21,318 nucleotides of DNA. Source: Minisyncoccota bacterium. Its GTDB lineage: Bacteria > Patescibacteriota > Minisyncoccia > Phycocordibacterales > UBA12079. Positions 1 through 21,318 of the stretch are shown here, piece after piece. How positions within the stretch are numbered: the first letter of the stretch is position 1; each line of letters begins with the position of its first letter. The position numbers and the translations under genes were made by a program. Below the pieces are notes generated by a model that did not search any database, had not been told where the DNA came from, and was given only the letters and a program-made list of their open reading frames with translations. The stretch covers positions 1-21,318 of the forward strand of contig JAGMBS010000007.1 in assembly GCA_023129575.1 (NCBI GenBank), written 5' to 3'.

Positions 1-83
1 CCGCGGTGCTGGAATTGGTTTACAGAGGCGACTCAAAATCGTCTGGGAGTAATCCCGTGTGGGTTCGAGTCCCACCCCAGGCA
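1..83 (+). tRNA. tRNA-Leu(CAA)-like gene; 5' end at or 1 nt before the window edge; acceptor stem imperfect, possible pseudogene
   Basis: Window positions match tRNA numbering. D-stem is CTG(9-11)/CAG(23-25). Anticodon stem is GGCGA(27-31)/TCGTC(39-43), with loop CTCAAAA giving anticodon CAA at 34-36. A long variable arm (45-57) fits a type II Leu tRNA. T-arm is GTGGG-TTCGAGT-CCCAC (59-75). The 3' acceptor strand is CCCAGGC (76-82) with discriminator A83 and no encoded CCA. The 5' strand (C)CGCGG gives two central mismatches (C·C and G·A) against CCCAGGC. Confidence 0.5.
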
Positions 84-360
84 CAAATACGAGCAAAGCG
101 AGAATTTTTGCCTGGGGGAGAAAGCCGACTGCTTGGCTTTCGTGGGGAATCGAAAGTCGGAATATGTTGCGACTGGAAGGAGCAACAATGAGACGGGGTC
201 GCAAACACTTATGATTTTGGAGCCCGCAGGGCGAACAAAATCATTAGTGATTTGTGTGCGATTCCTCTCCTCGGCACAAGAACCAAATAAGCTTGCTTTT
301 TCTTTTGTTTTGGGATAATCTGAAAATTAGAAAGTACCTAAACATAAACCGTAACAAAAA
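84..360 (+). ncRNA. GC-rich, highly structured non-coding region: candidate small RNA or structured leader of the downstream gene. An SRP-RNA-like GGAA-capped hairpin is noted; identity unknown.
   Basis: No convincing ORF. Local GC is well above the window average. Nested perfect stems include GCCGACT/AGTCGG, CTTTCG/CGAAAG, TTGCGAC/GTCGCAA and GCCC-gca-GGGC. The segment TTGC-GA-CT-GGAA-GG-A-GCAA loosely resembles the SRP RNA helix 8 motif GGAAGGAAGCAGC. Confidence 0.3.
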
Positions 361-370
361 GGAGGGCATT

Positions 371-703
371 ATGAATGTAAATGACGCATGTTGGGCATAC
401 GGATTTGCTCAAGAGGAAATGGGGTGGAAAAAACCAGATCAGGCAAAAAATCCAGTGGAAAAAAGTTTTTTTGAGGTAGCAGAAAAACTTAAACCCCTAT
501 TGTGCGATTTGGTAAAGATGGACAAAACAACATCATGGGAGAAACTGTTGAGTTTGTCGGGTATTTGGTTAGCAGACCAGTTATCAGGTAAAGAGCAACA
601 GGGAAGGTTTGAGAAAACTTTTTCCATAAAGTTGGGAGATAAAGCAAAGAAGTTGTATCAAGATTTGGACGAATGGAGGTATCAAATAACGGGGAAAGTA
701 TAA
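371..703 (+). CDS. hypothetical small cytoplasmic protein (110 aa)
   Basis: ATG at 371 is preceded by AAAGGAGGG 6 nt upstream. Continuous ORF to the stop at 701-703, followed by a strong terminator. The upstream in-frame extension to 254 lacks an RBS and overlaps the structured region. Confidence 0.6.
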   Translation: MNVNDACWAYGFAQEEMGWKKPDQAKNPVEKSFFEVAEKLKPLLCDLVKMDKTTSWEKLLSLSGIWLADQLSGKEQQGRFEKTFSIKLGDKAKKLYQDLDEWRYQITGKV

Positions 704-715
704 TGCTCCTCAAAT

Positions 716-758
716 ATAGAGTATGTGTGGAAAATTCGCACATGCTCTATTTTTTTTG
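716..758 (+). terminator. rho-independent terminator
   Basis: Stem ATAGAGTATGTGTGG / CGCACATGCTCTAT, about 14 bp with G-U pairs, loop AAAATT, followed by an 8-T run. Confidence 0.7.
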
Positions 759-764
759 AAAATG

Positions 765-788
765 AACGGCTCAACTCGTTGAGCCGTT
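765..788. repeat. perfect 24-nt palindrome AACGGCTCAAC-TC-GTTGAGCCGTT, a member of the CTCAAC-NN-GTTGAG family
   Basis: Self-complementary. A near-identical copy lies at 8762-8785 and a related copy at 6181-6202. Confidence 0.6.
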
Positions 789-860
789 CGTAAACAAAGA
801 CAGGCGGGGCAAAGCCCCGCCCTAAAAAAAACTAACAACTATAAACTAAAAGCTAACAAG

Positions 861-876
861 AGCCGCCTGTCAGATT
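861..876 (-). pseudogene. partial duplicate of the tRNA-Thr 3' end (att-like remnant)
   Basis: AGCCGCCTGTCAGATT matches AGCCACCTGTCAGATT (1022-1037, the 3' end of the Thr gene) at 15 of 16 positions. The copy lies about 160 nt downstream of the real 3' end on the same strand. Confidence 0.4.
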
Positions 877-1021
877 TGGTCACGAGTTACTAAGTATATT
901 TTTTCGCTTCGCTCAAAATCTACTAAGTACTCTCGACCCCGGCTCGCCGTCGTTCCGTTTCCTTCGCTTTGCTTCGGTATACTCACGACATGCTCCGCCT
1001 TTCGCCGAACTTTTTTTATTG

Positions 1022-1094
1022 AGCCACCTGTCAGATTCGAACTGACGACCTATGGTTTACAAAACCATTGCTCTTCCAGCTGAGCTAAGGTGGC
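1022..1094 (-). tRNA. tRNA-Thr(TGT)
   Basis: The reverse complement folds as a canonical cloverleaf: acceptor GCCACCT/AGGTGGC, D-arm GCTC-AGCTGGAA-GAGC, anticodon arm ATGGT-TTTGTAA-ACCAT (anticodon TGT), T-arm GTCAG-TTCGAATC-CTGAC. Confidence 0.9.
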
Positions 1095-1150
1095 AAATAA
1101 TTTTTTTACAATCAAAATAAAATCAAAACTCTAAACTTTGCCTTACCAAT

Positions 1151-1188
1151 CCCGACGGTCTCGTCGGAACCCCGACCTTGCGTCGGGG
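1151..1188. repeat. GC-rich double-hairpin element, copy 1 (CCCGACGG..CGTCGG + CCCCGAC..CGTCGGGG), sitting 5' of ATTGGTA in a degenerate tRNA-5'-like context
   Basis: About 85% identical to copy 2 at 12651-12689. GC-rich in an AT-rich intergenic region. Lies about 55 nt upstream of tRNA-Thr. Flanks on the minus strand read GCCAGCATATCTCAG[element]ATTGGTAAGG. Confidence 0.5.
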
Positions 1189-1227
1189 CTGAGATATGCT
1201 GGCGTACCAGTTACTATCAACCAATAA

Positions 1228-1608
1228 TTAGTTACTATTGTCCTTGTCGTTTGAAATATCGCGCAAATAAGGCGAGACGGAATTTTGTTGTTGGTCAGTG
1301 TTTATTTTTTCAGCGGACTTTCTTATTTTAAGCAAAAAATTCACCAAAACATCTATTGATTTATGCCAAAACTTTAGCGTGAGACGCGACAAAATTTGAC
1401 TAAAATACGCGAGGGGCGGAATATCGTTTTGAATTTTTCGTGTTTTTGCTTTTATGATTAAAAAATATTTTTCAAGATAATTGTCGCACCGTTTTAATAT
1501 ATCAGAACGCGCGCGAATTTTCTCCGATTTTAATTCGCGCCATTTCAAAAACAACAGCGCGACTAAAATTAAAAAAGATAAAATTGTAGTTGATATTAAA
1601 AATATCAT
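1228..1608 (-). CDS. hypothetical basic protein with N-terminal TM helix (126 aa); coding status uncertain
   Basis: ORF begins 7 nt after the tsf stop on the same strand. K/R-rich, N-terminal hydrophobic helix, no recognisable family. Confidence 0.35.
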   Translation of the reverse strand: MIFLISTTILSFLILVALLFLKWRELKSEKIRARSDILKRCDNYLEKYFLIIKAKTRKIQNDIPPLAYFSQILSRLTLKFWHKSIDVLVNFLLKIRKSAEKINTDQQQNSVSPYLRDISNDKDNSN

Positions 1609-1614
1609 AAAGAG

Positions 1615-2196
1615 TTAATCAATTGAAAAACGGACAAAGCGACCAATTTCTATTCTTTCGCCGAATTTTTGAGTGGCTGATTCAATCAAGCTGCCAACGG
1701 TCCGGTTTTGGTCTTTGACAAACGCCTGTTCAAGTAAAATTTTCTCTTTGAAATACGCGTCTAATTTACCCGCCAAAATTTTGTCTTTTAAATCGTTTGG
1801 TTTGTCCGCAATTTCTTTGGCAAAAACTTCCCGCGCTTTTTCTTTGTCCTCGTTTTTTAGTTCTTCCTTTTTCAAAAATTCAGGATCGGTGGCGACAACT
1901 TGCATCGCCAAATCATAAGCCAAATTTTTAAATTCTTCATTTTTTGCCACAAAATCGGTTTCGCATAACAGTTCCACCAAGGCGCCGGTTGAACCGCCCG
2001 CGTGAATATAAGCCTGCACAATTCCCGCGCCTAAGGTTCGGCTTGATTTTTTCTCGGCAATTTTGCCGCTCTGTTTGCTCAAAATAATAACGGCTTTTTC
2101 CAAATCGCCCGCGGCTTCCTCAAGCGCTTTTTTGCATTGCATAATGGAAATGCCCGTTTTATCCCTTAATTTTTTGATTTGTTCCGTTGTGACCAT
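1615..2196 (-). CDS. tsf: elongation factor Ts
   Basis: Product MVTTEQIKKLRDKTGISIMQCKKALEEAAGDLEKA... is the canonical EF-Ts N-terminus. The ATG at 2196 is chosen over the track's extension to 2412, which overlaps rpsB. Lies immediately downstream of rpsB. Confidence 0.9.
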   Translation of the reverse strand: MVTTEQIKKLRDKTGISIMQCKKALEEAAGDLEKAVIILSKQSGKIAEKKSSRTLGAGIVQAYIHAGGSTGALVELLCETDFVAKNEEFKNLAYDLAMQVVATDPEFLKKEELKNEDKEKAREVFAKEIADKPNDLKDKILAGKLDAYFKEKILLEQAFVKDQNRTVGSLIESATQKFGERIEIGRFVRFSID

Positions 2197-2206
2197 AATA
2201 TTTTTC

Positions 2207-2926
2207 TTATTTTTTGTCTTGCGGCGCGCAATGGCAAACTGAAGCGATTTCGTTTGCAAAAAGGCGGACACTCGCGCGCGCGGTGTCATTGGCCGAAATC
2301 GGATAATCAATTTTCCTGATATCGCAGTCCGAATTGGCCAGAGCGATAATCGGGATATTTTTTTTCTTGGCCTCCTCAACTGCAATTGTTTCGTATTTCG
2401 GATCAACCACAAACAACGCGACTGGCAATGTTTTCAAAAGGGCGATCCCCGCGAATTTTCTTTCCATTTTCTCAATTTCCTTGTCTATTCGCCCCCGCTC
2501 TTTTTTGGTGTATTTTAGAAGCGCGCCGCTTTCTTTGTCTTCAAGCAATTTTTGATATTTTTCCACTCTCTTTTTAATCAAATCAAAATTAGTCAAAGTC
2601 CCGCCCACCCAGCGATTAGTAACATTGGGCATTTCAATCCCCTCGGCGATTTCTTTAACAATATCTTTGATCTCGCTTTTACTGCCGACAAAAAGAATTT
2701 GCTTTTTGCCTTCCGCAAAAAGCGCCTGAACAAATTTTAGCGCTTCTTTTAGAGAAAGAATTGTTTTTTCCAAATCAAATATCTCTACCCCGTTTTTGAC
2801 GCCAAAAAGAAAGGGCTTTGCCGAGGGATGCCTTTTGGTCCGCGTATAAGCGTAATGCGCGCCCGCTTCAAACATTTTTTCCATTTGGTTATTGTCGGAG
2901 CTTTTGCCCGTTTTTTCCGTTTTCAT
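2207..2926 (-). CDS. rpsB: 30S ribosomal protein S2
   Basis: Conserved N-terminal core FEAGAHYAYTRTKRHP and ...NRWVGGTLTNF, followed by tsf. Start is uncertain: ATG at 2926 (MKTEKT..) is preferred; the track's 2962 is a TTG codon and 2884 is an alternative. Confidence 0.85.
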   Translation of the reverse strand: MKTEKTGKSSDNNQMEKMFEAGAHYAYTRTKRHPSAKPFLFGVKNGVEIFDLEKTILSLKEALKFVQALFAEGKKQILFVGSKSEIKDIVKEIAEGIEMPNVTNRWVGGTLTNFDLIKKRVEKYQKLLEDKESGALLKYTKKERGRIDKEIEKMERKFAGIALLKTLPVALFVVDPKYETIAVEEAKKKNIPIIALANSDCDIRKIDYPISANDTARASVRLFANEIASVCHCAPQDKK

Positions 2927-2990
2927 ACCGCAGATTTTAGCAAATTTAAGCCCTTTCTGCAACTTTTTTTATAATTAATCCGCTTTAGCT

Positions 2991-3140
2991 GAGGTCCGAC
3001 CTCTGAATTACCATAAATTTGAACTTTGGCTACTTTATGCTTGAAGTCCAACCTCTGAATAATCACATATACGCAATCTTTAGGCGCTTTGTTTTGCTTT
3101 ACTACAATTGAGGTCGGACTTCTTTAAATGGTCGGACCTC
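2991..3140. repeat. cluster of 4 REP-like palindromic units, GAGGTC[C/G]GACCTC
   Basis: Units: gaggtccgacctc 2991-3003, gaagtccaacctc 3044-3056, gaggtcggacttc 3110-3122, ggtcggacctc 3130-3140. The last two lie inside the 3' end of prfB. Confidence 0.6.
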
Positions 3141-4003
3141 TTTTTATAAATTAACTCCTCTAATTCTCCACCCTTTATCACTTTGTCAATATCTCTCATT
3201 TCCACGCCGCTGCGATGGTCTTTCACCATTTGATAGGGATGAAAAACATAAGAGCGAATCTGGTTGCCCCATTCTATGCTCATGGTTTTGCTGATTTTTT
3301 TTCCCGCTTCTTTTGCCAACCTTTCTTCCTCTTGTTTTTTATATAATTTGCCTCGCAAGATCTCTAAGGCCTTTTCTTTATTTTGCGCTTGAGTTCTTTC
3401 CGAATCAATATGAGCGGATATATTTGTCGGCAAATGCGTAATGCGCGCTGCCGTATCTCTCTTATTGACATTTTGCCCGCCCGGTCCGCTTGACCTGGAA
3501 AATTCAATTTTCAGGTCCTCTTCTTTTATTTCAACTCGGTCTGTCTTTTTAAATTTTGGAATGACTTCCACCATTGAAAACGAAGTGTGCCGTTTTTGAT
3601 TGGCGTTAAACGGCGAAAGGCGAACCAAACGATGCACCCCTGACTCATTTTTTAGAATGCCATAAGCGTTTGCTCCAATAATCTCAAATGTAATGTTTCT
3701 AAAACCCTTGTGTTCGTTTTCATTTTTGTGCAAGAGACGGGTCTGCCAACTTCTATTTTCAATAAATTTTTTATACATCTGGAAAAGGATGCGTGAAAAA
3801 TCTTCGGCGTCCAAACCGCCCGCACCGGAAAATATCGTCATCACGGCGCCACCCCGGTCGTATTTTTCTTTGCCCTCTATTTCATCTTTTTTTAATTCAA
3901 TTTCTTTAATAACCGCTTGCGCCCGTTTTTTATCTTGCCAAAAATCCGCTTTTAGCATTTCTTTTTCAAGAATTTCAAGTTCTTTTTTTAAATTTCTTTC
4001 CAT
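3080..4003 (-). CDS. prfB: peptide chain release factor 2 with a short N-terminal domain; continuous frame with no programmed +1 frameshift
   Basis: SPF tripeptide motif (LSPFNANQKRHTSF) and GGQ motif (SGPGGQNVNK). The ATG at 4003 (MERNLKKELE) is chosen because the upstream in-frame stretch is the reverse complement of tRNA-Ile. Confidence 0.85.
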   Translation of the reverse strand: MERNLKKELEILEKEMLKADFWQDKKRAQAVIKEIELKKDEIEGKEKYDRGGAVMTIFSGAGGLDAEDFSRILFQMYKKFIENRSWQTRLLHKNENEHKGFRNITFEIIGANAYGILKNESGVHRLVRLSPFNANQKRHTSFSMVEVIPKFKKTDRVEIKEEDLKIEFSRSSGPGGQNVNKRDTAARITHLPTNISAHIDSERTQAQNKEKALEILRGKLYKKQEEERLAKEAGKKISKTMSIEWGNQIRSYVFHPYQMVKDHRSGVEMRDIDKVIKGGELEELIYKKRSDHLKKSDLNCSKAKQSA

Positions 4004-4077
4004 ATACCGCTCATTATACCAGAAATCTGGCGAAAATGATGGAAATGAGATATAATACAAATTGAAAATTTTAATAT

Positions 4078-4150
4078 GCGCGTGTAGCTCAGCTGGTAGA
4101 GCGCTACACTGATAATGTAGAGGTCTCTGGTTCAAATCCAGGCACGCGCA
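4078..4150 (+). tRNA. tRNA-Ile(GAT)
   Basis: Acceptor GCGCGTG/CACGCGC, D-arm GCTC-AGCTGGTA-GAGC, anticodon arm CTACA-CTGATAA-TGTAG (anticodon GAT), T-arm CTGG-TTCAAAT-CCAG, discriminator A, no encoded CCA. Confidence 0.9.
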
Positions 4151-4188
4151 CAACAATTCTTTCTACCAAAAAAATAGTTGAGTATATT

Positions 4189-4893
4189 TTACTGACAGCA
4201 ATACCATTTCCAACCGCTCTGATGGCAACCCGCGTTATAGGCCTCGCTTTGCGAGCGATAACAATGGCCATTACAATGGTATTTTGCGTAAGACGGACAG
4301 CAGCCGCTATTTACCCAACAATAACCCGGCGAACAGTGCCGGCACCCTATGCTGACCTGACTACCTCCGCCGCCAGAAGCGCTACTTTTACCGCTAAAGG
4401 TTTGATAAATGGATTGGCACATCCTATCTTCGGTATTTGGATATTTTCCGGTGGCGCAATGATAACTGTAAAGAACTAAGTATCCCACAAACGCAATAAC
4501 AACTATCTCGATAATTAAAGCAATAATTGAATGTTTGCGAACCTTAGAAAATTCGTCTGTGGGGGCTTGCTCGGGAGTCGGCGGTATTGGTTGTTGTTCC
4601 TCTGGCGCGACCGGCTGATTGGCATACTTGGCGAGTTTAGTATCATTCTCCAGATGCCAAACGCCAAACATAATATAAAGAAAAGTGCTCCAAGCTATAC
4701 TTACGATTAAATAATACAAGATTAGTCCTATCGCGATATAAGTAATATCTCTCTTGAATATATCAAAGTCAAAATTGTCGCTTACAAGCAAAAAAAATGC
4801 GGCCAAAACGACTAAAGATGGAATTATCCAAAGAATTATTTTTGCGACCCTGTACCACCGTTTTTGTTCTATTTGTGATTTTTTCATAGACAT
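4189..4893 (-). CDS. hypothetical membrane protein (3 predicted TM helices) with a Cys-rich C-terminal domain
   Basis: 234-aa ORF. Hydrophobic helices at residues ~18-40, ~52-75 and ~125-150. The last ~70 residues carry 14 Cys (CRHCSPGYCWVNSGCCPSYAKYHCNGHCY...GCHQSGWKWYCCQ). A Pro/Glu-rich linker is present. Confidence 0.6.
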   Translation of the reverse strand: MSMKKSQIEQKRWYRVAKIILWIIPSLVVLAAFFLLVSDNFDFDIFKRDITYIAIGLILYYLIVSIAWSTFLYIMFGVWHLENDTKLAKYANQPVAPEEQQPIPPTPEQAPTDEFSKVRKHSIIALIIEIVVIAFVGYLVLYSYHCATGKYPNTEDRMCQSIYQTFSGKSSASGGGGSQVSIGCRHCSPGYCWVNSGCCPSYAKYHCNGHCYRSQSEAYNAGCHQSGWKWYCCQ

Positions 4894-4975
4894 AATTTTT
4901 AACTATAAACTATTTTCTGTATAATATAATAATTTAACTTGAAAGAAAAGTAAATATGTTGAAAAAATCACAAAT

Positions 4976-5014
4976 AGACAAAAACCCCGCGAAACTTCGT
5001 TTTGCGGGGTTTTT
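4976..5014. terminator. bidirectional rho-independent terminator
   Basis: An A-run precedes stem CCCCGCGAAAC / GTTTTGCGGGG (loop TTC), followed by a T-run; U-runs are available on both strands. Confidence 0.65.
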
Positions 5015-5020
5015 TAAGCC

Positions 5021-5096
5021 AAATGAGCCAAATACACCATTTGGCTCATTCGGCTCTTTTAAAAAATCTCAAAAATCATCCGATTTTTGAGATTTT
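5021..5096 (-). terminator. two further tandem hairpins after the stop of the 5096..5914 gene: an 11-bp perfect stem AATGAGCCAAA/TTTGGCTCATT, and TCTCAAAAATC/GATTTTTGAGA with flanking T/A runs
   Basis: Both stems are perfect. The second directly abuts the stop codon at 5096 and is followed on the minus strand by TTTTTT. Confidence 0.5.
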
Positions 5097-5914
5097 TATT
5101 GTTTTTTGGTGTAACGGACACCTTTGCCTATATTTCCGATTTGAGTTATTTTTTGTTCTTTTTCTAAAATATCTAAATACCGAACAGCGCTTCTGCGAGC
5201 AGTCCTTAATAATTTTCGGACATCCGAGTTTGAAAGCTCTGTTTTTGTTTCAAAAAGCGACATAATTTTATCCAATTTTTTCCTTTTCCTCTCCTGAATT
5301 TTCGCCCGCGCTTTAATCAACAATTTTTGAACAAAATTAGCCGTGCCCGTCGGAGTGTCAGCGACGATTAGGGGATCAGTTTTATAAATGATTTTTTCAA
5401 CCATTTTAATCTCTGGTTGTGACGAAATTTCTTGAGTTTGCTTGTCCTCCGTAGCTTTCCTGTCCTTTGTAGCTTCAGCGGAGGAGGAAGCAATGGCGGG
5501 CTCAACTTTTGAAATTTCAGCGGAAGCAGATTCAACTTTTGGAATTTCAACAGGCGGTAAATTTTCCGCCTGCGGTATTTCCTCAACTTTTTGCTCTTGT
5601 TCTTGTTCAGCCGATTTCATCGCTTCAGTTTCAGTTTGCAAAATTTCTTCAACCTGTTCATTTTCAATTTTTTCTTCCGCGACATTCTCAACAACTTCCG
5701 ATTTCTCAACAAGAGGATTTTTTGGCTCCGCCAAAAAATCCTCCCCCAAAACTTCTTCATTTTTCTCAACCGCTAAATTTTCAGTTTGTCCGTCATTCTC
5801 CGCAACTTCGGCAACCTCGGCAACAGGTTCAACCACTTCCAATTCCGGCAGAACCGAAACAGGATTTTCTTCCGTTATCTTATTTTCCAAATTTTGATTT
5901 TCTTTTGGTGGCAT
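5096..5914 (-). CDS. acidic low-complexity protein with a C-terminal DeoR-like winged helix-turn-helix
   Basis: The N-terminal ~200 aa are E/V/P/A-rich repeats (EVAEVAEVAEN, PVEIPKVESASAEISKVEP). The C-terminus ...NSDVRKLLRTARRSAVRYLDILEKEQKITQIGNIGKGVRYTKK fits the DeoR-type HTH pattern (xxTxRRDLxxLExxGxlxRxxGg). It is a paralog of the C-terminus of 6217..6534. Confidence 0.6.
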   Translation of the reverse strand: MPPKENQNLENKITEENPVSVLPELEVVEPVAEVAEVAENDGQTENLAVEKNEEVLGEDFLAEPKNPLVEKSEVVENVAEEKIENEQVEEILQTETEAMKSAEQEQEQKVEEIPQAENLPPVEIPKVESASAEISKVEPAIASSSAEATKDRKATEDKQTQEISSQPEIKMVEKIIYKTDPLIVADTPTGTANFVQKLLIKARAKIQERKRKKLDKIMSLFETKTELSNSDVRKLLRTARRSAVRYLDILEKEQKITQIGNIGKGVRYTKKQ

Positions 5915-6180
5915 AGTTTAGTTTCCAATGTTTGTTATTGTTTGTTTTAATTCATTAAATTGTTCTTGGTTCATATAAATTTTACTGTTGTTTCTCAACA
6001 CTTCATAGCTAAAAAACCTGATATTCCAATTGCCCAAATTGCTATCCTTTTTGCTTCCTTTGTTAATCTAAATCCATTTTTCTAGTCGTCAGTTTTTTGC
6101 GAAGTCTGTCTTTCCCAAAATTAATCGTTTCTATGTATATATCTTTTTCTTCTATATTTTCCATATTTTTAATTTTTTAA

Positions 6181-6202
6181 TTAACTCAACCCGTTGAGTT
6201 AA
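6181..6202. repeat. perfect 22-nt palindrome TTAACTCAAC-CC-GTTGAGTTAA (CTCAAC-NN-GTTGAG family)
   Basis: Self-complementary. Lies 15 nt downstream of the stop of the 6217..6534 gene, at the promoter-distal end of the R-M cassette. Confidence 0.5.
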
Positions 6203-6216
6203 TCATTCAAAAATTA

Positions 6217-6534
6217 TTATTGCAAGGTATAAAATACATTTGTTCCGATTTTGCCGTGCTGGGTTAATTTTCCGTTTTTTTCCAATTCATCCAAATATCT
6301 TTCCGCGGTAGCGTGCGAAACCCCGCACAATTTCTCAACATCATTATTCGTTATTTTCGGCATCGGTTCCGCATTTTGTCCGCGTCCATTCCGCATTAGA
6401 TTCAAAATCTTTTCTTTATTTTCCCTTTTCTTTTTACTTTGCCCAAAAATCAAACACTTTTTCTTTTTGGAACCAAAATAACCCCCAATAATAATTCCTA
6501 CTATTCCAACTAAAATTAAAACTAAACAGTTCAT
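6217..6534 (-). CDS. membrane-anchored winged-HTH protein (N-terminal TM helix plus C-terminal DeoR-like HTH), 105 aa
   Basis: N-terminus MNCLVLILVGIVGIIIGGYFG is a TM helix followed by a KKKK stop-transfer. The C-terminus ...ITNNDVEKLCGVSHATAERYLDELEKNGKLTQHGKIGTNVFYTLQ is a DeoR-like wHTH. The start lies 6 nt after the methyltransferase stop on the same strand. Confidence 0.6.
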   Translation of the reverse strand: MNCLVLILVGIVGIIIGGYFGSKKKKCLIFGQSKKKRENKEKILNLMRNGRGQNAEPMPKITNNDVEKLCGVSHATAERYLDELEKNGKLTQHGKIGTNVFYTLQ

Positions 6535-6540
6535 ATTTTT

Positions 6541-7653
6541 TTATTTCTCCATTAAAAATAAATATTCGTGATATTTACTGTCATCAGCAATCCAATCATT
6601 TGTCCAACACATATTTGCCATAACATTTTTTTTATAATCTATCTCAACAATTTTTAACAATTTTCCTGATTCGTTGATTATATCGCTCAATTCTTGTTTC
6701 GTGGCTCTGCCGCCGGAACTATATGATAATAAAATATAACGAGCGTCTATTTCTTGAATTAATTTATGCAATGCTTTCATCGCAAGAAATTTTTTGTCTT
6801 TATCTTTTCTAAATTCTTCAAACACAGAAGCAGAAATTTTATCCCTGCTATCTATCCGGCGATTTACTTTTCCAAACACAGTTGGTTTGTCGTGTTTAAT
6901 AATTGTGGTCCAAATATGATAATAGGAAGTATACCTCACACGGCTTGGCGGCATCTTTTCATTATTTGAACCATACGGAGGATCTAAATAAACAAAATCA
7001 AATTTATTTTTTGACACGGTATTAAAAATATCATCACAAATTATTCTATGTCCGCCATTGTGATCAAAACGATTAGGTAACTTCAAAAATAAGTTATTGT
7101 AAGAACGAGGAGACCACTGCGATAAATATGATACATAATGCCCAAGAGTGCTATCAACCGAATCAAGCGCATAGATTAAACTTGTTAAAATTACACACTT
7201 ATCTTCCCATTGTAAATTTAATTTTTCGACTTCCTTCCTAATAGCGTCCAATTTTCGAGTGTTTTTTGCTTGAAATGGCCGTTTTGTTCCTGTCAATTCC
7301 GCTCCATAATGTTCGGTGTACCAACCATCATATCCCTCTAAATTATTTAGATGATTTATTATTTTTTGATAAAAACCGTCTGTTTTTTTTGATTTCAAAT
7401 AACAAGTCGCAAAAACCTCTGACCAAATTGCAATATCATTTGAAGTTGTGTCATATCCTAATTGAGCAAACGCTTGAGATACTCGCGTAGAACCGCTAAA
7501 TCCATCCAGCACATTTTTGATTCCGTCCAACCCACTCATTATATCAATAATGTACGGCAAAATTTTGAGTTTTGAACCGGCATATTTTATACCCTCTGTT
7601 TGTGGAATTATTGGAATAGGCGTGTTAAAAATATTTAATTGCTCAGTAATCAT
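6541..7653 (-). CDS. DNA N6-adenine methyltransferase, D12/Dam-like (alpha) class
   Basis: KYAGSKLKILPYI matches the Dam KWAGGKxxLL motif. DGFSGSTRV is an FxGxG-like AdoMet motif. FVYLDPPYGSN is the DPPY catalytic motif IV. The start overlaps the stop of the upstream ORF by 4 nt. Confidence 0.85.
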   Translation of the reverse strand: MITEQLNIFNTPIPIIPQTEGIKYAGSKLKILPYIIDIMSGLDGIKNVLDGFSGSTRVSQAFAQLGYDTTSNDIAIWSEVFATCYLKSKKTDGFYQKIINHLNNLEGYDGWYTEHYGAELTGTKRPFQAKNTRKLDAIRKEVEKLNLQWEDKCVILTSLIYALDSVDSTLGHYVSYLSQWSPRSYNNLFLKLPNRFDHNGGHRIICDDIFNTVSKNKFDFVYLDPPYGSNNEKMPPSRVRYTSYYHIWTTIIKHDKPTVFGKVNRRIDSRDKISASVFEEFRKDKDKKFLAMKALHKLIQEIDARYILLSYSSGGRATKQELSDIINESGKLLKIVEIDYKKNVMANMCWTNDWIADDSKYHEYLFLMEK

Positions 7654-8513
7654 AATGTTTTTAAATGATCAATATCTTTTTGCAAAATATCATTTGCCAA
7701 TTTGTGTCCTTGTCTGGTGCTATTTAACGCTAGACCGAATAATCGGACAAGGGTGTGATTGTGAGAATAATCTATCCATCCGTTTGTTAATGAATCAAAA
7801 TAAAATTTGGCTTTCTGAGTATGTGTCCACAAACCCCGTTGCAAAGCATTCGCGGAAGCCCCACCGTATCGAACTTCACAAATATAATTACCGTCCGAAT
7901 CAATAAACATAAATATCGGGTGTTTTCTTCCTTTTCTTTTTATGACACTTTGCTTTGAAAAATCAAATTTTTTATTTTTACCAACAAAAATAATCCGTTG
8001 AGTTTTTCGTATCGCTTTTTTGTGGTCAAAAATCATTATATTGCATCTCTGATTTTTTTCATCATAAATAAGCGGCATAATATTGATTGCGTTAAAATCC
8101 TCAAATTCTTTCGCCTTAAAAATTTGCCCGATTTGTTTTTTGTCCTTTATATCTCGGCCTTGCAATACAAGAAATGGAAATAATTTTTGACGGCTATCTG
8201 TTGAAAGTTGAAGAGGGCCATCACCGTACGCCTTTAAACTCACGGGAAATTCCGCTTTTGTTATTTCGTTTATAATTACAATATCTTCCTCGTGTTCTTT
8301 CGCTCGAAATTTATCTTTACCGACATGCATACTTCTAAAGTCATACATAAATTGATTGATAAATTCAACCATGCCAATTTCCGCCAAATCGCCATGTGTT
8401 TTATTCCCGATCAAACGCATAGTAAAAATGTTGGAAAGTGTATTAATTACCAAATGTTTTTGTTTTCCAACTAATAACTTAAATCTTGTTTTAAAATCTT
8501 TGTATGTTGCCAT
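7650..8513 (-). CDS. putative type II restriction endonuclease partner of the Dam-like methyltransferase; family not recognised
   Basis: 287-aa ORF translationally coupled to the methyltransferase by a 4-nt overlap. No similarity to any known family was recognised by eye, including the DpnII/MboI family. The role is assigned by gene context only. Confidence 0.45.
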   Translation of the reverse strand: MATYKDFKTRFKLLVGKQKHLVINTLSNIFTMRLIGNKTHGDLAEIGMVEFINQFMYDFRSMHVGKDKFRAKEHEEDIVIINEITKAEFPVSLKAYGDGPLQLSTDSRQKLFPFLVLQGRDIKDKKQIGQIFKAKEFEDFNAINIMPLIYDEKNQRCNIMIFDHKKAIRKTQRIIFVGKNKKFDFSKQSVIKRKGRKHPIFMFIDSDGNYICEVRYGGASANALQRGLWTHTQKAKFYFDSLTNGWIDYSHNHTLVRLFGLALNSTRQGHKLANDILQKDIDHLKTL

Positions 8514-8761
8514 AATTATTTAATTAAATTTTAAATCTTTATTTTCCTCTTTTTCAACTTCATCAATTTCTTCAATATCATCACGGTCAATATCCAATGC
8601 CTCCGCTATTGTCTCAAAAAACATTCCTTGTTCTCTCAATTCCTCGCAAGTTTCGGATAAGCATTTAATTTGAATTGTTATTTTATCCACAATTTTTAAT
8701 TAAAAAAATGATTAAATCTTTAACAAAGTTGATAATAGTATAGCATATTTTTAATTTCACC

Positions 8762-8785
8762 AACGGCTCAACTCGTTGAGCTGTT
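8762..8785. repeat. near-perfect 24-nt palindrome AACGGCTCAAC-TC-GTTGAGCTGTT, a copy of the 765-788 element
   Basis: 23 of 24 positions identical to 765-788. Lies about 250 nt upstream of the R gene. Confidence 0.55.
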
Positions 8786-8819
8786 GGGCAAAAGGTTCGC
8801 GCAAAGCGCGCAATCTCAT

Positions 8820-8869
8820 CACAACGATTTTCCCAAATAGCTCAATCGCTATTTGGGAAAATCGTTGTG
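8820..8869. repeat. perfect 22-bp inverted repeat with a 6-nt loop (CACAACGATTTTCCCAAATAGC tcaatc GCTATTTGGGAAAATCGTTGTG)
   Basis: Exact reverse-complement arms. No U-run on either side, so not a classical terminator. Preceded by a GCGC-aaa-GCGC mini-hairpin at 8799-8809. Confidence 0.6.
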
Positions 8870-8996
8870 GGTAACCTCATGCTGGAACCATATTTTGTTA
8901 AGTCCAGTAAGGTTATTTTTAATAGATTTATTTTATCACTTCGAAGGTCCTCGTGCACCTTTTCTTTTTTAGTTTTGACTTAAGACATGTAAATTA

Positions 8997-9611
8997 CTAG
9001 TCGATTTTAATTTCGTGTATCCATGTGTTGTTAGGCGAAATTGTTGAGTAAACAAAGGTTCTATGCTCTGTTTCATCTTCAGTGTTAGTTTTGTAGTAAA
9101 TTGGCAGGGCTAATGGGAATGATAAAATGTTTTCATTAAATTTTTTAAAATTATCAGCAATTTCTTCTTCTGTTAATTCGCCCATCCTCACTTTAAGGAC
9201 TATAAAAAATGTTTCTCCGCTTGCTAAAGCGATGGTGCCTAGTGATTTTTTATACTCAATTTTTTTCAAATCTTGAAATTGGTCTGTTCTTCCTGAAAGA
9301 GAAACACCATCCGGCATTCTTATTTCTTTGGCTGGTTGCCCACCATAATTCTTAAGCTCAAATTGAAACTCTAAAATCAGCTCTGTTTCCTGTGACTCAA
9401 TCCTTAAGTAGTTGCCTGTTTCTGAAAATTTTACAGACCGTGCCGATATATAAGGACGATTTTCTAACTCAAAGTTTTGTTGTGAAGCGGCAAAAGCATC
9501 ATTTGCAATTGTATTGCTTTTCCGAGATTCAACATAACTAAACCCTGATATAATCAAAGCGATTAAAGAAATTACTATTGGAATCCAAATTATATTTTTT
9601 TTTAATAACAT
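8997..9611 (-). CDS. hypothetical protein with N-terminal TM anchor (204 aa)
   Basis: Continuous ORF with hydrophobic helix IIWIPIVISLIALIISGF near the N-terminus. No recognised domain. Confidence 0.55.
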   Translation of the reverse strand: MLLKKNIIWIPIVISLIALIISGFSYVESRKSNTIANDAFAASQQNFELENRPYISARSVKFSETGNYLRIESQETELILEFQFELKNYGGQPAKEIRMPDGVSLSGRTDQFQDLKKIEYKKSLGTIALASGETFFIVLKVRMGELTEEEIADNFKKFNENILSFPLALPIYYKTNTEDETEHRTFVYSTISPNNTWIHEIKID

Positions 9612-9656
9612 TTTAATCTATTTAATACAAATAATTATAACGGGACCTCTAAAATG

Positions 9657-9743
9657 CGGAGAGGACAGGATTCGAACCTGCGGTGGAATTTCTTCCACAC
9701 TCGCTTTCCAAGCGAGCGCCTTCGACCGCTCAGCCACCTCTCC
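9657..9743 (-). tRNA. tRNA-Ser(GGA)
   Basis: The reverse complement reads GGAGAGG-TG-GCTGAGCGGTCGAAGGC-G-CTCGC-TTGGAAA-GCGAG followed by the long variable arm GTGGAAGAAATTCCAC, then GCAGG-TTCGAATC-CTGTC-CTCTCC-G. Anticodon is GGA. The type II variable arm fits Ser. Confidence 0.9.
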
Positions 9744-9797
9744 GTTTATATTTTAATTGTGTAACAAATTTTTTAAAATTTTCAAATTCTATTTTAA

Positions 9798-9886
9798 TTC
9801 CACCGCGGTCGAACGAGTTCGTCCACCTTTGCTTTGCTACGGATGAATGCTCCCAAGGTCTCATTCATCCGCTCAGCCACCTCTCC
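9798..9886 (-). pseudogene. degenerate tandem copy of tRNA-Ser: intact 5' 18 nt, then a hairpin in place of the D-loop 3' part and anticodon arm, then a decayed 3' half
   Basis: GGAGAGGTGGCTGAGCGG is identical to nt 1-18 of the functional gene. It is followed by hairpin GGATGAATG-(12 nt)-CATTCATCC at 9841-9870. The downstream GTGGACGAAC..CGTTCGACC is a degenerate variable/T-arm. Confidence 0.45.
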
Positions 9887-9904
9887 AATATATTTCGCTC
9901 AAAG

Positions 9905-10023
9905 ATCTCATATTATCGCCGCTTCCTTTCAGTCAGCGAACGGTGGCTTCGCGTTCGCCACATCCGCTTCGCTCCTGATAAAATATGAAGCAGTTCATAT
10001 TTTATCCACTCAGCCACCTCTCC
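9905..10023 (-). pseudogene. second degenerate tRNA-Ser copy, carrying a hairpin with the GAAGCAGTTC loop in place of the anticodon region
   Basis: The 5' end GGAGAGGTGGCTGAGTGG matches 17 of 18 positions. Hairpin GATAAAATATGAA-GCAG-TTCATATTTTATC at 9977-10006 has a 13-bp perfect stem. A downstream segment GTGGCGAACGCGAAGCCAC-C-GTTCGCTGAC is a degenerate variable arm and T-arm. Confidence 0.45.
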
Positions 10024-10049
10024 AAAATTATTTTAATTTATTCCATATT

Positions 10050-10694
10050 TTAATCTTTATAAAAACTTTCATTAAAAACAACCACGGTATTTTTGTCTAA
10101 TTCTTTTTTAGCTTTATACATCGCTTTGTCCGCTTTATCAATCAATTTTTCAATATCACATTTTTTGTCGTGTTTGGAACAATACTCCGTCATATCAACA
10201 ACGCCAAAACTGGCGCTTAATTTTTGACCCCCCGCTTTTAATAATTGGAGTTTTTTTCTTATATTTTCCACAATGTTCGTTGCCATTGCAATATCCACTC
10301 CCAGCAACCCTATTACAAATTCGTCTCCGCCCCATCTTGCCACAATATCAAATTTTCTGACAGAGGACTTAAATAATTGAGCCGCTTTGACTAATGCTTG
10401 ATCGCCAACTTCGTGGCCGTTTGTATCGTTTATTTTTTTCAAATCATCAAGATCAATAAAAATTAAGGCAAAATCTTCAAAAATTATTTTTCTTTTTTCT
10501 TGTCTTTCTTTTCGATTGGCAATTTCTTCCAATACTTTATCTATTTCCATTAAAAATCCCCTCCGATTATAAAGCGAAGTTAAAACATCGCAATTCGCCA
10601 CCGAGCAAAGTTTTTTAATTTCTTCATTTTTCTCCCTTATCTTCTTTTCCAGAAGATTAATTTTTTCTTCTAATTGTTTAGTTGTGTCTTTCAT
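10050..10694 (-). CDS. GGDEF-domain protein (putative diguanylate cyclase) with N-terminal coiled coil
   Basis: Canonical motifs LYNRRGF...DLKKINDTNGHEVGD...RWGGDEF. The ATG at 10694 (MKDTTKQ) is preferred over the TTG-initiated extension to 10748, which overlaps htpX. Confidence 0.8.
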   Translation of the reverse strand: MKDTTKQLEEKINLLEKKIREKNEEIKKLCSVANCDVLTSLYNRRGFLMEIDKVLEEIANRKERQEKRKIIFEDFALIFIDLDDLKKINDTNGHEVGDQALVKAAQLFKSSVRKFDIVARWGGDEFVIGLLGVDIAMATNIVENIRKKLQLLKAGGQKLSASFGVVDMTEYCSKHDKKCDIEKLIDKADKAMYKAKKELDKNTVVVFNESFYKD

Positions 10695-10719
10695 TTTTAA
10701 TGATGAATTTAATTTGCGA

Positions 10720-11619
10720 TTAAAATTTTTTCCCCAATAAAGCTCCAATTCTTTCTTCCACCGGCGGGTGGGTCATAAATAATTTTGCCAATAAACCGGT
10801 TGGCCGTTTTCGTTTGTAGGGATTGGAAATATACAAATGAGCCGTGGCGTGGCTGGCCCGTTTCAATGGCAAAGCGTTTTTGGATATTTTTTCCAGAGCG
10901 CTCGCCAAGCCGGACGGATTATGAGTGAGAGACGCGCCGGAAGCGTCCGCCAAAAATTCTCGTTTTCGCGAGATTGCCAATTGTATCAACATCGCCGCGA
11001 AGGGTGTCAAAATTGCCAAGACAATTCCCGCGATTGTCATTATTATTCCCGCTTGATTATCATTATTTCGACCGCCCAAACTTTTAAAAAAGGTTGCCCG
11101 CAAAAAGAAATCGGACAATAGCGAGACAAAACCGACCAAAACCACAATGAGGGTGGCAATGAGAATGTCTTTATTGGCAATATGAGAAATCTCATGAGAG
11201 AGAACTCCCTCCAGTTCTCGCCGTTCTAAGATATTCAAAAGTCCTGAGGTCACGGCAACGGCGGAATTTTTCGCGTTCCGCCCGGTGGCGAAAGCGTTCG
11301 GCGAAGCGTCATTGATAAGATAAAGTTTCGGCATTGGCAGACCAATCTGATGAATCAGCCGTTCCATTATGTCAAATAAATCCCGATTGTCCTCCCGTTT
11401 AATTTGCTTGGCGCCGGACATTTTTAGAACAATTTTATCGGAAAACCAATAACTAAAGATATTCATCAATAAACTGAAGCCGATGGCAAAATATAAGATA
11501 TTTTGATTGCCGTAAATATAAGAAAAAACCCAACCGACCCCGATTACAAAAATCAAAAAAAACGCCATCAAAAGATATGTTTTGCGAATATTTTTTGATT
11601 TTTGTTCGCGAATATTCAT
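10720..11619 (-). CDS. htpX: M48-family zinc metalloprotease HtpX
   Basis: Two N-terminal TM helices, the HEISH zinc-binding motif (SHEISHIANKD), further TM helices, and a C-terminus typical of HtpX. Confidence 0.85.
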   Translation of the reverse strand: MNIREQKSKNIRKTYLLMAFFLIFVIGVGWVFSYIYGNQNILYFAIGFSLLMNIFSYWFSDKIVLKMSGAKQIKREDNRDLFDIMERLIHQIGLPMPKLYLINDASPNAFATGRNAKNSAVAVTSGLLNILERRELEGVLSHEISHIANKDILIATLIVVLVGFVSLLSDFFLRATFFKSLGGRNNDNQAGIIMTIAGIVLAILTPFAAMLIQLAISRKREFLADASGASLTHNPSGLASALEKISKNALPLKRASHATAHLYISNPYKRKRPTGLLAKLFMTHPPVEERIGALLGKKF

Positions 11620-11714
11620 CCCGTTAGAGATAAATTGTTTTTGACAAACAAATTATCTTTTAAATTAAATTAATTAATAATATACTTTTTTTTAAACCCC
11701 GAATCTCTAACGGG
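11620..11714. repeat. MITE-like element bounded by a 13-bp inverted repeat, TCCCGTTAGAGAT ... ATCTCTAACGGGA
   Basis: The arms at 11619-11631 and 11703-11715 are perfect. The ~70-nt AT-rich interior holds a TTGACA hexamer. A related inverted-repeat pair lies at 12915-12959. Confidence 0.45.
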
Positions 11715-11716
11715 AT

Positions 11717-12310
11717 TCATTGTTTTTTAAAAAGTGTTTTTTCTTCTTTTTTTAATAACTTAATCAACTCGTCAAAATATATTTTGACCTCGGGAGACAC
11801 GGCCACTTTATCTTTTTTGCAATCAATTAACATTTGCAAAGTTACACCTTCTTGTTTAAAAGTTTTACCATTATCTGTATATACATTTAAAATTGGTTGT
11901 ATTTTATCGAGAGAATAAATAAATCTGCTTTCTTTATTTATTTTAGTTTCATAATCCTTTATAATTTTATGCAATTCAGGAAATTCAGGAAATTCTCTTT
12001 TTAATTGTCGCATTGCTTTTTTCTCTCTTTCTTCTTTACTGTTTATTTCTTTTGTATCAGTAGAATAAATATAAGTATCCCCGGCGTAAACCTCAACTAA
12101 ATCATGAATCAAGGCATATTTGAGTATTAATTCATGATTTAAATCAAGTTTTTGCGAATTTACAATATACAAAGCCAGCATCGCAAGCTGATAACTATGT
12201 TCGGTGTCATTTTCATATCTATCCTCTCCGTTTACAAGCACCCTGCGTTGTACCTGCCTAAATTTATTTAAAAGCTCCGTAAATTTTAAAATTTTTGATA
12301 AGTTCAACAT
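11717..12310 (-). CDS. HD-domain phosphohydrolase (YfbR-like 5'-nucleotidase family)
   Basis: H...HD...D metal-binding pattern: ENDTEHSYQLAMLALYI and LIHDLVEVYAGD. 197 aa. ATG at 12310. Confidence 0.75.
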   Translation of the reverse strand: MLNLSKILKFTELLNKFRQVQRRVLVNGEDRYENDTEHSYQLAMLALYIVNSQKLDLNHELILKYALIHDLVEVYAGDTYIYSTDTKEINSKEEREKKAMRQLKREFPEFPELHKIIKDYETKINKESRFIYSLDKIQPILNVYTDNGKTFKQEGVTLQMLIDCKKDKVAVSPEVKIYFDELIKLLKKEEKTLFKKQ

Positions 12311-12373
12311 AATTCAACACAAATTCTCGCTTGCCCGTCCGCCCAAGGCGGATTAGGGCTTTGCTCAAATTTG

Positions 12374-12455
12374 TGCCGGAGAGAGGACTTGAACCTCCAT
12401 GGATTGCTCCACTAGTTCCTAAGACTAGCGCGTCTACCAATTTCGCCACTCCGGC
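12374..12455 (-). tRNA. tRNA-Leu(TAG)
   Basis: Reverse complement: GCCGGAG-TG-GCGAAATTGGTAGACGC-G-CTAGT-CTTAGGA-ACTAG, long variable arm TGGAGCAATCCATGGA, GGTTCAAGTCC, CTCTCCGGC, A. Anticodon TAG; type II tRNA. Confidence 0.9.
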
Positions 12456-12597
12456 ATGTGTATTATTTAATTTTTAATATTATTGTCATATTTTCGGAAT
12501 TAGTGGAGACACTCCACTATCCCTATCGCCTGTTCCGCTCCGCTCCACATCGGCGATTTTTTGCTTCCCACCCAAGGCGGGCAGGCGCAAAAATCGG

Positions 12598-12717
12598 ATG
12601 AAAAATGAAGCAGTTCATTTTTCATTCACTCGACTAGCGCGTCTACCAATCCCGACGGTTCCGTCGGGACCCCGACTTATCGTCGGGGTTTCGCCACTCC
12701 GGCATGTGTATTATTTA
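12598..12717 (-). pseudogene. duplicated module upstream of tRNA-Leu: 14-nt upstream context, tRNA-Leu nt 1-31 with a 39-nt insertion in the D-loop, then a terminator-like hairpin
   Basis: TTCGCCACTCCGGCATGTGTATTATTTA is repeated (12441-12468 and 12688-12715). The 5' segment GCCGGAGTGGCGAA[39 nt]ATTGGTAGACGCGCTAGTC is otherwise identical to the functional gene. It ends in hairpin ATGAAAAATGAA-GCAG-TTCATTTTTCAT at 12598-12625, followed on the minus strand by CCGATTTTTG. Confidence 0.5.
12651..12689. repeat. GC-rich double-hairpin element, copy 2, inserted in the D-loop (between GCGAA and ATTGGTA) of the duplicated tRNA-Leu 5' segment
   Basis: CCCGACGG-TT-CCGTCGGG is a perfect 8-bp stem. CCCCGAC-TTAT-CGTCGGGG is a 7-bp stem. 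The intact tRNA-Leu 160 nt away lacks the insertion. Copy 1 at 1151-1188 also sits immediately 5' of ATTGGTA. Confidence 0.55.
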
Positions 12718-12760
12718 CAAAATGATACCAAAATTTTACCAAAAACACCAATTTTTTGTT

Positions 12761-12796
12761 AGTACTCCGACTACTCAATTGAGTAGTCGGAGTACT
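12761..12796. promoter_or_regulatory. perfect 36-nt palindrome AGTACTCCGACTACTCAA|TTGAGTAGTCGGAGTACT, 28 nt upstream of the -35 box
   Basis: Exact reverse-complement halves. Centred about 75 nt upstream of the predicted transcription start of the SPFH operon. A candidate operator for a dimeric regulator, or a long hairpin. Confidence 0.55.
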
Positions 12797-12823
12797 CAAT
12801 ATTGATTTTGTCAGCGCGCATAA

Positions 12824-12852
12824 TTGACAAATTGATATGTTGAGTGTATAAT
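12824..12852 (+). promoter_or_regulatory. consensus sigma70 promoter: TTGACA, 17-nt spacer, TATAAT
   Basis: TTGACA at 12824-12829, spacer 12830-12846 (17 nt), TATAAT at 12847-12852. Lies upstream of the only plus-strand operon. Confidence 0.65.
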
Positions 12853-12914
12853 TGCGGGCAGATAGTTTGAGTTTCCCTCTTTTGGGTTTGAGGAAAATTC
12901 TTTGACAATTAAAT

Positions 12915-12959
12915 CCCGTTAGAAATAAGAAACTAAAAATTTCCGTAATTTCTAACGGG
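12915..12959. repeat. inverted-repeat hairpin CCCGTTAGAAAT-(21 nt)-ATTTCTAACGGG in the 5' leader of the SPFH operon, related to the 11620-11714 element
   Basis: Perfect 12-bp arms. The arm sequence differs by one base from CCCGTTAGAGAT at 11620. Confidence 0.45.
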
Positions 12960-13034
12960 ATGAACAAAAAAACAAAAATCATTTTTGATTGAAAGCCCTA
13001 ATCACCCTTTGGGTGACGGGCAAAGGAGGAAAAA

Positions 13035-14177
13035 ATGGAAAATCAAAATCAGGACAGGAAAAAGGAACTCCAGCACAAATTGGAGGAGGCAAAGAGAGAA
13101 CGAAACAAGAAACAAAAAGCGGAAAAACTTCGGCTCAGATTGGAGTTGGCAGAAATGAAAAAGAAGGCGAGAAAAAAGGAAAAGGAGGAGAAAAAAGAAA
13201 AGAAACATTGGTGGACTTCTGATATTACAAAACAATTGTCCTCTTTTGTTGTCGGGTTTTTCTTTAACTGGATTATTGGAGGATGGACCGCAAGTTTGGT
13301 AAAAAACTGGTCTGCTCAATATGTAGCCCCAGGTTATGACACGGTTATCTACTGGATTGCGTTTGCTATTTTTGTAATTTATTTCGGCTATTATGGAATT
13401 GGAAAATTGAAAGAGTTTTGGAATGGCGTGCCTACCATATTGGGGCGACCAATTTCATGGTACATAATTCCCAGCGGGTTATTTTGGCAATTGCCATGGC
13501 CTTGGATGGGGTTTATGCCTGTGTTCATAGGGCAACGAGATTTAGATATTAAACCGGACAAAACTTTGTCGCGAGATAATATTGAAATAGGCATAGACGC
13601 TCAAATTCAAGCGAGGGTTACGGAGCCTTACAAGCACGCCAGCGTGGAAAATCCGGACGAAGCACTCAAAACACTCTCCAAAAGAAATATTCGTATCCTT
13701 GTAAACACGAAAGGATATAGAGCCATGCCCGGACAGAAACAACAATTTTCTAGAAATTTAGAACAGGGGGTGCCGGAACTGCCTATATTTGATGATGACG
13801 GCAATCCAGCCGGGACGGAAGAACTAAAATCAGTCAAGGAAGAAGCGGCGATGTGGGGATATAAAGATGGCATTGATAAATGCATGATCAACAATATTAC
13901 CTTGCCGGAAGAACTTCTAAAGGAAATTATCAAAGAGGAGAAAGAACAAATTCAGACAAGGTATGAACAAGTCCAACATGATTTGTTTCTTGTTTTGCTT
14001 GGAGCGGGAGATATTAATGAGGGTAGAGAAGCTTTTTTGAAAATGATTCCCGAGGAACGAGCGAAAAATATTCAGGCGGAACGAGACAAAAGAACGGTCA
14101 TTACCATTGACGGCAATGCCGGTGATTTCACAAAAGGTGGAGTTGGTGCAGCCGCAATGAAAGGAGGCGGAAAATGA
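13035..14177 (+). CDS. SPFH/band-7 (stomatin/prohibitin-like) membrane protein with a K/E-rich coiled-coil N-terminus
   Basis: Strong RBS AAAGGAGGA 6 nt before the ATG. The N-terminal 57 aa are highly charged. Hydrophobic segments follow. The SPFH core (...GVPTILGRPISWYIIPSGLFWQLPW...IDAQIQARVTEPYKHASVENPDEALKTLSKRNIRILVNTKGY) matches the band-7 pattern. Confidence 0.7.
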   Translation: MENQNQDRKKELQHKLEEAKRERNKKQKAEKLRLRLELAEMKKKARKKEKEEKKEKKHWWTSDITKQLSSFVVGFFFNWIIGGWTASLVKNWSAQYVAPGYDTVIYWIAFAIFVIYFGYYGIGKLKEFWNGVPTILGRPISWYIIPSGLFWQLPWPWMGFMPVFIGQRDLDIKPDKTLSRDNIEIGIDAQIQARVTEPYKHASVENPDEALKTLSKRNIRILVNTKGYRAMPGQKQQFSRNLEQGVPELPIFDDDGNPAGTEELKSVKEEAAMWGYKDGIDKCMINNITLPEELLKEIIKEEKEQIQTRYEQVQHDLFLVLLGAGDINEGREAFLKMIPEERAKNIQAERDKRTVITIDGNAGDFTKGGVGAAAMKGGGK

Positions 14178-14599
14178 CGGATAAAATCGACAAAGATGCC
14201 GAGATGGGAAGCGAAAAAAAAGGTAATCCTCTTCCCATAATCATTGCCGCTTTTATTATGATGGCAATCGCGGCGGGAATTGGAGTGTATCAGAAACAAT
14301 CAAAAACGGTTGCTGACACCGGCATAATTCCAGAAAAACAAAAAGCAGTGGATTTGGTCCAGATGCAAAAGCGTCTGGGACCGGAATGGAGAATGATTGA
14401 AATGGTCCAAGATAAATGGTATGGACCGTTCAAAATCAAAAACGGTTCCGCTTGGAAAATCGCGAAGGGGGAGATTTGGGTTAAAATAGATGACCGCGTC
14501 CCTTTTCACGATAAACCAGGCCAACTTCACTCAAAAAGCGGAAATAAGATTATGTTTTTATCGGTGAACGATGGAACTGTATTTTTTTTCAAACATTAA
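14174..14599 (+). CDS. NfeD-like small membrane protein (SPFH partner): N-terminal TM plus C-terminal beta-rich domain
   Basis: ATGA overlap with the SPFH stop. RBS AAGGAGG at 14161-14167. TM helix PLPIIIAAFIMMAIAAGIGVY. The C-terminal ~80 aa (GSAWKIAKGEIWVKIDDRVP) are compatible with an NfeD OB-fold. Assigned by context and topology. Confidence 0.45.
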   Translation: MTDKIDKDAEMGSEKKGNPLPIIIAAFIMMAIAAGIGVYQKQSKTVADTGIIPEKQKAVDLVQMQKRLGPEWRMIEMVQDKWYGPFKIKNGSAWKIAKGEIWVKIDDRVPFHDKPGQLHSKSGNKIMFLSVNDGTVFFFKH

Positions 14600-14612
14600 A
14601 CCCAGACGAAAA

Positions 14613-14646
14613 GCGGAAAATGTCGCAGACATTTTCCGCTTTTTTC
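14613..14646 (+). terminator. rho-independent terminator of the SPFH-NfeD operon
   Basis: 12-bp perfect stem GCGGAAAATGTC / GACATTTTCCGC, loop GCA, then TTTTTT. Confidence 0.8.
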
Positions 14647-14672
14647 TTTGTGAAAAATAATTATAACTTTAA

Positions 14673-14900
14673 AAGAGGTTTGACCTTGATAGTGACGCTA
14701 AAAGAAGTCCGACCCCAATTGTGGTGCTACAAGAGGTCCGACCTAAATGGTGGTTTAATAAAGTTTGGTGTGTAAGGAATTATTATAGTTTAAGTTAATA
14801 GGTCGGACCTCGAGTGGCTAAACAATTATGCTTTGCATAAGTTAAGAGGTCGGACTTCATAAACACCGCACTTCAGTAACAATTCAGAGGTCGAACCTCG
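14673..14900. repeat. cluster of 6 REP-like units (GAGGTC[C/G]GACCTC family)
   Basis: Units: gaggtttgacct 14675-14686, aagaagtccgacc 14702-14714, aagaggtccgacct 14731-14744, ggtcggacctcg 14801-14812, aagaggtcggacttc 14844-14858, cagaggtcgaacctcg 14885-14900. The first three and last three are in inverted orientation. Confidence 0.65.
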
Positions 14901-14902
14901 TC

Positions 14903-15277
14903 CTAAACTCCAGTCCCTAAACTCGTGATTGTTCCGCTTATGACAGTTGACAATAATTGCGCTCCCAGTAACACAATTATTCCAATTATTGTCCACATTA
15001 AAGTATTTCTGGCTTCTTTTAATTTTTCGGGGTTGCCGCGCGCCTTCACAAAAAGAAAACCGCTATAAATAATCGCTAAAATAGCAAGTGGGGCGGCTAT
15101 TATTATTATAACGCCCAAAATACTATTTATTAATTGGCTAATTGTGTTAACTCCGCCGCTTCCTCCCAGCGGGTTATTTAATTGCGTGATTTGTCCGTCC
15201 GCGCCGAGAAATTCAAATGGCAGAAATAAAATTCCTAAAATAATTAGATATTGAACTTTATTGAAAAATTTTTGCAT
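14903..15277 (-). CDS. TrbC/VirB2-like pilin-family small membrane protein (signal peptide plus 2 TM helices)
   Basis: 124 aa. Signal-like N-terminus MQKFFNKVQYLIILGILFLPFEFLGA. Two hydrophobic helices separated by FVKARGNPEKLKEA. It is a paralog of the adjacent gene. Confidence 0.5.
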   Translation of the reverse strand: MQKFFNKVQYLIILGILFLPFEFLGADGQITQLNNPLGGSGGVNTISQLINSILGVIIIIAAPLAILAIIYSGFLFVKARGNPEKLKEARNTLMWTIIGIIVLLGAQLLSTVISGTITSLGTGV

Positions 15278-15305
15278 ATAATTAATTATATTAAATTTCT
15301 AAAAT

Positions 15306-15716
15306 TTATTGAAGATTTAACAATCCGGAACTTTCGGCGCCGAGACCGAGAAGAACGGCTTTGACTATCAGCCAGGCGCCGACGACAAAAAACAATCCAA
15401 AGGCGACATTTTTAAATATTTTATGCGCGGTTTTTATTTTACCCGGATCGCCCTGGGCCGACAAATACAAAAAACCGGCGTAAGCGAACATCGCGGTGGC
15501 AATCGGCGCGGCGAGATAAAGGGCAAAGTCAATGAGATTGCCCACTCCCCTTACAAGAGCGTTAAAATCGCATTTATTTTGCCAGGCATTATTGACCCAT
15601 TTCGGATTGCAAGGGATAAGGGGATCGTTTGGATTATACATTGCTTGAACAAAAGACGGCAAAGTTAAAGAAAACAGAATTATTAGGTATTTTATTTTGT
15701 TAGAATATTTTTTCAT
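15306..15716 (-). CDS. TrbC/VirB2-like pilin-family small membrane protein (paralog)
   Basis: ATG at 15716 (MKKYSNKIKYLIILFSLTLPSFVQA signal peptide); the track start at 15725 is TTG. Same architecture as 14903..15277: ...AAPIATAMFAYAGFLYLSAQGDPGKIKTA... plus a C-terminal TM helix. Confidence 0.5.
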   Translation of the reverse strand: MKKYSNKIKYLIILFSLTLPSFVQAMYNPNDPLIPCNPKWVNNAWQNKCDFNALVRGVGNLIDFALYLAAPIATAMFAYAGFLYLSAQGDPGKIKTAHKIFKNVAFGLFFVVGAWLIVKAVLLGLGAESSGLLNLQ

Positions 15717-15729
15717 TTTTTTCAAATAA

Positions 15730-15808
15730 GAGGTCCGACCTCAACAATGGTAAAATAATGAGGAATGGCCAAATCTTGTGTTTTGTATAAGTTAAGAGGT
15801 CGGACCTC
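15730..15808. repeat. inverted pair of REP-like units (GAGGTCCGACCTC ... GAGGTCGGACCTC) bracketing a 53-nt spacer
   Basis: Arms at 15730-15742 and 15796-15808, with flanks AAGAGG.. and ..CCTCTT, could form a ~15-bp stem. Lies between the SBP-like gene stop and the pilin gene start. Confidence 0.6.
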
Positions 15809-15818
15809 TTGCTATAAC

Positions 15819-17105
15819 CTATTTCAACAACTCTTCCATTTCCGCGTCGGCGCGCGAAACAGCCTCGCTTAAATGTTTTCTGCCCGAGACGACTGATTCT
15901 ACCATATCTTGAAAAATTAATTGGACGCTGTCCGCGTCCGGATCAAGAAAAGCTCGCGCGGAAAGAGCGGCGCGGAAAAAAATATTTTGATAGGGATTGC
16001 CTGGCTCTTGAGCCAATAATATTCGAGAAACCGGCGGCAGCCCCGTCAAATTACTTAAATATATTAACGAATCATTTTTGATTAAATTCGTGGCAACCTG
16101 AAAAGCTCCCGTCATATTTTTGGAACTCTTGCTGATTGCCAAACCCCACATTTTTCCGAAAGTGATATTGTTCCGCAAATCCCCCGTTTGAGGCAAATAA
16201 GCGACATCAAAATTCAAGTTTGGATTTTTGGCCAATAAACCGCCCAATTCACCGGCGAAGCCAAAATACATCGCCAAATCGCCCGACAAAAACGCCGTTC
16301 TGGAATCAGGCAGCGCTCTATTCCAGGTATAGGCGCTTTTAACCGGATTGGAAAATTCCGTATAAAATCGCAGAGCCGATTCAGTTGAAGCCGTCTGATT
16401 GCGGGCGGAATCGCGCAAAGTTACGAGCAGATCTCCATTGTTTGATTGTATGATGGAATTGCCGGTTTGCATTATCATAGTGGCAAGAATTTCTTTGGCA
16501 TTCACAACATTCACAAATTCGCCCAGCGCCACCGCGCTTGTCAAGATATTCATATTCGCGTCTTTGTCCGTTAATTTTTTGGAAAGAATAAAAAAATCAT
16601 CCCAATAACGCGGCGGGTTGGCCAAACCGGCGCCGGTAAATAATCCCCTATTCCAATATAGAACCAGCGGATCAATCATTAAAGGCAGAGCCAAAATTCC
16701 GGTGTCAGACAAATAAAGTTCCCCTTCCTCTATAAAATAATCTTTGAAATCTCTCAAAGAAAAACTTTTATACGGAATCGGCAGGATTTTGTTCCGATGG
16801 GTTAAAATTTTTGATTGAGGCAAAAGAAAAATATCCGGACTGCGGCCTTCAGCCATGGCTTCCGCCAAAAGCCGGTCAAAATCCTGTTCCCCTTTTTGTA
16901 TATACTTGACTTTTTCAAACGATTTGTCTTCGTTGATTAAATTATCAACCATTCCCCCGATATATTTTTCGTTAATTGTTCCCCAAATAATCACCGCGCC
17001 AATCGTTTTACTCGGATCTTTTTGACCAAAGCCGGCAAACAAAACAACCCCCACTATTATAAAAAACGCGAAGATGGATGTAAGTATAATTTGAAATTGC
17101 GACAT
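15819..17105 (-). CDS. membrane-anchored extracellular solute-binding-protein-like protein (ABC-type SBP family 1-like)
   Basis: 428 aa. N-terminal TM anchor. Length and overall pattern are typical of a periplasmic sugar/solute-binding fold. No linked permease genes are present. The family call is tentative. Confidence 0.45.
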   Translation of the reverse strand: MSQFQIILTSIFAFFIIVGVVLFAGFGQKDPSKTIGAVIIWGTINEKYIGGMVDNLINEDKSFEKVKYIQKGEQDFDRLLAEAMAEGRSPDIFLLPQSKILTHRNKILPIPYKSFSLRDFKDYFIEEGELYLSDTGILALPLMIDPLVLYWNRGLFTGAGLANPPRYWDDFFILSKKLTDKDANMNILTSAVALGEFVNVVNAKEILATMIMQTGNSIIQSNNGDLLVTLRDSARNQTASTESALRFYTEFSNPVKSAYTWNRALPDSRTAFLSGDLAMYFGFAGELGGLLAKNPNLNFDVAYLPQTGDLRNNITFGKMWGLAISKSSKNMTGAFQVATNLIKNDSLIYLSNLTGLPPVSRILLAQEPGNPYQNIFFRAALSARAFLDPDADSVQLIFQDMVESVVSGRKHLSEAVSRADAEMEELLK

Positions 17106-17106
17106 A

Positions 17107-17637
17107 TTATTTTTTTCTAAAAATCAGGCCGTAATGATTATCTCCGGCGTAAATATCTTTTTCATAATCAAAACCGTTTTCCATAAAAAGTTTTTTAACT
17201 GTCTCGGGAGAAACAACCTGTTCTTCCGCCGGTCCTAAACCGCCAAAGGAACCCGCCCACTCTATAAAAAGCACCCGCCTGTTTGGTTTTAAAATGCGAT
17301 ATGTTTCTTTAATCAAATTTTCTTTTTCATCCAATTGAAATAAAACATTGGAAATTATCGCGGCGTCCATTGACGCGGCGCCTAATTTTGTTCCGCCCAA
17401 TTTTTCAATATCGCCCCAAATCGCTTCAACATTAAATAAATGCTCTGTCCCCGCCAAATTGTGAATTTTTTCCAGTAAATCTTTTTGAACTTCCACCGCG
17501 TAAACCCGTCCGTCGCCTCCCACTTTTTTGGCCGCCGCCAAGGAATAAGCCCCCGAACCGGCGCCCAAATCCGCCACCCGCATCCCGCTTTCCAAATCAA
17601 ATTGGTCGATATTATTTTGTGGATCCGCAAAGGCCAT
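17107..17637 (-). CDS. class I SAM-dependent methyltransferase
   Basis: Motif I VADLGAGSGAYS, followed by an acidic post-I region and motif II-like LKPNRRVLFIEW. 176 aa. 1-nt gap to the upstream gene. Confidence 0.75.
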   Translation of the reverse strand: MAFADPQNNIDQFDLESGMRVADLGAGSGAYSLAAAKKVGGDGRVYAVEVQKDLLEKIHNLAGTEHLFNVEAIWGDIEKLGGTKLGAASMDAAIISNVLFQLDEKENLIKETYRILKPNRRVLFIEWAGSFGGLGPAEEQVVSPETVKKLFMENGFDYEKDIYAGDNHYGLIFRKK

Positions 17638-17710
17638 ATTTAACCAAAATTATAACATCTAACGCAACATTGCAAAACTTTTTCGGTGTATAAAGTTAAT
17701 GCTTTCTAAT

Positions 17711-20209
17711 TTACAAACAAACCAAAGACGCCACTTCGTCGCCGGCTCTTAATTTCATAAGCCGAACGCCCTGCGTTTGGCGGCCGAGCGAAGGAATTTC
17801 AGACAAACTAATGCGGATTACCTGGCCTTTTTTGGAAATTGCCACCGCCTCCTCCAAATTCTCGGAAATCACTTTGGAAGCGATTAACTTCCCTACCTTG
17901 GCGCTTAATTTTATGGTTTTAATTCCGGAACCGCCCCTATTTTGAATTTTGTATTCTTTCAAGGCCGTCTTTTTACCAAGCCCTTTACTGCCGATAACCA
18001 ATAATTCCTGATTTTTATATTTTCGGCTCACAATACAAGCGCCAACCACTTTATCGCCTTTTTTGCTTAATTTTATTCCCCGCACACCGCCGGCGGCGCG
18101 CCCCATTGCCCTGATATTATTTTCGTCAAACCTGATTGACTGCCCTTCTTTGGTCGTCAACAGAACCGTGTCGCCTTTTTCCACAAAGGACGCCGTTATC
18201 AATTCATCGCCTTTGGCAAGTTTAACGGCAATCAAACCGCTGCGGCGGACATTATAAAAACTTTCCGCGTCCGATTTTTTAACTACCCCGTTTTTTGTTA
18301 CCATCATCAGCGCCAACTCATTTTTTTTGATGTCTTTTGGCATCGCCAAAATGGAAGTAATTTTTTCATCTCCCTCCACCGGCAAAAAATTCACGATAGA
18401 TTTTCCTTTGGTGGCTCTTTTCCCTTCCGGTATCTCATACATTTTCATTTGGTAAACTTTTCCTTTGTCGCTGAAAAAAAGCAAATCGCTGTGGGTATTG
18501 GCATACAAAAATTTAATCACAAAATCTTCTTCTTTCGTATTAAGGTCAACCACCCCGACCCCGCCTCTTTTTTGTTTTTTAAATTCATCCGGTTTTATCC
18601 TTTTAACATAACCGCCGGCGGTCAAGACCAAAACATTTTCTTCTTCTTCAATCAAATCCTCCAACGAAATGGACTGAGCGCCGTGTTTGACAACCTTTGT
18701 TCTTCTCTCGTCGCCATATTTGTCAGCCAACTCCTCCAACTCTTTTTTAATTATTTTCAAAATTGCGGGCGGACTTTTAAGCAATGCTTTTAATTTTTTA
18801 ATCAGTTCTTGCGTTATGCCCAATTCCTCGTCAACTTTTTTCCGTTCCAAACCGGCCAATTTTTGAAGTTTCATTTCTAAAATAGCGGTGGTCTGCCGGT
18901 CGGACAATTTAAATTTTTTCATCAAATTCACGCGCGCGGACGGCACATCTTTAGACGCTTTGATAAGTTTAATAATCGCGTCAATGTGGTCAAGCGCGAT
19001 TTTCAAACCCAACAAAATATGCTCTCGGTCTTCCGCTTTACGCAGTTCAAATTTAGTTCGCCTGATTACCACAATTTGCCGATGAGCGACAAATTCTCTC
19101 AAAATTGATTTAAGCGAAAGTGTTTGCGGGACACCGTCCACCAAGACAACCATATTAAAATGAAAAGCTTCTTCTAACTGGGTGCGTTTATAAAGATTAT
19201 TTAACAGATTTTGCGGATTAGCCCCGCTTTTAATATCAAGAACTACCCGAATATCTTTGGTAGATTCGTCTCGCAAGGCCTTAATGCCCTCAATTTTTTT
19301 GTCGCGATGCAATTCGGCAATCTTGGAAATCATATCCGCCTTATTAACTCTAAACGGGATTGAAGTGATTATAATTTGAAAAAAGCCGGCTTTATTTTCT
19401 ATGATTTCGGCTTCTCCCCGGCAAATTATTCCGCCCCGTCCGGTGGAATAGGCCTGGTGGATATCTTTTTGATTAAAAATGATGCCTCCCAGCGGAAAAT
19501 CGGGGCCTTTAATAAAGCGCAACAGGTCGTCCGTGGAAGCGTCTCTGTTTTCAATTAAATGAATTACGGCGGCTATAAGTTCCCGTAAATTATGAGGCGG
19601 GATATTCGTCGCCATTCCAACCGCGATACCCAATGTCCCATTCAAAAGCAGGTTCGGCGCCACCGTCGGCAAAACAACCGGCTCTTTTCTCGAGCCGTCG
19701 TAATTGGGAACAAAATCAACCGTGTCTTTTTCCAAATCGCGCAAAAGTTCTCCCGCCATTTTTGACATTTTCGCCTCGGTGTAGCGGTGAGCGGCGGCGG
19801 AATCTCCGTCAATAGAACCAAAATTTCCTTGCCCGATAACCAAAGGGTAACGCAGCGCGAAATTCTGCGCCATTTTTACCATTGTTTCGTAAATCGCGGA
19901 GTCGCCGTGCGGATGATATTTGCCCAGCACATCTCCCACTACCGTGGCGGATTTTTTGAATTTGGCGGACGCGGACAAACCAATCTCGTTCATCGCGAAA
20001 AGAATTCTTCTATGCACCGGTTTCAAACCGTCCCGAACATCCGGCAAAGCGCGGGAAGTGATGACAGACATCGCGTAATCCAAATAACTTTTTCTCATTT
20101 CCGCGCTAATACCCATAGGCACAATGCCTTTCTCCTCGTTTTTTTCGCCGTCATTACCGCCGTTTTTTTCCGGTTCTTTTTCTTTGTCTTTTGTCATAAT
20201 CCCCCGCAT
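17711..20209 (-). CDS. gyrA: DNA gyrase subunit A
   Basis: [32 protein letters not shown]. The active-site region [13 protein letters not shown] GyrA-box-like QKRGGVG in the C-terminal beta-pinwheel repeats. Start is uncertain: ATG at 20209 or 20197; the track's 20230 is TTG. Confidence 0.9.
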
Positions 20210-20323
20210 TATATCATAAAAAGAATTCAATTACATCATTCATAACGCAAACAAAGGGGAAAATCGCGGAGCGATTTTTCCCTGTTTCAAACCCCTGGCC
20301 ATCATATGGCCAAATAATCTTAT

Positions 20324-20593
20324 TTACTGGTTAATATATTTCAAACCTTCTTTAATATCTCCAATTTTTTCGGCGGATTCATTATATAAATCCACAACGC
20401 TGTCTTTTATGTCTGAAATTGGGGGCAGCTGGGATTTTGTTTCCGTTTGCGTTTCCGCCCGGCGCGCGAAATTGTTTTTCATCTGGAATATCCACACCAC
20501 AACTACTAACACCATCAAAATCGCCACGCTCGCGAACAGAATCGTTTTTTTCCGGTCTCCCGATTTGTCTTGAAGATTTTGAATAAAATTCAT
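20324..20593 (-). CDS. hypothetical small single-pass membrane protein (89 aa)
   Basis: ORF with TM helix ILFASVAILMVLVVVVWIF. Sits between the PBP gene and gyrA. A REP-like unit lies 8 nt upstream of its ATG. Confidence 0.45.
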   Translation of the reverse strand: MNFIQNLQDKSGDRKKTILFASVAILMVLVVVVWIFQMKNNFARRAETQTETKSQLPPISDIKDSVVDLYNESAEKIGDIKEGLKYINQ

Positions 20594-20600
20594 AATTGAT

Positions 20601-20678
20601 GAGGTTCGACCTCTTAACTGTTATTAAAATATAAATTAGTCAACTTGCATCATCATACTGCTTTCGAGGTCGAACCTC
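20601..20678. repeat. inverted pair of REP-like units (GAGGTTCGACCTC ... GAGGTCGAACCTC) bracketing a 52-nt spacer
   Basis: Arms at 20601-20613 and 20666-20678. Same geometry as the 15730-15808 pair, with an unrelated spacer sequence. Lies between the PBP gene stop and the small membrane gene start. Confidence 0.6.
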
Positions 20679-20681
20679 TTT

Positions 20682-21318
20682 TTAACGGTCCGGTTCCAGT
20701 TCATAATAATTAACTAAAAACTTGAAAATATCCATAAACGGGTGGGTTAAAGTGCGCGAAGCATATTCAACCTCTTTGGGATTTATAATATACAAAAACA
20801 CTAAAAATTCAGGTTTGGTCGCCGGAAAATATCCGAAAAAACTATGTAAATACTTATTGTCATAATACCCCCTTCCGTCCTCTTTTGCCATCTGCGCCGT
20901 GCCTGTTTTGGCGGCGATTGTATAATTGTCCGAACGGACCGTTCCCCCCAGAAGCGCGTTATCCACGACTTTTATCAGCATTTTTGTAATTTCTTGGCTT
21001 GTTTCTTCCTGAAAAACTCTCTCGTCATTATTGTAAAAAATTTTGTCAGAGGGTCTTAAATTGTATTCTATCTCTTTTACTAAATGTGGAGTAATCAGCC
21101 GTCCGCCATTTGCCAGCGCGGAAAACGCTTTAACGGTCGCAATCGGAGTAATAGCAACTCCTTGTCCAAAAGAAGCGGTCGCGTATTCAAGATCGCGCGG
21201 GCTTTTCAAATTGGAAACAAGACCGTATGTCTCGTTTGGCAAATCCACTCCCGTTTCTTCTCCCAAGCCCAATTTGAGCAAATAGTCCGCGAATTTTTTA
21301 TTGCCAACTTTTCTCGCC
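20682..21318 (-). CDS. penicillin-binding protein transpeptidase domain (FtsI/PBP2 family), C-terminal part; gene continues beyond the window
   Basis: KTGTAQ (the KTG motif), ...SFGQGVAITP... and a transpeptidase C-terminal pattern. The frame stays open with no stop up to the window end at 21318. Confidence 0.8.
   Translation of the reverse strand, partial: ARKVGNKKFADYLLKLGLGEETGVDLPNETYGLVSNLKSPRDLEYATASFGQGVAITPIATVKAFSALANGGRLITPHLVKEIEYNLRPSDKIFYNNDERVFQEETSQEITKMLIKVVDNALLGGTVRSDNYTIAAKTGTAQMAKEDGRGYYDNKYLHSFFGYFPATKPEFLVFLYIINPKEVEYASRTLTHPFMDIFKFLVNYYELEPDR

Follow-up and report, generated by a model that had tools for sequence, protein, structure and literature searches.

To our knowledge, nearly all work on REP/REPIN-RAYT systems concerns Proteobacteria and a handful of other phyla. 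RAYT genes are flanked by REPs and co-evolve with them (PMC2817692), and in Pseudomonas fluorescens SBW25 the unit formed by REPs is an inverted doublet, the REPIN (PMC3116915). According to the accessible part of the survey of GTAG/CGTC REP super-families (PMC3733652), REPs lie downstream of ORFs and occasionally inside them in frame, as in repair and tRNA genes (DNA ligase, uvrA, and tRNA enzymes are listed), and that part of the survey does not mention Patescibacteria among its 8 phyla. REP/REPIN elements are a known kind of element but have not been described for Patescibacteria in the literature searched.

The window analysed here (the whole stretch of DNA, 21.3 kb), which is a Candidatus Pacebacteria MAG contig (Patescibacteria/CPR), carries a family of short palindromes that are probably mobile DNA hairpins of the REP/REPIN type. 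With a probability of roughly three in four, the palindromes are REP elements, their inverted doublets with a 65- to 66-nt spacing are REPIN-like, non-autonomous DNA units that form hairpins, and the cognate enzyme belongs to a RAYT-like Y1/HUH clade specific to Patescibacteria. The 13-nt palindrome GAGGTCSGACCTC has 3, 10, 13, and 15 sites in the window at ≤0, ≤1, ≤2, and ≤3 mismatches, compared with shuffle means of 0, 0, 0.15, and 1.7. A degenerate pattern taken from an earlier reading of the letters (the sequence-only reading) has 23 strand-matches at ≤1 mismatch, compared with 0.02 in shuffles. Exact sites are at 2991, 15730, and 15796, and copies with ≤2 mismatches are at 2991, 3043, 3110, 3128, 14704, 14733, 14799, 14846, 14887, 15730, 15796, 20601, and 20666; 3128 and 14704 are 2-mismatch copies, and 14675-14687 is a 3-mismatch copy. 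The earlier count of at least 14 copies at four loci was reproduced, as 13 copies at ≤2 mismatches plus the 3-mismatch copy, every one within the four clusters named. Only 3 of the 14 are exact, and most are decayed. The clusters comprise the following features.

2991..3003, no strand assigned: putative REP unit GAGGTCCGACCTC, exact and followed by TGAAT, in the intergenic DNA that separates the prfB stop from the rpsB start.
3043..3055, no strand assigned: decayed putative REP unit GAAGTCCAACCTC, 2 mismatches, with the TGAAT flank seen at 2991, in direct orientation 52 nt after the first.
3110..3140, no strand assigned: two decayed units, GAGGTCGGACTTC (3110-3122) and ATGGTCGGACCTC (3128-3140), both inside the 19 codons that end the prfB ORF (gene call in L123).
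14675..14899, no strand assigned: six units in a BIME-like cluster with convergent genes on either side, forward at 14675, 14704, and 14733 and inverted at 14799, 14846, and 14887.
15728..15810, plus strand: REPIN-like doublet of AAGAGGTCCGACCTC, a 53-nt spacer, and GAGGTCGGACCTCTT, with a 15-bp stem.
20599..20680, minus strand: REPIN-like doublet GAGGTTCGACCTC … GAGGTCGAACCTC in the opposite orientation, lying between the stop of a PBP/FtsI-like gene and the start of an 89-aa gene.

The unit is a perfect palindrome of 13 to 19 nt with one unpaired centre base. Twelve of the 14 window copies are intergenic, all after the 3' end of a gene, and for these the claim that the motif occurs only between genes holds; it fails for the copies at 3110 and 3128, which lie inside the prfB ORF, and for another that is in frame in tgt. 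The intrusion into the 3' end of prfB had been recognized in that reading, and both copies are indeed within the final 19 codons: the ORF ends …KKRSDHLKKSDLNCSKAKQSA*, with its C-terminal tail and stop context supplied by the element at 3110..3140. The order of three forward and then three inverted copies in the six-unit cluster likewise holds, and fold computation gives three nested hairpins for this stretch (−42.3 kcal/mol, z −6.6). Its inner doublet (14731-14813) keeps the usual spacing of 66 nt.

Doublets spaced at 65 to 66 nt start to start are present in three clusters: the near-identical geometry described for 15730/15796 (66 nt) and 20601/20666 (65 nt) extends to 14733/14799 (66 nt). 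The predicted stem of about 15 bp per pair agrees with the 13 to 15 bp obtained by folding, at z scores of −4.3 to −5.5 (as DNA, −16.4 kcal/mol and z −5.5 for 15728..15810; −12.6 kcal/mol and z −4.3 for 20599..20680). The 15728..15810 doublet occupies nearly the whole spacer from a solute-binding-protein gene to the first T4SS-pilin gene. The arms of the 20601/20666 pair (GAGGTTCGACCTC / GAGGTCGAACCTC) show a compensating T/A change. Spacers had been described as unrelated, which is nearly so, but they are equal in length, keep the ends AAnnnTGGT... and ...AAGTTAA, and have weak similarity (z 1.9 to 3.0). A MITE was considered and rejected: although the doublet arms are inverted repeats, there is no direct target-site duplication around 15728-15810, 14731-14813, or 20599-20680.

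This arrangement resembles that of REP/BIME-RAYT systems (E. coli TnpA-REP 4ER8, Stenotrophomonas, and Pseudomonas; PMC2817692, PMC3479197) in its short palindromes, mostly after ORFs, and its clusters of alternating orientation. As with SBW25 REPINs (PMC3116915), inverted doublets with a fixed short spacer form one long hairpin, conservation is higher in doublets than in singlets, and nested and clustered arrangements occur; the spacing is 65 to 66 nt in this genome but only 16 to 41 nt in many other Patescibacteria. Placement between unidirectional and convergent ORFs, head-to-head dimers, and in-frame copies in DNA-repair and tRNA-related genes (here LigA, RecJ, and TGT) are shared with the GTAG/CGTC super-families as far as the accessible text of their survey describes them (PMC3733652); unlike the units described there, no window copy has a tag beside its stem, and the flanks of all 13 window copies searched for a GTAG/CGTC tag adjoining the stem held none. 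Relative to classical REPs, which are imperfect and 20 to 40 nt long, the Patescibacteria unit is shorter and perfect (13 to 19 nt) and lacks a GTAG or CGTC tag. Whereas classical REPs are species-specific, one core is shared by distant classes of Patescibacteria.

The motif is not restricted to the window. Two further copies occur within 10 kb of flank in the same genome, one at 13064-13088 of L123, in frame inside the tgt gene, and one at about 20071, and 9.3 kb of flank on one side of the window holds 0 copies. A 15-mer scan placed, among the matches listed, 26 of 117 matching loci in entries labelled Patescibacteria, and 14 of the 18 loci with at least 2 copies carried that label. The motif is over-represented in other Patescibacteria genomes, where its outer arms vary and roughly half of the scored copies are inside long ORFs, a placement also described for some REP families (PMC3733652). 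The sequence-only reading had left open both confinement to this window and confinement to intergenic DNA; the former is contradicted by the copies in the flanks and in other Patescibacteria and the latter by those inside prfB, tgt, and other ORFs. Nineteen pairs of neighbouring copies were compared over the window and all loci: 17 match as exact reverse complements, and the compensating change at 20601/20666 is among them. The genome also holds a separate palindrome family, ATGACGGACGTCSGACGTCCGTCAT, which contains CGTC.

Syntenic relatives (GyrA identity of 78 to 85%) have elements in other spacers or none: L207 has them between two pilin genes, L208 has them after gyrA, and L209 has none. 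The spacer orthologous to the 14675..14899 site measures 60 to 63 nt in L207 and L209 (63 nt in L209), versus 303 nt in the window, and that orthologous to the 15728..15810 site measures 10 nt in L209, versus 102 nt. In L209 the elements are absent and plain terminator hairpins stand in the orthologous spacers. The position of the motif relative to the promoters of orthologous genes is not conserved across L207, L208, and L209, and this comparison argues against fixed, identical positions among relatives.

A large clade of Y1/HUH transposases of ~220 aa, widespread in Patescibacteria, is associated with such palindromes. In L084, ORF 1242-1907 is a Y1_Tnp (PF01797, E = 2e-10) whose sole NCBIfam match is REP_Tyr_transpos (41 bits, below the cut-off of 80), with motif copies 36 nt before its start codon and 23 nt after its stop; the Chisholmbacteria JACOWY01 MAG holds this motif-flanked gene and the motif on five further contigs. 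Among clade loci from metagenomes, the upstream and downstream flanks share at least 10 identical nt in 51 of 70 (median, 15), compared with 9 of 210 mismatched controls. The centre of the palindrome lies a median of 37 nt before the start codon and 16 nt after the stop codon, and the half-site consensus is A-R-G-G-T-Y-N. The exact window motif flanks four clade members (L084, L127, L189, and L192), and only 4 of 80 metagenome loci have it. Similarity of the flanking motif follows protein identity (Spearman rho of 0.33; reached by 0 of 999 permutations). Residues H84, H86 (NHFHLL), and Y144 (RYIHLNP) of the HUH and tyrosine motifs are invariant in 23 sequences. An AlphaFold model (pLDDT of 80) has its best PDB match to 4ER8 (E = 1.4e-5; TM of 0.66 normalized to the target), the structure of E. 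coli TnpA-REP bound to a REP hairpin, with IS608 and ISDra2 ranking closely behind. By sequence, ISDra2 matches with E = 0.006 and 4ER8 with E = 0.98, and the clade was called equidistant from IS200/IS605 TnpA and TnpA-REP.

In common with the REP/BIME-RAYT systems named above, the clade has a Y1/HUH gene whose own palindrome stands in both flanks and co-varies with it, and a predicted fold nearest, though narrowly, to 4ER8. It differs from known RAYTs in that the protein, at ~220 aa, is only remotely similar in sequence and in that its genes often hold in-frame copies of their own palindrome: 29 of 48 loci contain their own core in frame, versus 1.6% for foreign cores, and these internal copies occupy two loops of fixed position, one at ~aa 50-64 and the other directly behind the catalytic tyrosine. 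For the RAYT gene that the sequence-only reading had suggested looking for in this genome, tblastn found no Y1 transposase encoded in the window and its 19 kb of flanks (~40 kb of this genome); the motif-flanked clade members are candidates in other Patescibacteria.

The superfamily (PF01797) and hairpin ends recognized on single-stranded DNA are shared with IS200/IS605 and its miniature derivatives. There, however, left and right ends differ, whereas in the Patescibacteria clade the same palindrome is on both sides and is also dispersed on its own; and IS200/IS605 elements are multicopy units with tnpA with or without tnpB, whereas a second transposase copy was present in only 1 of 80 fetched metagenome loci (L161, two within 2 kb). 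Among Rickettsia palindromic elements (RPE), the RPE-1 type is a larger palindromic insertion of ~100 to 150 bp, and we know of no transposase dedicated to RPEs. The Patescibacteria units, in contrast, measure 13 to 83 nt, and a clade of candidate cognate transposases is evident. The likeness to RPEs, to the extent that the accessible text of PMC3733652 covers them, lies in palindromic repeats that a small, streamlined genome tolerates in frame within its housekeeping genes.

The location of all four clusters downstream of gene 3' ends (1 to 8 nt from the stops at 14903, 15819, and 20682), the stable folding of the doublets, and two units picked up by a terminator-like scan would suit host-selected RNA or DNA structures (terminators, mRNA 3'-end stabilizers, or RNase processing sites) that are kept for that role and are not mobile, and the accessible part of PMC3733652 reports that REPs elsewhere have effects on 3' ends. 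We nevertheless regard this explanation as improbable: no T runs follow the hairpins on the transcribed strand, the terminator-scan match at 20666 falls on the strand that encodes neither of the adjacent genes, an ordinary terminator at 14608-14644 already adjoins the six-copy cluster, and the same spacers in L209 manage with plain terminator hairpins and no elements. Nor would it account for elements in both orientations, in-frame copies inside ORFs, or the two-sided flanking of transposase genes. Such a role is compatible with the REP/REPIN explanation as a secondary effect, and the elements may influence transcripts.

Some of the same observations bear on the suggestion, also raised in the sequence-only reading, that the palindrome is a genome-wide operator of a dimeric transcription factor controlling its neighbours (the pilins, prfB/rpsB, and the 89-aa gene). 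A perfect 13-bp palindrome is of the kind bound by dimeric HTH proteins, and copies do closely precede the pilin pair and the 89-aa gene, but six copies between convergent genes, copies inside ORFs, both orientations, nested arrays, and positions that differ among the close relatives L207, L208, and L209 make it very improbable. A symmetric operator needs no strict reverse complementarity, yet 17 of 19 pairs have it, including at the asymmetric centre, and the two-sided association with transposase genes also speaks against it. A DNA uptake sequence, by which a competence or pilus machinery of Patescibacteria recognizes self DNA, has a similarly slight chance. The uptake sequences of Neisseria (DUS) often form inverted pairs after genes and have lineage "dialects," and the palindrome likewise occurs in coding and noncoding DNA, in inverted pairs, and in many Patescibacteria, with variable outer arms and with pilin genes adjoining it in the window. 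Those pilins are, however, of the T4SS type (PF18895) rather than competence pilins, the density is clustered and not even (0 copies over the 9.3 kb of flank to one side), and nothing about an uptake role would lead the motif to stand on either side of one transposase gene, to co-vary with it, or to recur inside it in lineage-specific form.

The REP/BIME-RAYT reading, already favoured in the sequence-only reading, is instead supported by the two-sided flanking of the Y1/HUH clade, the exact motif at four of its members, the 4ER8-like predicted fold, a doublet geometry as in REPINs, and orthologous spacers without elements in a syntenic relative. On the model of TnpA-REP and IS200/IS605, a unit or doublet on single-stranded DNA would fold into a hairpin, the transposase would recognize the conserved stem core ARGGTY-N-RACCYT, and cutting and rejoining of the strand would spread copies to new sites. 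An enzyme of the L084/L127 type would act on AAGAGGTCSGACCTCTT hairpins in this way, and the clade would be the agent of mobilization; we infer that this genome has, or once had, a copy of the cognate transposase. Surviving copies would mostly be those that closely follow stop codons or that fit in frame into permissive loops of proteins, the latter because the motif is free of stop codons in all six frames. In the window, insertion would have added length to spacers that are otherwise very short, and at prfB one element would now form the end of the reading frame. Nothing here points to recent activity, because most copies have diverged and the spacers are nearly unrelated. A bolder version of the REP/REPIN explanation, which we consider doubtful, is a phylum-wide, co-evolving Patescibacteria REP-RAYT system with an untagged, stop-free palindrome, in which the hairpins within the transposase genes are functional self-recognition sites and not tolerated insertions; speculatively, these might serve in autoregulation, in self-cleavage, or as templates homogenizing the family.

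What is probably a REP/REPIN-RAYT system is now seen in the ultra-small, streamlined genomes of Patescibacteria, where repeats are unexpected. For annotation, the motif should not be taken for an operator or a Shine-Dalgarno site. If true, the proposed explanation accounts for puzzling long spacers and for short insertions in RF2, TGT, LigA, and RecJ, and it provides a sequence marker that may flag Patescibacteria contigs binned under other phyla. Work on hairpin reading by Y1 enzymes would also gain thousands of natural transposase-hairpin pairs.

The repeat proposed by the sequence-only reading is well supported: the window holds 3, 10, 13 and 15 sites at no more than 0, 1, 2 and 3 mismatches, against shuffle means of 0, 0, 0.15 and 1.7, the exact matches to GAGGTCSGACCTC numbering three. 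Every copy lies within the four clusters that it had named (2991-3140, 14673-14900, 15730-15808 and 20601-20678). The inverted pairs also hold, forming three doublets at 14733/14799 (66 nt), 15730/15796 (66 nt) and 20601/20666 (65 nt). Their spacers had been called unrelated, which is only partly right, as the doublets can be aligned over their full length and the spacers are similar, if only weakly so; the ends are conserved across the three, as AAGAGGTCCGACCTC-AAnnnTGGT … AAGTTAAGAGGTCGGACCTCTT. As single-stranded DNA, the doublets are predicted to fold into stems of 13-15 bp (-12.6 to -16.4 kcal/mol, z -4.3 to -5.5), and in the 20601/20666 doublet a change in one arm is compensated in the other. 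The region at 14668-14905 is predicted to form three nested hairpins (-42.3 kcal/mol, z -6.6). The reported intrusion into prfB is borne out by copies at 3110 and 3128 within its last 19 codons; the motif, read off the sequence, is stop-free in every frame. Most window copies are decayed. An Rfam search over the window returned tRNAs only, and the clusters are covered by no known RNA family. One half of the motif (GAGGT) looks like a Shine-Dalgarno sequence and the other (ACCTC) like the complement of one, as at 20594-20613 and 15717-15742. A canonical Shine-Dalgarno sequence at -5 to -10 is absent from both genes directly downstream of a doublet; the 13035 gene has AGGAGG.

Gene content around the clusters is typical for Patescibacteria, with two T4SS-type pilins (PF18895), gyrA, prfB, rpsB, tsf, four complete tRNAs and one cut off by the contig start. 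The same DNA is present in GCA_030639765.1 and in a 106-kb ENA scaffold (ERZ23498859:scaffold_54). Nor is the motif confined to the window: the 10 kb to its left (within L123) contain two further copies, one intergenic and the other a 25-nt palindrome in tgt (L123 13064-13088). Compared with solved TGT structures, the tgt product of this genome has a 29-residue insertion exactly at the palindrome, between positions 112 and 113 in Zymomonas numbering. No copies were found in the 9.3 kb to the right of the window.

Three syntenic relatives (L207, L208 and L209; GyrA identity, 78-85%) were compared with the window, and the elements differ in presence at particular spacers. L209 has no copy of the motif. 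Its SBP-to-pilin spacer is 10 nt, versus 102 nt in the window, where the excess is a REP doublet, and its spacer between pilin and convergent gene is 63 nt with a plain terminator hairpin, versus 303 nt in the window, where the excess is the six-copy cluster. Conversely, the two pilin genes are separated by 28 nt in the window but have a 65-nt doublet between them in L207; in L208, gyrA is followed by a 27-nt family palindrome, at a site where the window has none. Presence varies across the three relatives, and the elements are therefore gained and lost at orthologous positions. They show no conserved association with the pilin genes.

A 15-mer scan with AAGAGGTCCGACCTC, using one genome per species, returned at least 117 loci, many of them single chance matches in large GC-rich genomes. 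Among the matches listed, 26 of 117 loci carry a Patescibacteria label and come from several classes (Saccharibacteria, Nealson-, Chisholm-, Curtiss- and Giovannonibacteria, and Paceibacterota); 14 of the 18 listed loci with two or more copies are also labelled Patescibacteria. Multicopy loci elsewhere carry the unit mostly as tight inverted pairs with a spacing of 16-41 nt. In the listed loci and the window taken together, adjacent copies are exact reverse complements in 17 of 19 pairs; the unit is therefore the pair and not a symmetric half-site. Four loci with tight motif pairs (L031, L058, L072 and L111) lie on contigs of MAGs labelled Gammaproteobacteria or Dehalococcoidales, and these may be misbinned Patescibacteria contigs.

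Many pairs lie in frame within conserved genes, including those for TGT, LigA, RecJ and glycosyltransferases; the LigA concerned has 8 residues more than E. coli LigA. The TGT genes at L123 12718-13923 and L017 1593-2741 (Nealsonbacteria) are 62% identical and come from different Patescibacteria classes, and in each the palindrome occupies the same surface loop, between Zymomonas residues 112 and 113. This shared insertion is either old and retained or the result of repeated strikes at a permissive site. In other phyla, REPs lying in frame within repair and tRNA genes are already known (PMC3733652); the copies described here fit a REP reading and, having such precedents, add no novelty. An adaptor or assembly-chimera artefact was considered and rejected, as assemblies made independently in several projects contain these elements, which also leave reading frames open in conserved genes.

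A candidate class of cognate enzyme was encountered in a Chisholmbacteria MAG (L084), where copies of the motif lie 36 nt before and 23 nt after a 221-aa ORF and a third lies within it; the motif occurs on five other contigs of this MAG. The ORF is a Y1_Tnp protein (PF01797) whose sole NCBIfam match, under the cut-off, is REP_Tyr_transpos. Its family is very large (no fewer than 7,893 clusters); matches with a source name are few and mostly from Patescibacteria. The HUH motif and Tyr are invariant. A family-profile search of the PDB lacked the power to place the clade, leaving its position by sequence ambiguous; a fold search with an AlphaFold model (pLDDT 80) was more informative, the best match being 4ER8 (TnpA-REP with a REP hairpin), followed by IS608 and ISDra2.

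Eighty family loci were sampled from metagenomes, and nearly every gene has a palindrome on both sides. At least 10 identical nt are common to both flanks at 51 of 70 loci (median, 15), versus 9 of 210 mismatched controls. The outer arms are lineage specific, and the half-site consensus, A-R-G-G-T-Y-N, is that of the window motif; in three loci (L127, L189 and L192) the exact motif (≤1 mismatch) lies both upstream and downstream, with an internal copy near aa 150 in L127 and L192 and near aa 50 in L189. Flank-motif similarity rises with protein identity (rho 0.33, reached by 0 of 999 permutations). Flanking palindromes and their co-variation with the protein are defining properties of RAYTs (PMC2817692).

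Transposase genes of this clade (metagenome loci L127-L206) also often carry their own lineage-specific palindrome in frame, at 29 of 48 loci versus 1.6% for foreign cores. Hot spots lie at about aa 50-64 and at aa 145-177, the latter just past the catalytic Tyr. Two examples are as follows.

L084 1692-1704, internal palindrome copy in the Chisholmbacteria transposase gene
L067 4443-4455, internal palindrome copy; a truncated C-terminal gene fragment starts exactly here

These internal self-palindromes are the most unusual observation of the analysis and are located outside the window.

No Y1 transposase was found in the window or in either 10-kb flank (~40 kb read; tblastn with five family members as queries). 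L207 and L209 have a Y1 gene beside the orthologous Band7/tRNA-Leu locus, which was rejected as the cognate enzyme because it is of another subfamily and is flanked by other palindromes. At this locus the window has no transposase gene, only a 579-nt gap that contains a second, exact 29-nt copy of the tRNA-Leu 5' end (12441-12469 and 12689-12717), and it looks like a site where a different RAYT subfamily was lost. The window also has a perfect 36-nt palindrome at 12758-12795 (AGTACTCCGACTACT-CAATTG-AGTAGTCGGAGTACT); one arm is identical to the palindrome just downstream of the L209 Y1_Tnp gene.

Other repeats are present in this genome. A second palindrome family, AACGGCTCAASTCGTTGAGCCGTT (stem of 10 bp, loop of 4 nt; window 765-788 and 8762-8785, L118 6119 and L208 12423), is scattered through it and also occurs in a relative with 85% GyrA identity. 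A third, ATGACGGACGTCSGACGTCCGTCAT, shares its GTCSGAC centre with the main motif and has a compensated G/C exchange in the stem; its two copies left of the window (L123 15064-15088 and 17833-17857) fill short gene spacers, and another is at L208 4265. A 45-nt double-hairpin repeat (87% identical) lies at 1144-1188, ~50 nt from tRNA-Thr, and at 12644-12688, ~190 nt from tRNA-Leu beside its duplicated 5' end. The tRNA-Ser 5' end occurs three times at ~140-nt intervals (9721-9748, 9864-9891 and 10001-10028), and a hairpin module, GATAAAATATGAAGCAGTTCATATTTTATC, at 9977-10011 recurs beside the tRNA-Leu region at 12597-12631. The tRNA-Ser repeats and this module may be traces left by integration at tRNA genes.

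Several functions could be imagined for such palindromes. As operators of a transcription factor, they would hardly be expected to flank transposase genes on two sides, to pair so strictly as reverse complements or to lack conserved placement, and we consider this very improbable. A DNA-uptake sequence is just as improbable, given the same two-sided transposase association and strict pairing together with the clustering of copies. Termination or RNA stability is somewhat less remote, and still unlikely as the main function, because it leaves the distribution unexplained and the hairpins have no T tails on the transcribed strand; it may be a side effect.

We therefore favor, with a probability of about 0.75, a REP/REPIN family cognate to the Patescibacteria RAYT clade. 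The unit differs from classical REPs in being shorter and without a GTAG or CGTC tag. Within the literature searched, no relevant paper linking RAYTs or REPINs with Patescibacteria/CPR was found. Any cognate Y1 gene in this genome would be expected to carry flanking AAGAGGTCSGACCTCTT, and, judging from the enzyme family, such an enzyme would mobilise the elements on single-stranded DNA.

What the first reader, a model, noticed from the sequence alone, without database searches (positions are those of the whole stretch)
4151..9656. AT-rich accessory block bounded by tRNA-Ile and tRNA-Ser, carrying an R-M system, wHTH proteins and a Cys-rich membrane protein
Genes between the two tRNAs (4189-9611) are markedly more AT-rich than the flanking core genes gyrA, prfB and rpsB. 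They have no housekeeping identity. The block contains the Cys-rich membrane protein, two wHTH paralogs, the R-M pair and a membrane-anchored hypothetical. It abuts the 3' end of tRNA-Ser, a classic island integration site. Three consecutive terminator hairpins at 4976-5096 and the palindromes at 6181 and 8762 punctuate it. No integrase gene was seen, so this may be an old, fixed island.
Basis: partly seen in the sequence, partly recalled or inferred. Interest (0 to 1): 0.55.

Follow-up and report, generated by a model that had tools for sequence, protein, structure and literature searches.

The report
tRNA-framed accessory block with SspI-type R-M
In this uncultured Pacebacteria (CPR) genome, a 5.5-kb stretch lying exactly between two conserved tRNA genes carries genes that no sampled relative has at that site, including a horizontally spread SspI-type restriction-modification pair; it is a fairly ordinary patchwork variable region, not a classical integrase-borne island.

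Summary
The features are real. tRNA-Ile(gat) 4078-4151 (+) and tRNA-Ser(gga) 9656-9743 (-) both point their 3' ends at a block of minus-strand genes:
- a Cys-rich membrane protein
- an acidic wHTH protein
- a TM-wHTH paralog
- a D12 adenine methyltransferase
- an SspI-family endonuclease
- a membrane-anchored ORFan

The hairpins and palindromes are present, and there is no integrase.

The block is AT-rich (34.3% vs 40.5% GC; GC3 p=0.002) but unevenly. Its first two genes have host-like GC. GGDEF and HD, outside the block, are as AT-rich as the core at 5915-9655.

Four related genomes (RF2 75-81% identical) share the scaffold M48 / tRNA-Ser ... (tRNA-Ile) / prfB-rpsB-tsf; three also keep tRNA-Leu and tRNA-Ile. 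Each holds different cargo between the tRNAs. All five relatives examined carry ribonucleotide reductase genes just upstream of prfB, and these are absent from the window. Nucleotide homology stops at the two tRNA 3' ends. No empty site, att repeat or integrase was found.

Only the overlapping R→M pair is demonstrably mobile. It is 71-80% identical in unrelated phyla, in unrelated contexts, and 6-10 GC points below each host.

Verdict: an accessory, composite variable region. "Old fixed island" is partly supported. Interest is low to moderate.

The parts
4078..4151 (+). tRNA-Ile(gat); conserved scaffold gene whose 3' end forms the left border of the block
   Evidence: ARAGORN and Rfam at 74 bits. 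Orthologous to tRNA-Ile next to prfB in L169, L170, L171 and L174. Nucleotide homology to relatives ends at 4152-4162.
4189..4893 (-). Membrane protein (232-234 aa) with a Cys-rich C-terminal domain. Layout: N-terminal TM region, Pro/Gln linker, TM helix, then about 12 Cys. GC is host-like (42%).
   Evidence: Sequence. No Pfam, NCBIfam, PHROG or PADLOC hit. Belongs to a small uncharacterised family: 53 representatives at E<=1e-3 among 1.84 billion (alignment). The best homolog (56% identity) sits in an unrelated context, L178. GC.
4982..5097 (-). Three consecutive hairpins between the acidic wHTH gene and the Cys-rich gene, terminator-like. The GC-rich hairpin at 4982-5010 is followed by a T-run on the minus strand.
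   Evidence: (I22, I25). The 4979-5014 hairpin recurs at 92% identity elsewhere in relative L172.
5096..5914 (-). 272-aa protein with an acidic, low-complexity N-terminal part and a C-terminal winged-HTH domain. GC 39%.
   Evidence: Sequence. Paralogous to the 105-aa wHTH protein. Weak match to the phrog_2391 DNA-binding family.
6063..6164 (-). 33-aa ORF called by the source annotation; doubtful gene
   Evidence: Gene call in L001. No family hit.
6178..6199 (.). Palindrome TTAACTCAAC-GG-GTTGAGTTAA (core 6185-6198) just downstream of the wHTH105 stop. It is followed at fixed spacing by AAATTAAAAATATG.
   Evidence: A 37-nt match to the 8767 copy (76% identity, E=0.005).
6217..6534 (-). 105-aa protein with an N-terminal TM helix and a winged-HTH domain (DUF977-like). 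Its start codon lies 6 nt after the MTase stop, so it is probably co-transcribed with the R-M pair.
   Evidence: Pfam DUF977 E=1.6e-5 and HTH_24. PHROG DNA-binding and Ren-like families. Weak relatives on viral contigs. Absent next to the R-M cassette in other genomes.
6541..7653 (-). Type II N6-adenine DNA methyltransferase (D12 class). Motif I (FSGS) lies near residue 50 and DPPY near residue 224.
   Evidence: Pfam PF02086 E=2e-20. PADLOC MTase_II PDLC03342 E=6e-141. 71-78% identical to the MTase paired with the REase homolog in other phyla.
7650..8513 (-). Type II restriction endonuclease of the SspI family. Overlaps the MTase start by 4 nt (ATGA).
   Evidence: PADLOC REase_II PDLC03568 E=3.6e-106. 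3876 homologs found, the best 120 at 75-86% identity across many phyla, two of them named SspI by UniRef. Junction sequence.
8520..8690 (-). 56-aa acidic ORF with a GTG start, 6 nt upstream of the REase; doubtful gene, not part of the conserved cassette
   Evidence: Not similar to the ORF upstream of the REase in L164.
8762..8869 (.). Hairpin cluster between hyp204 and the R-M operon. It comprises palindrome CCAACAGCTCAAC-GA-GTTGAGCCGTTGG (core 8767-8780), a small GC hairpin near 8800-8815, and a perfect 22-nt-arm inverted repeat at 8820-8869.
   Evidence: (I2).
8997..9611 (-). 204-aa ORFan with an N-terminal TM helix and a predicted beta-rich domain. AT-rich (33% GC).
   Evidence: The only match among 5.8 billion proteins is itself. 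No family hit apart from a weak phrog_9607 match at E=0.002. The AlphaFold model is unreliable, pLDDT 41.8.
9656..9743 (-). tRNA-Ser(gga); conserved scaffold gene whose 3' end forms the right border of the block
   Evidence: Orthologs lie between M48 and prfB in L171, L172 and L174. Homology to relatives is limited to the tRNA itself.

Best explanation
The interval between tRNA-Ser(gga) and tRNA-Ile(gat) is a variable, cargo-swapping locus in this Pacebacteria lineage. It is not a single integrase-borne island. The surrounding scaffold is tRNA-Leu(tag) – M48 – (GGDEF) – tRNA-Ser ... tRNA-Ile – prfB – rpsB – tsf – tRNA-Thr, and it is inherited vertically.

In this genome the cargo is a composite of at least three transcription units.

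1. A membrane-anchored ORFan (hyp204).
2. An operon of orf56?–REase–MTase–TM-wHTH. Its core is a two-gene SspI-family Type IIP R-M cassette acquired horizontally. The MTase presumably methylates adenine in AATATT and the REase cuts unmethylated AATATT, giving defence against phage and foreign DNA plus the selfish persistence typical of R-M pairs.
3. An acidic wHTH protein and a Cys-rich membrane protein. Their host-like GC suggests they are older or native.

Shown:
- the block borders and the scaffold orthology
- the absence of the cargo from relatives
- the family identity of the R-M pair and its horizontal spread
- the absence of integrase and att repeats

Inferred:
- The cargo arrived piecemeal, or by recombination anchored on the conserved flanking tRNA and core genes.
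- It displaced an ancestral segment containing ribonucleotide reductase genes.
- The recognition site is AATATT.
- The downstream TM-wHTH protein and the repeated CTCAACGNGTTGAG palindromes take part in regulation.
For: - **Scaffold and cargo.** L171, L172 and L174 share M48, tRNA-Ser(gga) and prfB-rpsB(-tsf) with the window; L171 and L174 also share tRNA-Leu(tag) and tRNA-Ile(gat), which were not detected in L172. Each holds different genes between the tRNAs: HTH/SSF/RNR-II/TrpR in L171, TetR/patatin/NrdD/NrdG in L172, and 221aa/RNR-II/ThrRS/DUF1653 in L174.
- **Further relatives.** L169 and L170 have RNR-II – tRNA-Ile – prfB.
- **Borders.** blastn homology ends at the two tRNA 3' ends.
- **Cargo absent elsewhere.** No block protein is found in the relatives' loci.
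- **Mobile R-M pair.** The R→M pair alone recurs at 71-80% aa identity after fusA in Moranbacteria, after obg in Parcubacteria and beside pyrF in Anaerohalosphaeraceae. It also occurs at 54% identity on a 210-kb viral contig. RF2 of the nearest distinct relative is only 81-82% identical.
- **Cassette composition.** The cassette is 6-10 GC points below host flanks in each of the three other host contexts examined and about 7 points below in the window.
- **R-M family assignment.** PADLOC REase_II and MTase_II give full-length matches.
- **Composite GC.** Shown.
- **No island machinery.** No integrase and no att repeats.
- **Assembly.** The gene order is confirmed by a second deposited assembly (L175, 99.98%), and the 4714-6482 part by a contig from another sample (L176).
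Against: - The nearest distinct relatives are distant (RF2 72-82%). Intermediate states are missing, so neither the number nor the order of acquisition events can be reconstructed.
- The two-sided tRNA border with both 3' ends facing inward is what a decayed tRNA-targeting island would also leave.
- hyp204 is an ORFan and the Cys-rich gene has host-like GC. Their 'acquired' status rests only on absence from distant relatives.
- AATATT is not depleted in the window (17 observed, 20±4 expected).
- The recognition specificity is inferred from family naming only.
Confidence: 0.65

Rival explanations
1. A classical genomic island integrated site-specifically at the 3' end of tRNA-Ser (or tRNA-Ile) by a tyrosine or serine integrase. 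It is now old and fixed, having lost its integrase and att sites.
For: - The block abuts the 3' ends of both tRNAs.
- Part of it is AT-rich.
- Its content is absent from relatives.
- The wHTH paralogs resemble phage DNA-binding families.
- Two fragments of the tRNA-Ser 5' end lie just upstream of tRNA-Ser and could be fossils of recombination at this tRNA.
Against: - There is no integrase or recombinase, and no room for a remnant.
- No repeat of either tRNA's 3' end occurs in the window.
- The tRNA fragments are 5' pieces on the far side of tRNA-Ser, not at a block border.
- No relative shows an empty site.
- GC is composite.
- The R-M cassette moves on its own, without these neighbours, in other genomes.
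Confidence: 0.12
2. Apart from the R-M cassette, the block is not foreign. It consists of fast-evolving, lineage-native genes for membrane proteins and regulators that ended up here through ordinary genome rearrangement. Their AT-richness reflects weak constraint or gene-specific composition.
For: - GGDEF is syntenic with M48 in L174 yet as AT-rich as the block. It is also the most AT-rich gene of its neighbourhood in L174.
- The Cys-rich and acidic wHTH genes have host-like GC.
- The GC-rich terminator hairpin at 4979-5014 recurs in relative L172.
- Upstream of prfB, gene order varies among all relatives.
- hyp204 has no homolog anywhere, so there is no identifiable donor.
Against: - Homology breaks fall exactly at the two tRNA ends.
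- All five relatives keep RNR genes at this site, while this genome has six unrelated genes there.
- A second AT-rich gene (HD) is inserted exactly at the 3' end of tRNA-Leu, which suggests recurrent insertion next to tRNAs.
- The Cys-rich family is patchy, and its closest homolog lies in an unrelated context.
Confidence: 0.2
3. An assembly or binning chimera joined unrelated DNA at the tRNAs.
For: tRNAs and repeats are common assembly break points. In L172 a scaffold gap follows tRNA-Ser.
Against: A second deposited assembly (L175; 15.1 kb, 99.98% identical) shows the same order across both borders. A contig from a different sample (L176) spans 4714-6482. The ENA scaffold is 106 kb.
Confidence: 0.02

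Closest known systems
SspI restriction-modification system (Type IIP, AATATT; Sphaerotilus)
   Same: The REase matches the PADLOC Type II REase profile end to end (E=3.6e-106). It belongs to a protein family whose members some sources name SspI. It is paired with an overlapping D12-class N6-adenine MTase, and the pair is conserved in all other genomes examined.
   Different: Identity to the biochemically characterised R.SspI and M.SspI was not measured directly. Specificity and activity are untested. Here a TM-wHTH gene is appended 6 nt downstream of the MTase, which is not seen in the other copies.
tRNA-associated genomic islands and islets (integrase-mediated, att = tRNA 3' end)
   Same: It sits at the 3' ends of tRNA genes, is partly deviant in composition, carries accessory and defence cargo, and is absent from relatives.
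   Different: It has no integrase and no att direct repeats. It is bounded by two different intact tRNAs, and relatives show no empty site. The cargo is composite.
Chromosomal hotspots or regions of genome plasticity between conserved core genes (concept from comparative genomics; my own knowledge, not searched here)
   Same: The flanks are conserved while the cargo differs in every genome. tRNA genes sit at the borders, a defence system is among the cargo, and no dedicated recombinase is present.
   Different: This is shown here for only four or five distant CPR genomes. In the relatives the cargo includes housekeeping genes (RNR, ThrRS), so rearrangement and hotspot behaviour cannot be separated.
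R-M gene pairs as autonomous mobile units (simple insertion, or insertion with target duplication; Kobayashi and co-workers; my own knowledge)
   Same: A minimal two-gene unit is found in unrelated contexts across phyla and is AT-richer than each host. In the window it is flanked by a 37-nt imperfect direct repeat: the palindrome plus AAATTAAAAATATG.
   Different: The repeat encloses orf56 and wHTH105 as well as the R-M pair. A third copy lies outside the block at 770, so it may be an ordinary intergenic element rather than a target duplication.

Membership tests
Type II restriction-modification system (SspI family) | Endonuclease homologous to a Type II REase family | tested here: met
   PADLOC REase_II PDLC03568 E=3.6e-106, covering residues 2-285 against profile positions 4-274 of 281. 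Homologs are named SspI by UniRef. There is no Pfam, NCBIfam or PDB sequence hit.
Type II restriction-modification system (SspI family) | Adjacent cognate DNA methyltransferase with AdoMet-binding and DPPY catalytic motifs | tested here: met
   Pfam MethyltransfD12 E=2e-20. PADLOC MTase_II E=6e-141. FSGS and DPPY are visible in the sequence. The genes overlap by 4 nt.
Type II restriction-modification system (SspI family) | R and M genes inherited together as a pair | tested here: met
   The same R→M arrangement appears in L162-L168 and on viral contig L177.
Type II restriction-modification system (SspI family) | Cleavage and methylation at AATATT | not testable with these tools
   This rests only on the family name. 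AATATT shows no depletion in the window (17 observed, 20±4 expected), which is uninformative.
Integrase-mediated tRNA-linked genomic island | Integrase or recombinase gene at one end | tested here: not met
   No integrase, transposase or recombinase family was found in any block protein. Non-coding gaps are at most 483 nt.
Integrase-mediated tRNA-linked genomic island | Direct repeat of the tRNA 3' end (attL/attR) at the far border | tested here: not met
   No 16-mer from the 3' half of either tRNA (up to 2 mismatches) recurs in the block; the only extra copies are the 5' fragments of tRNA-Ser at 9864-9891 and 10001-10028, outside the block, plus one isolated anticodon-stem-like 16-mer at 4243-4258 judged to be chance.
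Integrase-mediated tRNA-linked genomic island | Adjacent to the 3' end of a tRNA gene | tested here: met
   Both tRNA-Ser and tRNA-Ile have their 3' ends facing the block. Homology breakpoints fall at those ends.
Integrase-mediated tRNA-linked genomic island | Present or absent as a unit relative to an empty site in related genomes | tested here: inconclusive
   The cargo is absent from five relatives, but the site is always occupied by other genes. The only near-identical genomes are the same strain.
Integrase-mediated tRNA-linked genomic island | Uniformly deviant base composition | tested here: not met
   GC by gene runs 42%, 39%, 35%, 33%, 33%, 33% across the block. GGDEF and HD outside the block are as AT-rich.
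C-protein-controlled R-M system | Small Xre-type HTH controller gene upstream of the REase, with C-box operators | tested here: not met
   orf56 has no HTH family hit. The only HTH is a DUF977-like wHTH downstream of the MTase, and it is absent from other copies of the cassette.
Multi-system defence island | Several recognised defence systems clustered together | tested here: not met
   PADLOC recognises only the R-M pair. The wHTH hits are generic domain matches.

The most novel reading that the evidence does not exclude
In these small CPR genomes, conserved tRNA genes may act as integrase-free anchors for wholesale cargo replacement.

- **Replacement at two sites.** The tRNA-Ser...tRNA-Ile interval, which holds ribonucleotide reductase genes in all five sampled relatives, was replaced here by an R-M-centred block. 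A YfbR-like HD nucleotidase gene was inserted exactly at the 3' end of tRNA-Leu.
- **Possible footprints.** The tandem 5' fragments of tRNA-Ser could record repeated recombination at this tRNA.
- **Possible regulation.** The membrane-anchored wHTH fused to the R-M operon, together with the CTCAACGNGTTGAG palindromes that precede both wHTH units, could form a previously undescribed control circuit for the acquired R-M system.
- **Possible function.** The RNR-for-restriction swap would fit the proposal that CPR bacteria use restriction enzymes to scavenge nucleotides (Burstein et al. 2016, PMC4742961).
Probability: 0.12. Interest if true: 0.5.

Novelty: new member of a known kind. Interest (0 to 1): 0.27.

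Why it matters
The value is mostly for annotation.
- It assigns the SspI family and a likely function to a pair deposited as 'hypothetical protein' plus 'DNA adenine methylase'.
- It shows this cassette to be one of the more widely exchanged Type II systems among CPR and other uncultured phyla.
- It documents a tRNA-framed variable locus in Pacebacteria.
- It gives a caution for scans: in this genome AT-richness does not separate foreign genes from native ones.

If the tRNA-anchored replacement idea held up, it would bear on how integrase-poor, streamlined CPR genomes exchange accessory genes.

Tried and rejected
1. **prfB-anchored scans.** Scans of GTDB species representatives and JGI metagenomes gave best matches of only 65-67% identity with no shared neighbours, so they were useless for synteny.
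2. **Near-identical contigs.** L175 and L176, reached through 90% clusters, turned out to be the same strain (99.98% and 99.3% nt) and added only assembly support.
3. **att search.** Only the tRNA-Ser 5' fragments outside the block turned up.
4. **AATATT avoidance.** None was found.
5. **Split-gene idea.** I tested whether orf56 and wHTH105 are halves of an acidic-wHTH paralog split by the R-M insertion. orf56 shows no similarity to the acidic N-terminus, so the idea was rejected.
6. **orf56 as part of the cassette.** The ORF upstream of the REase in L164 is an unrelated membrane peptide.
7. **Phage or plasmid origin.** tblastn of the REase, wHTH105 and hyp204 against INPHARED phages, and of the REase against PLSDB plasmids, found nothing. 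IMG/VR gave one 54% R-M pair and only generic wHTH matches. The palindrome is absent from IMG/VR.
8. **hyp204.** There is no homolog in 5.8 billion proteins. The single-sequence AlphaFold model has pLDDT 41.8 and is unusable, so no fold search was run.
9. **tRNA-like repeats.** They are not tRNAs by ARAGORN or by Rfam even at E<=10, and they are absent from relatives.
10. **PDB sequence search with the REase.** It returned nothing meaningful.

Full report
**Source and layout**

The window is a contig of a Candidatus Pacebacteria (Patescibacteria/CPR) metagenome-assembled genome. The same DNA lies on a 106-kb ENA scaffold (L001), and the proteins carry NCBI names from 'Candidatus Pacebacteria bacterium'.

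ARAGORN and Rfam agree on four tRNAs:

| tRNA | Coordinates | Strand |
|---|---|---|
| Thr(tgt) | 1021-1094 | - |
| Ile(gat) | 4078-4151 | + |
| Ser(gga) | 9656-9743 | - |
| Leu(tag) | 12373-12455 | - |

tRNA-Ile and tRNA-Ser therefore both point their 3' ends into the interval 4152-9655.

**Checking the observation**

All genes in the interval are on the minus strand:
- a 232-234-aa membrane protein with about 12 cysteines in its C-terminal 90 residues (4189-4893)
- a 272-aa protein with an acidic low-complexity N-terminus and a C-terminal winged HTH (5096-5914)
- a 105-aa TM + wHTH protein (6217-6534)
- a D12-class adenine methyltransferase (6541-7653)
- a 287-aa protein (7650-8513)
- a 204-aa membrane-anchored protein (8997-9611)
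- two doubtful small ORFs (6063-6164 and 8520-8690)

Further checks:
- The two wHTH proteins are paralogs (BLASTP E=1e-11, 38% over 82 aa).
- The 287-aa protein has no Pfam, NCBIfam or PDB sequence match. It matches the PADLOC Type II REase profile PDLC03568 end to end (E=3.6e-106), and the MTase matches MTase_II PDLC03342 (E=6e-141).
- Homologs of the 287-aa protein are named SspI by UniRef.
- The REase stop overlaps the MTase start in ATGA.
- Three consecutive hairpins lie at 4982-5010, 5017-5055 and 5062-5097.
- The two palindromes are at 6178-6199 and 8762-8789.
- No integrase-like protein exists, and the largest non-coding gap is 483 nt.

**Composition**

The block is 34.3% GC against 40.5% for the rest of the window. 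The GC3 of its seven ORFs is lower than that of 20 non-block genes (median 0.28 vs 0.42, Mann-Whitney p=0.002). The signal is not uniform, however.

| Gene or segment | GC | GC3 |
|---|---|---|
| Cys-rich gene (in block) | 42% | 0.41 |
| Acidic wHTH gene (in block) | 39% | – |
| AT-rich core 5915-9655 (in block) | 32.2% | – |
| GGDEF 10050-10694 (outside) | 32% | 0.29 |
| HD 11717-12310 (outside) | 28.5% | 0.24 |

- The AT-rich core is also the lowest-GC 3.7-kb stretch in the 24.8 kb available.
- GGDEF is syntenic with M48 in relative L174 and is also the most AT-rich gene of its neighbourhood there. Part of the GC heterogeneity is therefore gene-intrinsic.
- Several relatives are much more AT-rich overall (29-31% GC). 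The closest one (L172) resembles the window (36-41%).
- AT-richness is real but is weak evidence for foreign origin.

**Synteny test**

- prfB-anchored scans of GTDB representatives and JGI metagenomes found only 58-67% relatives with no shared neighbours.
- A search of the 5.8-billion-protein collection with RF2 found a cluster of relatives at 72-82% identity. I fetched five of their contigs.
- Downstream of prfB the order is conserved: prfB-rpsB-tsf-hypothetical-tRNA-Thr(tgt)-ParB-TGT.

Upstream, four genomes share a scaffold with the window but differ in what lies between tRNA-Ser and tRNA-Ile/prfB:

| Genome | Order upstream of prfB |
|---|---|
| L174 | tRNA-Leu(tag)-M48-GGDEF-127aa-tRNA-Ser(gga)-[221aa, RNR-II, ThrRS, DUF1653]-tRNA-Ile(gat)-prfB |
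| L171 | tRNA-Leu(tag)-M48-126aa-tRNA-Ser(gga)-[HTH, SSF, RNR-II, TrpR]-tRNA-Ile-157aa-prfB |
| L172 (closest, 81%) | M48-tRNA-Ser(gga)-[TetR, 39aa, patatin, NrdD, NrdG]-prfB |
| Window | tRNA-Leu(tag)-HD-M48-GGDEF-tRNA-Ser(gga)-[block]-tRNA-Ile(gat)-prfB |

- L169 and L170 have RNR-II-tRNA-Ile-prfB.
- No block protein has a homolog in any of these loci (phmmer, E<0.01).
- blastn homology to the relatives ends at window 4152-4162 on one side and 9653-9655 on the other, at the two tRNA 3' ends.
- The tRNAs themselves are orthologous, with compensatory changes.

Three conclusions follow.
1. The block's content is specific to this genome among sampled relatives.
2. Its borders are exactly the two tRNAs.
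3. There is no 'empty site'. The interval is a cargo-swapping locus, and all five relatives carry ribonucleotide reductase genes there that this window lacks.

The only closer genomes are the same strain: L175 is 99.98% identical over 15.1 kb, and L176 from another sample spans 4714-6482. They confirm the assembly but not the history.

**What is demonstrably mobile**

- The REase has 3876 homologs. The best 120 are 75-86% identical and come from Parcubacteria, Moranbacteria, Sungbacteria, Berkelbacteria, Ignavibacteria, Planctomycetota, Deltaproteobacteria and Gammaproteobacteria. The housekeeping RF2 of the nearest distinct relative is only 81-82% identical.
- In three other hosts the same overlapping R→M pair (REase 77-80%, MTase 71-78%) sits in unrelated housekeeping contexts: after fusA, after obg and beside pyrF. 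None has the window's neighbours, a tRNA or an integrase.
- A 54% identical pair is on a 210-kb IMG/VR viral contig.
- In each of these three other host contexts the cassette is 6-10 GC points below its flanks.
- The mobile unit is therefore the two genes at 6541-8513. The wHTH105 gene, 6 nt downstream, and orf56, 6 nt upstream, are local additions.
- AATATT is not depleted in the window (17 observed, 20±4 expected).

**The other genes**

- hyp204 is an ORFan with no match in 5.8 billion proteins. Its AlphaFold model is unusable at pLDDT 41.8.
- The Cys-rich protein belongs to a small uncharacterised family of 53 representatives. Members share an N-terminal MPIKKSxLEQKWYYRIAKV motif, TM helices, a GLEDDTKKK motif and variable Cys-rich ends. 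The closest homolog (56%) sits in an unrelated context, and one member is labelled DPANN.
- The wHTH domains resemble DUF977 and phage DNA-binding families weakly.
- PADLOC recognises no defence system other than the R-M pair.

**Island hallmarks**

- No att-like repeat of either tRNA's 3' end exists.
- The palindromes at 6185 and 8767 are copies of one motif, CTCAACG[AG]GTTGAG. A third copy lies at 770, outside the block (3 sites found, 0.19 expected).
- The 8767 and 6185 copies are each followed, after 9 nt, by AAATTAAAAATATG. Together they bracket orf56-R-M-wHTH105.
- This could be a duplicated terminator/promoter module, an operator for the wHTH paralogs, or a trace of insertion with target duplication. 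The evidence does not decide.

**Conclusion**

- The best reading (about 0.65) is a composite accessory segment in a tRNA-framed variable locus. Its one clearly foreign and functional module is an SspI-family Type II R-M cassette.
- The 'single old integrase island' reading keeps about 0.12.
- 'Mostly native fast-evolving genes plus rearrangement' keeps about 0.2.
- This is a new member of known kinds: a Type II R-M pair and a genomic islet or hotspot. R-M systems are already known to be common in CPR genomes (Burstein et al. 2016, PMC4742961).
- Interest is low to moderate.

Noticed in passing
window 9744-10049 (minus strand; copies at 9864-9891 and 10001-10028): Two extra copies of the first ~22 nt of tRNA-Ser (GGAGAGGTGGCTGAGCGG...), each with ~10 similar upstream bases, lie in tandem 143 and 137 nt upstream of the real tRNA-Ser. 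Each is followed by a long hairpin. Neither ARAGORN nor Rfam (E<=10) calls them tRNA, and relatives lack them. They may be fossil recombination sites, pseudo-tRNAs or tRNA-derived sRNAs.
   Followed up: partly
window 11620-12370 (HD gene 11717-12310): A YfbR-like HD-domain gene (28.5% GC, the most AT-rich gene in the window) is inserted exactly between the 3' end of tRNA-Leu(tag) and M48. These two are directly adjacent in relatives L171 and L174. It is a second accessory insertion next to a tRNA, outside the reported block.
   Followed up: partly
window 770-783, 6185-6198, 8767-8780: The palindrome CTCAACG[AG]GTTGAG occurs three times (0.19 expected). Each copy has extended stems and an ATG 23-24 nt downstream on the minus strand. 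It is absent from all fetched relatives and from IMG/VR. It may be a genome-specific intergenic element or an operator.
   Followed up: partly
L169-L174, upstream of prfB: All five related genomes carry ribonucleotide reductase genes (class II RNR and/or NrdD-NrdG) immediately upstream of tRNA-Ile/prfB. The window has none in 21 kb. I could not check whether this genome has RNR elsewhere.
   Followed up: no
window 4979-5014 and L172 825-864: The GC-rich terminator hairpin (AAAAAACCCCGCAAAACGAAGTTTCGCGGGGTTTTT) inside the block recurs at 92% identity at an unrelated position in the closest relative. This suggests a lineage-wide terminator element.
   Followed up: no
whole window versus L169, L171, L174: Core genes here have GC3 of 0.40-0.47, against 0.10-0.20 for their orthologs in three relatives (RF2 75-80% identical). 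The closest relative, L172, is intermediate to similar. This indicates a strong, recent shift in base composition within the clade.
   Followed up: no
window 14903-15725 and 13035-14177: Two tandem T4SS-pilin-like genes (PF18895) lie next to a Band_7/SPFH protein with a highly charged N-terminus. I did not examine them.
   Followed up: no
L177 (IMGVR_UViG_3300029288_004137, 210 kb): A jumbo-sized viral contig (27.6% GC) carries a 54% identical copy of the same REase-MTase pair, so it is a possible vector for the cassette.
   Followed up: partly

Follow-up and report, generated by a model that had tools for sequence, protein, structure and literature searches.

Two units upstream of a Patescibacteria tRNA-Ser(GGA) gene belong to a conserved family of folded elements that open with a copy of the tRNA 5' end

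Why should an intact tRNA gene be preceded by two further copies of its own first 18 nucleotides, neither of which leads into a tRNA? This question is raised by a serine tRNA locus in a stretch of 21318 nt from a Minisyncoccota bacterium, the whole of which is called the window below. An intact tRNA-Ser(GGA) gene without an encoded CCA lies on the minus strand at 9656..9743 and was detected both by ARAGORN and by the Rfam tRNA model RF00005 (56.9 bits). The 18-mer GGAGAGGTGGCTGAGYGG is present in three copies in the window, all on the minus strand (9726-9743, 9869-9886 and 10006-10023), where 0 would be expected by chance (100 shuffles), and a detectable tRNA (ARAGORN, RF00005) accompanies only the first of them. 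The sequences that begin with the other two, which we call unit B (9744..9886, 143 nt) and unit C (9887..10023, 137 nt), gave no tRNA match with ARAGORN, or with RF00005 even at E<=10, and no tRNA was found in the 280 nt upstream of tRNA-Ser(GGA), again even at E<=10. These data confirm the array noticed in the initial annotation, namely an intact tRNA-Ser with two upstream copies of its 5' end, and the search with tRNA models that had been proposed there returned the single tRNA at 9656-9743. All parts of the array (units, hairpins and tRNA) are on the minus strand in the order C-B-tRNA; the 18-nt copy is 18/18 identical in B and 17/18 in C, and the similarity of the units to the parent tRNA ends at nt 18.

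The units are flanked by genes for a GGDEF protein and for a 204-aa protein without a Pfam match, and B and C are overlapped only by two mechanically called, unsupported ORFs (88 and 101 aa), which run antisense to the units on the plus strand. No integrase was found near B and C, which do not qualify as the remnant of an attachment site. The gene for an HtpX protease is situated between the tRNA-Ser locus and a tRNA-Leu locus, and its nearest relatives, with 55-75% identity, all come from metagenome-assembled genomes of Patescibacteria (candidate phyla radiation). The DNA of the window also matches contig DAOWKT010000005.1 of assembly GCA_030639765.1. Among three contigs that carry the downstream protein gene we saw no presence/absence polymorphism at the array, and the spacing was identical.

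Unit C is a complete short-type member of the family that we describe here. Its copy of tRNA-Ser nt 1-18 (10006..10023), with T for C at nt 16, provides the 5' strand of a helix termed P1 and is followed by a hairpin, HP1 (9977..10007), which has a covarying stem of 13-14 bp and the loop core CUGC within AACUGCUU. The sequence by which HP1 is defined, GAU[G/A]AAA..AACUGCUU..UUU[C/U]AUC right after G18G19, is present in C in full. This is the hairpin first written as GATAAAATATGAA-GCAG-TTCATATTTTATC, and it exists as claimed, as does its counterpart in B, GGATGAATG..CATTCATCC (9841-9870). Further 3' in unit C there follow a GCGAAGC mini-hairpin with a GAA triloop (9966..9972), recognized by a strand-biased motif count, the 3' strand of P1, GCGAAGCCACCGUUC (9938..9952), placed by its pairing in alignment A1, by RNAalifold and by the MFE (minimum free energy) fold, and a hairpin HP2 (9918..9937) with the loop GACUGAAAGGA, whose stem covaries between copies. 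The strand GCGAAGCCACCGUUC runs antisense to the 5' copy over nt 2-16, and hence to the real tRNA too, and includes a tandem G.A/A.G; P1 in C accordingly consists of seven Watson-Crick pairs (GGUGGCU/AGCCACC), the tandem G.A and three further pairs. The HP2 loop recurs with differing stems elsewhere in the window (166-186) and in other loci of our collection (L002, L006, L104, L115 and L164).

Unit B is a divergent and partly degenerate member. After its exact copy of tRNA-Ser nt 1-18 (9869..9886) it carries, at the HP1 position (9841..9870), a hairpin with a stem of 9 bp, GGAUGAAUG/CAUUCAUCC, and a loop of 12 nt; the stem is a variant one and the loop is unrelated, so that the definition of HP1 applies to B only in part. 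Downstream lies a conserved 3' module, AGGUGGA-CGAACUCGUUCG-ACCGC (9805..9828), found in alignment A2 and by RNAalifold, through which B aligns with the long-type units. The 3' half of this module, UUCGACCGC, is antisense to the D-loop nt 15-23 of the window's own tRNA-Ser, GCGGUCGAA, and this is the only portion of the 3' strand of P1 that B has kept, the rest being lost. The AT-rich tail of B carries the promoter-like site of tRNA-Ser. A relative of B with the same stem and another loop occurs in L114, in which two tandem B relatives stand behind an HP1-type unit before tRNA-Ser, reproducing the order C-B-tRNA. For the decayed variable arm and T-arm that had been suspected after each hairpin, homology to tRNA was not demonstrable; the sequences in question are conserved family modules, i.e. 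the GCGAAGC mini-hairpin, an AGGTGG box, the strand antisense to the tRNA 5' part and, in C, HP2. The label of degenerate tRNA-Ser copies therefore does not hold, as B and C are members of a family of folded elements and not decaying pseudogenes.

A third member is found in the window before an intact tRNA-Leu(TAG) gene (12373..12455, minus strand; ARAGORN and Rfam). This unit of approximately 250 nt (12456..12717, minus strand) opens with an exact 29-nt repeat of tRNA-Leu gene positions -14 to +15, continues with a GC double hairpin of 39 nt that interrupts the D-loop, with tRNA-Leu nt 15-33 and with HP1 (12597-12631), and ends in more hairpins; it belongs to the repeat families D5, D9 and D17, and has counterparts in L001, L002, L170 and L196. 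The hairpin common to the Ser and the Leu copy, to which attention had been drawn at the outset, was borne out: ATGAACTGCTTCAT occurs exactly twice in the window, at 9985-9998 and 12605-12618, compared with 0.13 expected, and the HP1 of C and that of the Leu unit (family D17) are 86% identical over 35 nt.

Unit C is retained in related genomes. In L006, a Paceibacterota genome the HtpX of which is only 62% identical to that of the window, a counterpart (2055-2205) lies immediately upstream of tRNA-Ser(GGA), with 94% identity over the first 68 nt and with the motifs GCUGACUGAAAGG and GAGCGAAAUAUAUU in common. The two HP1 stems differ by a compensatory double change, G-C to A-U. The HtpX identity of genomes that keep the unit is 55-62%. 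The check for orthologous copies suggested with the original observation thus found one, compensatory change included.

We then searched metagenome contigs with a pattern made up of the HP1 hairpin and a GAGYGRAT prefix, with nine stem positions and part of the loop left free, and found it in at least 120 contigs, to which no taxonomy is attached. Among the matches listed, 99 have a same-strand tRNA gene within 600 nt downstream, and these are exclusively Ser (69), Tyr (16) and Leu (14), a restriction to class II tRNAs that is partly built into the pattern, as GAGYGG is the class II D-loop. The anticodons of the linked tRNAs among these matches are GGA, CGA, GCU and UGA for Ser and UAA, CAA and UAG for Leu. 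The initial proposal that one small element is associated with two isotypes was therefore correct but understated, since the motif, sought beyond the array, recurs both at tRNA-Leu(TAG) and in at least 120 contigs before Ser (four anticodons), Tyr and Leu (three) genes. In addition, by-catch of the search showed the same architecture before class I tRNA-Glu and tRNA-Lys genes, and other 5' fragments before tRNA-Trp and tRNA-Arg. No match to the pattern was found in 2.9 million viral contigs.

The linkage to the neighbouring gene is close in sequence as well as in position. Of the 88 distinct units among the matches listed, 75 open with 10 nt or more copied exactly from the 5' end of the downstream tRNA, and in these the copy is mostly of 18-19 nt, ending at the D-loop G18G19. 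The repeat common to unit and tRNA ranges in length from 10 to approximately 50 nt, and its left end lies 0 to approximately 35 nt upstream of +1; at the upper extreme, in L101 and L110, up to approximately 40-50 nt of upstream and 5' sequence are repeated, starting 28-35 nt before +1. In units at Ser, Tyr and Lys genes the right junction does not vary and lies at G18G19. Subfamilies of the sequence beyond the hairpin follow the identity of the tRNA, and tandem doubles are frequent (e.g. L096, L110, L115, L127, L131, L133, L153, L154 and L188). Mirror-image units, with ends matching the local tRNA 3' end, are found downstream of tRNAs, and downstream arrays occur in L001, L002 and L007; downstream 'minihelix' units copy the acceptor and T-stem, and one of these, in L029, encodes the CCA that its tRNA gene does not. 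Most units are 100-190 nt long and have no ORF, and neither transposase nor integrase adjoins any unit that we examined. ORFs with a GIY-YIG catalytic domain lie between a 5' tRNA fragment and an intact tRNA-Ser in L026, L053, L056 and L075, and no link between this nuclease and HP1 units was demonstrated. The distribution is patchy, only approximately 8 of 58 HtpX-linked tRNA-Ser(GGA) genes having a 5' copy, which argues against an indispensable role in tRNA maturation.

The helices of the units are supported by covariation. In HP1, the search pattern placed no constraint on four of the stem pairs, and these form in 85-94% of 72 distinct hairpins among the matches listed, compared with 46-63% after shuffling, with three to five pair types each, and 44 of the 72 have the loop core CUGC. 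In alignment A1, which comprises 20 short-type units including C, nt 2-16 of the 5' copy pair as P1 with an internal strand approximately 35 nt past HP1. Over P1 and HP1 together, 86% of the cells of this alignment are paired, compared with 78% when shuffled, and none of 500 shuffles matched the observed value, in a control that, like the shuffles of HP1, is not corrected for relatedness. Changes on both sides were seen at 12 pairs, and controls with a slid partner strand paired at 38-45%. At P1 positions 13-14 the units have either Watson-Crick pairs or tandem G.A/A.G. Unguided RNAalifold recovered HP1 and the core of P1 from A1, and recovered from the long-type units of A2 a 3' module, AGGWGGA-hairpin-UUCGACCAC, which these possess in addition to two extra variable hairpins. 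The 3' strand of P1 is not intact in some copies, among them unit B and the L006 copy.

A strand complementary to nt 1-25 of the cognate tRNA is present in 49 of 67 units, and usually extends to nt 21-28, i.e. past the 18-nt copy. Its pairs with the cognate tRNA number 659 Watson-Crick, 44 G.U and 36 G.A, with only nine A.C. Against tRNA nt 19-27, which lie outside the copy, there is a weak effect for 9-mers (6.15 compared with 5.81 matches, p=0.005), and of 22 units with a 9-mer antisense to nt 15-23, 21 match the D-loop variant of their cognate tRNA, a figure that is confounded with subfamily descent. The predicted folding is also strand-biased: the sense strand has a lower MFE than the antisense strand in 58 of 62 units (-54.8 compared with -48.0 kcal/mol, p=3e-11), the folds contain 250 G.U pairs in sense and 117 in antisense orientation, and of the 39 occurrences of GCGAAGC in 88 leaders among the matches listed, all are in sense and none in antisense orientation. 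Taken together, the bias in folding and that of GCGAAGC indicate that the fold belongs to a single strand in the orientation of the tRNA. The strand in question could be an RNA; single-stranded DNA would be a less simple alternative.

A covariance model, R1, was built from A1 and run on the window and on 80 unselected Patescibacteria loci. The seed sequences C and L006 scored 108 and 80 bits respectively, and non-seed matches were obtained for unit B (39.2 bits, E ~1e-6), the Leu unit (38.6 bits), L030, L029, L039, L076, L002 and L001, with the proviso that the E-values are rough and that the tRNA-like 5' ends of the seeds inflate scores near tRNA genes. Rfam 15, applied at gathering and at permissive thresholds to the window and five related loci, returned tRNAs only, and group I introns, tmRNA, ribozymes and Drum were rejected as identities for the units for want of an Rfam match. 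Readings as box C/D, K-turn, anticodon-mimic or CsrA-site RNAs were dropped, as the GAUG/CAUC positions covary as plain Watson-Crick pairs.

Promoter-like sequences accompany the units as well as the tRNAs. A consensus scan placed a candidate site, TTTAAA-16-TAAAAT (9750..9777, minus strand), with its end 6 nt before the +1 of tRNA-Ser; TAAAAT can be read at the same offset before unit C (10030-10035, minus strand), and AATAAT is found 6 nt upstream of both tRNA-Leu and its upstream unit, so that -10-like boxes precede units and real tRNAs at equal offset. As the search for a sharp -10 box at a fixed offset gave only a modest peak over 234 tRNA genes, we do not claim leaderless transcription of tRNAs. 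No terminator-like site was predicted between C, B and tRNA-Ser.

The explanation that we favour, with moderate confidence, is that C and B are members of a conserved Patescibacteria family of tRNA-derived structured elements that act as RNA. Each unit immediately precedes a tRNA gene of the same strand, and its transcript would open with an exact copy of approximately 18 nt of the tRNA up to G18G19, followed by HP1 with the nearly invariant loop AACUGCUU, by variable hairpins and by the AGGWGG box; a strand antisense to the 5' part of the tRNA would then fold back on the 5' copy to give the closing helix P1, of 12-16 bp. Transcription in the direction of the tRNA, which we infer, might start from a -10 box duplicated along with the 5' copy, or proceed together with the tRNA, or both. 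The product would be a self-closed leader or small RNA in which a strand identical to the cognate tRNA masks the one antisense to it, and this product may act by modulating the folding or processing of the cognate pre-tRNA, or by titrating a factor that reads the tRNA 5' or acceptor end. Arrays such as C-B-tRNA may have arisen by unequal recombination or gene conversion between repeated segments of promoter plus 18 nt, a process that would also keep the 5' copy identical to the tRNA and could explain differences in copy number. Among the options originally listed, that of tRNA-derived small RNA genes fits best, given the covariation, the strand-specific folding and the -10-like boxes at the same offset. 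Against an RNA reading, arrays of unlike subtypes and GIY-YIG ORFs at the same position suit a selfish or mobile element, and strand-biased folding and tolerance of G.T are also expected of a folded single-stranded DNA site.

A more specific proposal, which we consider speculative and rather doubtful, is that the units are regulatory RNAs of Patescibacteria coupled to tRNAs, of a class not described before, in which each acts as a 'masked antisense' to its own tRNA. The strand antisense to tRNA nt 1-25 would be kept shut by the 18-nt copy and by a second copy of the D-loop, and opening of this lid would allow the RNA to sequester the cognate pre-tRNA or else a factor recognizing the 5' or acceptor end of that pre-tRNA. 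If true, these minimal genomes would thereby control the supply of Ser, Leu and Tyr tRNAs in an isoacceptor-specific manner.

The main competitor to an RNA is mobile DNA, in the form of a non-autonomous element that would enter tRNA genes immediately past G18G19 and restore the intact gene, which we regard as possible but unlikely, and which is compatible with the RNA reading, the two not being mutually exclusive. P1, made up of the 5' copy and its inverted copy, might serve as terminal inverted repeats or, alternatively, the single-stranded DNA might fold into a double-stranded mimic of the tRNA start, in the manner of integron attC or CTX-phage attP sites, and arrays would accumulate since the target is restored by every insertion. 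Miniature inverted-repeat transposable elements have terminal inverted repeats, a short target duplication of fixed length and dispersed, nearly identical copies; the units show an inverted repeat, P1, beside a direct repeat, but the latter ranges from 10 to approximately 50 nt, and copies lie only at tRNA genes, with ends matching the local tRNA. The fixed right junction in Ser, Tyr and Lys units, with a left end of the repeat varying by 0 to approximately 35 nt, speaks for such an element, as do the combination of unlike units within arrays (C and B here, three units in L114), the patchy occurrence among related genomes, the GIY-YIG ORFs at the unit position in four loci, the downstream mirror-image units and the properties of d(GCGAAGC), which is an unusually stable DNA hairpin. 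However, no transposase or integrase lies beside any unit examined and most units, of 100-190 nt, have no ORF, the subfamilies of the body follow tRNA identity without free movement between tRNAs, and the direct repeats exceed, in length and in variability, what a target duplication of the transposase type would give. Moreover, the intact tRNA still contains the whole putative target, so that classical homing logic fails; the absence of copies from the viral contigs lends no support to a phage origin, and the three contigs with the array locus are identical, with no presence/absence polymorphism seen.

The remaining alternatives are less probable still. An improbable one is that the units mimic tRNA ends and so enter tRNA pathways: with P1 reproducing the cognate acceptor stem, the RNA might be trimmed by RNase P and RNase Z, receive CCA, and be bound or charged by SerRS, LeuRS or TyrRS, its role being that of a decoy or of a donor of amino acids for purposes other than translation. 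The acceptor stem of the cognate tRNA is indeed reproduced in the outer 5-7 bp of P1, several short-type Ser units have, by eye, a 3' strand that ends in ..CC followed by G, like C71-C72-G73, most Leu units have, again by eye, an A after the 3' strand, the downstream minihelix units (including the one with an encoded CCA) copy the acceptor and T-stem, and SerRS and LeuRS do not need the anticodon. By automated count, however, the base after P1 equals the tRNA discriminator in only 6 of 18 units; P1 continues as an unbroken helix through nt 8-16, unlike tRNA, no T-loop is demonstrable, and there is no match to RF00005, tmRNA or another tRNA-like model. Neutral decay of tandem tRNA duplicates, with hairpins formed by chance or by small palindromic insertions, was the third option listed initially, and we consider it very unlikely. 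The order of the units is roughly colinear with tRNA, running from the 5' acceptor strand and the D-loop through hairpins to the 3' strand, the 3' strand of P1 is missing from B, and GC-rich palindromes do insert into such copies (the Leu unit of the window, L001 and L078), but decay does not account for compensatory changes in several helices, for loops nearly invariant across at least 120 contigs or for the strand bias in folding, nor for the retention of the unit in genomes with 55-62% HtpX identity, among them the compensatory change in the L006 copy of C at 62%. We see hardly any chance that the upstream 18 nt are the true 5' exon or half of an intron-containing or split tRNA that is spliced to the rest. 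P1 does resemble an exon-guide pairing, but a complete, uninterrupted tRNA follows every unit, no group I intron match was obtained even at E<=1 to 10, and the units of 100-190 nt are shorter than group I introns; the 'intron-like' part of the first option offered originally is thus disfavoured, there being no 3' exon either.

Several known systems share one or more features with the units. Partial tRNA genes are common in prokaryotes at the integration sites of islands, prophages and other integrative elements (PMC9897764). Such fragments are alike in being short exact copies of a tRNA end beside an intact tRNA, with repeated events giving arrays, but they are usually 3' ends that lie kilobases away across an integrase-encoding element and have no conserved fold. 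In the units it is the 5' end that is copied, 100-190 nt of non-coding sequence are conserved and covary, and no integrase is nearby. At the E. coli tyrT locus, 178-bp downstream repeats each contain approximately 19 nt of the tRNA-Tyr 3' end and have been explained by unequal recombination. With tandem units of approximately 180 bp and a copied tRNA end beside a class II tRNA, these resemble the downstream arrays in L001, L002 and L007, but they are confined to the 3' side, to one locus and to one species, with no reported set of conserved hairpins, whereas the units described here lie 5' of their tRNAs and make up a family that spans many genomes and isotypes.

Other likenesses concern the RNA itself. 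In tmRNA, the bacterial Y-like RNA YrlA and viral tRNA-like structures, tRNA sequence or shape is reused and the 5' and 3' ends are paired. The units differ from these domains in lacking an Rfam match, in the unbroken helix over nt 2-16 and in having no demonstrable T-arm or elbow, and their mimicry, unlike that of tRNA-like domains, is tied to the exact sequence of the neighbouring gene. The leaders of amino-acid operons work by a logic of 1:2, 2:3 and 3:4 pairing, and by analogy only, the 5' copy, the antisense strand and the 5' part of the real tRNA could likewise pair in mutually exclusive ways. In contrast with attenuators, neither C nor B has a predicted terminator, it is a tRNA that takes the place of the downstream 'gene', and no ligand or sensor is evident. 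Within the same phylum, Patescibacteria tRNAs carry self-splicing group I introns at position 35/36, between two exons (PMC13011429), which are likewise structured RNAs associated with tRNA genes that escape standard annotation. The units have no 3' exon, do not match RF00028 and are followed by an intact tRNA, and the survey of those introns makes no mention of HP1 units (PMC13011429). SegB, a free-standing GIY-YIG homing endonuclease, is encoded in the tRNA gene cluster of phage T4 (PMC2330249) and ties a GIY-YIG gene to tRNA genes, as is the case at the four Patescibacteria loci with such ORFs, but there is no ORF in the window's units, and the intact tRNA keeps the whole putative target.

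The combination of an exact copy of the 5' end, a conserved set of hairpins and an internal antisense strand is found in none of these nearest known systems. No description of HP1 units was found in the literature that we searched, and the family apparently is undescribed. It is now defined in a testable form, by a DNA pattern, the model R1 and the helices P1 and HP1. For annotation, it matters that the units look like pseudogenes or fragments of tRNAs, and they will distort tRNA gene counts. Patescibacteria represent a large share of bacterial diversity, with minimal genomes and few known regulatory RNAs, and the units would represent either a novel type of RNA linked to tRNAs, with relevance to the control of tRNA supply or maturation in reduced genomes, or a new route by which selfish DNA may colonize tRNA genes without destroying them.

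Hexamers resembling a −10 element, all on the minus strand, are present before two intact tRNA genes and before two of the structured elements upstream of them: TAAAAT precedes tRNA-Ser(GGA) (window 9750–9755) and unit C, the second element upstream of it (10030–10035), and AATAAT precedes tRNA-Leu(TAG) (12462–12467) and its own upstream unit (12710–12715). In all four cases the hexamer ends exactly 6 nt ahead of +1, so that transcription starts would fall at or beside the mature tRNA 5′ end. Over 234 tRNA genes, this −10-like signal forms only a modest peak.

In 88 leader sequences (loci L084–L203), the heptamer GCGAAGC, found in the window at 9966–9972, and variants of it such as GCGUAGC and GCAAAGC were strongly enriched, as were hairpins closed by C-GAA-G immediately ahead of the tRNA start. 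GCGAAGC-type motifs were confined to the sense strand (39, compared with 0 antisense). As DNA, GCGAAGC forms a mini-hairpin of unusual stability.

On the minus strand at window 1139–1203, approximately 45 nt upstream of tRNA-Thr(UGU) (1021–1094), lies a degenerate tRNA-Thr 5′ fragment (GCCAGCAUAUCUCAG..AUUGGUAAGGCA), the D-loop of which is interrupted by a 38-nt GC-rich double hairpin. This double hairpin (family D9) splits the D-loop in the tRNA-Leu upstream unit as well (12644–12688), and the two copies are 87% identical. Among the related loci, a perfect 20-nt palindrome, CCTGCCTGCCGGCAGGCAGG, occupies the D-loop of upstream pseudo-copies (L001 ~3290–3310, L078 ~6265–6285 and L196), belonging to tRNA-Leu and to tRNA-Ser in different genomes; an imperfect form of it is also found within a downstream unit of L001.

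At four tRNA-Ser(GGA) loci, an ORF of 80–82 amino acids comprises the GIY-YIG catalytic domain only (PF01541, E-values 1e-13 to 3e-18; L026 7637–7959, L053 9025–9346, L056 ~7540–7840 and L075 ~6530–6829). Each ORF is flanked by a 5′ tRNA fragment on one side and by the intact tRNA on the other, and the fragment is itself often interrupted by a GC double hairpin.

Units of mirror-image design are found downstream of tRNA genes. One, on the plus strand at window 110–277, lies 3′ of a partial tRNA-Leu(CAA) (1–83); it opens with an imperfect copy of an acceptor 5′ strand (GCCUGGG), contains the hairpin GAAAGCCGACUGCUUGGCUUUC, similar to that following G18G19 in the upstream units (HP1), and a hairpin similar to the later one of unit C (HP2), GUUGC-GACUGGAAGGA-GCAAC, and finishes with a copy of a tRNA-Leu 3′ end, GAUUCCUCUCCUCGGCAC. 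The same design recurs in L002, there 3′ of tRNA-Leu(TAG). Arrays of ~200-nt units downstream of tRNA-Ser or tRNA-Leu (L001 5300–5811, shown reversed; L002 1362–1760; L007 2208–3100; L029 7155–7225) were also seen: each unit carries the tRNA 3′ end twice, as its reverse complement at the start and as a direct copy at the finish. A single core sequence is shared behind Ser (L001 and L007) and Leu (L002), with ends that fit the tRNA at each locus. In L029, the unit is a 14-bp acceptor/T-stem ‘minihelix’ and encodes CCA, which the tRNA gene does not.

More than ten intergenic copies of the palindrome GAGGTC(C/G)GACCTC, on both strands (window 2990–3125, 14668–14902, 15710–15808 and 20596–20685) and with flanks in common (AAGAGGTCGGACCTC), are a short repeat family of their own; they may be terminators or represent a small palindromic element.

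The upstream-unit architecture can also occur on class I tRNAs, namely tRNA-Glu (L189 ~400–593) and tRNA-Lys (L193 ~9920–10125); tRNA-Trp (L192) and tRNA-Arg (L193) are preceded by other 5′ fragments. In the tRNA-Glu unit, nt 1–21 are followed by a canonical HP1; the tRNA-Lys unit breaks after G18G19 and carries the long-type modules (two added variable hairpins and a 3′ AGGWGGA-hairpin module).

What the first reader, a model, noticed from the sequence alone, without database searches (positions are those of the whole stretch)
12598..12717. 39-nt GC-rich double-hairpin element inserted at the same D-loop position in two different tRNA-derived fragments
A duplicated copy of the tRNA-Leu(TAG) 5' end, including 14 nt of upstream context, is identical to the functional gene over nt 1-31. 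The only difference is an exact 39-nt insertion (CCCGACGGTTCCGTCGGG + ACCCCGACTTATCGTCGGGG, two tandem hairpins) between GCGAA and ATTGGTA of the D-loop. A second copy of the element (about 85% identical) sits at 1151-1188, again immediately 5' of ATTGGTA, inside a degenerate tRNA-5'-like sequence upstream of tRNA-Thr. Two independent copies at the same site suggest a sequence-specific miniature insertion element or a structured RNA module. The Leu fragment ends in a terminator-like hairpin followed by a U-run, so it may be transcribed as a discrete small RNA.
Basis: seen in the sequence. Interest (0 to 1): 0.8.

Follow-up and report, generated by a model that had tools for sequence, protein, structure and literature searches.

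The report
Tiny double-hairpin insertion in tRNA-derived leaders
A 39-base GC-rich DNA element that folds into two hairpins was inserted, after the fact, at the same D-loop nucleotide of leftover partial tRNA gene copies in an ultra-small (CPR) bacterium, and it most likely belongs to a previously undescribed family of selfish palindromic mini-elements.

Summary
Upstream of tRNA-Leu(UAG), on the minus strand, lies an exact copy of 14 nt of promoter context plus tRNA nt 1-33. It is interrupted only by a 39-nt double hairpin, E (12650-12688). A second E, 85% identical, sits at 1150-1188 in a decayed tRNA-Thr-like 5' copy.

E is a later insertion. A relative with 70% protein identity has the same upstream module without E. 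E belongs to a dispersed Patescibacteria family. Nine copies are held, and one of them lies at the same nt 15/16 (R|TTGG) of a tRNA-Pro pseudo-copy in another organism. Others lie in-frame in recA, TatD and M13-peptidase genes. The stems covary, the loops drift, and there is no target-site duplication. No Rfam family matches.

The host "fragments" are conserved tandem pseudo-tRNA leader modules. They are also present twice at tRNA-Ser. They share a covarying hairpin with an invariant ACUGCUU apex and a common motif.

Best reading: E is a REP/RPE/GC-cluster-like selfish palindromic element that is tolerated only in non-essential tRNA copies. How it moves is unknown. Self-cleavage and discrete-sRNA claims remain untested.

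The parts
12650..12688 (-). E copy 1: 39-nt GC-rich double hairpin (7-bp stem with 5-nt loop, then 8-bp stem with 4-nt loop), inserted between nt 15 and 16 of the tRNA-Leu 5' copy
   Evidence: (D9). It is absent from the orthologous module in L015.
1150..1188 (-). E copy 2: 85% identical to copy 1, with the differences in the loops plus one C->T change that gives a U.G pair. It lies between nt 15 and 16 of a decayed tRNA-Thr-like 5' copy.
12689..12717 (-). Exact duplicate of 14 nt of upstream context (including the -10-like TAAATA/AATAAT) plus tRNA-Leu nt 1-15
   Evidence: D5, 100%; the promoter-like site of the live copy lies in the duplicated stretch
12632..12649 (-). Exact duplicate of tRNA-Leu nt 16-33 (TTGGTAGACGCGCTAGTC). 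Homology to the live gene ends in the anticodon loop.
12597..12631 (-). H1: a conserved 12-bp hairpin with an invariant A-CUGC-UU apex. It is followed by CCGAUUUUUG.
   Evidence: D17; 7 of 12 pairs changed on both sides
12554..12596 (-). H2: hairpin CGAUUUUUG...CAAAAAAUCG. Its loop carries a second small GC hairpin insert (12564-12587, of the CCGCCTTGGGTGG type), where the relative has only TAGAA.
12470..12553 (-). The rest of the conserved leader cassette X: motif GGAGCGGAGCGGA (12534-12546), GGCGAUA, TAGGGATAGTGGAG (resembles tRNA-Leu nt 35-49), the hairpin GTGGAG..CTCCAC, and then the promoter-like AT-rich run of the live gene
12373..12469 (-). Live tRNA-Leu(UAG) (12373-12455) with its 14-nt upstream context (12456-12469). 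It has no insert.
   Evidence: D5
1124..1149 (-). tRNA-Thr-like nt 16 to about 41 (TTGGTAAGGCAAAGTTTAGAGTTTTG), 3' of E copy 2
   Evidence: Similarity to tRNA-Thr was read by eye; the local alignment alone is not significant.
1189..1203 (-). tRNA-Thr-like nt 1-15 (GCCAGCATATCTCAG), 5' of E copy 2
9744..10023 (-). Two tandem pseudo-tRNA-Ser leader modules of the same kind, without E. The 5' 18-20 nt of tRNA-Ser occurs at 10023 and 9886. In the first module H1 follows (9977-10011) and then GGAGCGAAGCGGA (9963-9975). In the second, a related hairpin follows.
   Evidence: (D7, D17, D18)
110..276 (+). Related structured unit downstream of tRNA-Leu(CAA): GCCTGGGG, then an H1-type hairpin (CUGC loop), then about 130 nt, then CCTCTCCTCGGCA (a tRNA-Leu-like 3' end). 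The two ends pair with each other.
   Evidence: MFE -72.1, z -5.8; no Rfam match

Best explanation
E is a non-autonomous, selfish miniature palindromic element made of two adjacent GC-rich hairpins. It belongs to a family dispersed in Patescibacteria (CPR).

In this genome E was inserted secondarily, cleanly and without target-site duplication. The insertion point is between nt 15 and 16 (R|TTGG) of the D-loop region in two tRNA-derived sequences that are not themselves tRNAs. Both are tandem pseudo-tRNA leader copies upstream of the live genes: one upstream of tRNA-Leu(UAG), and an older, decayed one upstream of tRNA-Thr.

**Inferred, not shown.**
- The element has a strong preference for the exposed D-loop sequence or structure of tRNA genes.
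- Hits in essential single-copy tRNA genes are lethal, so E is seen only in dispensable copies.
- Copying acts on a hairpin-forming single strand. It is done either by a trans-acting HUH/Y1-type enzyme or by template switching / short-patch conversion.
- E has no function of its own at this locus and is simply co-transcribed with the leader.
For: **Insertion polarity.**
- The live tRNA-Leu and the orthologous leader module in L015/L016 (HD protein 70% identical) lack E. Everything around it aligns.

**A family, not a one-off.**
- The pattern scans of two collections found 5 more copies.
- Relaxed scans of the held loci added a TatD copy and a peptidase copy.
- All copies are in Patescibacteria-type contigs.

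**Same site three times.**
- Leu: GCGAAA|E|TTGGTAGA.
- Thr-like: TCTCAG|E|TTGGTAAG.
- tRNA-Pro pseudo-copy in L003: GCGCAG|E|TTGGCTAG.
- All three have the same orientation.

**Hairpins are maintained.**
- 100% of cells pair.
- The two outer pairs of hairpin 2, which my search pattern did not force, covary (CG/AU/UA and CG/GU/UA/UG).
- Differences between copies fall in the loops.

**Selfish-DNA behaviour.**
- In-frame copies occur in recA, TatD and M13 peptidase. E-positive and E-negative peptidase alleles occur in two separate clades.

**Only in dispensable copies.**
- In about 40 kb of the source genome, the only two copies are in pseudo-tRNAs.

**Context.**
- The genome carries several other short GC-palindrome families.
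- A second small GC hairpin was inserted into another loop of the same module.
- Relatives carry a RAYT-like Y1 HUH gene at this very locus.

**No known RNA family.**
- Nothing in Rfam fits.
Against: - Copy number is low: 2 in about 40 kb here, and few hits in very large collections. However, my pattern was narrow and missed at least two variants.
- No transposase is linked to E. The Y1 gene of the relatives is flanked by different palindromes and is absent from the 40 kb held of the source genome.
- In the peptidase, E replaces the same 30 nt in two clades, and a few flanking codons look co-converted. This fits patch recombination better than transposition.
- Non-tRNA copies show no TTGG flank, so the target rule is not general. 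CAG| on the left occurs in only 4 of the 7 copies found by the pattern scans.
- 8 of the 9 copies held are in the sense orientation to local transcription, and G.U pairs work only on that strand. This leaves room for an RNA-level role.
- The three D-loop cases may not be fully independent, because the Leu and Thr copies share one genome.
Confidence: 0.6

Rival explanations
1. E is a functional RNA module, for example a protein-binding or nuclease-blocking double hairpin. It would have been recruited into a functional leader RNA consisting of the tRNA 5' half plus the X cassette, transcribed upstream of tRNA-Leu.
For: - The hairpins are maintained with covariation and with sense-strand-only G.U pairs.
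- 8 of the 9 copies held are sense to transcription.
- The host module is conserved. X is 84.6% identical between genomes, with only one mismatch in the central stretch of about 60 nt, against 79% for the neighbouring coding DNA.
- H1 covaries.
- Promoter-like -10 elements are duplicated with the fragment.
Against: - The orthologous conserved module works without E.
- The same element occurs inside unrelated protein-coding genes and in a 3' UTR.
- The loops are free to vary.
- No partner or common genomic context is visible.
- No Rfam match.
Confidence: 0.15
2. E does not transpose. A single old D-loop insertion spreads among tRNA-derived sequences, and between homologous genes, by short-patch gene conversion or template switching that uses conserved flanks.
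For: - In the peptidase gene E replaces the same 30 nt in two clades. The 12 nt to the left of E in L026 resemble L004 (8/12) more than they resemble L026's own E-less relative (3/12).
- Concerted evolution is active at the Leu locus. The fragment tracks its own genome's tRNA at position 6 (A/A here, G/G in L015).
- The shared right flank TTGGTA provides microhomology.
- There is no target-site duplication and no linked transposase.
- Yeast mitochondrial GC clusters are reported to move between species by recombination at conserved flanks (PMC4478555).
Against: - The left flanks of the three D-loop copies share nothing (GCGAAA, CTCAG, GCGCAG).
- The Leu flanks are 100% Leu-type right up to E. 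A conversion tract would therefore need to end exactly at the element boundary.
- Six or seven nt of one-sided homology is very short for conversion.
- Copies in recA, TatD and intergenic DNA have no homologous donor context.
Confidence: 0.17
3. E is an intron-like element that is removed from the RNA, so the interrupted copy is a real tRNA gene or tRNA half.
For: - Patescibacteria tRNA genes often carry group I introns (PMC13011429).
- E sits in a loop of the tRNA fold.
Against: - At 39 nt, E is far below group I or group II intron size.
- There is no Intron_gpI match or any ribozyme match.
- The Leu copy has no tRNA 3' half after nt 33, the Thr copy is decayed, and the L003 copy lacks the 5' acceptor strand.
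- An intact intron-less gene lies next to each copy.
Confidence: 0.03
4. The feature is a chance similarity or an assembly artefact.
For: There are only two copies in the window. Some short-read contigs break at or next to E (L019 ends inside E copy 2).
Against: - Zero matches are expected in shuffles.
- The locus is identical in independent assemblies and samples.
- Related copies exist in other organisms.
Confidence: 0.02

Closest known systems
Mitochondrial GC clusters / double-hairpin elements (yeast GC42; Allomyces DHEs, Paquin et al. 2000, as cited in PMC4478555)
   Same: - A short (about 40 nt) GC-rich palindromic unit in an AT-rich, reduced genome.
- It folds into hairpins.
- Its distribution is sporadic, including inside genes.
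- Substitutions concentrate in the loops.
- Exchange by recombination at conserved flanks is reported (PMC4478555).
   Different: - E is bacterial (Patescibacteria), not organellar, and unrelated in sequence.
- E has no flanking AG/ACT direct repeat, unlike GC42.
- E recurs at one defined tRNA D-loop position.
- Copy number looks much lower.
Rickettsia palindromic elements (RPEs)
   Same: - Selfish palindromic repeats in a reduced genome.
- They insert in-frame into protein genes and also into a structured RNA gene (53 in CDSs and one in the tmRNA gene of R. bellii, PMC1458961).
   Different: - RPEs are several times longer (about 100-150 nt, from my own knowledge).
- RPEs are high-copy and restricted to Rickettsia.
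- E is a 39-nt double hairpin with a D-loop site preference.
- At the tRNA loci, E is found only in non-functional tRNA copies.
REP/BIME/REPIN elements with RAYT (Y1 HUH) transposases
   Same: - Short imperfect palindromes.
- Several palindrome families populate the intergenic DNA here.
- A distant RAYT-like Y1 gene occupies the orthologous locus in relatives.
   Different: - E is two direct tandem hairpins, not an inverted REP doublet.
- E lacks a GTAG-type head.
- E also occurs inside CDSs.
- E is low-copy in the DNA held.
- The palindromes that flank the relatives' Y1 gene are not E.
Partial tRNA gene copies left by site-specific integration (att repeats, CIME-like mini-elements, tandem accretion)
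   Same: - The host structure is a direct repeat of a tRNA segment (47 nt for Leu, about 35 nt for Ser).
- The repeats bracket a short cassette.
- The arrangement is repeated in tandem at tRNA-Ser.
- tRNA gene fragments are a recognised category in prokaryote genomes (PMC9897764, abstract only).
   Different: - The repeat is the 5' part plus promoter, not the usual 3' part.
- The bracketed cassette is only 135-250 nt and carries no recombinase.
- The cassette is conserved between genomes.

Membership tests
REP / REPIN-RAYT system | A short imperfect palindrome that can form a hairpin | tested here: met
   two stems with 100% of cells paired and z-scores of -3.5 to -5.0.
REP / REPIN-RAYT system | Tens to hundreds of mostly extragenic copies per genome | tested here: inconclusive
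   There are 2 copies in about 40 kb of the source genome. The whole MAG could not be read. Family members also lie inside CDSs.
REP / REPIN-RAYT system | Units arranged as inverted doublets (REPIN/BIME), with a conserved tetranucleotide head | tested here: not met
   The alignment shows two hairpins in direct tandem. No conserved head lies outside the stems. The left flank is CAG in only 4 of 7 copies.
REP / REPIN-RAYT system | A cognate RAYT gene flanked by the same palindromes | tested here: not met
   There is no Y1 gene or remnant in the 40 kb held. Relatives have a Y1_Tnp at this locus, but with different palindromes. The NCBIfam RAYT score is 18-26 bits against a cut-off of 80.
Classical MITE | Terminal inverted repeats plus a target-site duplication | tested here: not met
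   The insertion is clean. GCGAAA|E|TTGG compared with the live GCGAAATTGG shows no duplication beyond a one-base ambiguity.
RPE-like selfish palindromes | In-frame insertion in protein genes and presence in structured RNA genes | tested here: met
   In-frame copies occur in recA and TatD (L001) and in M13 peptidase (L004, L026), with E-less close homologues. Copies also occur in tRNA-derived sequences.
RPE-like selfish palindromes | Sequence homology to Rickettsia RPE families | not tested
   No RPE models were available. The length (39 nt) and the taxon differ.
Mitochondrial GC cluster / double-hairpin element | A short GC-rich unit in an AT-rich genome that folds into two hairpins, with sporadic presence/absence between relatives | tested here: met
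   The window is 32-45% GC and E is about 70% GC. Presence/absence between relatives is shown.
Mitochondrial GC cluster / double-hairpin element | Organellar location, and short flanking direct repeats for GC42 | tested here: not met
   The host is a Patescibacteria MAG, and there is no flanking repeat.
Group I tRNA intron (common in Patescibacteria) | A group I ribozyme core, insertion in the anticodon loop of an otherwise complete tRNA, and a length above 200 nt | tested here: not met
   There is no Intron_gpI match at E<=10. E is 39 nt and lies in the D-loop. The host copy lacks a 3' half.
Known self-cleaving ribozymes / any Rfam family | A match to a covariance model | tested here: not met
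   (gathering thresholds) found only tRNAs. One search (E<=10) gave nothing credible over 12597-12717.
att-type tRNA repeat of an integrated element (for the host fragment) | A direct repeat of a tRNA segment that brackets foreign DNA, with a recombinase gene in the bracketed DNA or nearby | tested here: inconclusive
   The direct repeats are present (D5 and D7). The bracketed DNA is 135-250 nt with no gene. No integrase lies in the 40 kb held. The cassette has no match in the phage or plasmid collections.

The most novel reading that the evidence does not exclude
E is a mobile element that specifically recognises the D-arm of tRNA genes, as single-stranded DNA or as RNA. Under this reading, the conserved tandem 5' pseudo-copies kept in front of single-copy tRNA genes in these tiny genomes would serve one of two roles. 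They could be functional leader RNAs. Or they could be landing pads that absorb such insertions and spare the essential gene. The X cassette with its invariant ACUGCUU hairpin would then be a new tRNA-linked RNA or DNA device rather than debris.
Probability: 0.1. Interest if true: 0.85.

Novelty: new variant of a known kind. Interest (0 to 1): 0.55.

Why it matters
Short palindromic parasites are known from proteobacteria, rickettsiae and mitochondria, but I found no report of them in Patescibacteria in the few literature searches run here.

This family is unusually small. It behaves like RPEs, with in-frame copies in proteins. Three of the nine known copies sit at one and the same nucleotide of three different tRNA-derived sequences, and two sit at one and the same codon position of a peptidase gene. 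That pattern points to a targeted or homology-assisted copying process that could be worked out.

The work also exposes conserved tandem pseudo-tRNA leader modules, at Leu and twice at Ser, that evolve in concert with the live gene. This matters for three practical reasons:
- tRNA annotation in CPR genomes;
- assembly, since contigs break at these repeats;
- the question of how single-copy tRNA genes are expressed and protected in minimal genomes.

Tried and rejected
- **Group I intron or ribozyme:** no Rfam match at gathering thresholds or at E<=10. Size and position are also wrong.
- **Assembly artefact:** rejected, because contigs from several samples are identical.
- **Phage or plasmid origin of the leader module:** no blastn match in either collection. 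Viral contig scans for E and for the X motif were empty.
- **A local transposase:** tblastn with the relatives' Y1 proteins found no remnant in the 40 kb held.
- **X as a small ORF:** the possible 16-18 codon frame is not kept between the window and L015. A 1-nt indel preserves the hairpin but not the frame (read).
- **SRP, 6S or tmRNA identity for the 110-276 unit:** no Rfam or ARAGORN hit.
- **Orthologous tRNA-Thr and tRNA-Leu(CAA) loci in relatives:** the only relative's contig ends before the tRNA.
- **More distant HD-gene relatives:** they have lost synteny with tRNA-Leu.
- **X derived from the 3' half of its own tRNA:** only borderline support (p about 0.04-0.05 for Leu and Ser-U2, not significant for the others).
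- the genome and metagenome scans were both spent on one rather narrow E pattern, which missed at least two variants (L026 and the L001 TatD copy).

Full report
**1. What is in the sequence**

The window comes from a Patescibacteria (CPR) genome. Its proteins are found 100% identical in MAG GCA_030639765.1, which NCBI labels "Candidatus Pacebacteria bacterium", and in a 106-kb ENA scaffold. GC content is 32-45%.

ARAGORN and Rfam find tRNA-Thr (1021-1094, minus), tRNA-Ile, tRNA-Ser(GGA) (9656-9743, minus) and tRNA-Leu(UAG) (12373-12455, minus). A tRNA-Leu(CAA) is cut off at the left edge of the window.

On the minus strand, upstream of tRNA-Leu(UAG), there is an exact second copy of 14 nt of upstream context plus tRNA nt 1-33. 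It is interrupted only by a 39-nt insert at 12650-12688 (family D5). A second insert copy lies at 1150-1188 (family D9). It differs at six positions, five of them in loops; the sixth turns a C-G pair into U.G.

Each copy folds into two abutting hairpins, one of 7 bp and one of 8 bp. The motif is not expected by chance (0.00 in shuffles). The locus is base-identical in independently assembled contigs from several samples and in a 99%-identical contig. The only corrections are that identity runs to nt 33, and that the structural boundary places the element between nt 15 and 16.

**2. E is a secondary insertion**

The closest available relative is L015/L016 (HD protein 70% identical, same gene order). 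Upstream of its tRNA-Leu it has the same architecture:
- promoter-like context;
- tRNA nt 1-33;
- a hairpin with a CUGC loop;
- the hairpin CGAUUUUUG..CAAAAAAUCG;
- GGAGCGAAGCGGAACAGGCGAUAGGG;
- a GTGGAG/CTCCAC hairpin;
- the live tRNA.

It has no E. The live genes also lack E. E-less is therefore the ancestral state.

The same comparison shows a second small GC hairpin (CCGCCTTGGGTGG type, 12564-12587) inserted in the loop of the second hairpin in the window lineage.

**3. E is a family**

One scan each of the species-representative genomes and of the JGI metagenomes, using a strict double-hairpin pattern, gave five further copies. Relaxed scans of the fetched loci added two variants that the pattern had missed.

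| Copy | Context |
|---|---|
| L003 | tRNA-Pro pseudo-copy, see below |
| L001 (Saccharibacteria MAG) | in-frame at the recA N-terminus |
| L001 | in-frame in a TatD-like gene, 55-nt variant |
| L004 and L026 | in-frame in M13 peptidase genes |
| L002 | 3' UTR of rpmE |
| L005 | intergenic, antisense to both neighbouring genes |

In L003 an intact tRNA-Pro is followed 17 nt later by a second copy that lacks the 5' acceptor strand. In that copy E sits between GCGCAG and TTGGCTAG. This is again between nt 15 and 16, and in the same orientation as in the window.

Over seven copies every stem cell pairs. The two outer pairs of hairpin 2, which my pattern did not constrain, covary (CG/AU/UA and CG/GU/UA/UG; 0 of 500 shuffles reach the covariation score). 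The inner stem columns were fixed by the search pattern and say nothing. G.U pairs exist only on the strand written here, and 8 of the 9 copies are sense to local transcription.

**4. Recurrence at identical sites**

Three different tRNA-derived sequences (Leu, Thr-like, Pro), in two organisms, carry E at nt 15/16.

In the M13 peptidase, E (42 nt) replaces the same 30-nt segment in L004 and in L026/P0130. These two proteins are only 56% identical. Each has a closer E-less relative: P0123 at 78% and P0131 at 83%. The few codons to the left of E in L026 resemble L004 more than they resemble L026's own relative. This hints at patch transfer by recombination.

So E reaches the same places repeatedly. 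Whether this happens by enzyme targeting or by homology-assisted copying cannot be settled here.

**5. The host is not debris of a single event**

The "tRNA fragment" belongs to a module that recurs.
- tRNA-Ser has two tandem upstream copies of its 5' 18-20 nt (D7).
- The first Ser module is followed by a hairpin that is 86% identical to the Leu one (D17), and then by GGAGCGAAGCGGA. That motif occurs only in the Leu and Ser modules.
- Hairpins with a CUGC loop and six or more base pairs occur three times in about 40 kb. Each comes directly after a tRNA 5' piece.
- Across four copies, 7 of 12 pairs change on both sides, while the apex ACUGCUU is invariant.
- The third CUGC-loop hairpin is in a 167-nt unit downstream of tRNA-Leu(CAA) (110-276). 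Its ends look like tRNA-Leu ends and pair with each other (MFE -72 kcal/mol, z -5.8, no Rfam match).

The Leu cassette is 84.6% identical between the window and L015, with only one mismatch in the central stretch of about 60 nt. The adjacent coding DNA is 79% identical.

The fragment also tracks its own genome's tRNA: position 6 is A in both window copies and G in both L015 copies. This is concerted evolution or constraint.

Parts of the cassettes weakly resemble the missing 3' parts of their tRNAs (p about 0.04-0.05). The modules may therefore be old tandem duplicates of whole tRNA genes that acquired loop insertions. An alternative is a miniature att-bracketed element that supplies a promoter plus a 5' half. 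The 5' polarity, the tiny size and the conservation are unusual for that reading. I leave this open.

**6. Surroundings**

Relatives L012 and L015 carry a 217-229 aa Y1 HUH gene between the Band_7 gene and tRNA-Leu. It matches Pfam Y1_Tnp, and its best NCBIfam hit is REP-associated tyrosine transposase, far below the cut-off. Species-specific palindromes lie around it and, in-frame, inside it.

The window lacks the gene and any remnant of it. It keeps a perfect 36-nt palindrome (12762-12797) that is homologous to the gene's 3' flank in L015. The genome also holds many GAGGTCSGACCTC palindromes in intergenic clusters. Short palindromes are thus a general feature of this lineage, and an HUH enzyme is a plausible mobiliser. 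It is not linked to E.

**7. How it most likely works**

Shown:
- E is a secondary, precise insertion without target-site duplication.
- It belongs to a dispersed family.
- Its hairpins are maintained.
- It recurs at tRNA nt 15/16.
- It tolerates, or exploits, in-frame positions in proteins.

Inferred:
- E is a selfish palindromic element.
- The D-loop preference, combined with lethality in essential tRNA genes, explains why it is seen only in spare copies.
- Copying acts on a hairpin-forming strand, either through an HUH-type enzyme or through template switching / short-patch conversion.

I put 0.6 on this reading. I put 0.17 on pure conversion spread, 0.15 on a functional RNA module, and a few percent on intron-like or artefact readings.

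**8. Comparison with known systems and novelty**

In behaviour, E is closest to three groups:
- mitochondrial GC clusters and double-hairpin elements (PMC4478555);
- Rickettsia palindromic elements (PMC1458961);
- more loosely, REP elements.

It fails the defining tests for REP/RAYT membership: no inverted doublet, no cognate RAYT, and it is not purely extragenic. It also fails for MITEs, because there is no target-site duplication. It is not a Patescibacteria tRNA intron (PMC13011429).

I rate it a new variant of a known kind. Interest is moderate (0.55). It is raised by the repeated same-nucleotide D-loop placement and by the conserved pseudo-tRNA leader modules. It is lowered by the small sample and the unknown mechanism.

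Noticed in passing
window 9744-10023 (minus strand): tRNA-Ser(GGA) is preceded by two tandem copies of its own 5' 18-20 nt. Each copy is followed by a hairpin and about 100 nt of structured sequence. The relative L015 has a plain tRNA-Ser with no such copies.
   Followed up: partly
window 110-276 (plus strand): A 167-nt unit lies 26 nt downstream of tRNA-Leu(CAA). It has tRNA-Leu-like 5' and 3' ends that pair with each other and a CUGC-loop hairpin. It folds very stably (z -5.8) and has no Rfam or ARAGORN match. It may be an undescribed structured RNA or a heavily remodelled pseudo-tRNA.
   Followed up: partly
window 12326-12362 and 12992-13028: Two 37-nt inverted repeats (81% complementary) bracket the whole tRNA-Leu intergenic region. 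Each lies just upstream of a divergent gene start (the HD hydrolase and the Band_7 protein). Each has the form AAAGCCCTAATC + small GC hairpin + GACGGGCAA(A/G)(G/C)GAG, so they look like a shared 5'-UTR element.
   Followed up: no
window 2991-3140, 14704-14900, 15730-15808, 20601-20678: At least a dozen copies of the 13-nt palindrome GAGGTCSGACCTC occur in intergenic clusters, which is REP/BIME-like. It is absent from relatives L012 and L015.
   Followed up: partly
window 12762-12797; L015 193-900; L012 4768-5472: Relatives carry a RAYT-like Y1 HUH gene at this locus. Species-specific palindromes lie around it and in-frame at the same two positions inside it. The window has lost the gene but keeps a perfect 36-nt palindrome that matches the gene's 3' flank in L015.
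   Followed up: partly
window 4189-9611: A low-GC (32-34%) segment lies between tRNA-Ile and the 3' end of tRNA-Ser. It carries a Dam-like D12 methyltransferase, an overlapping 287-aa ORF of unknown function, DUF977-like regulators and small unknown ORFs. It looks like an island with a restriction-modification system. In L015 only about 190 nt of non-coding DNA separates htpX from tRNA-Ser, whereas the window has a GGDEF gene and the two pseudo-tRNA-Ser modules there.
   Followed up: no
L003 250-510: A small GIY-YIG-type nuclease ORF sits immediately upstream of the duplicated tRNA-Pro that carries E. It was identified from the sequence by eye, not by a family search.
   Followed up: no
L019 (ends at 4140), L025 (ends at 2370), L008-L011: Several short-read contigs of this organism and of a relative end inside or right next to E or the pseudo-tRNA repeats. 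This suggests that these repeats break assemblies.
   Followed up: no
L003 590-650: The first hairpin of E (CCCCGAC..GTCGGGG) matches the 3' end of tRNA-Pro (CACCCCGACCA) plus the complement-compatible 5' end (tCGGGG). A tandem tRNA-Pro junction could give rise to such a hairpin. This may be a coincidence.
   Followed up: no
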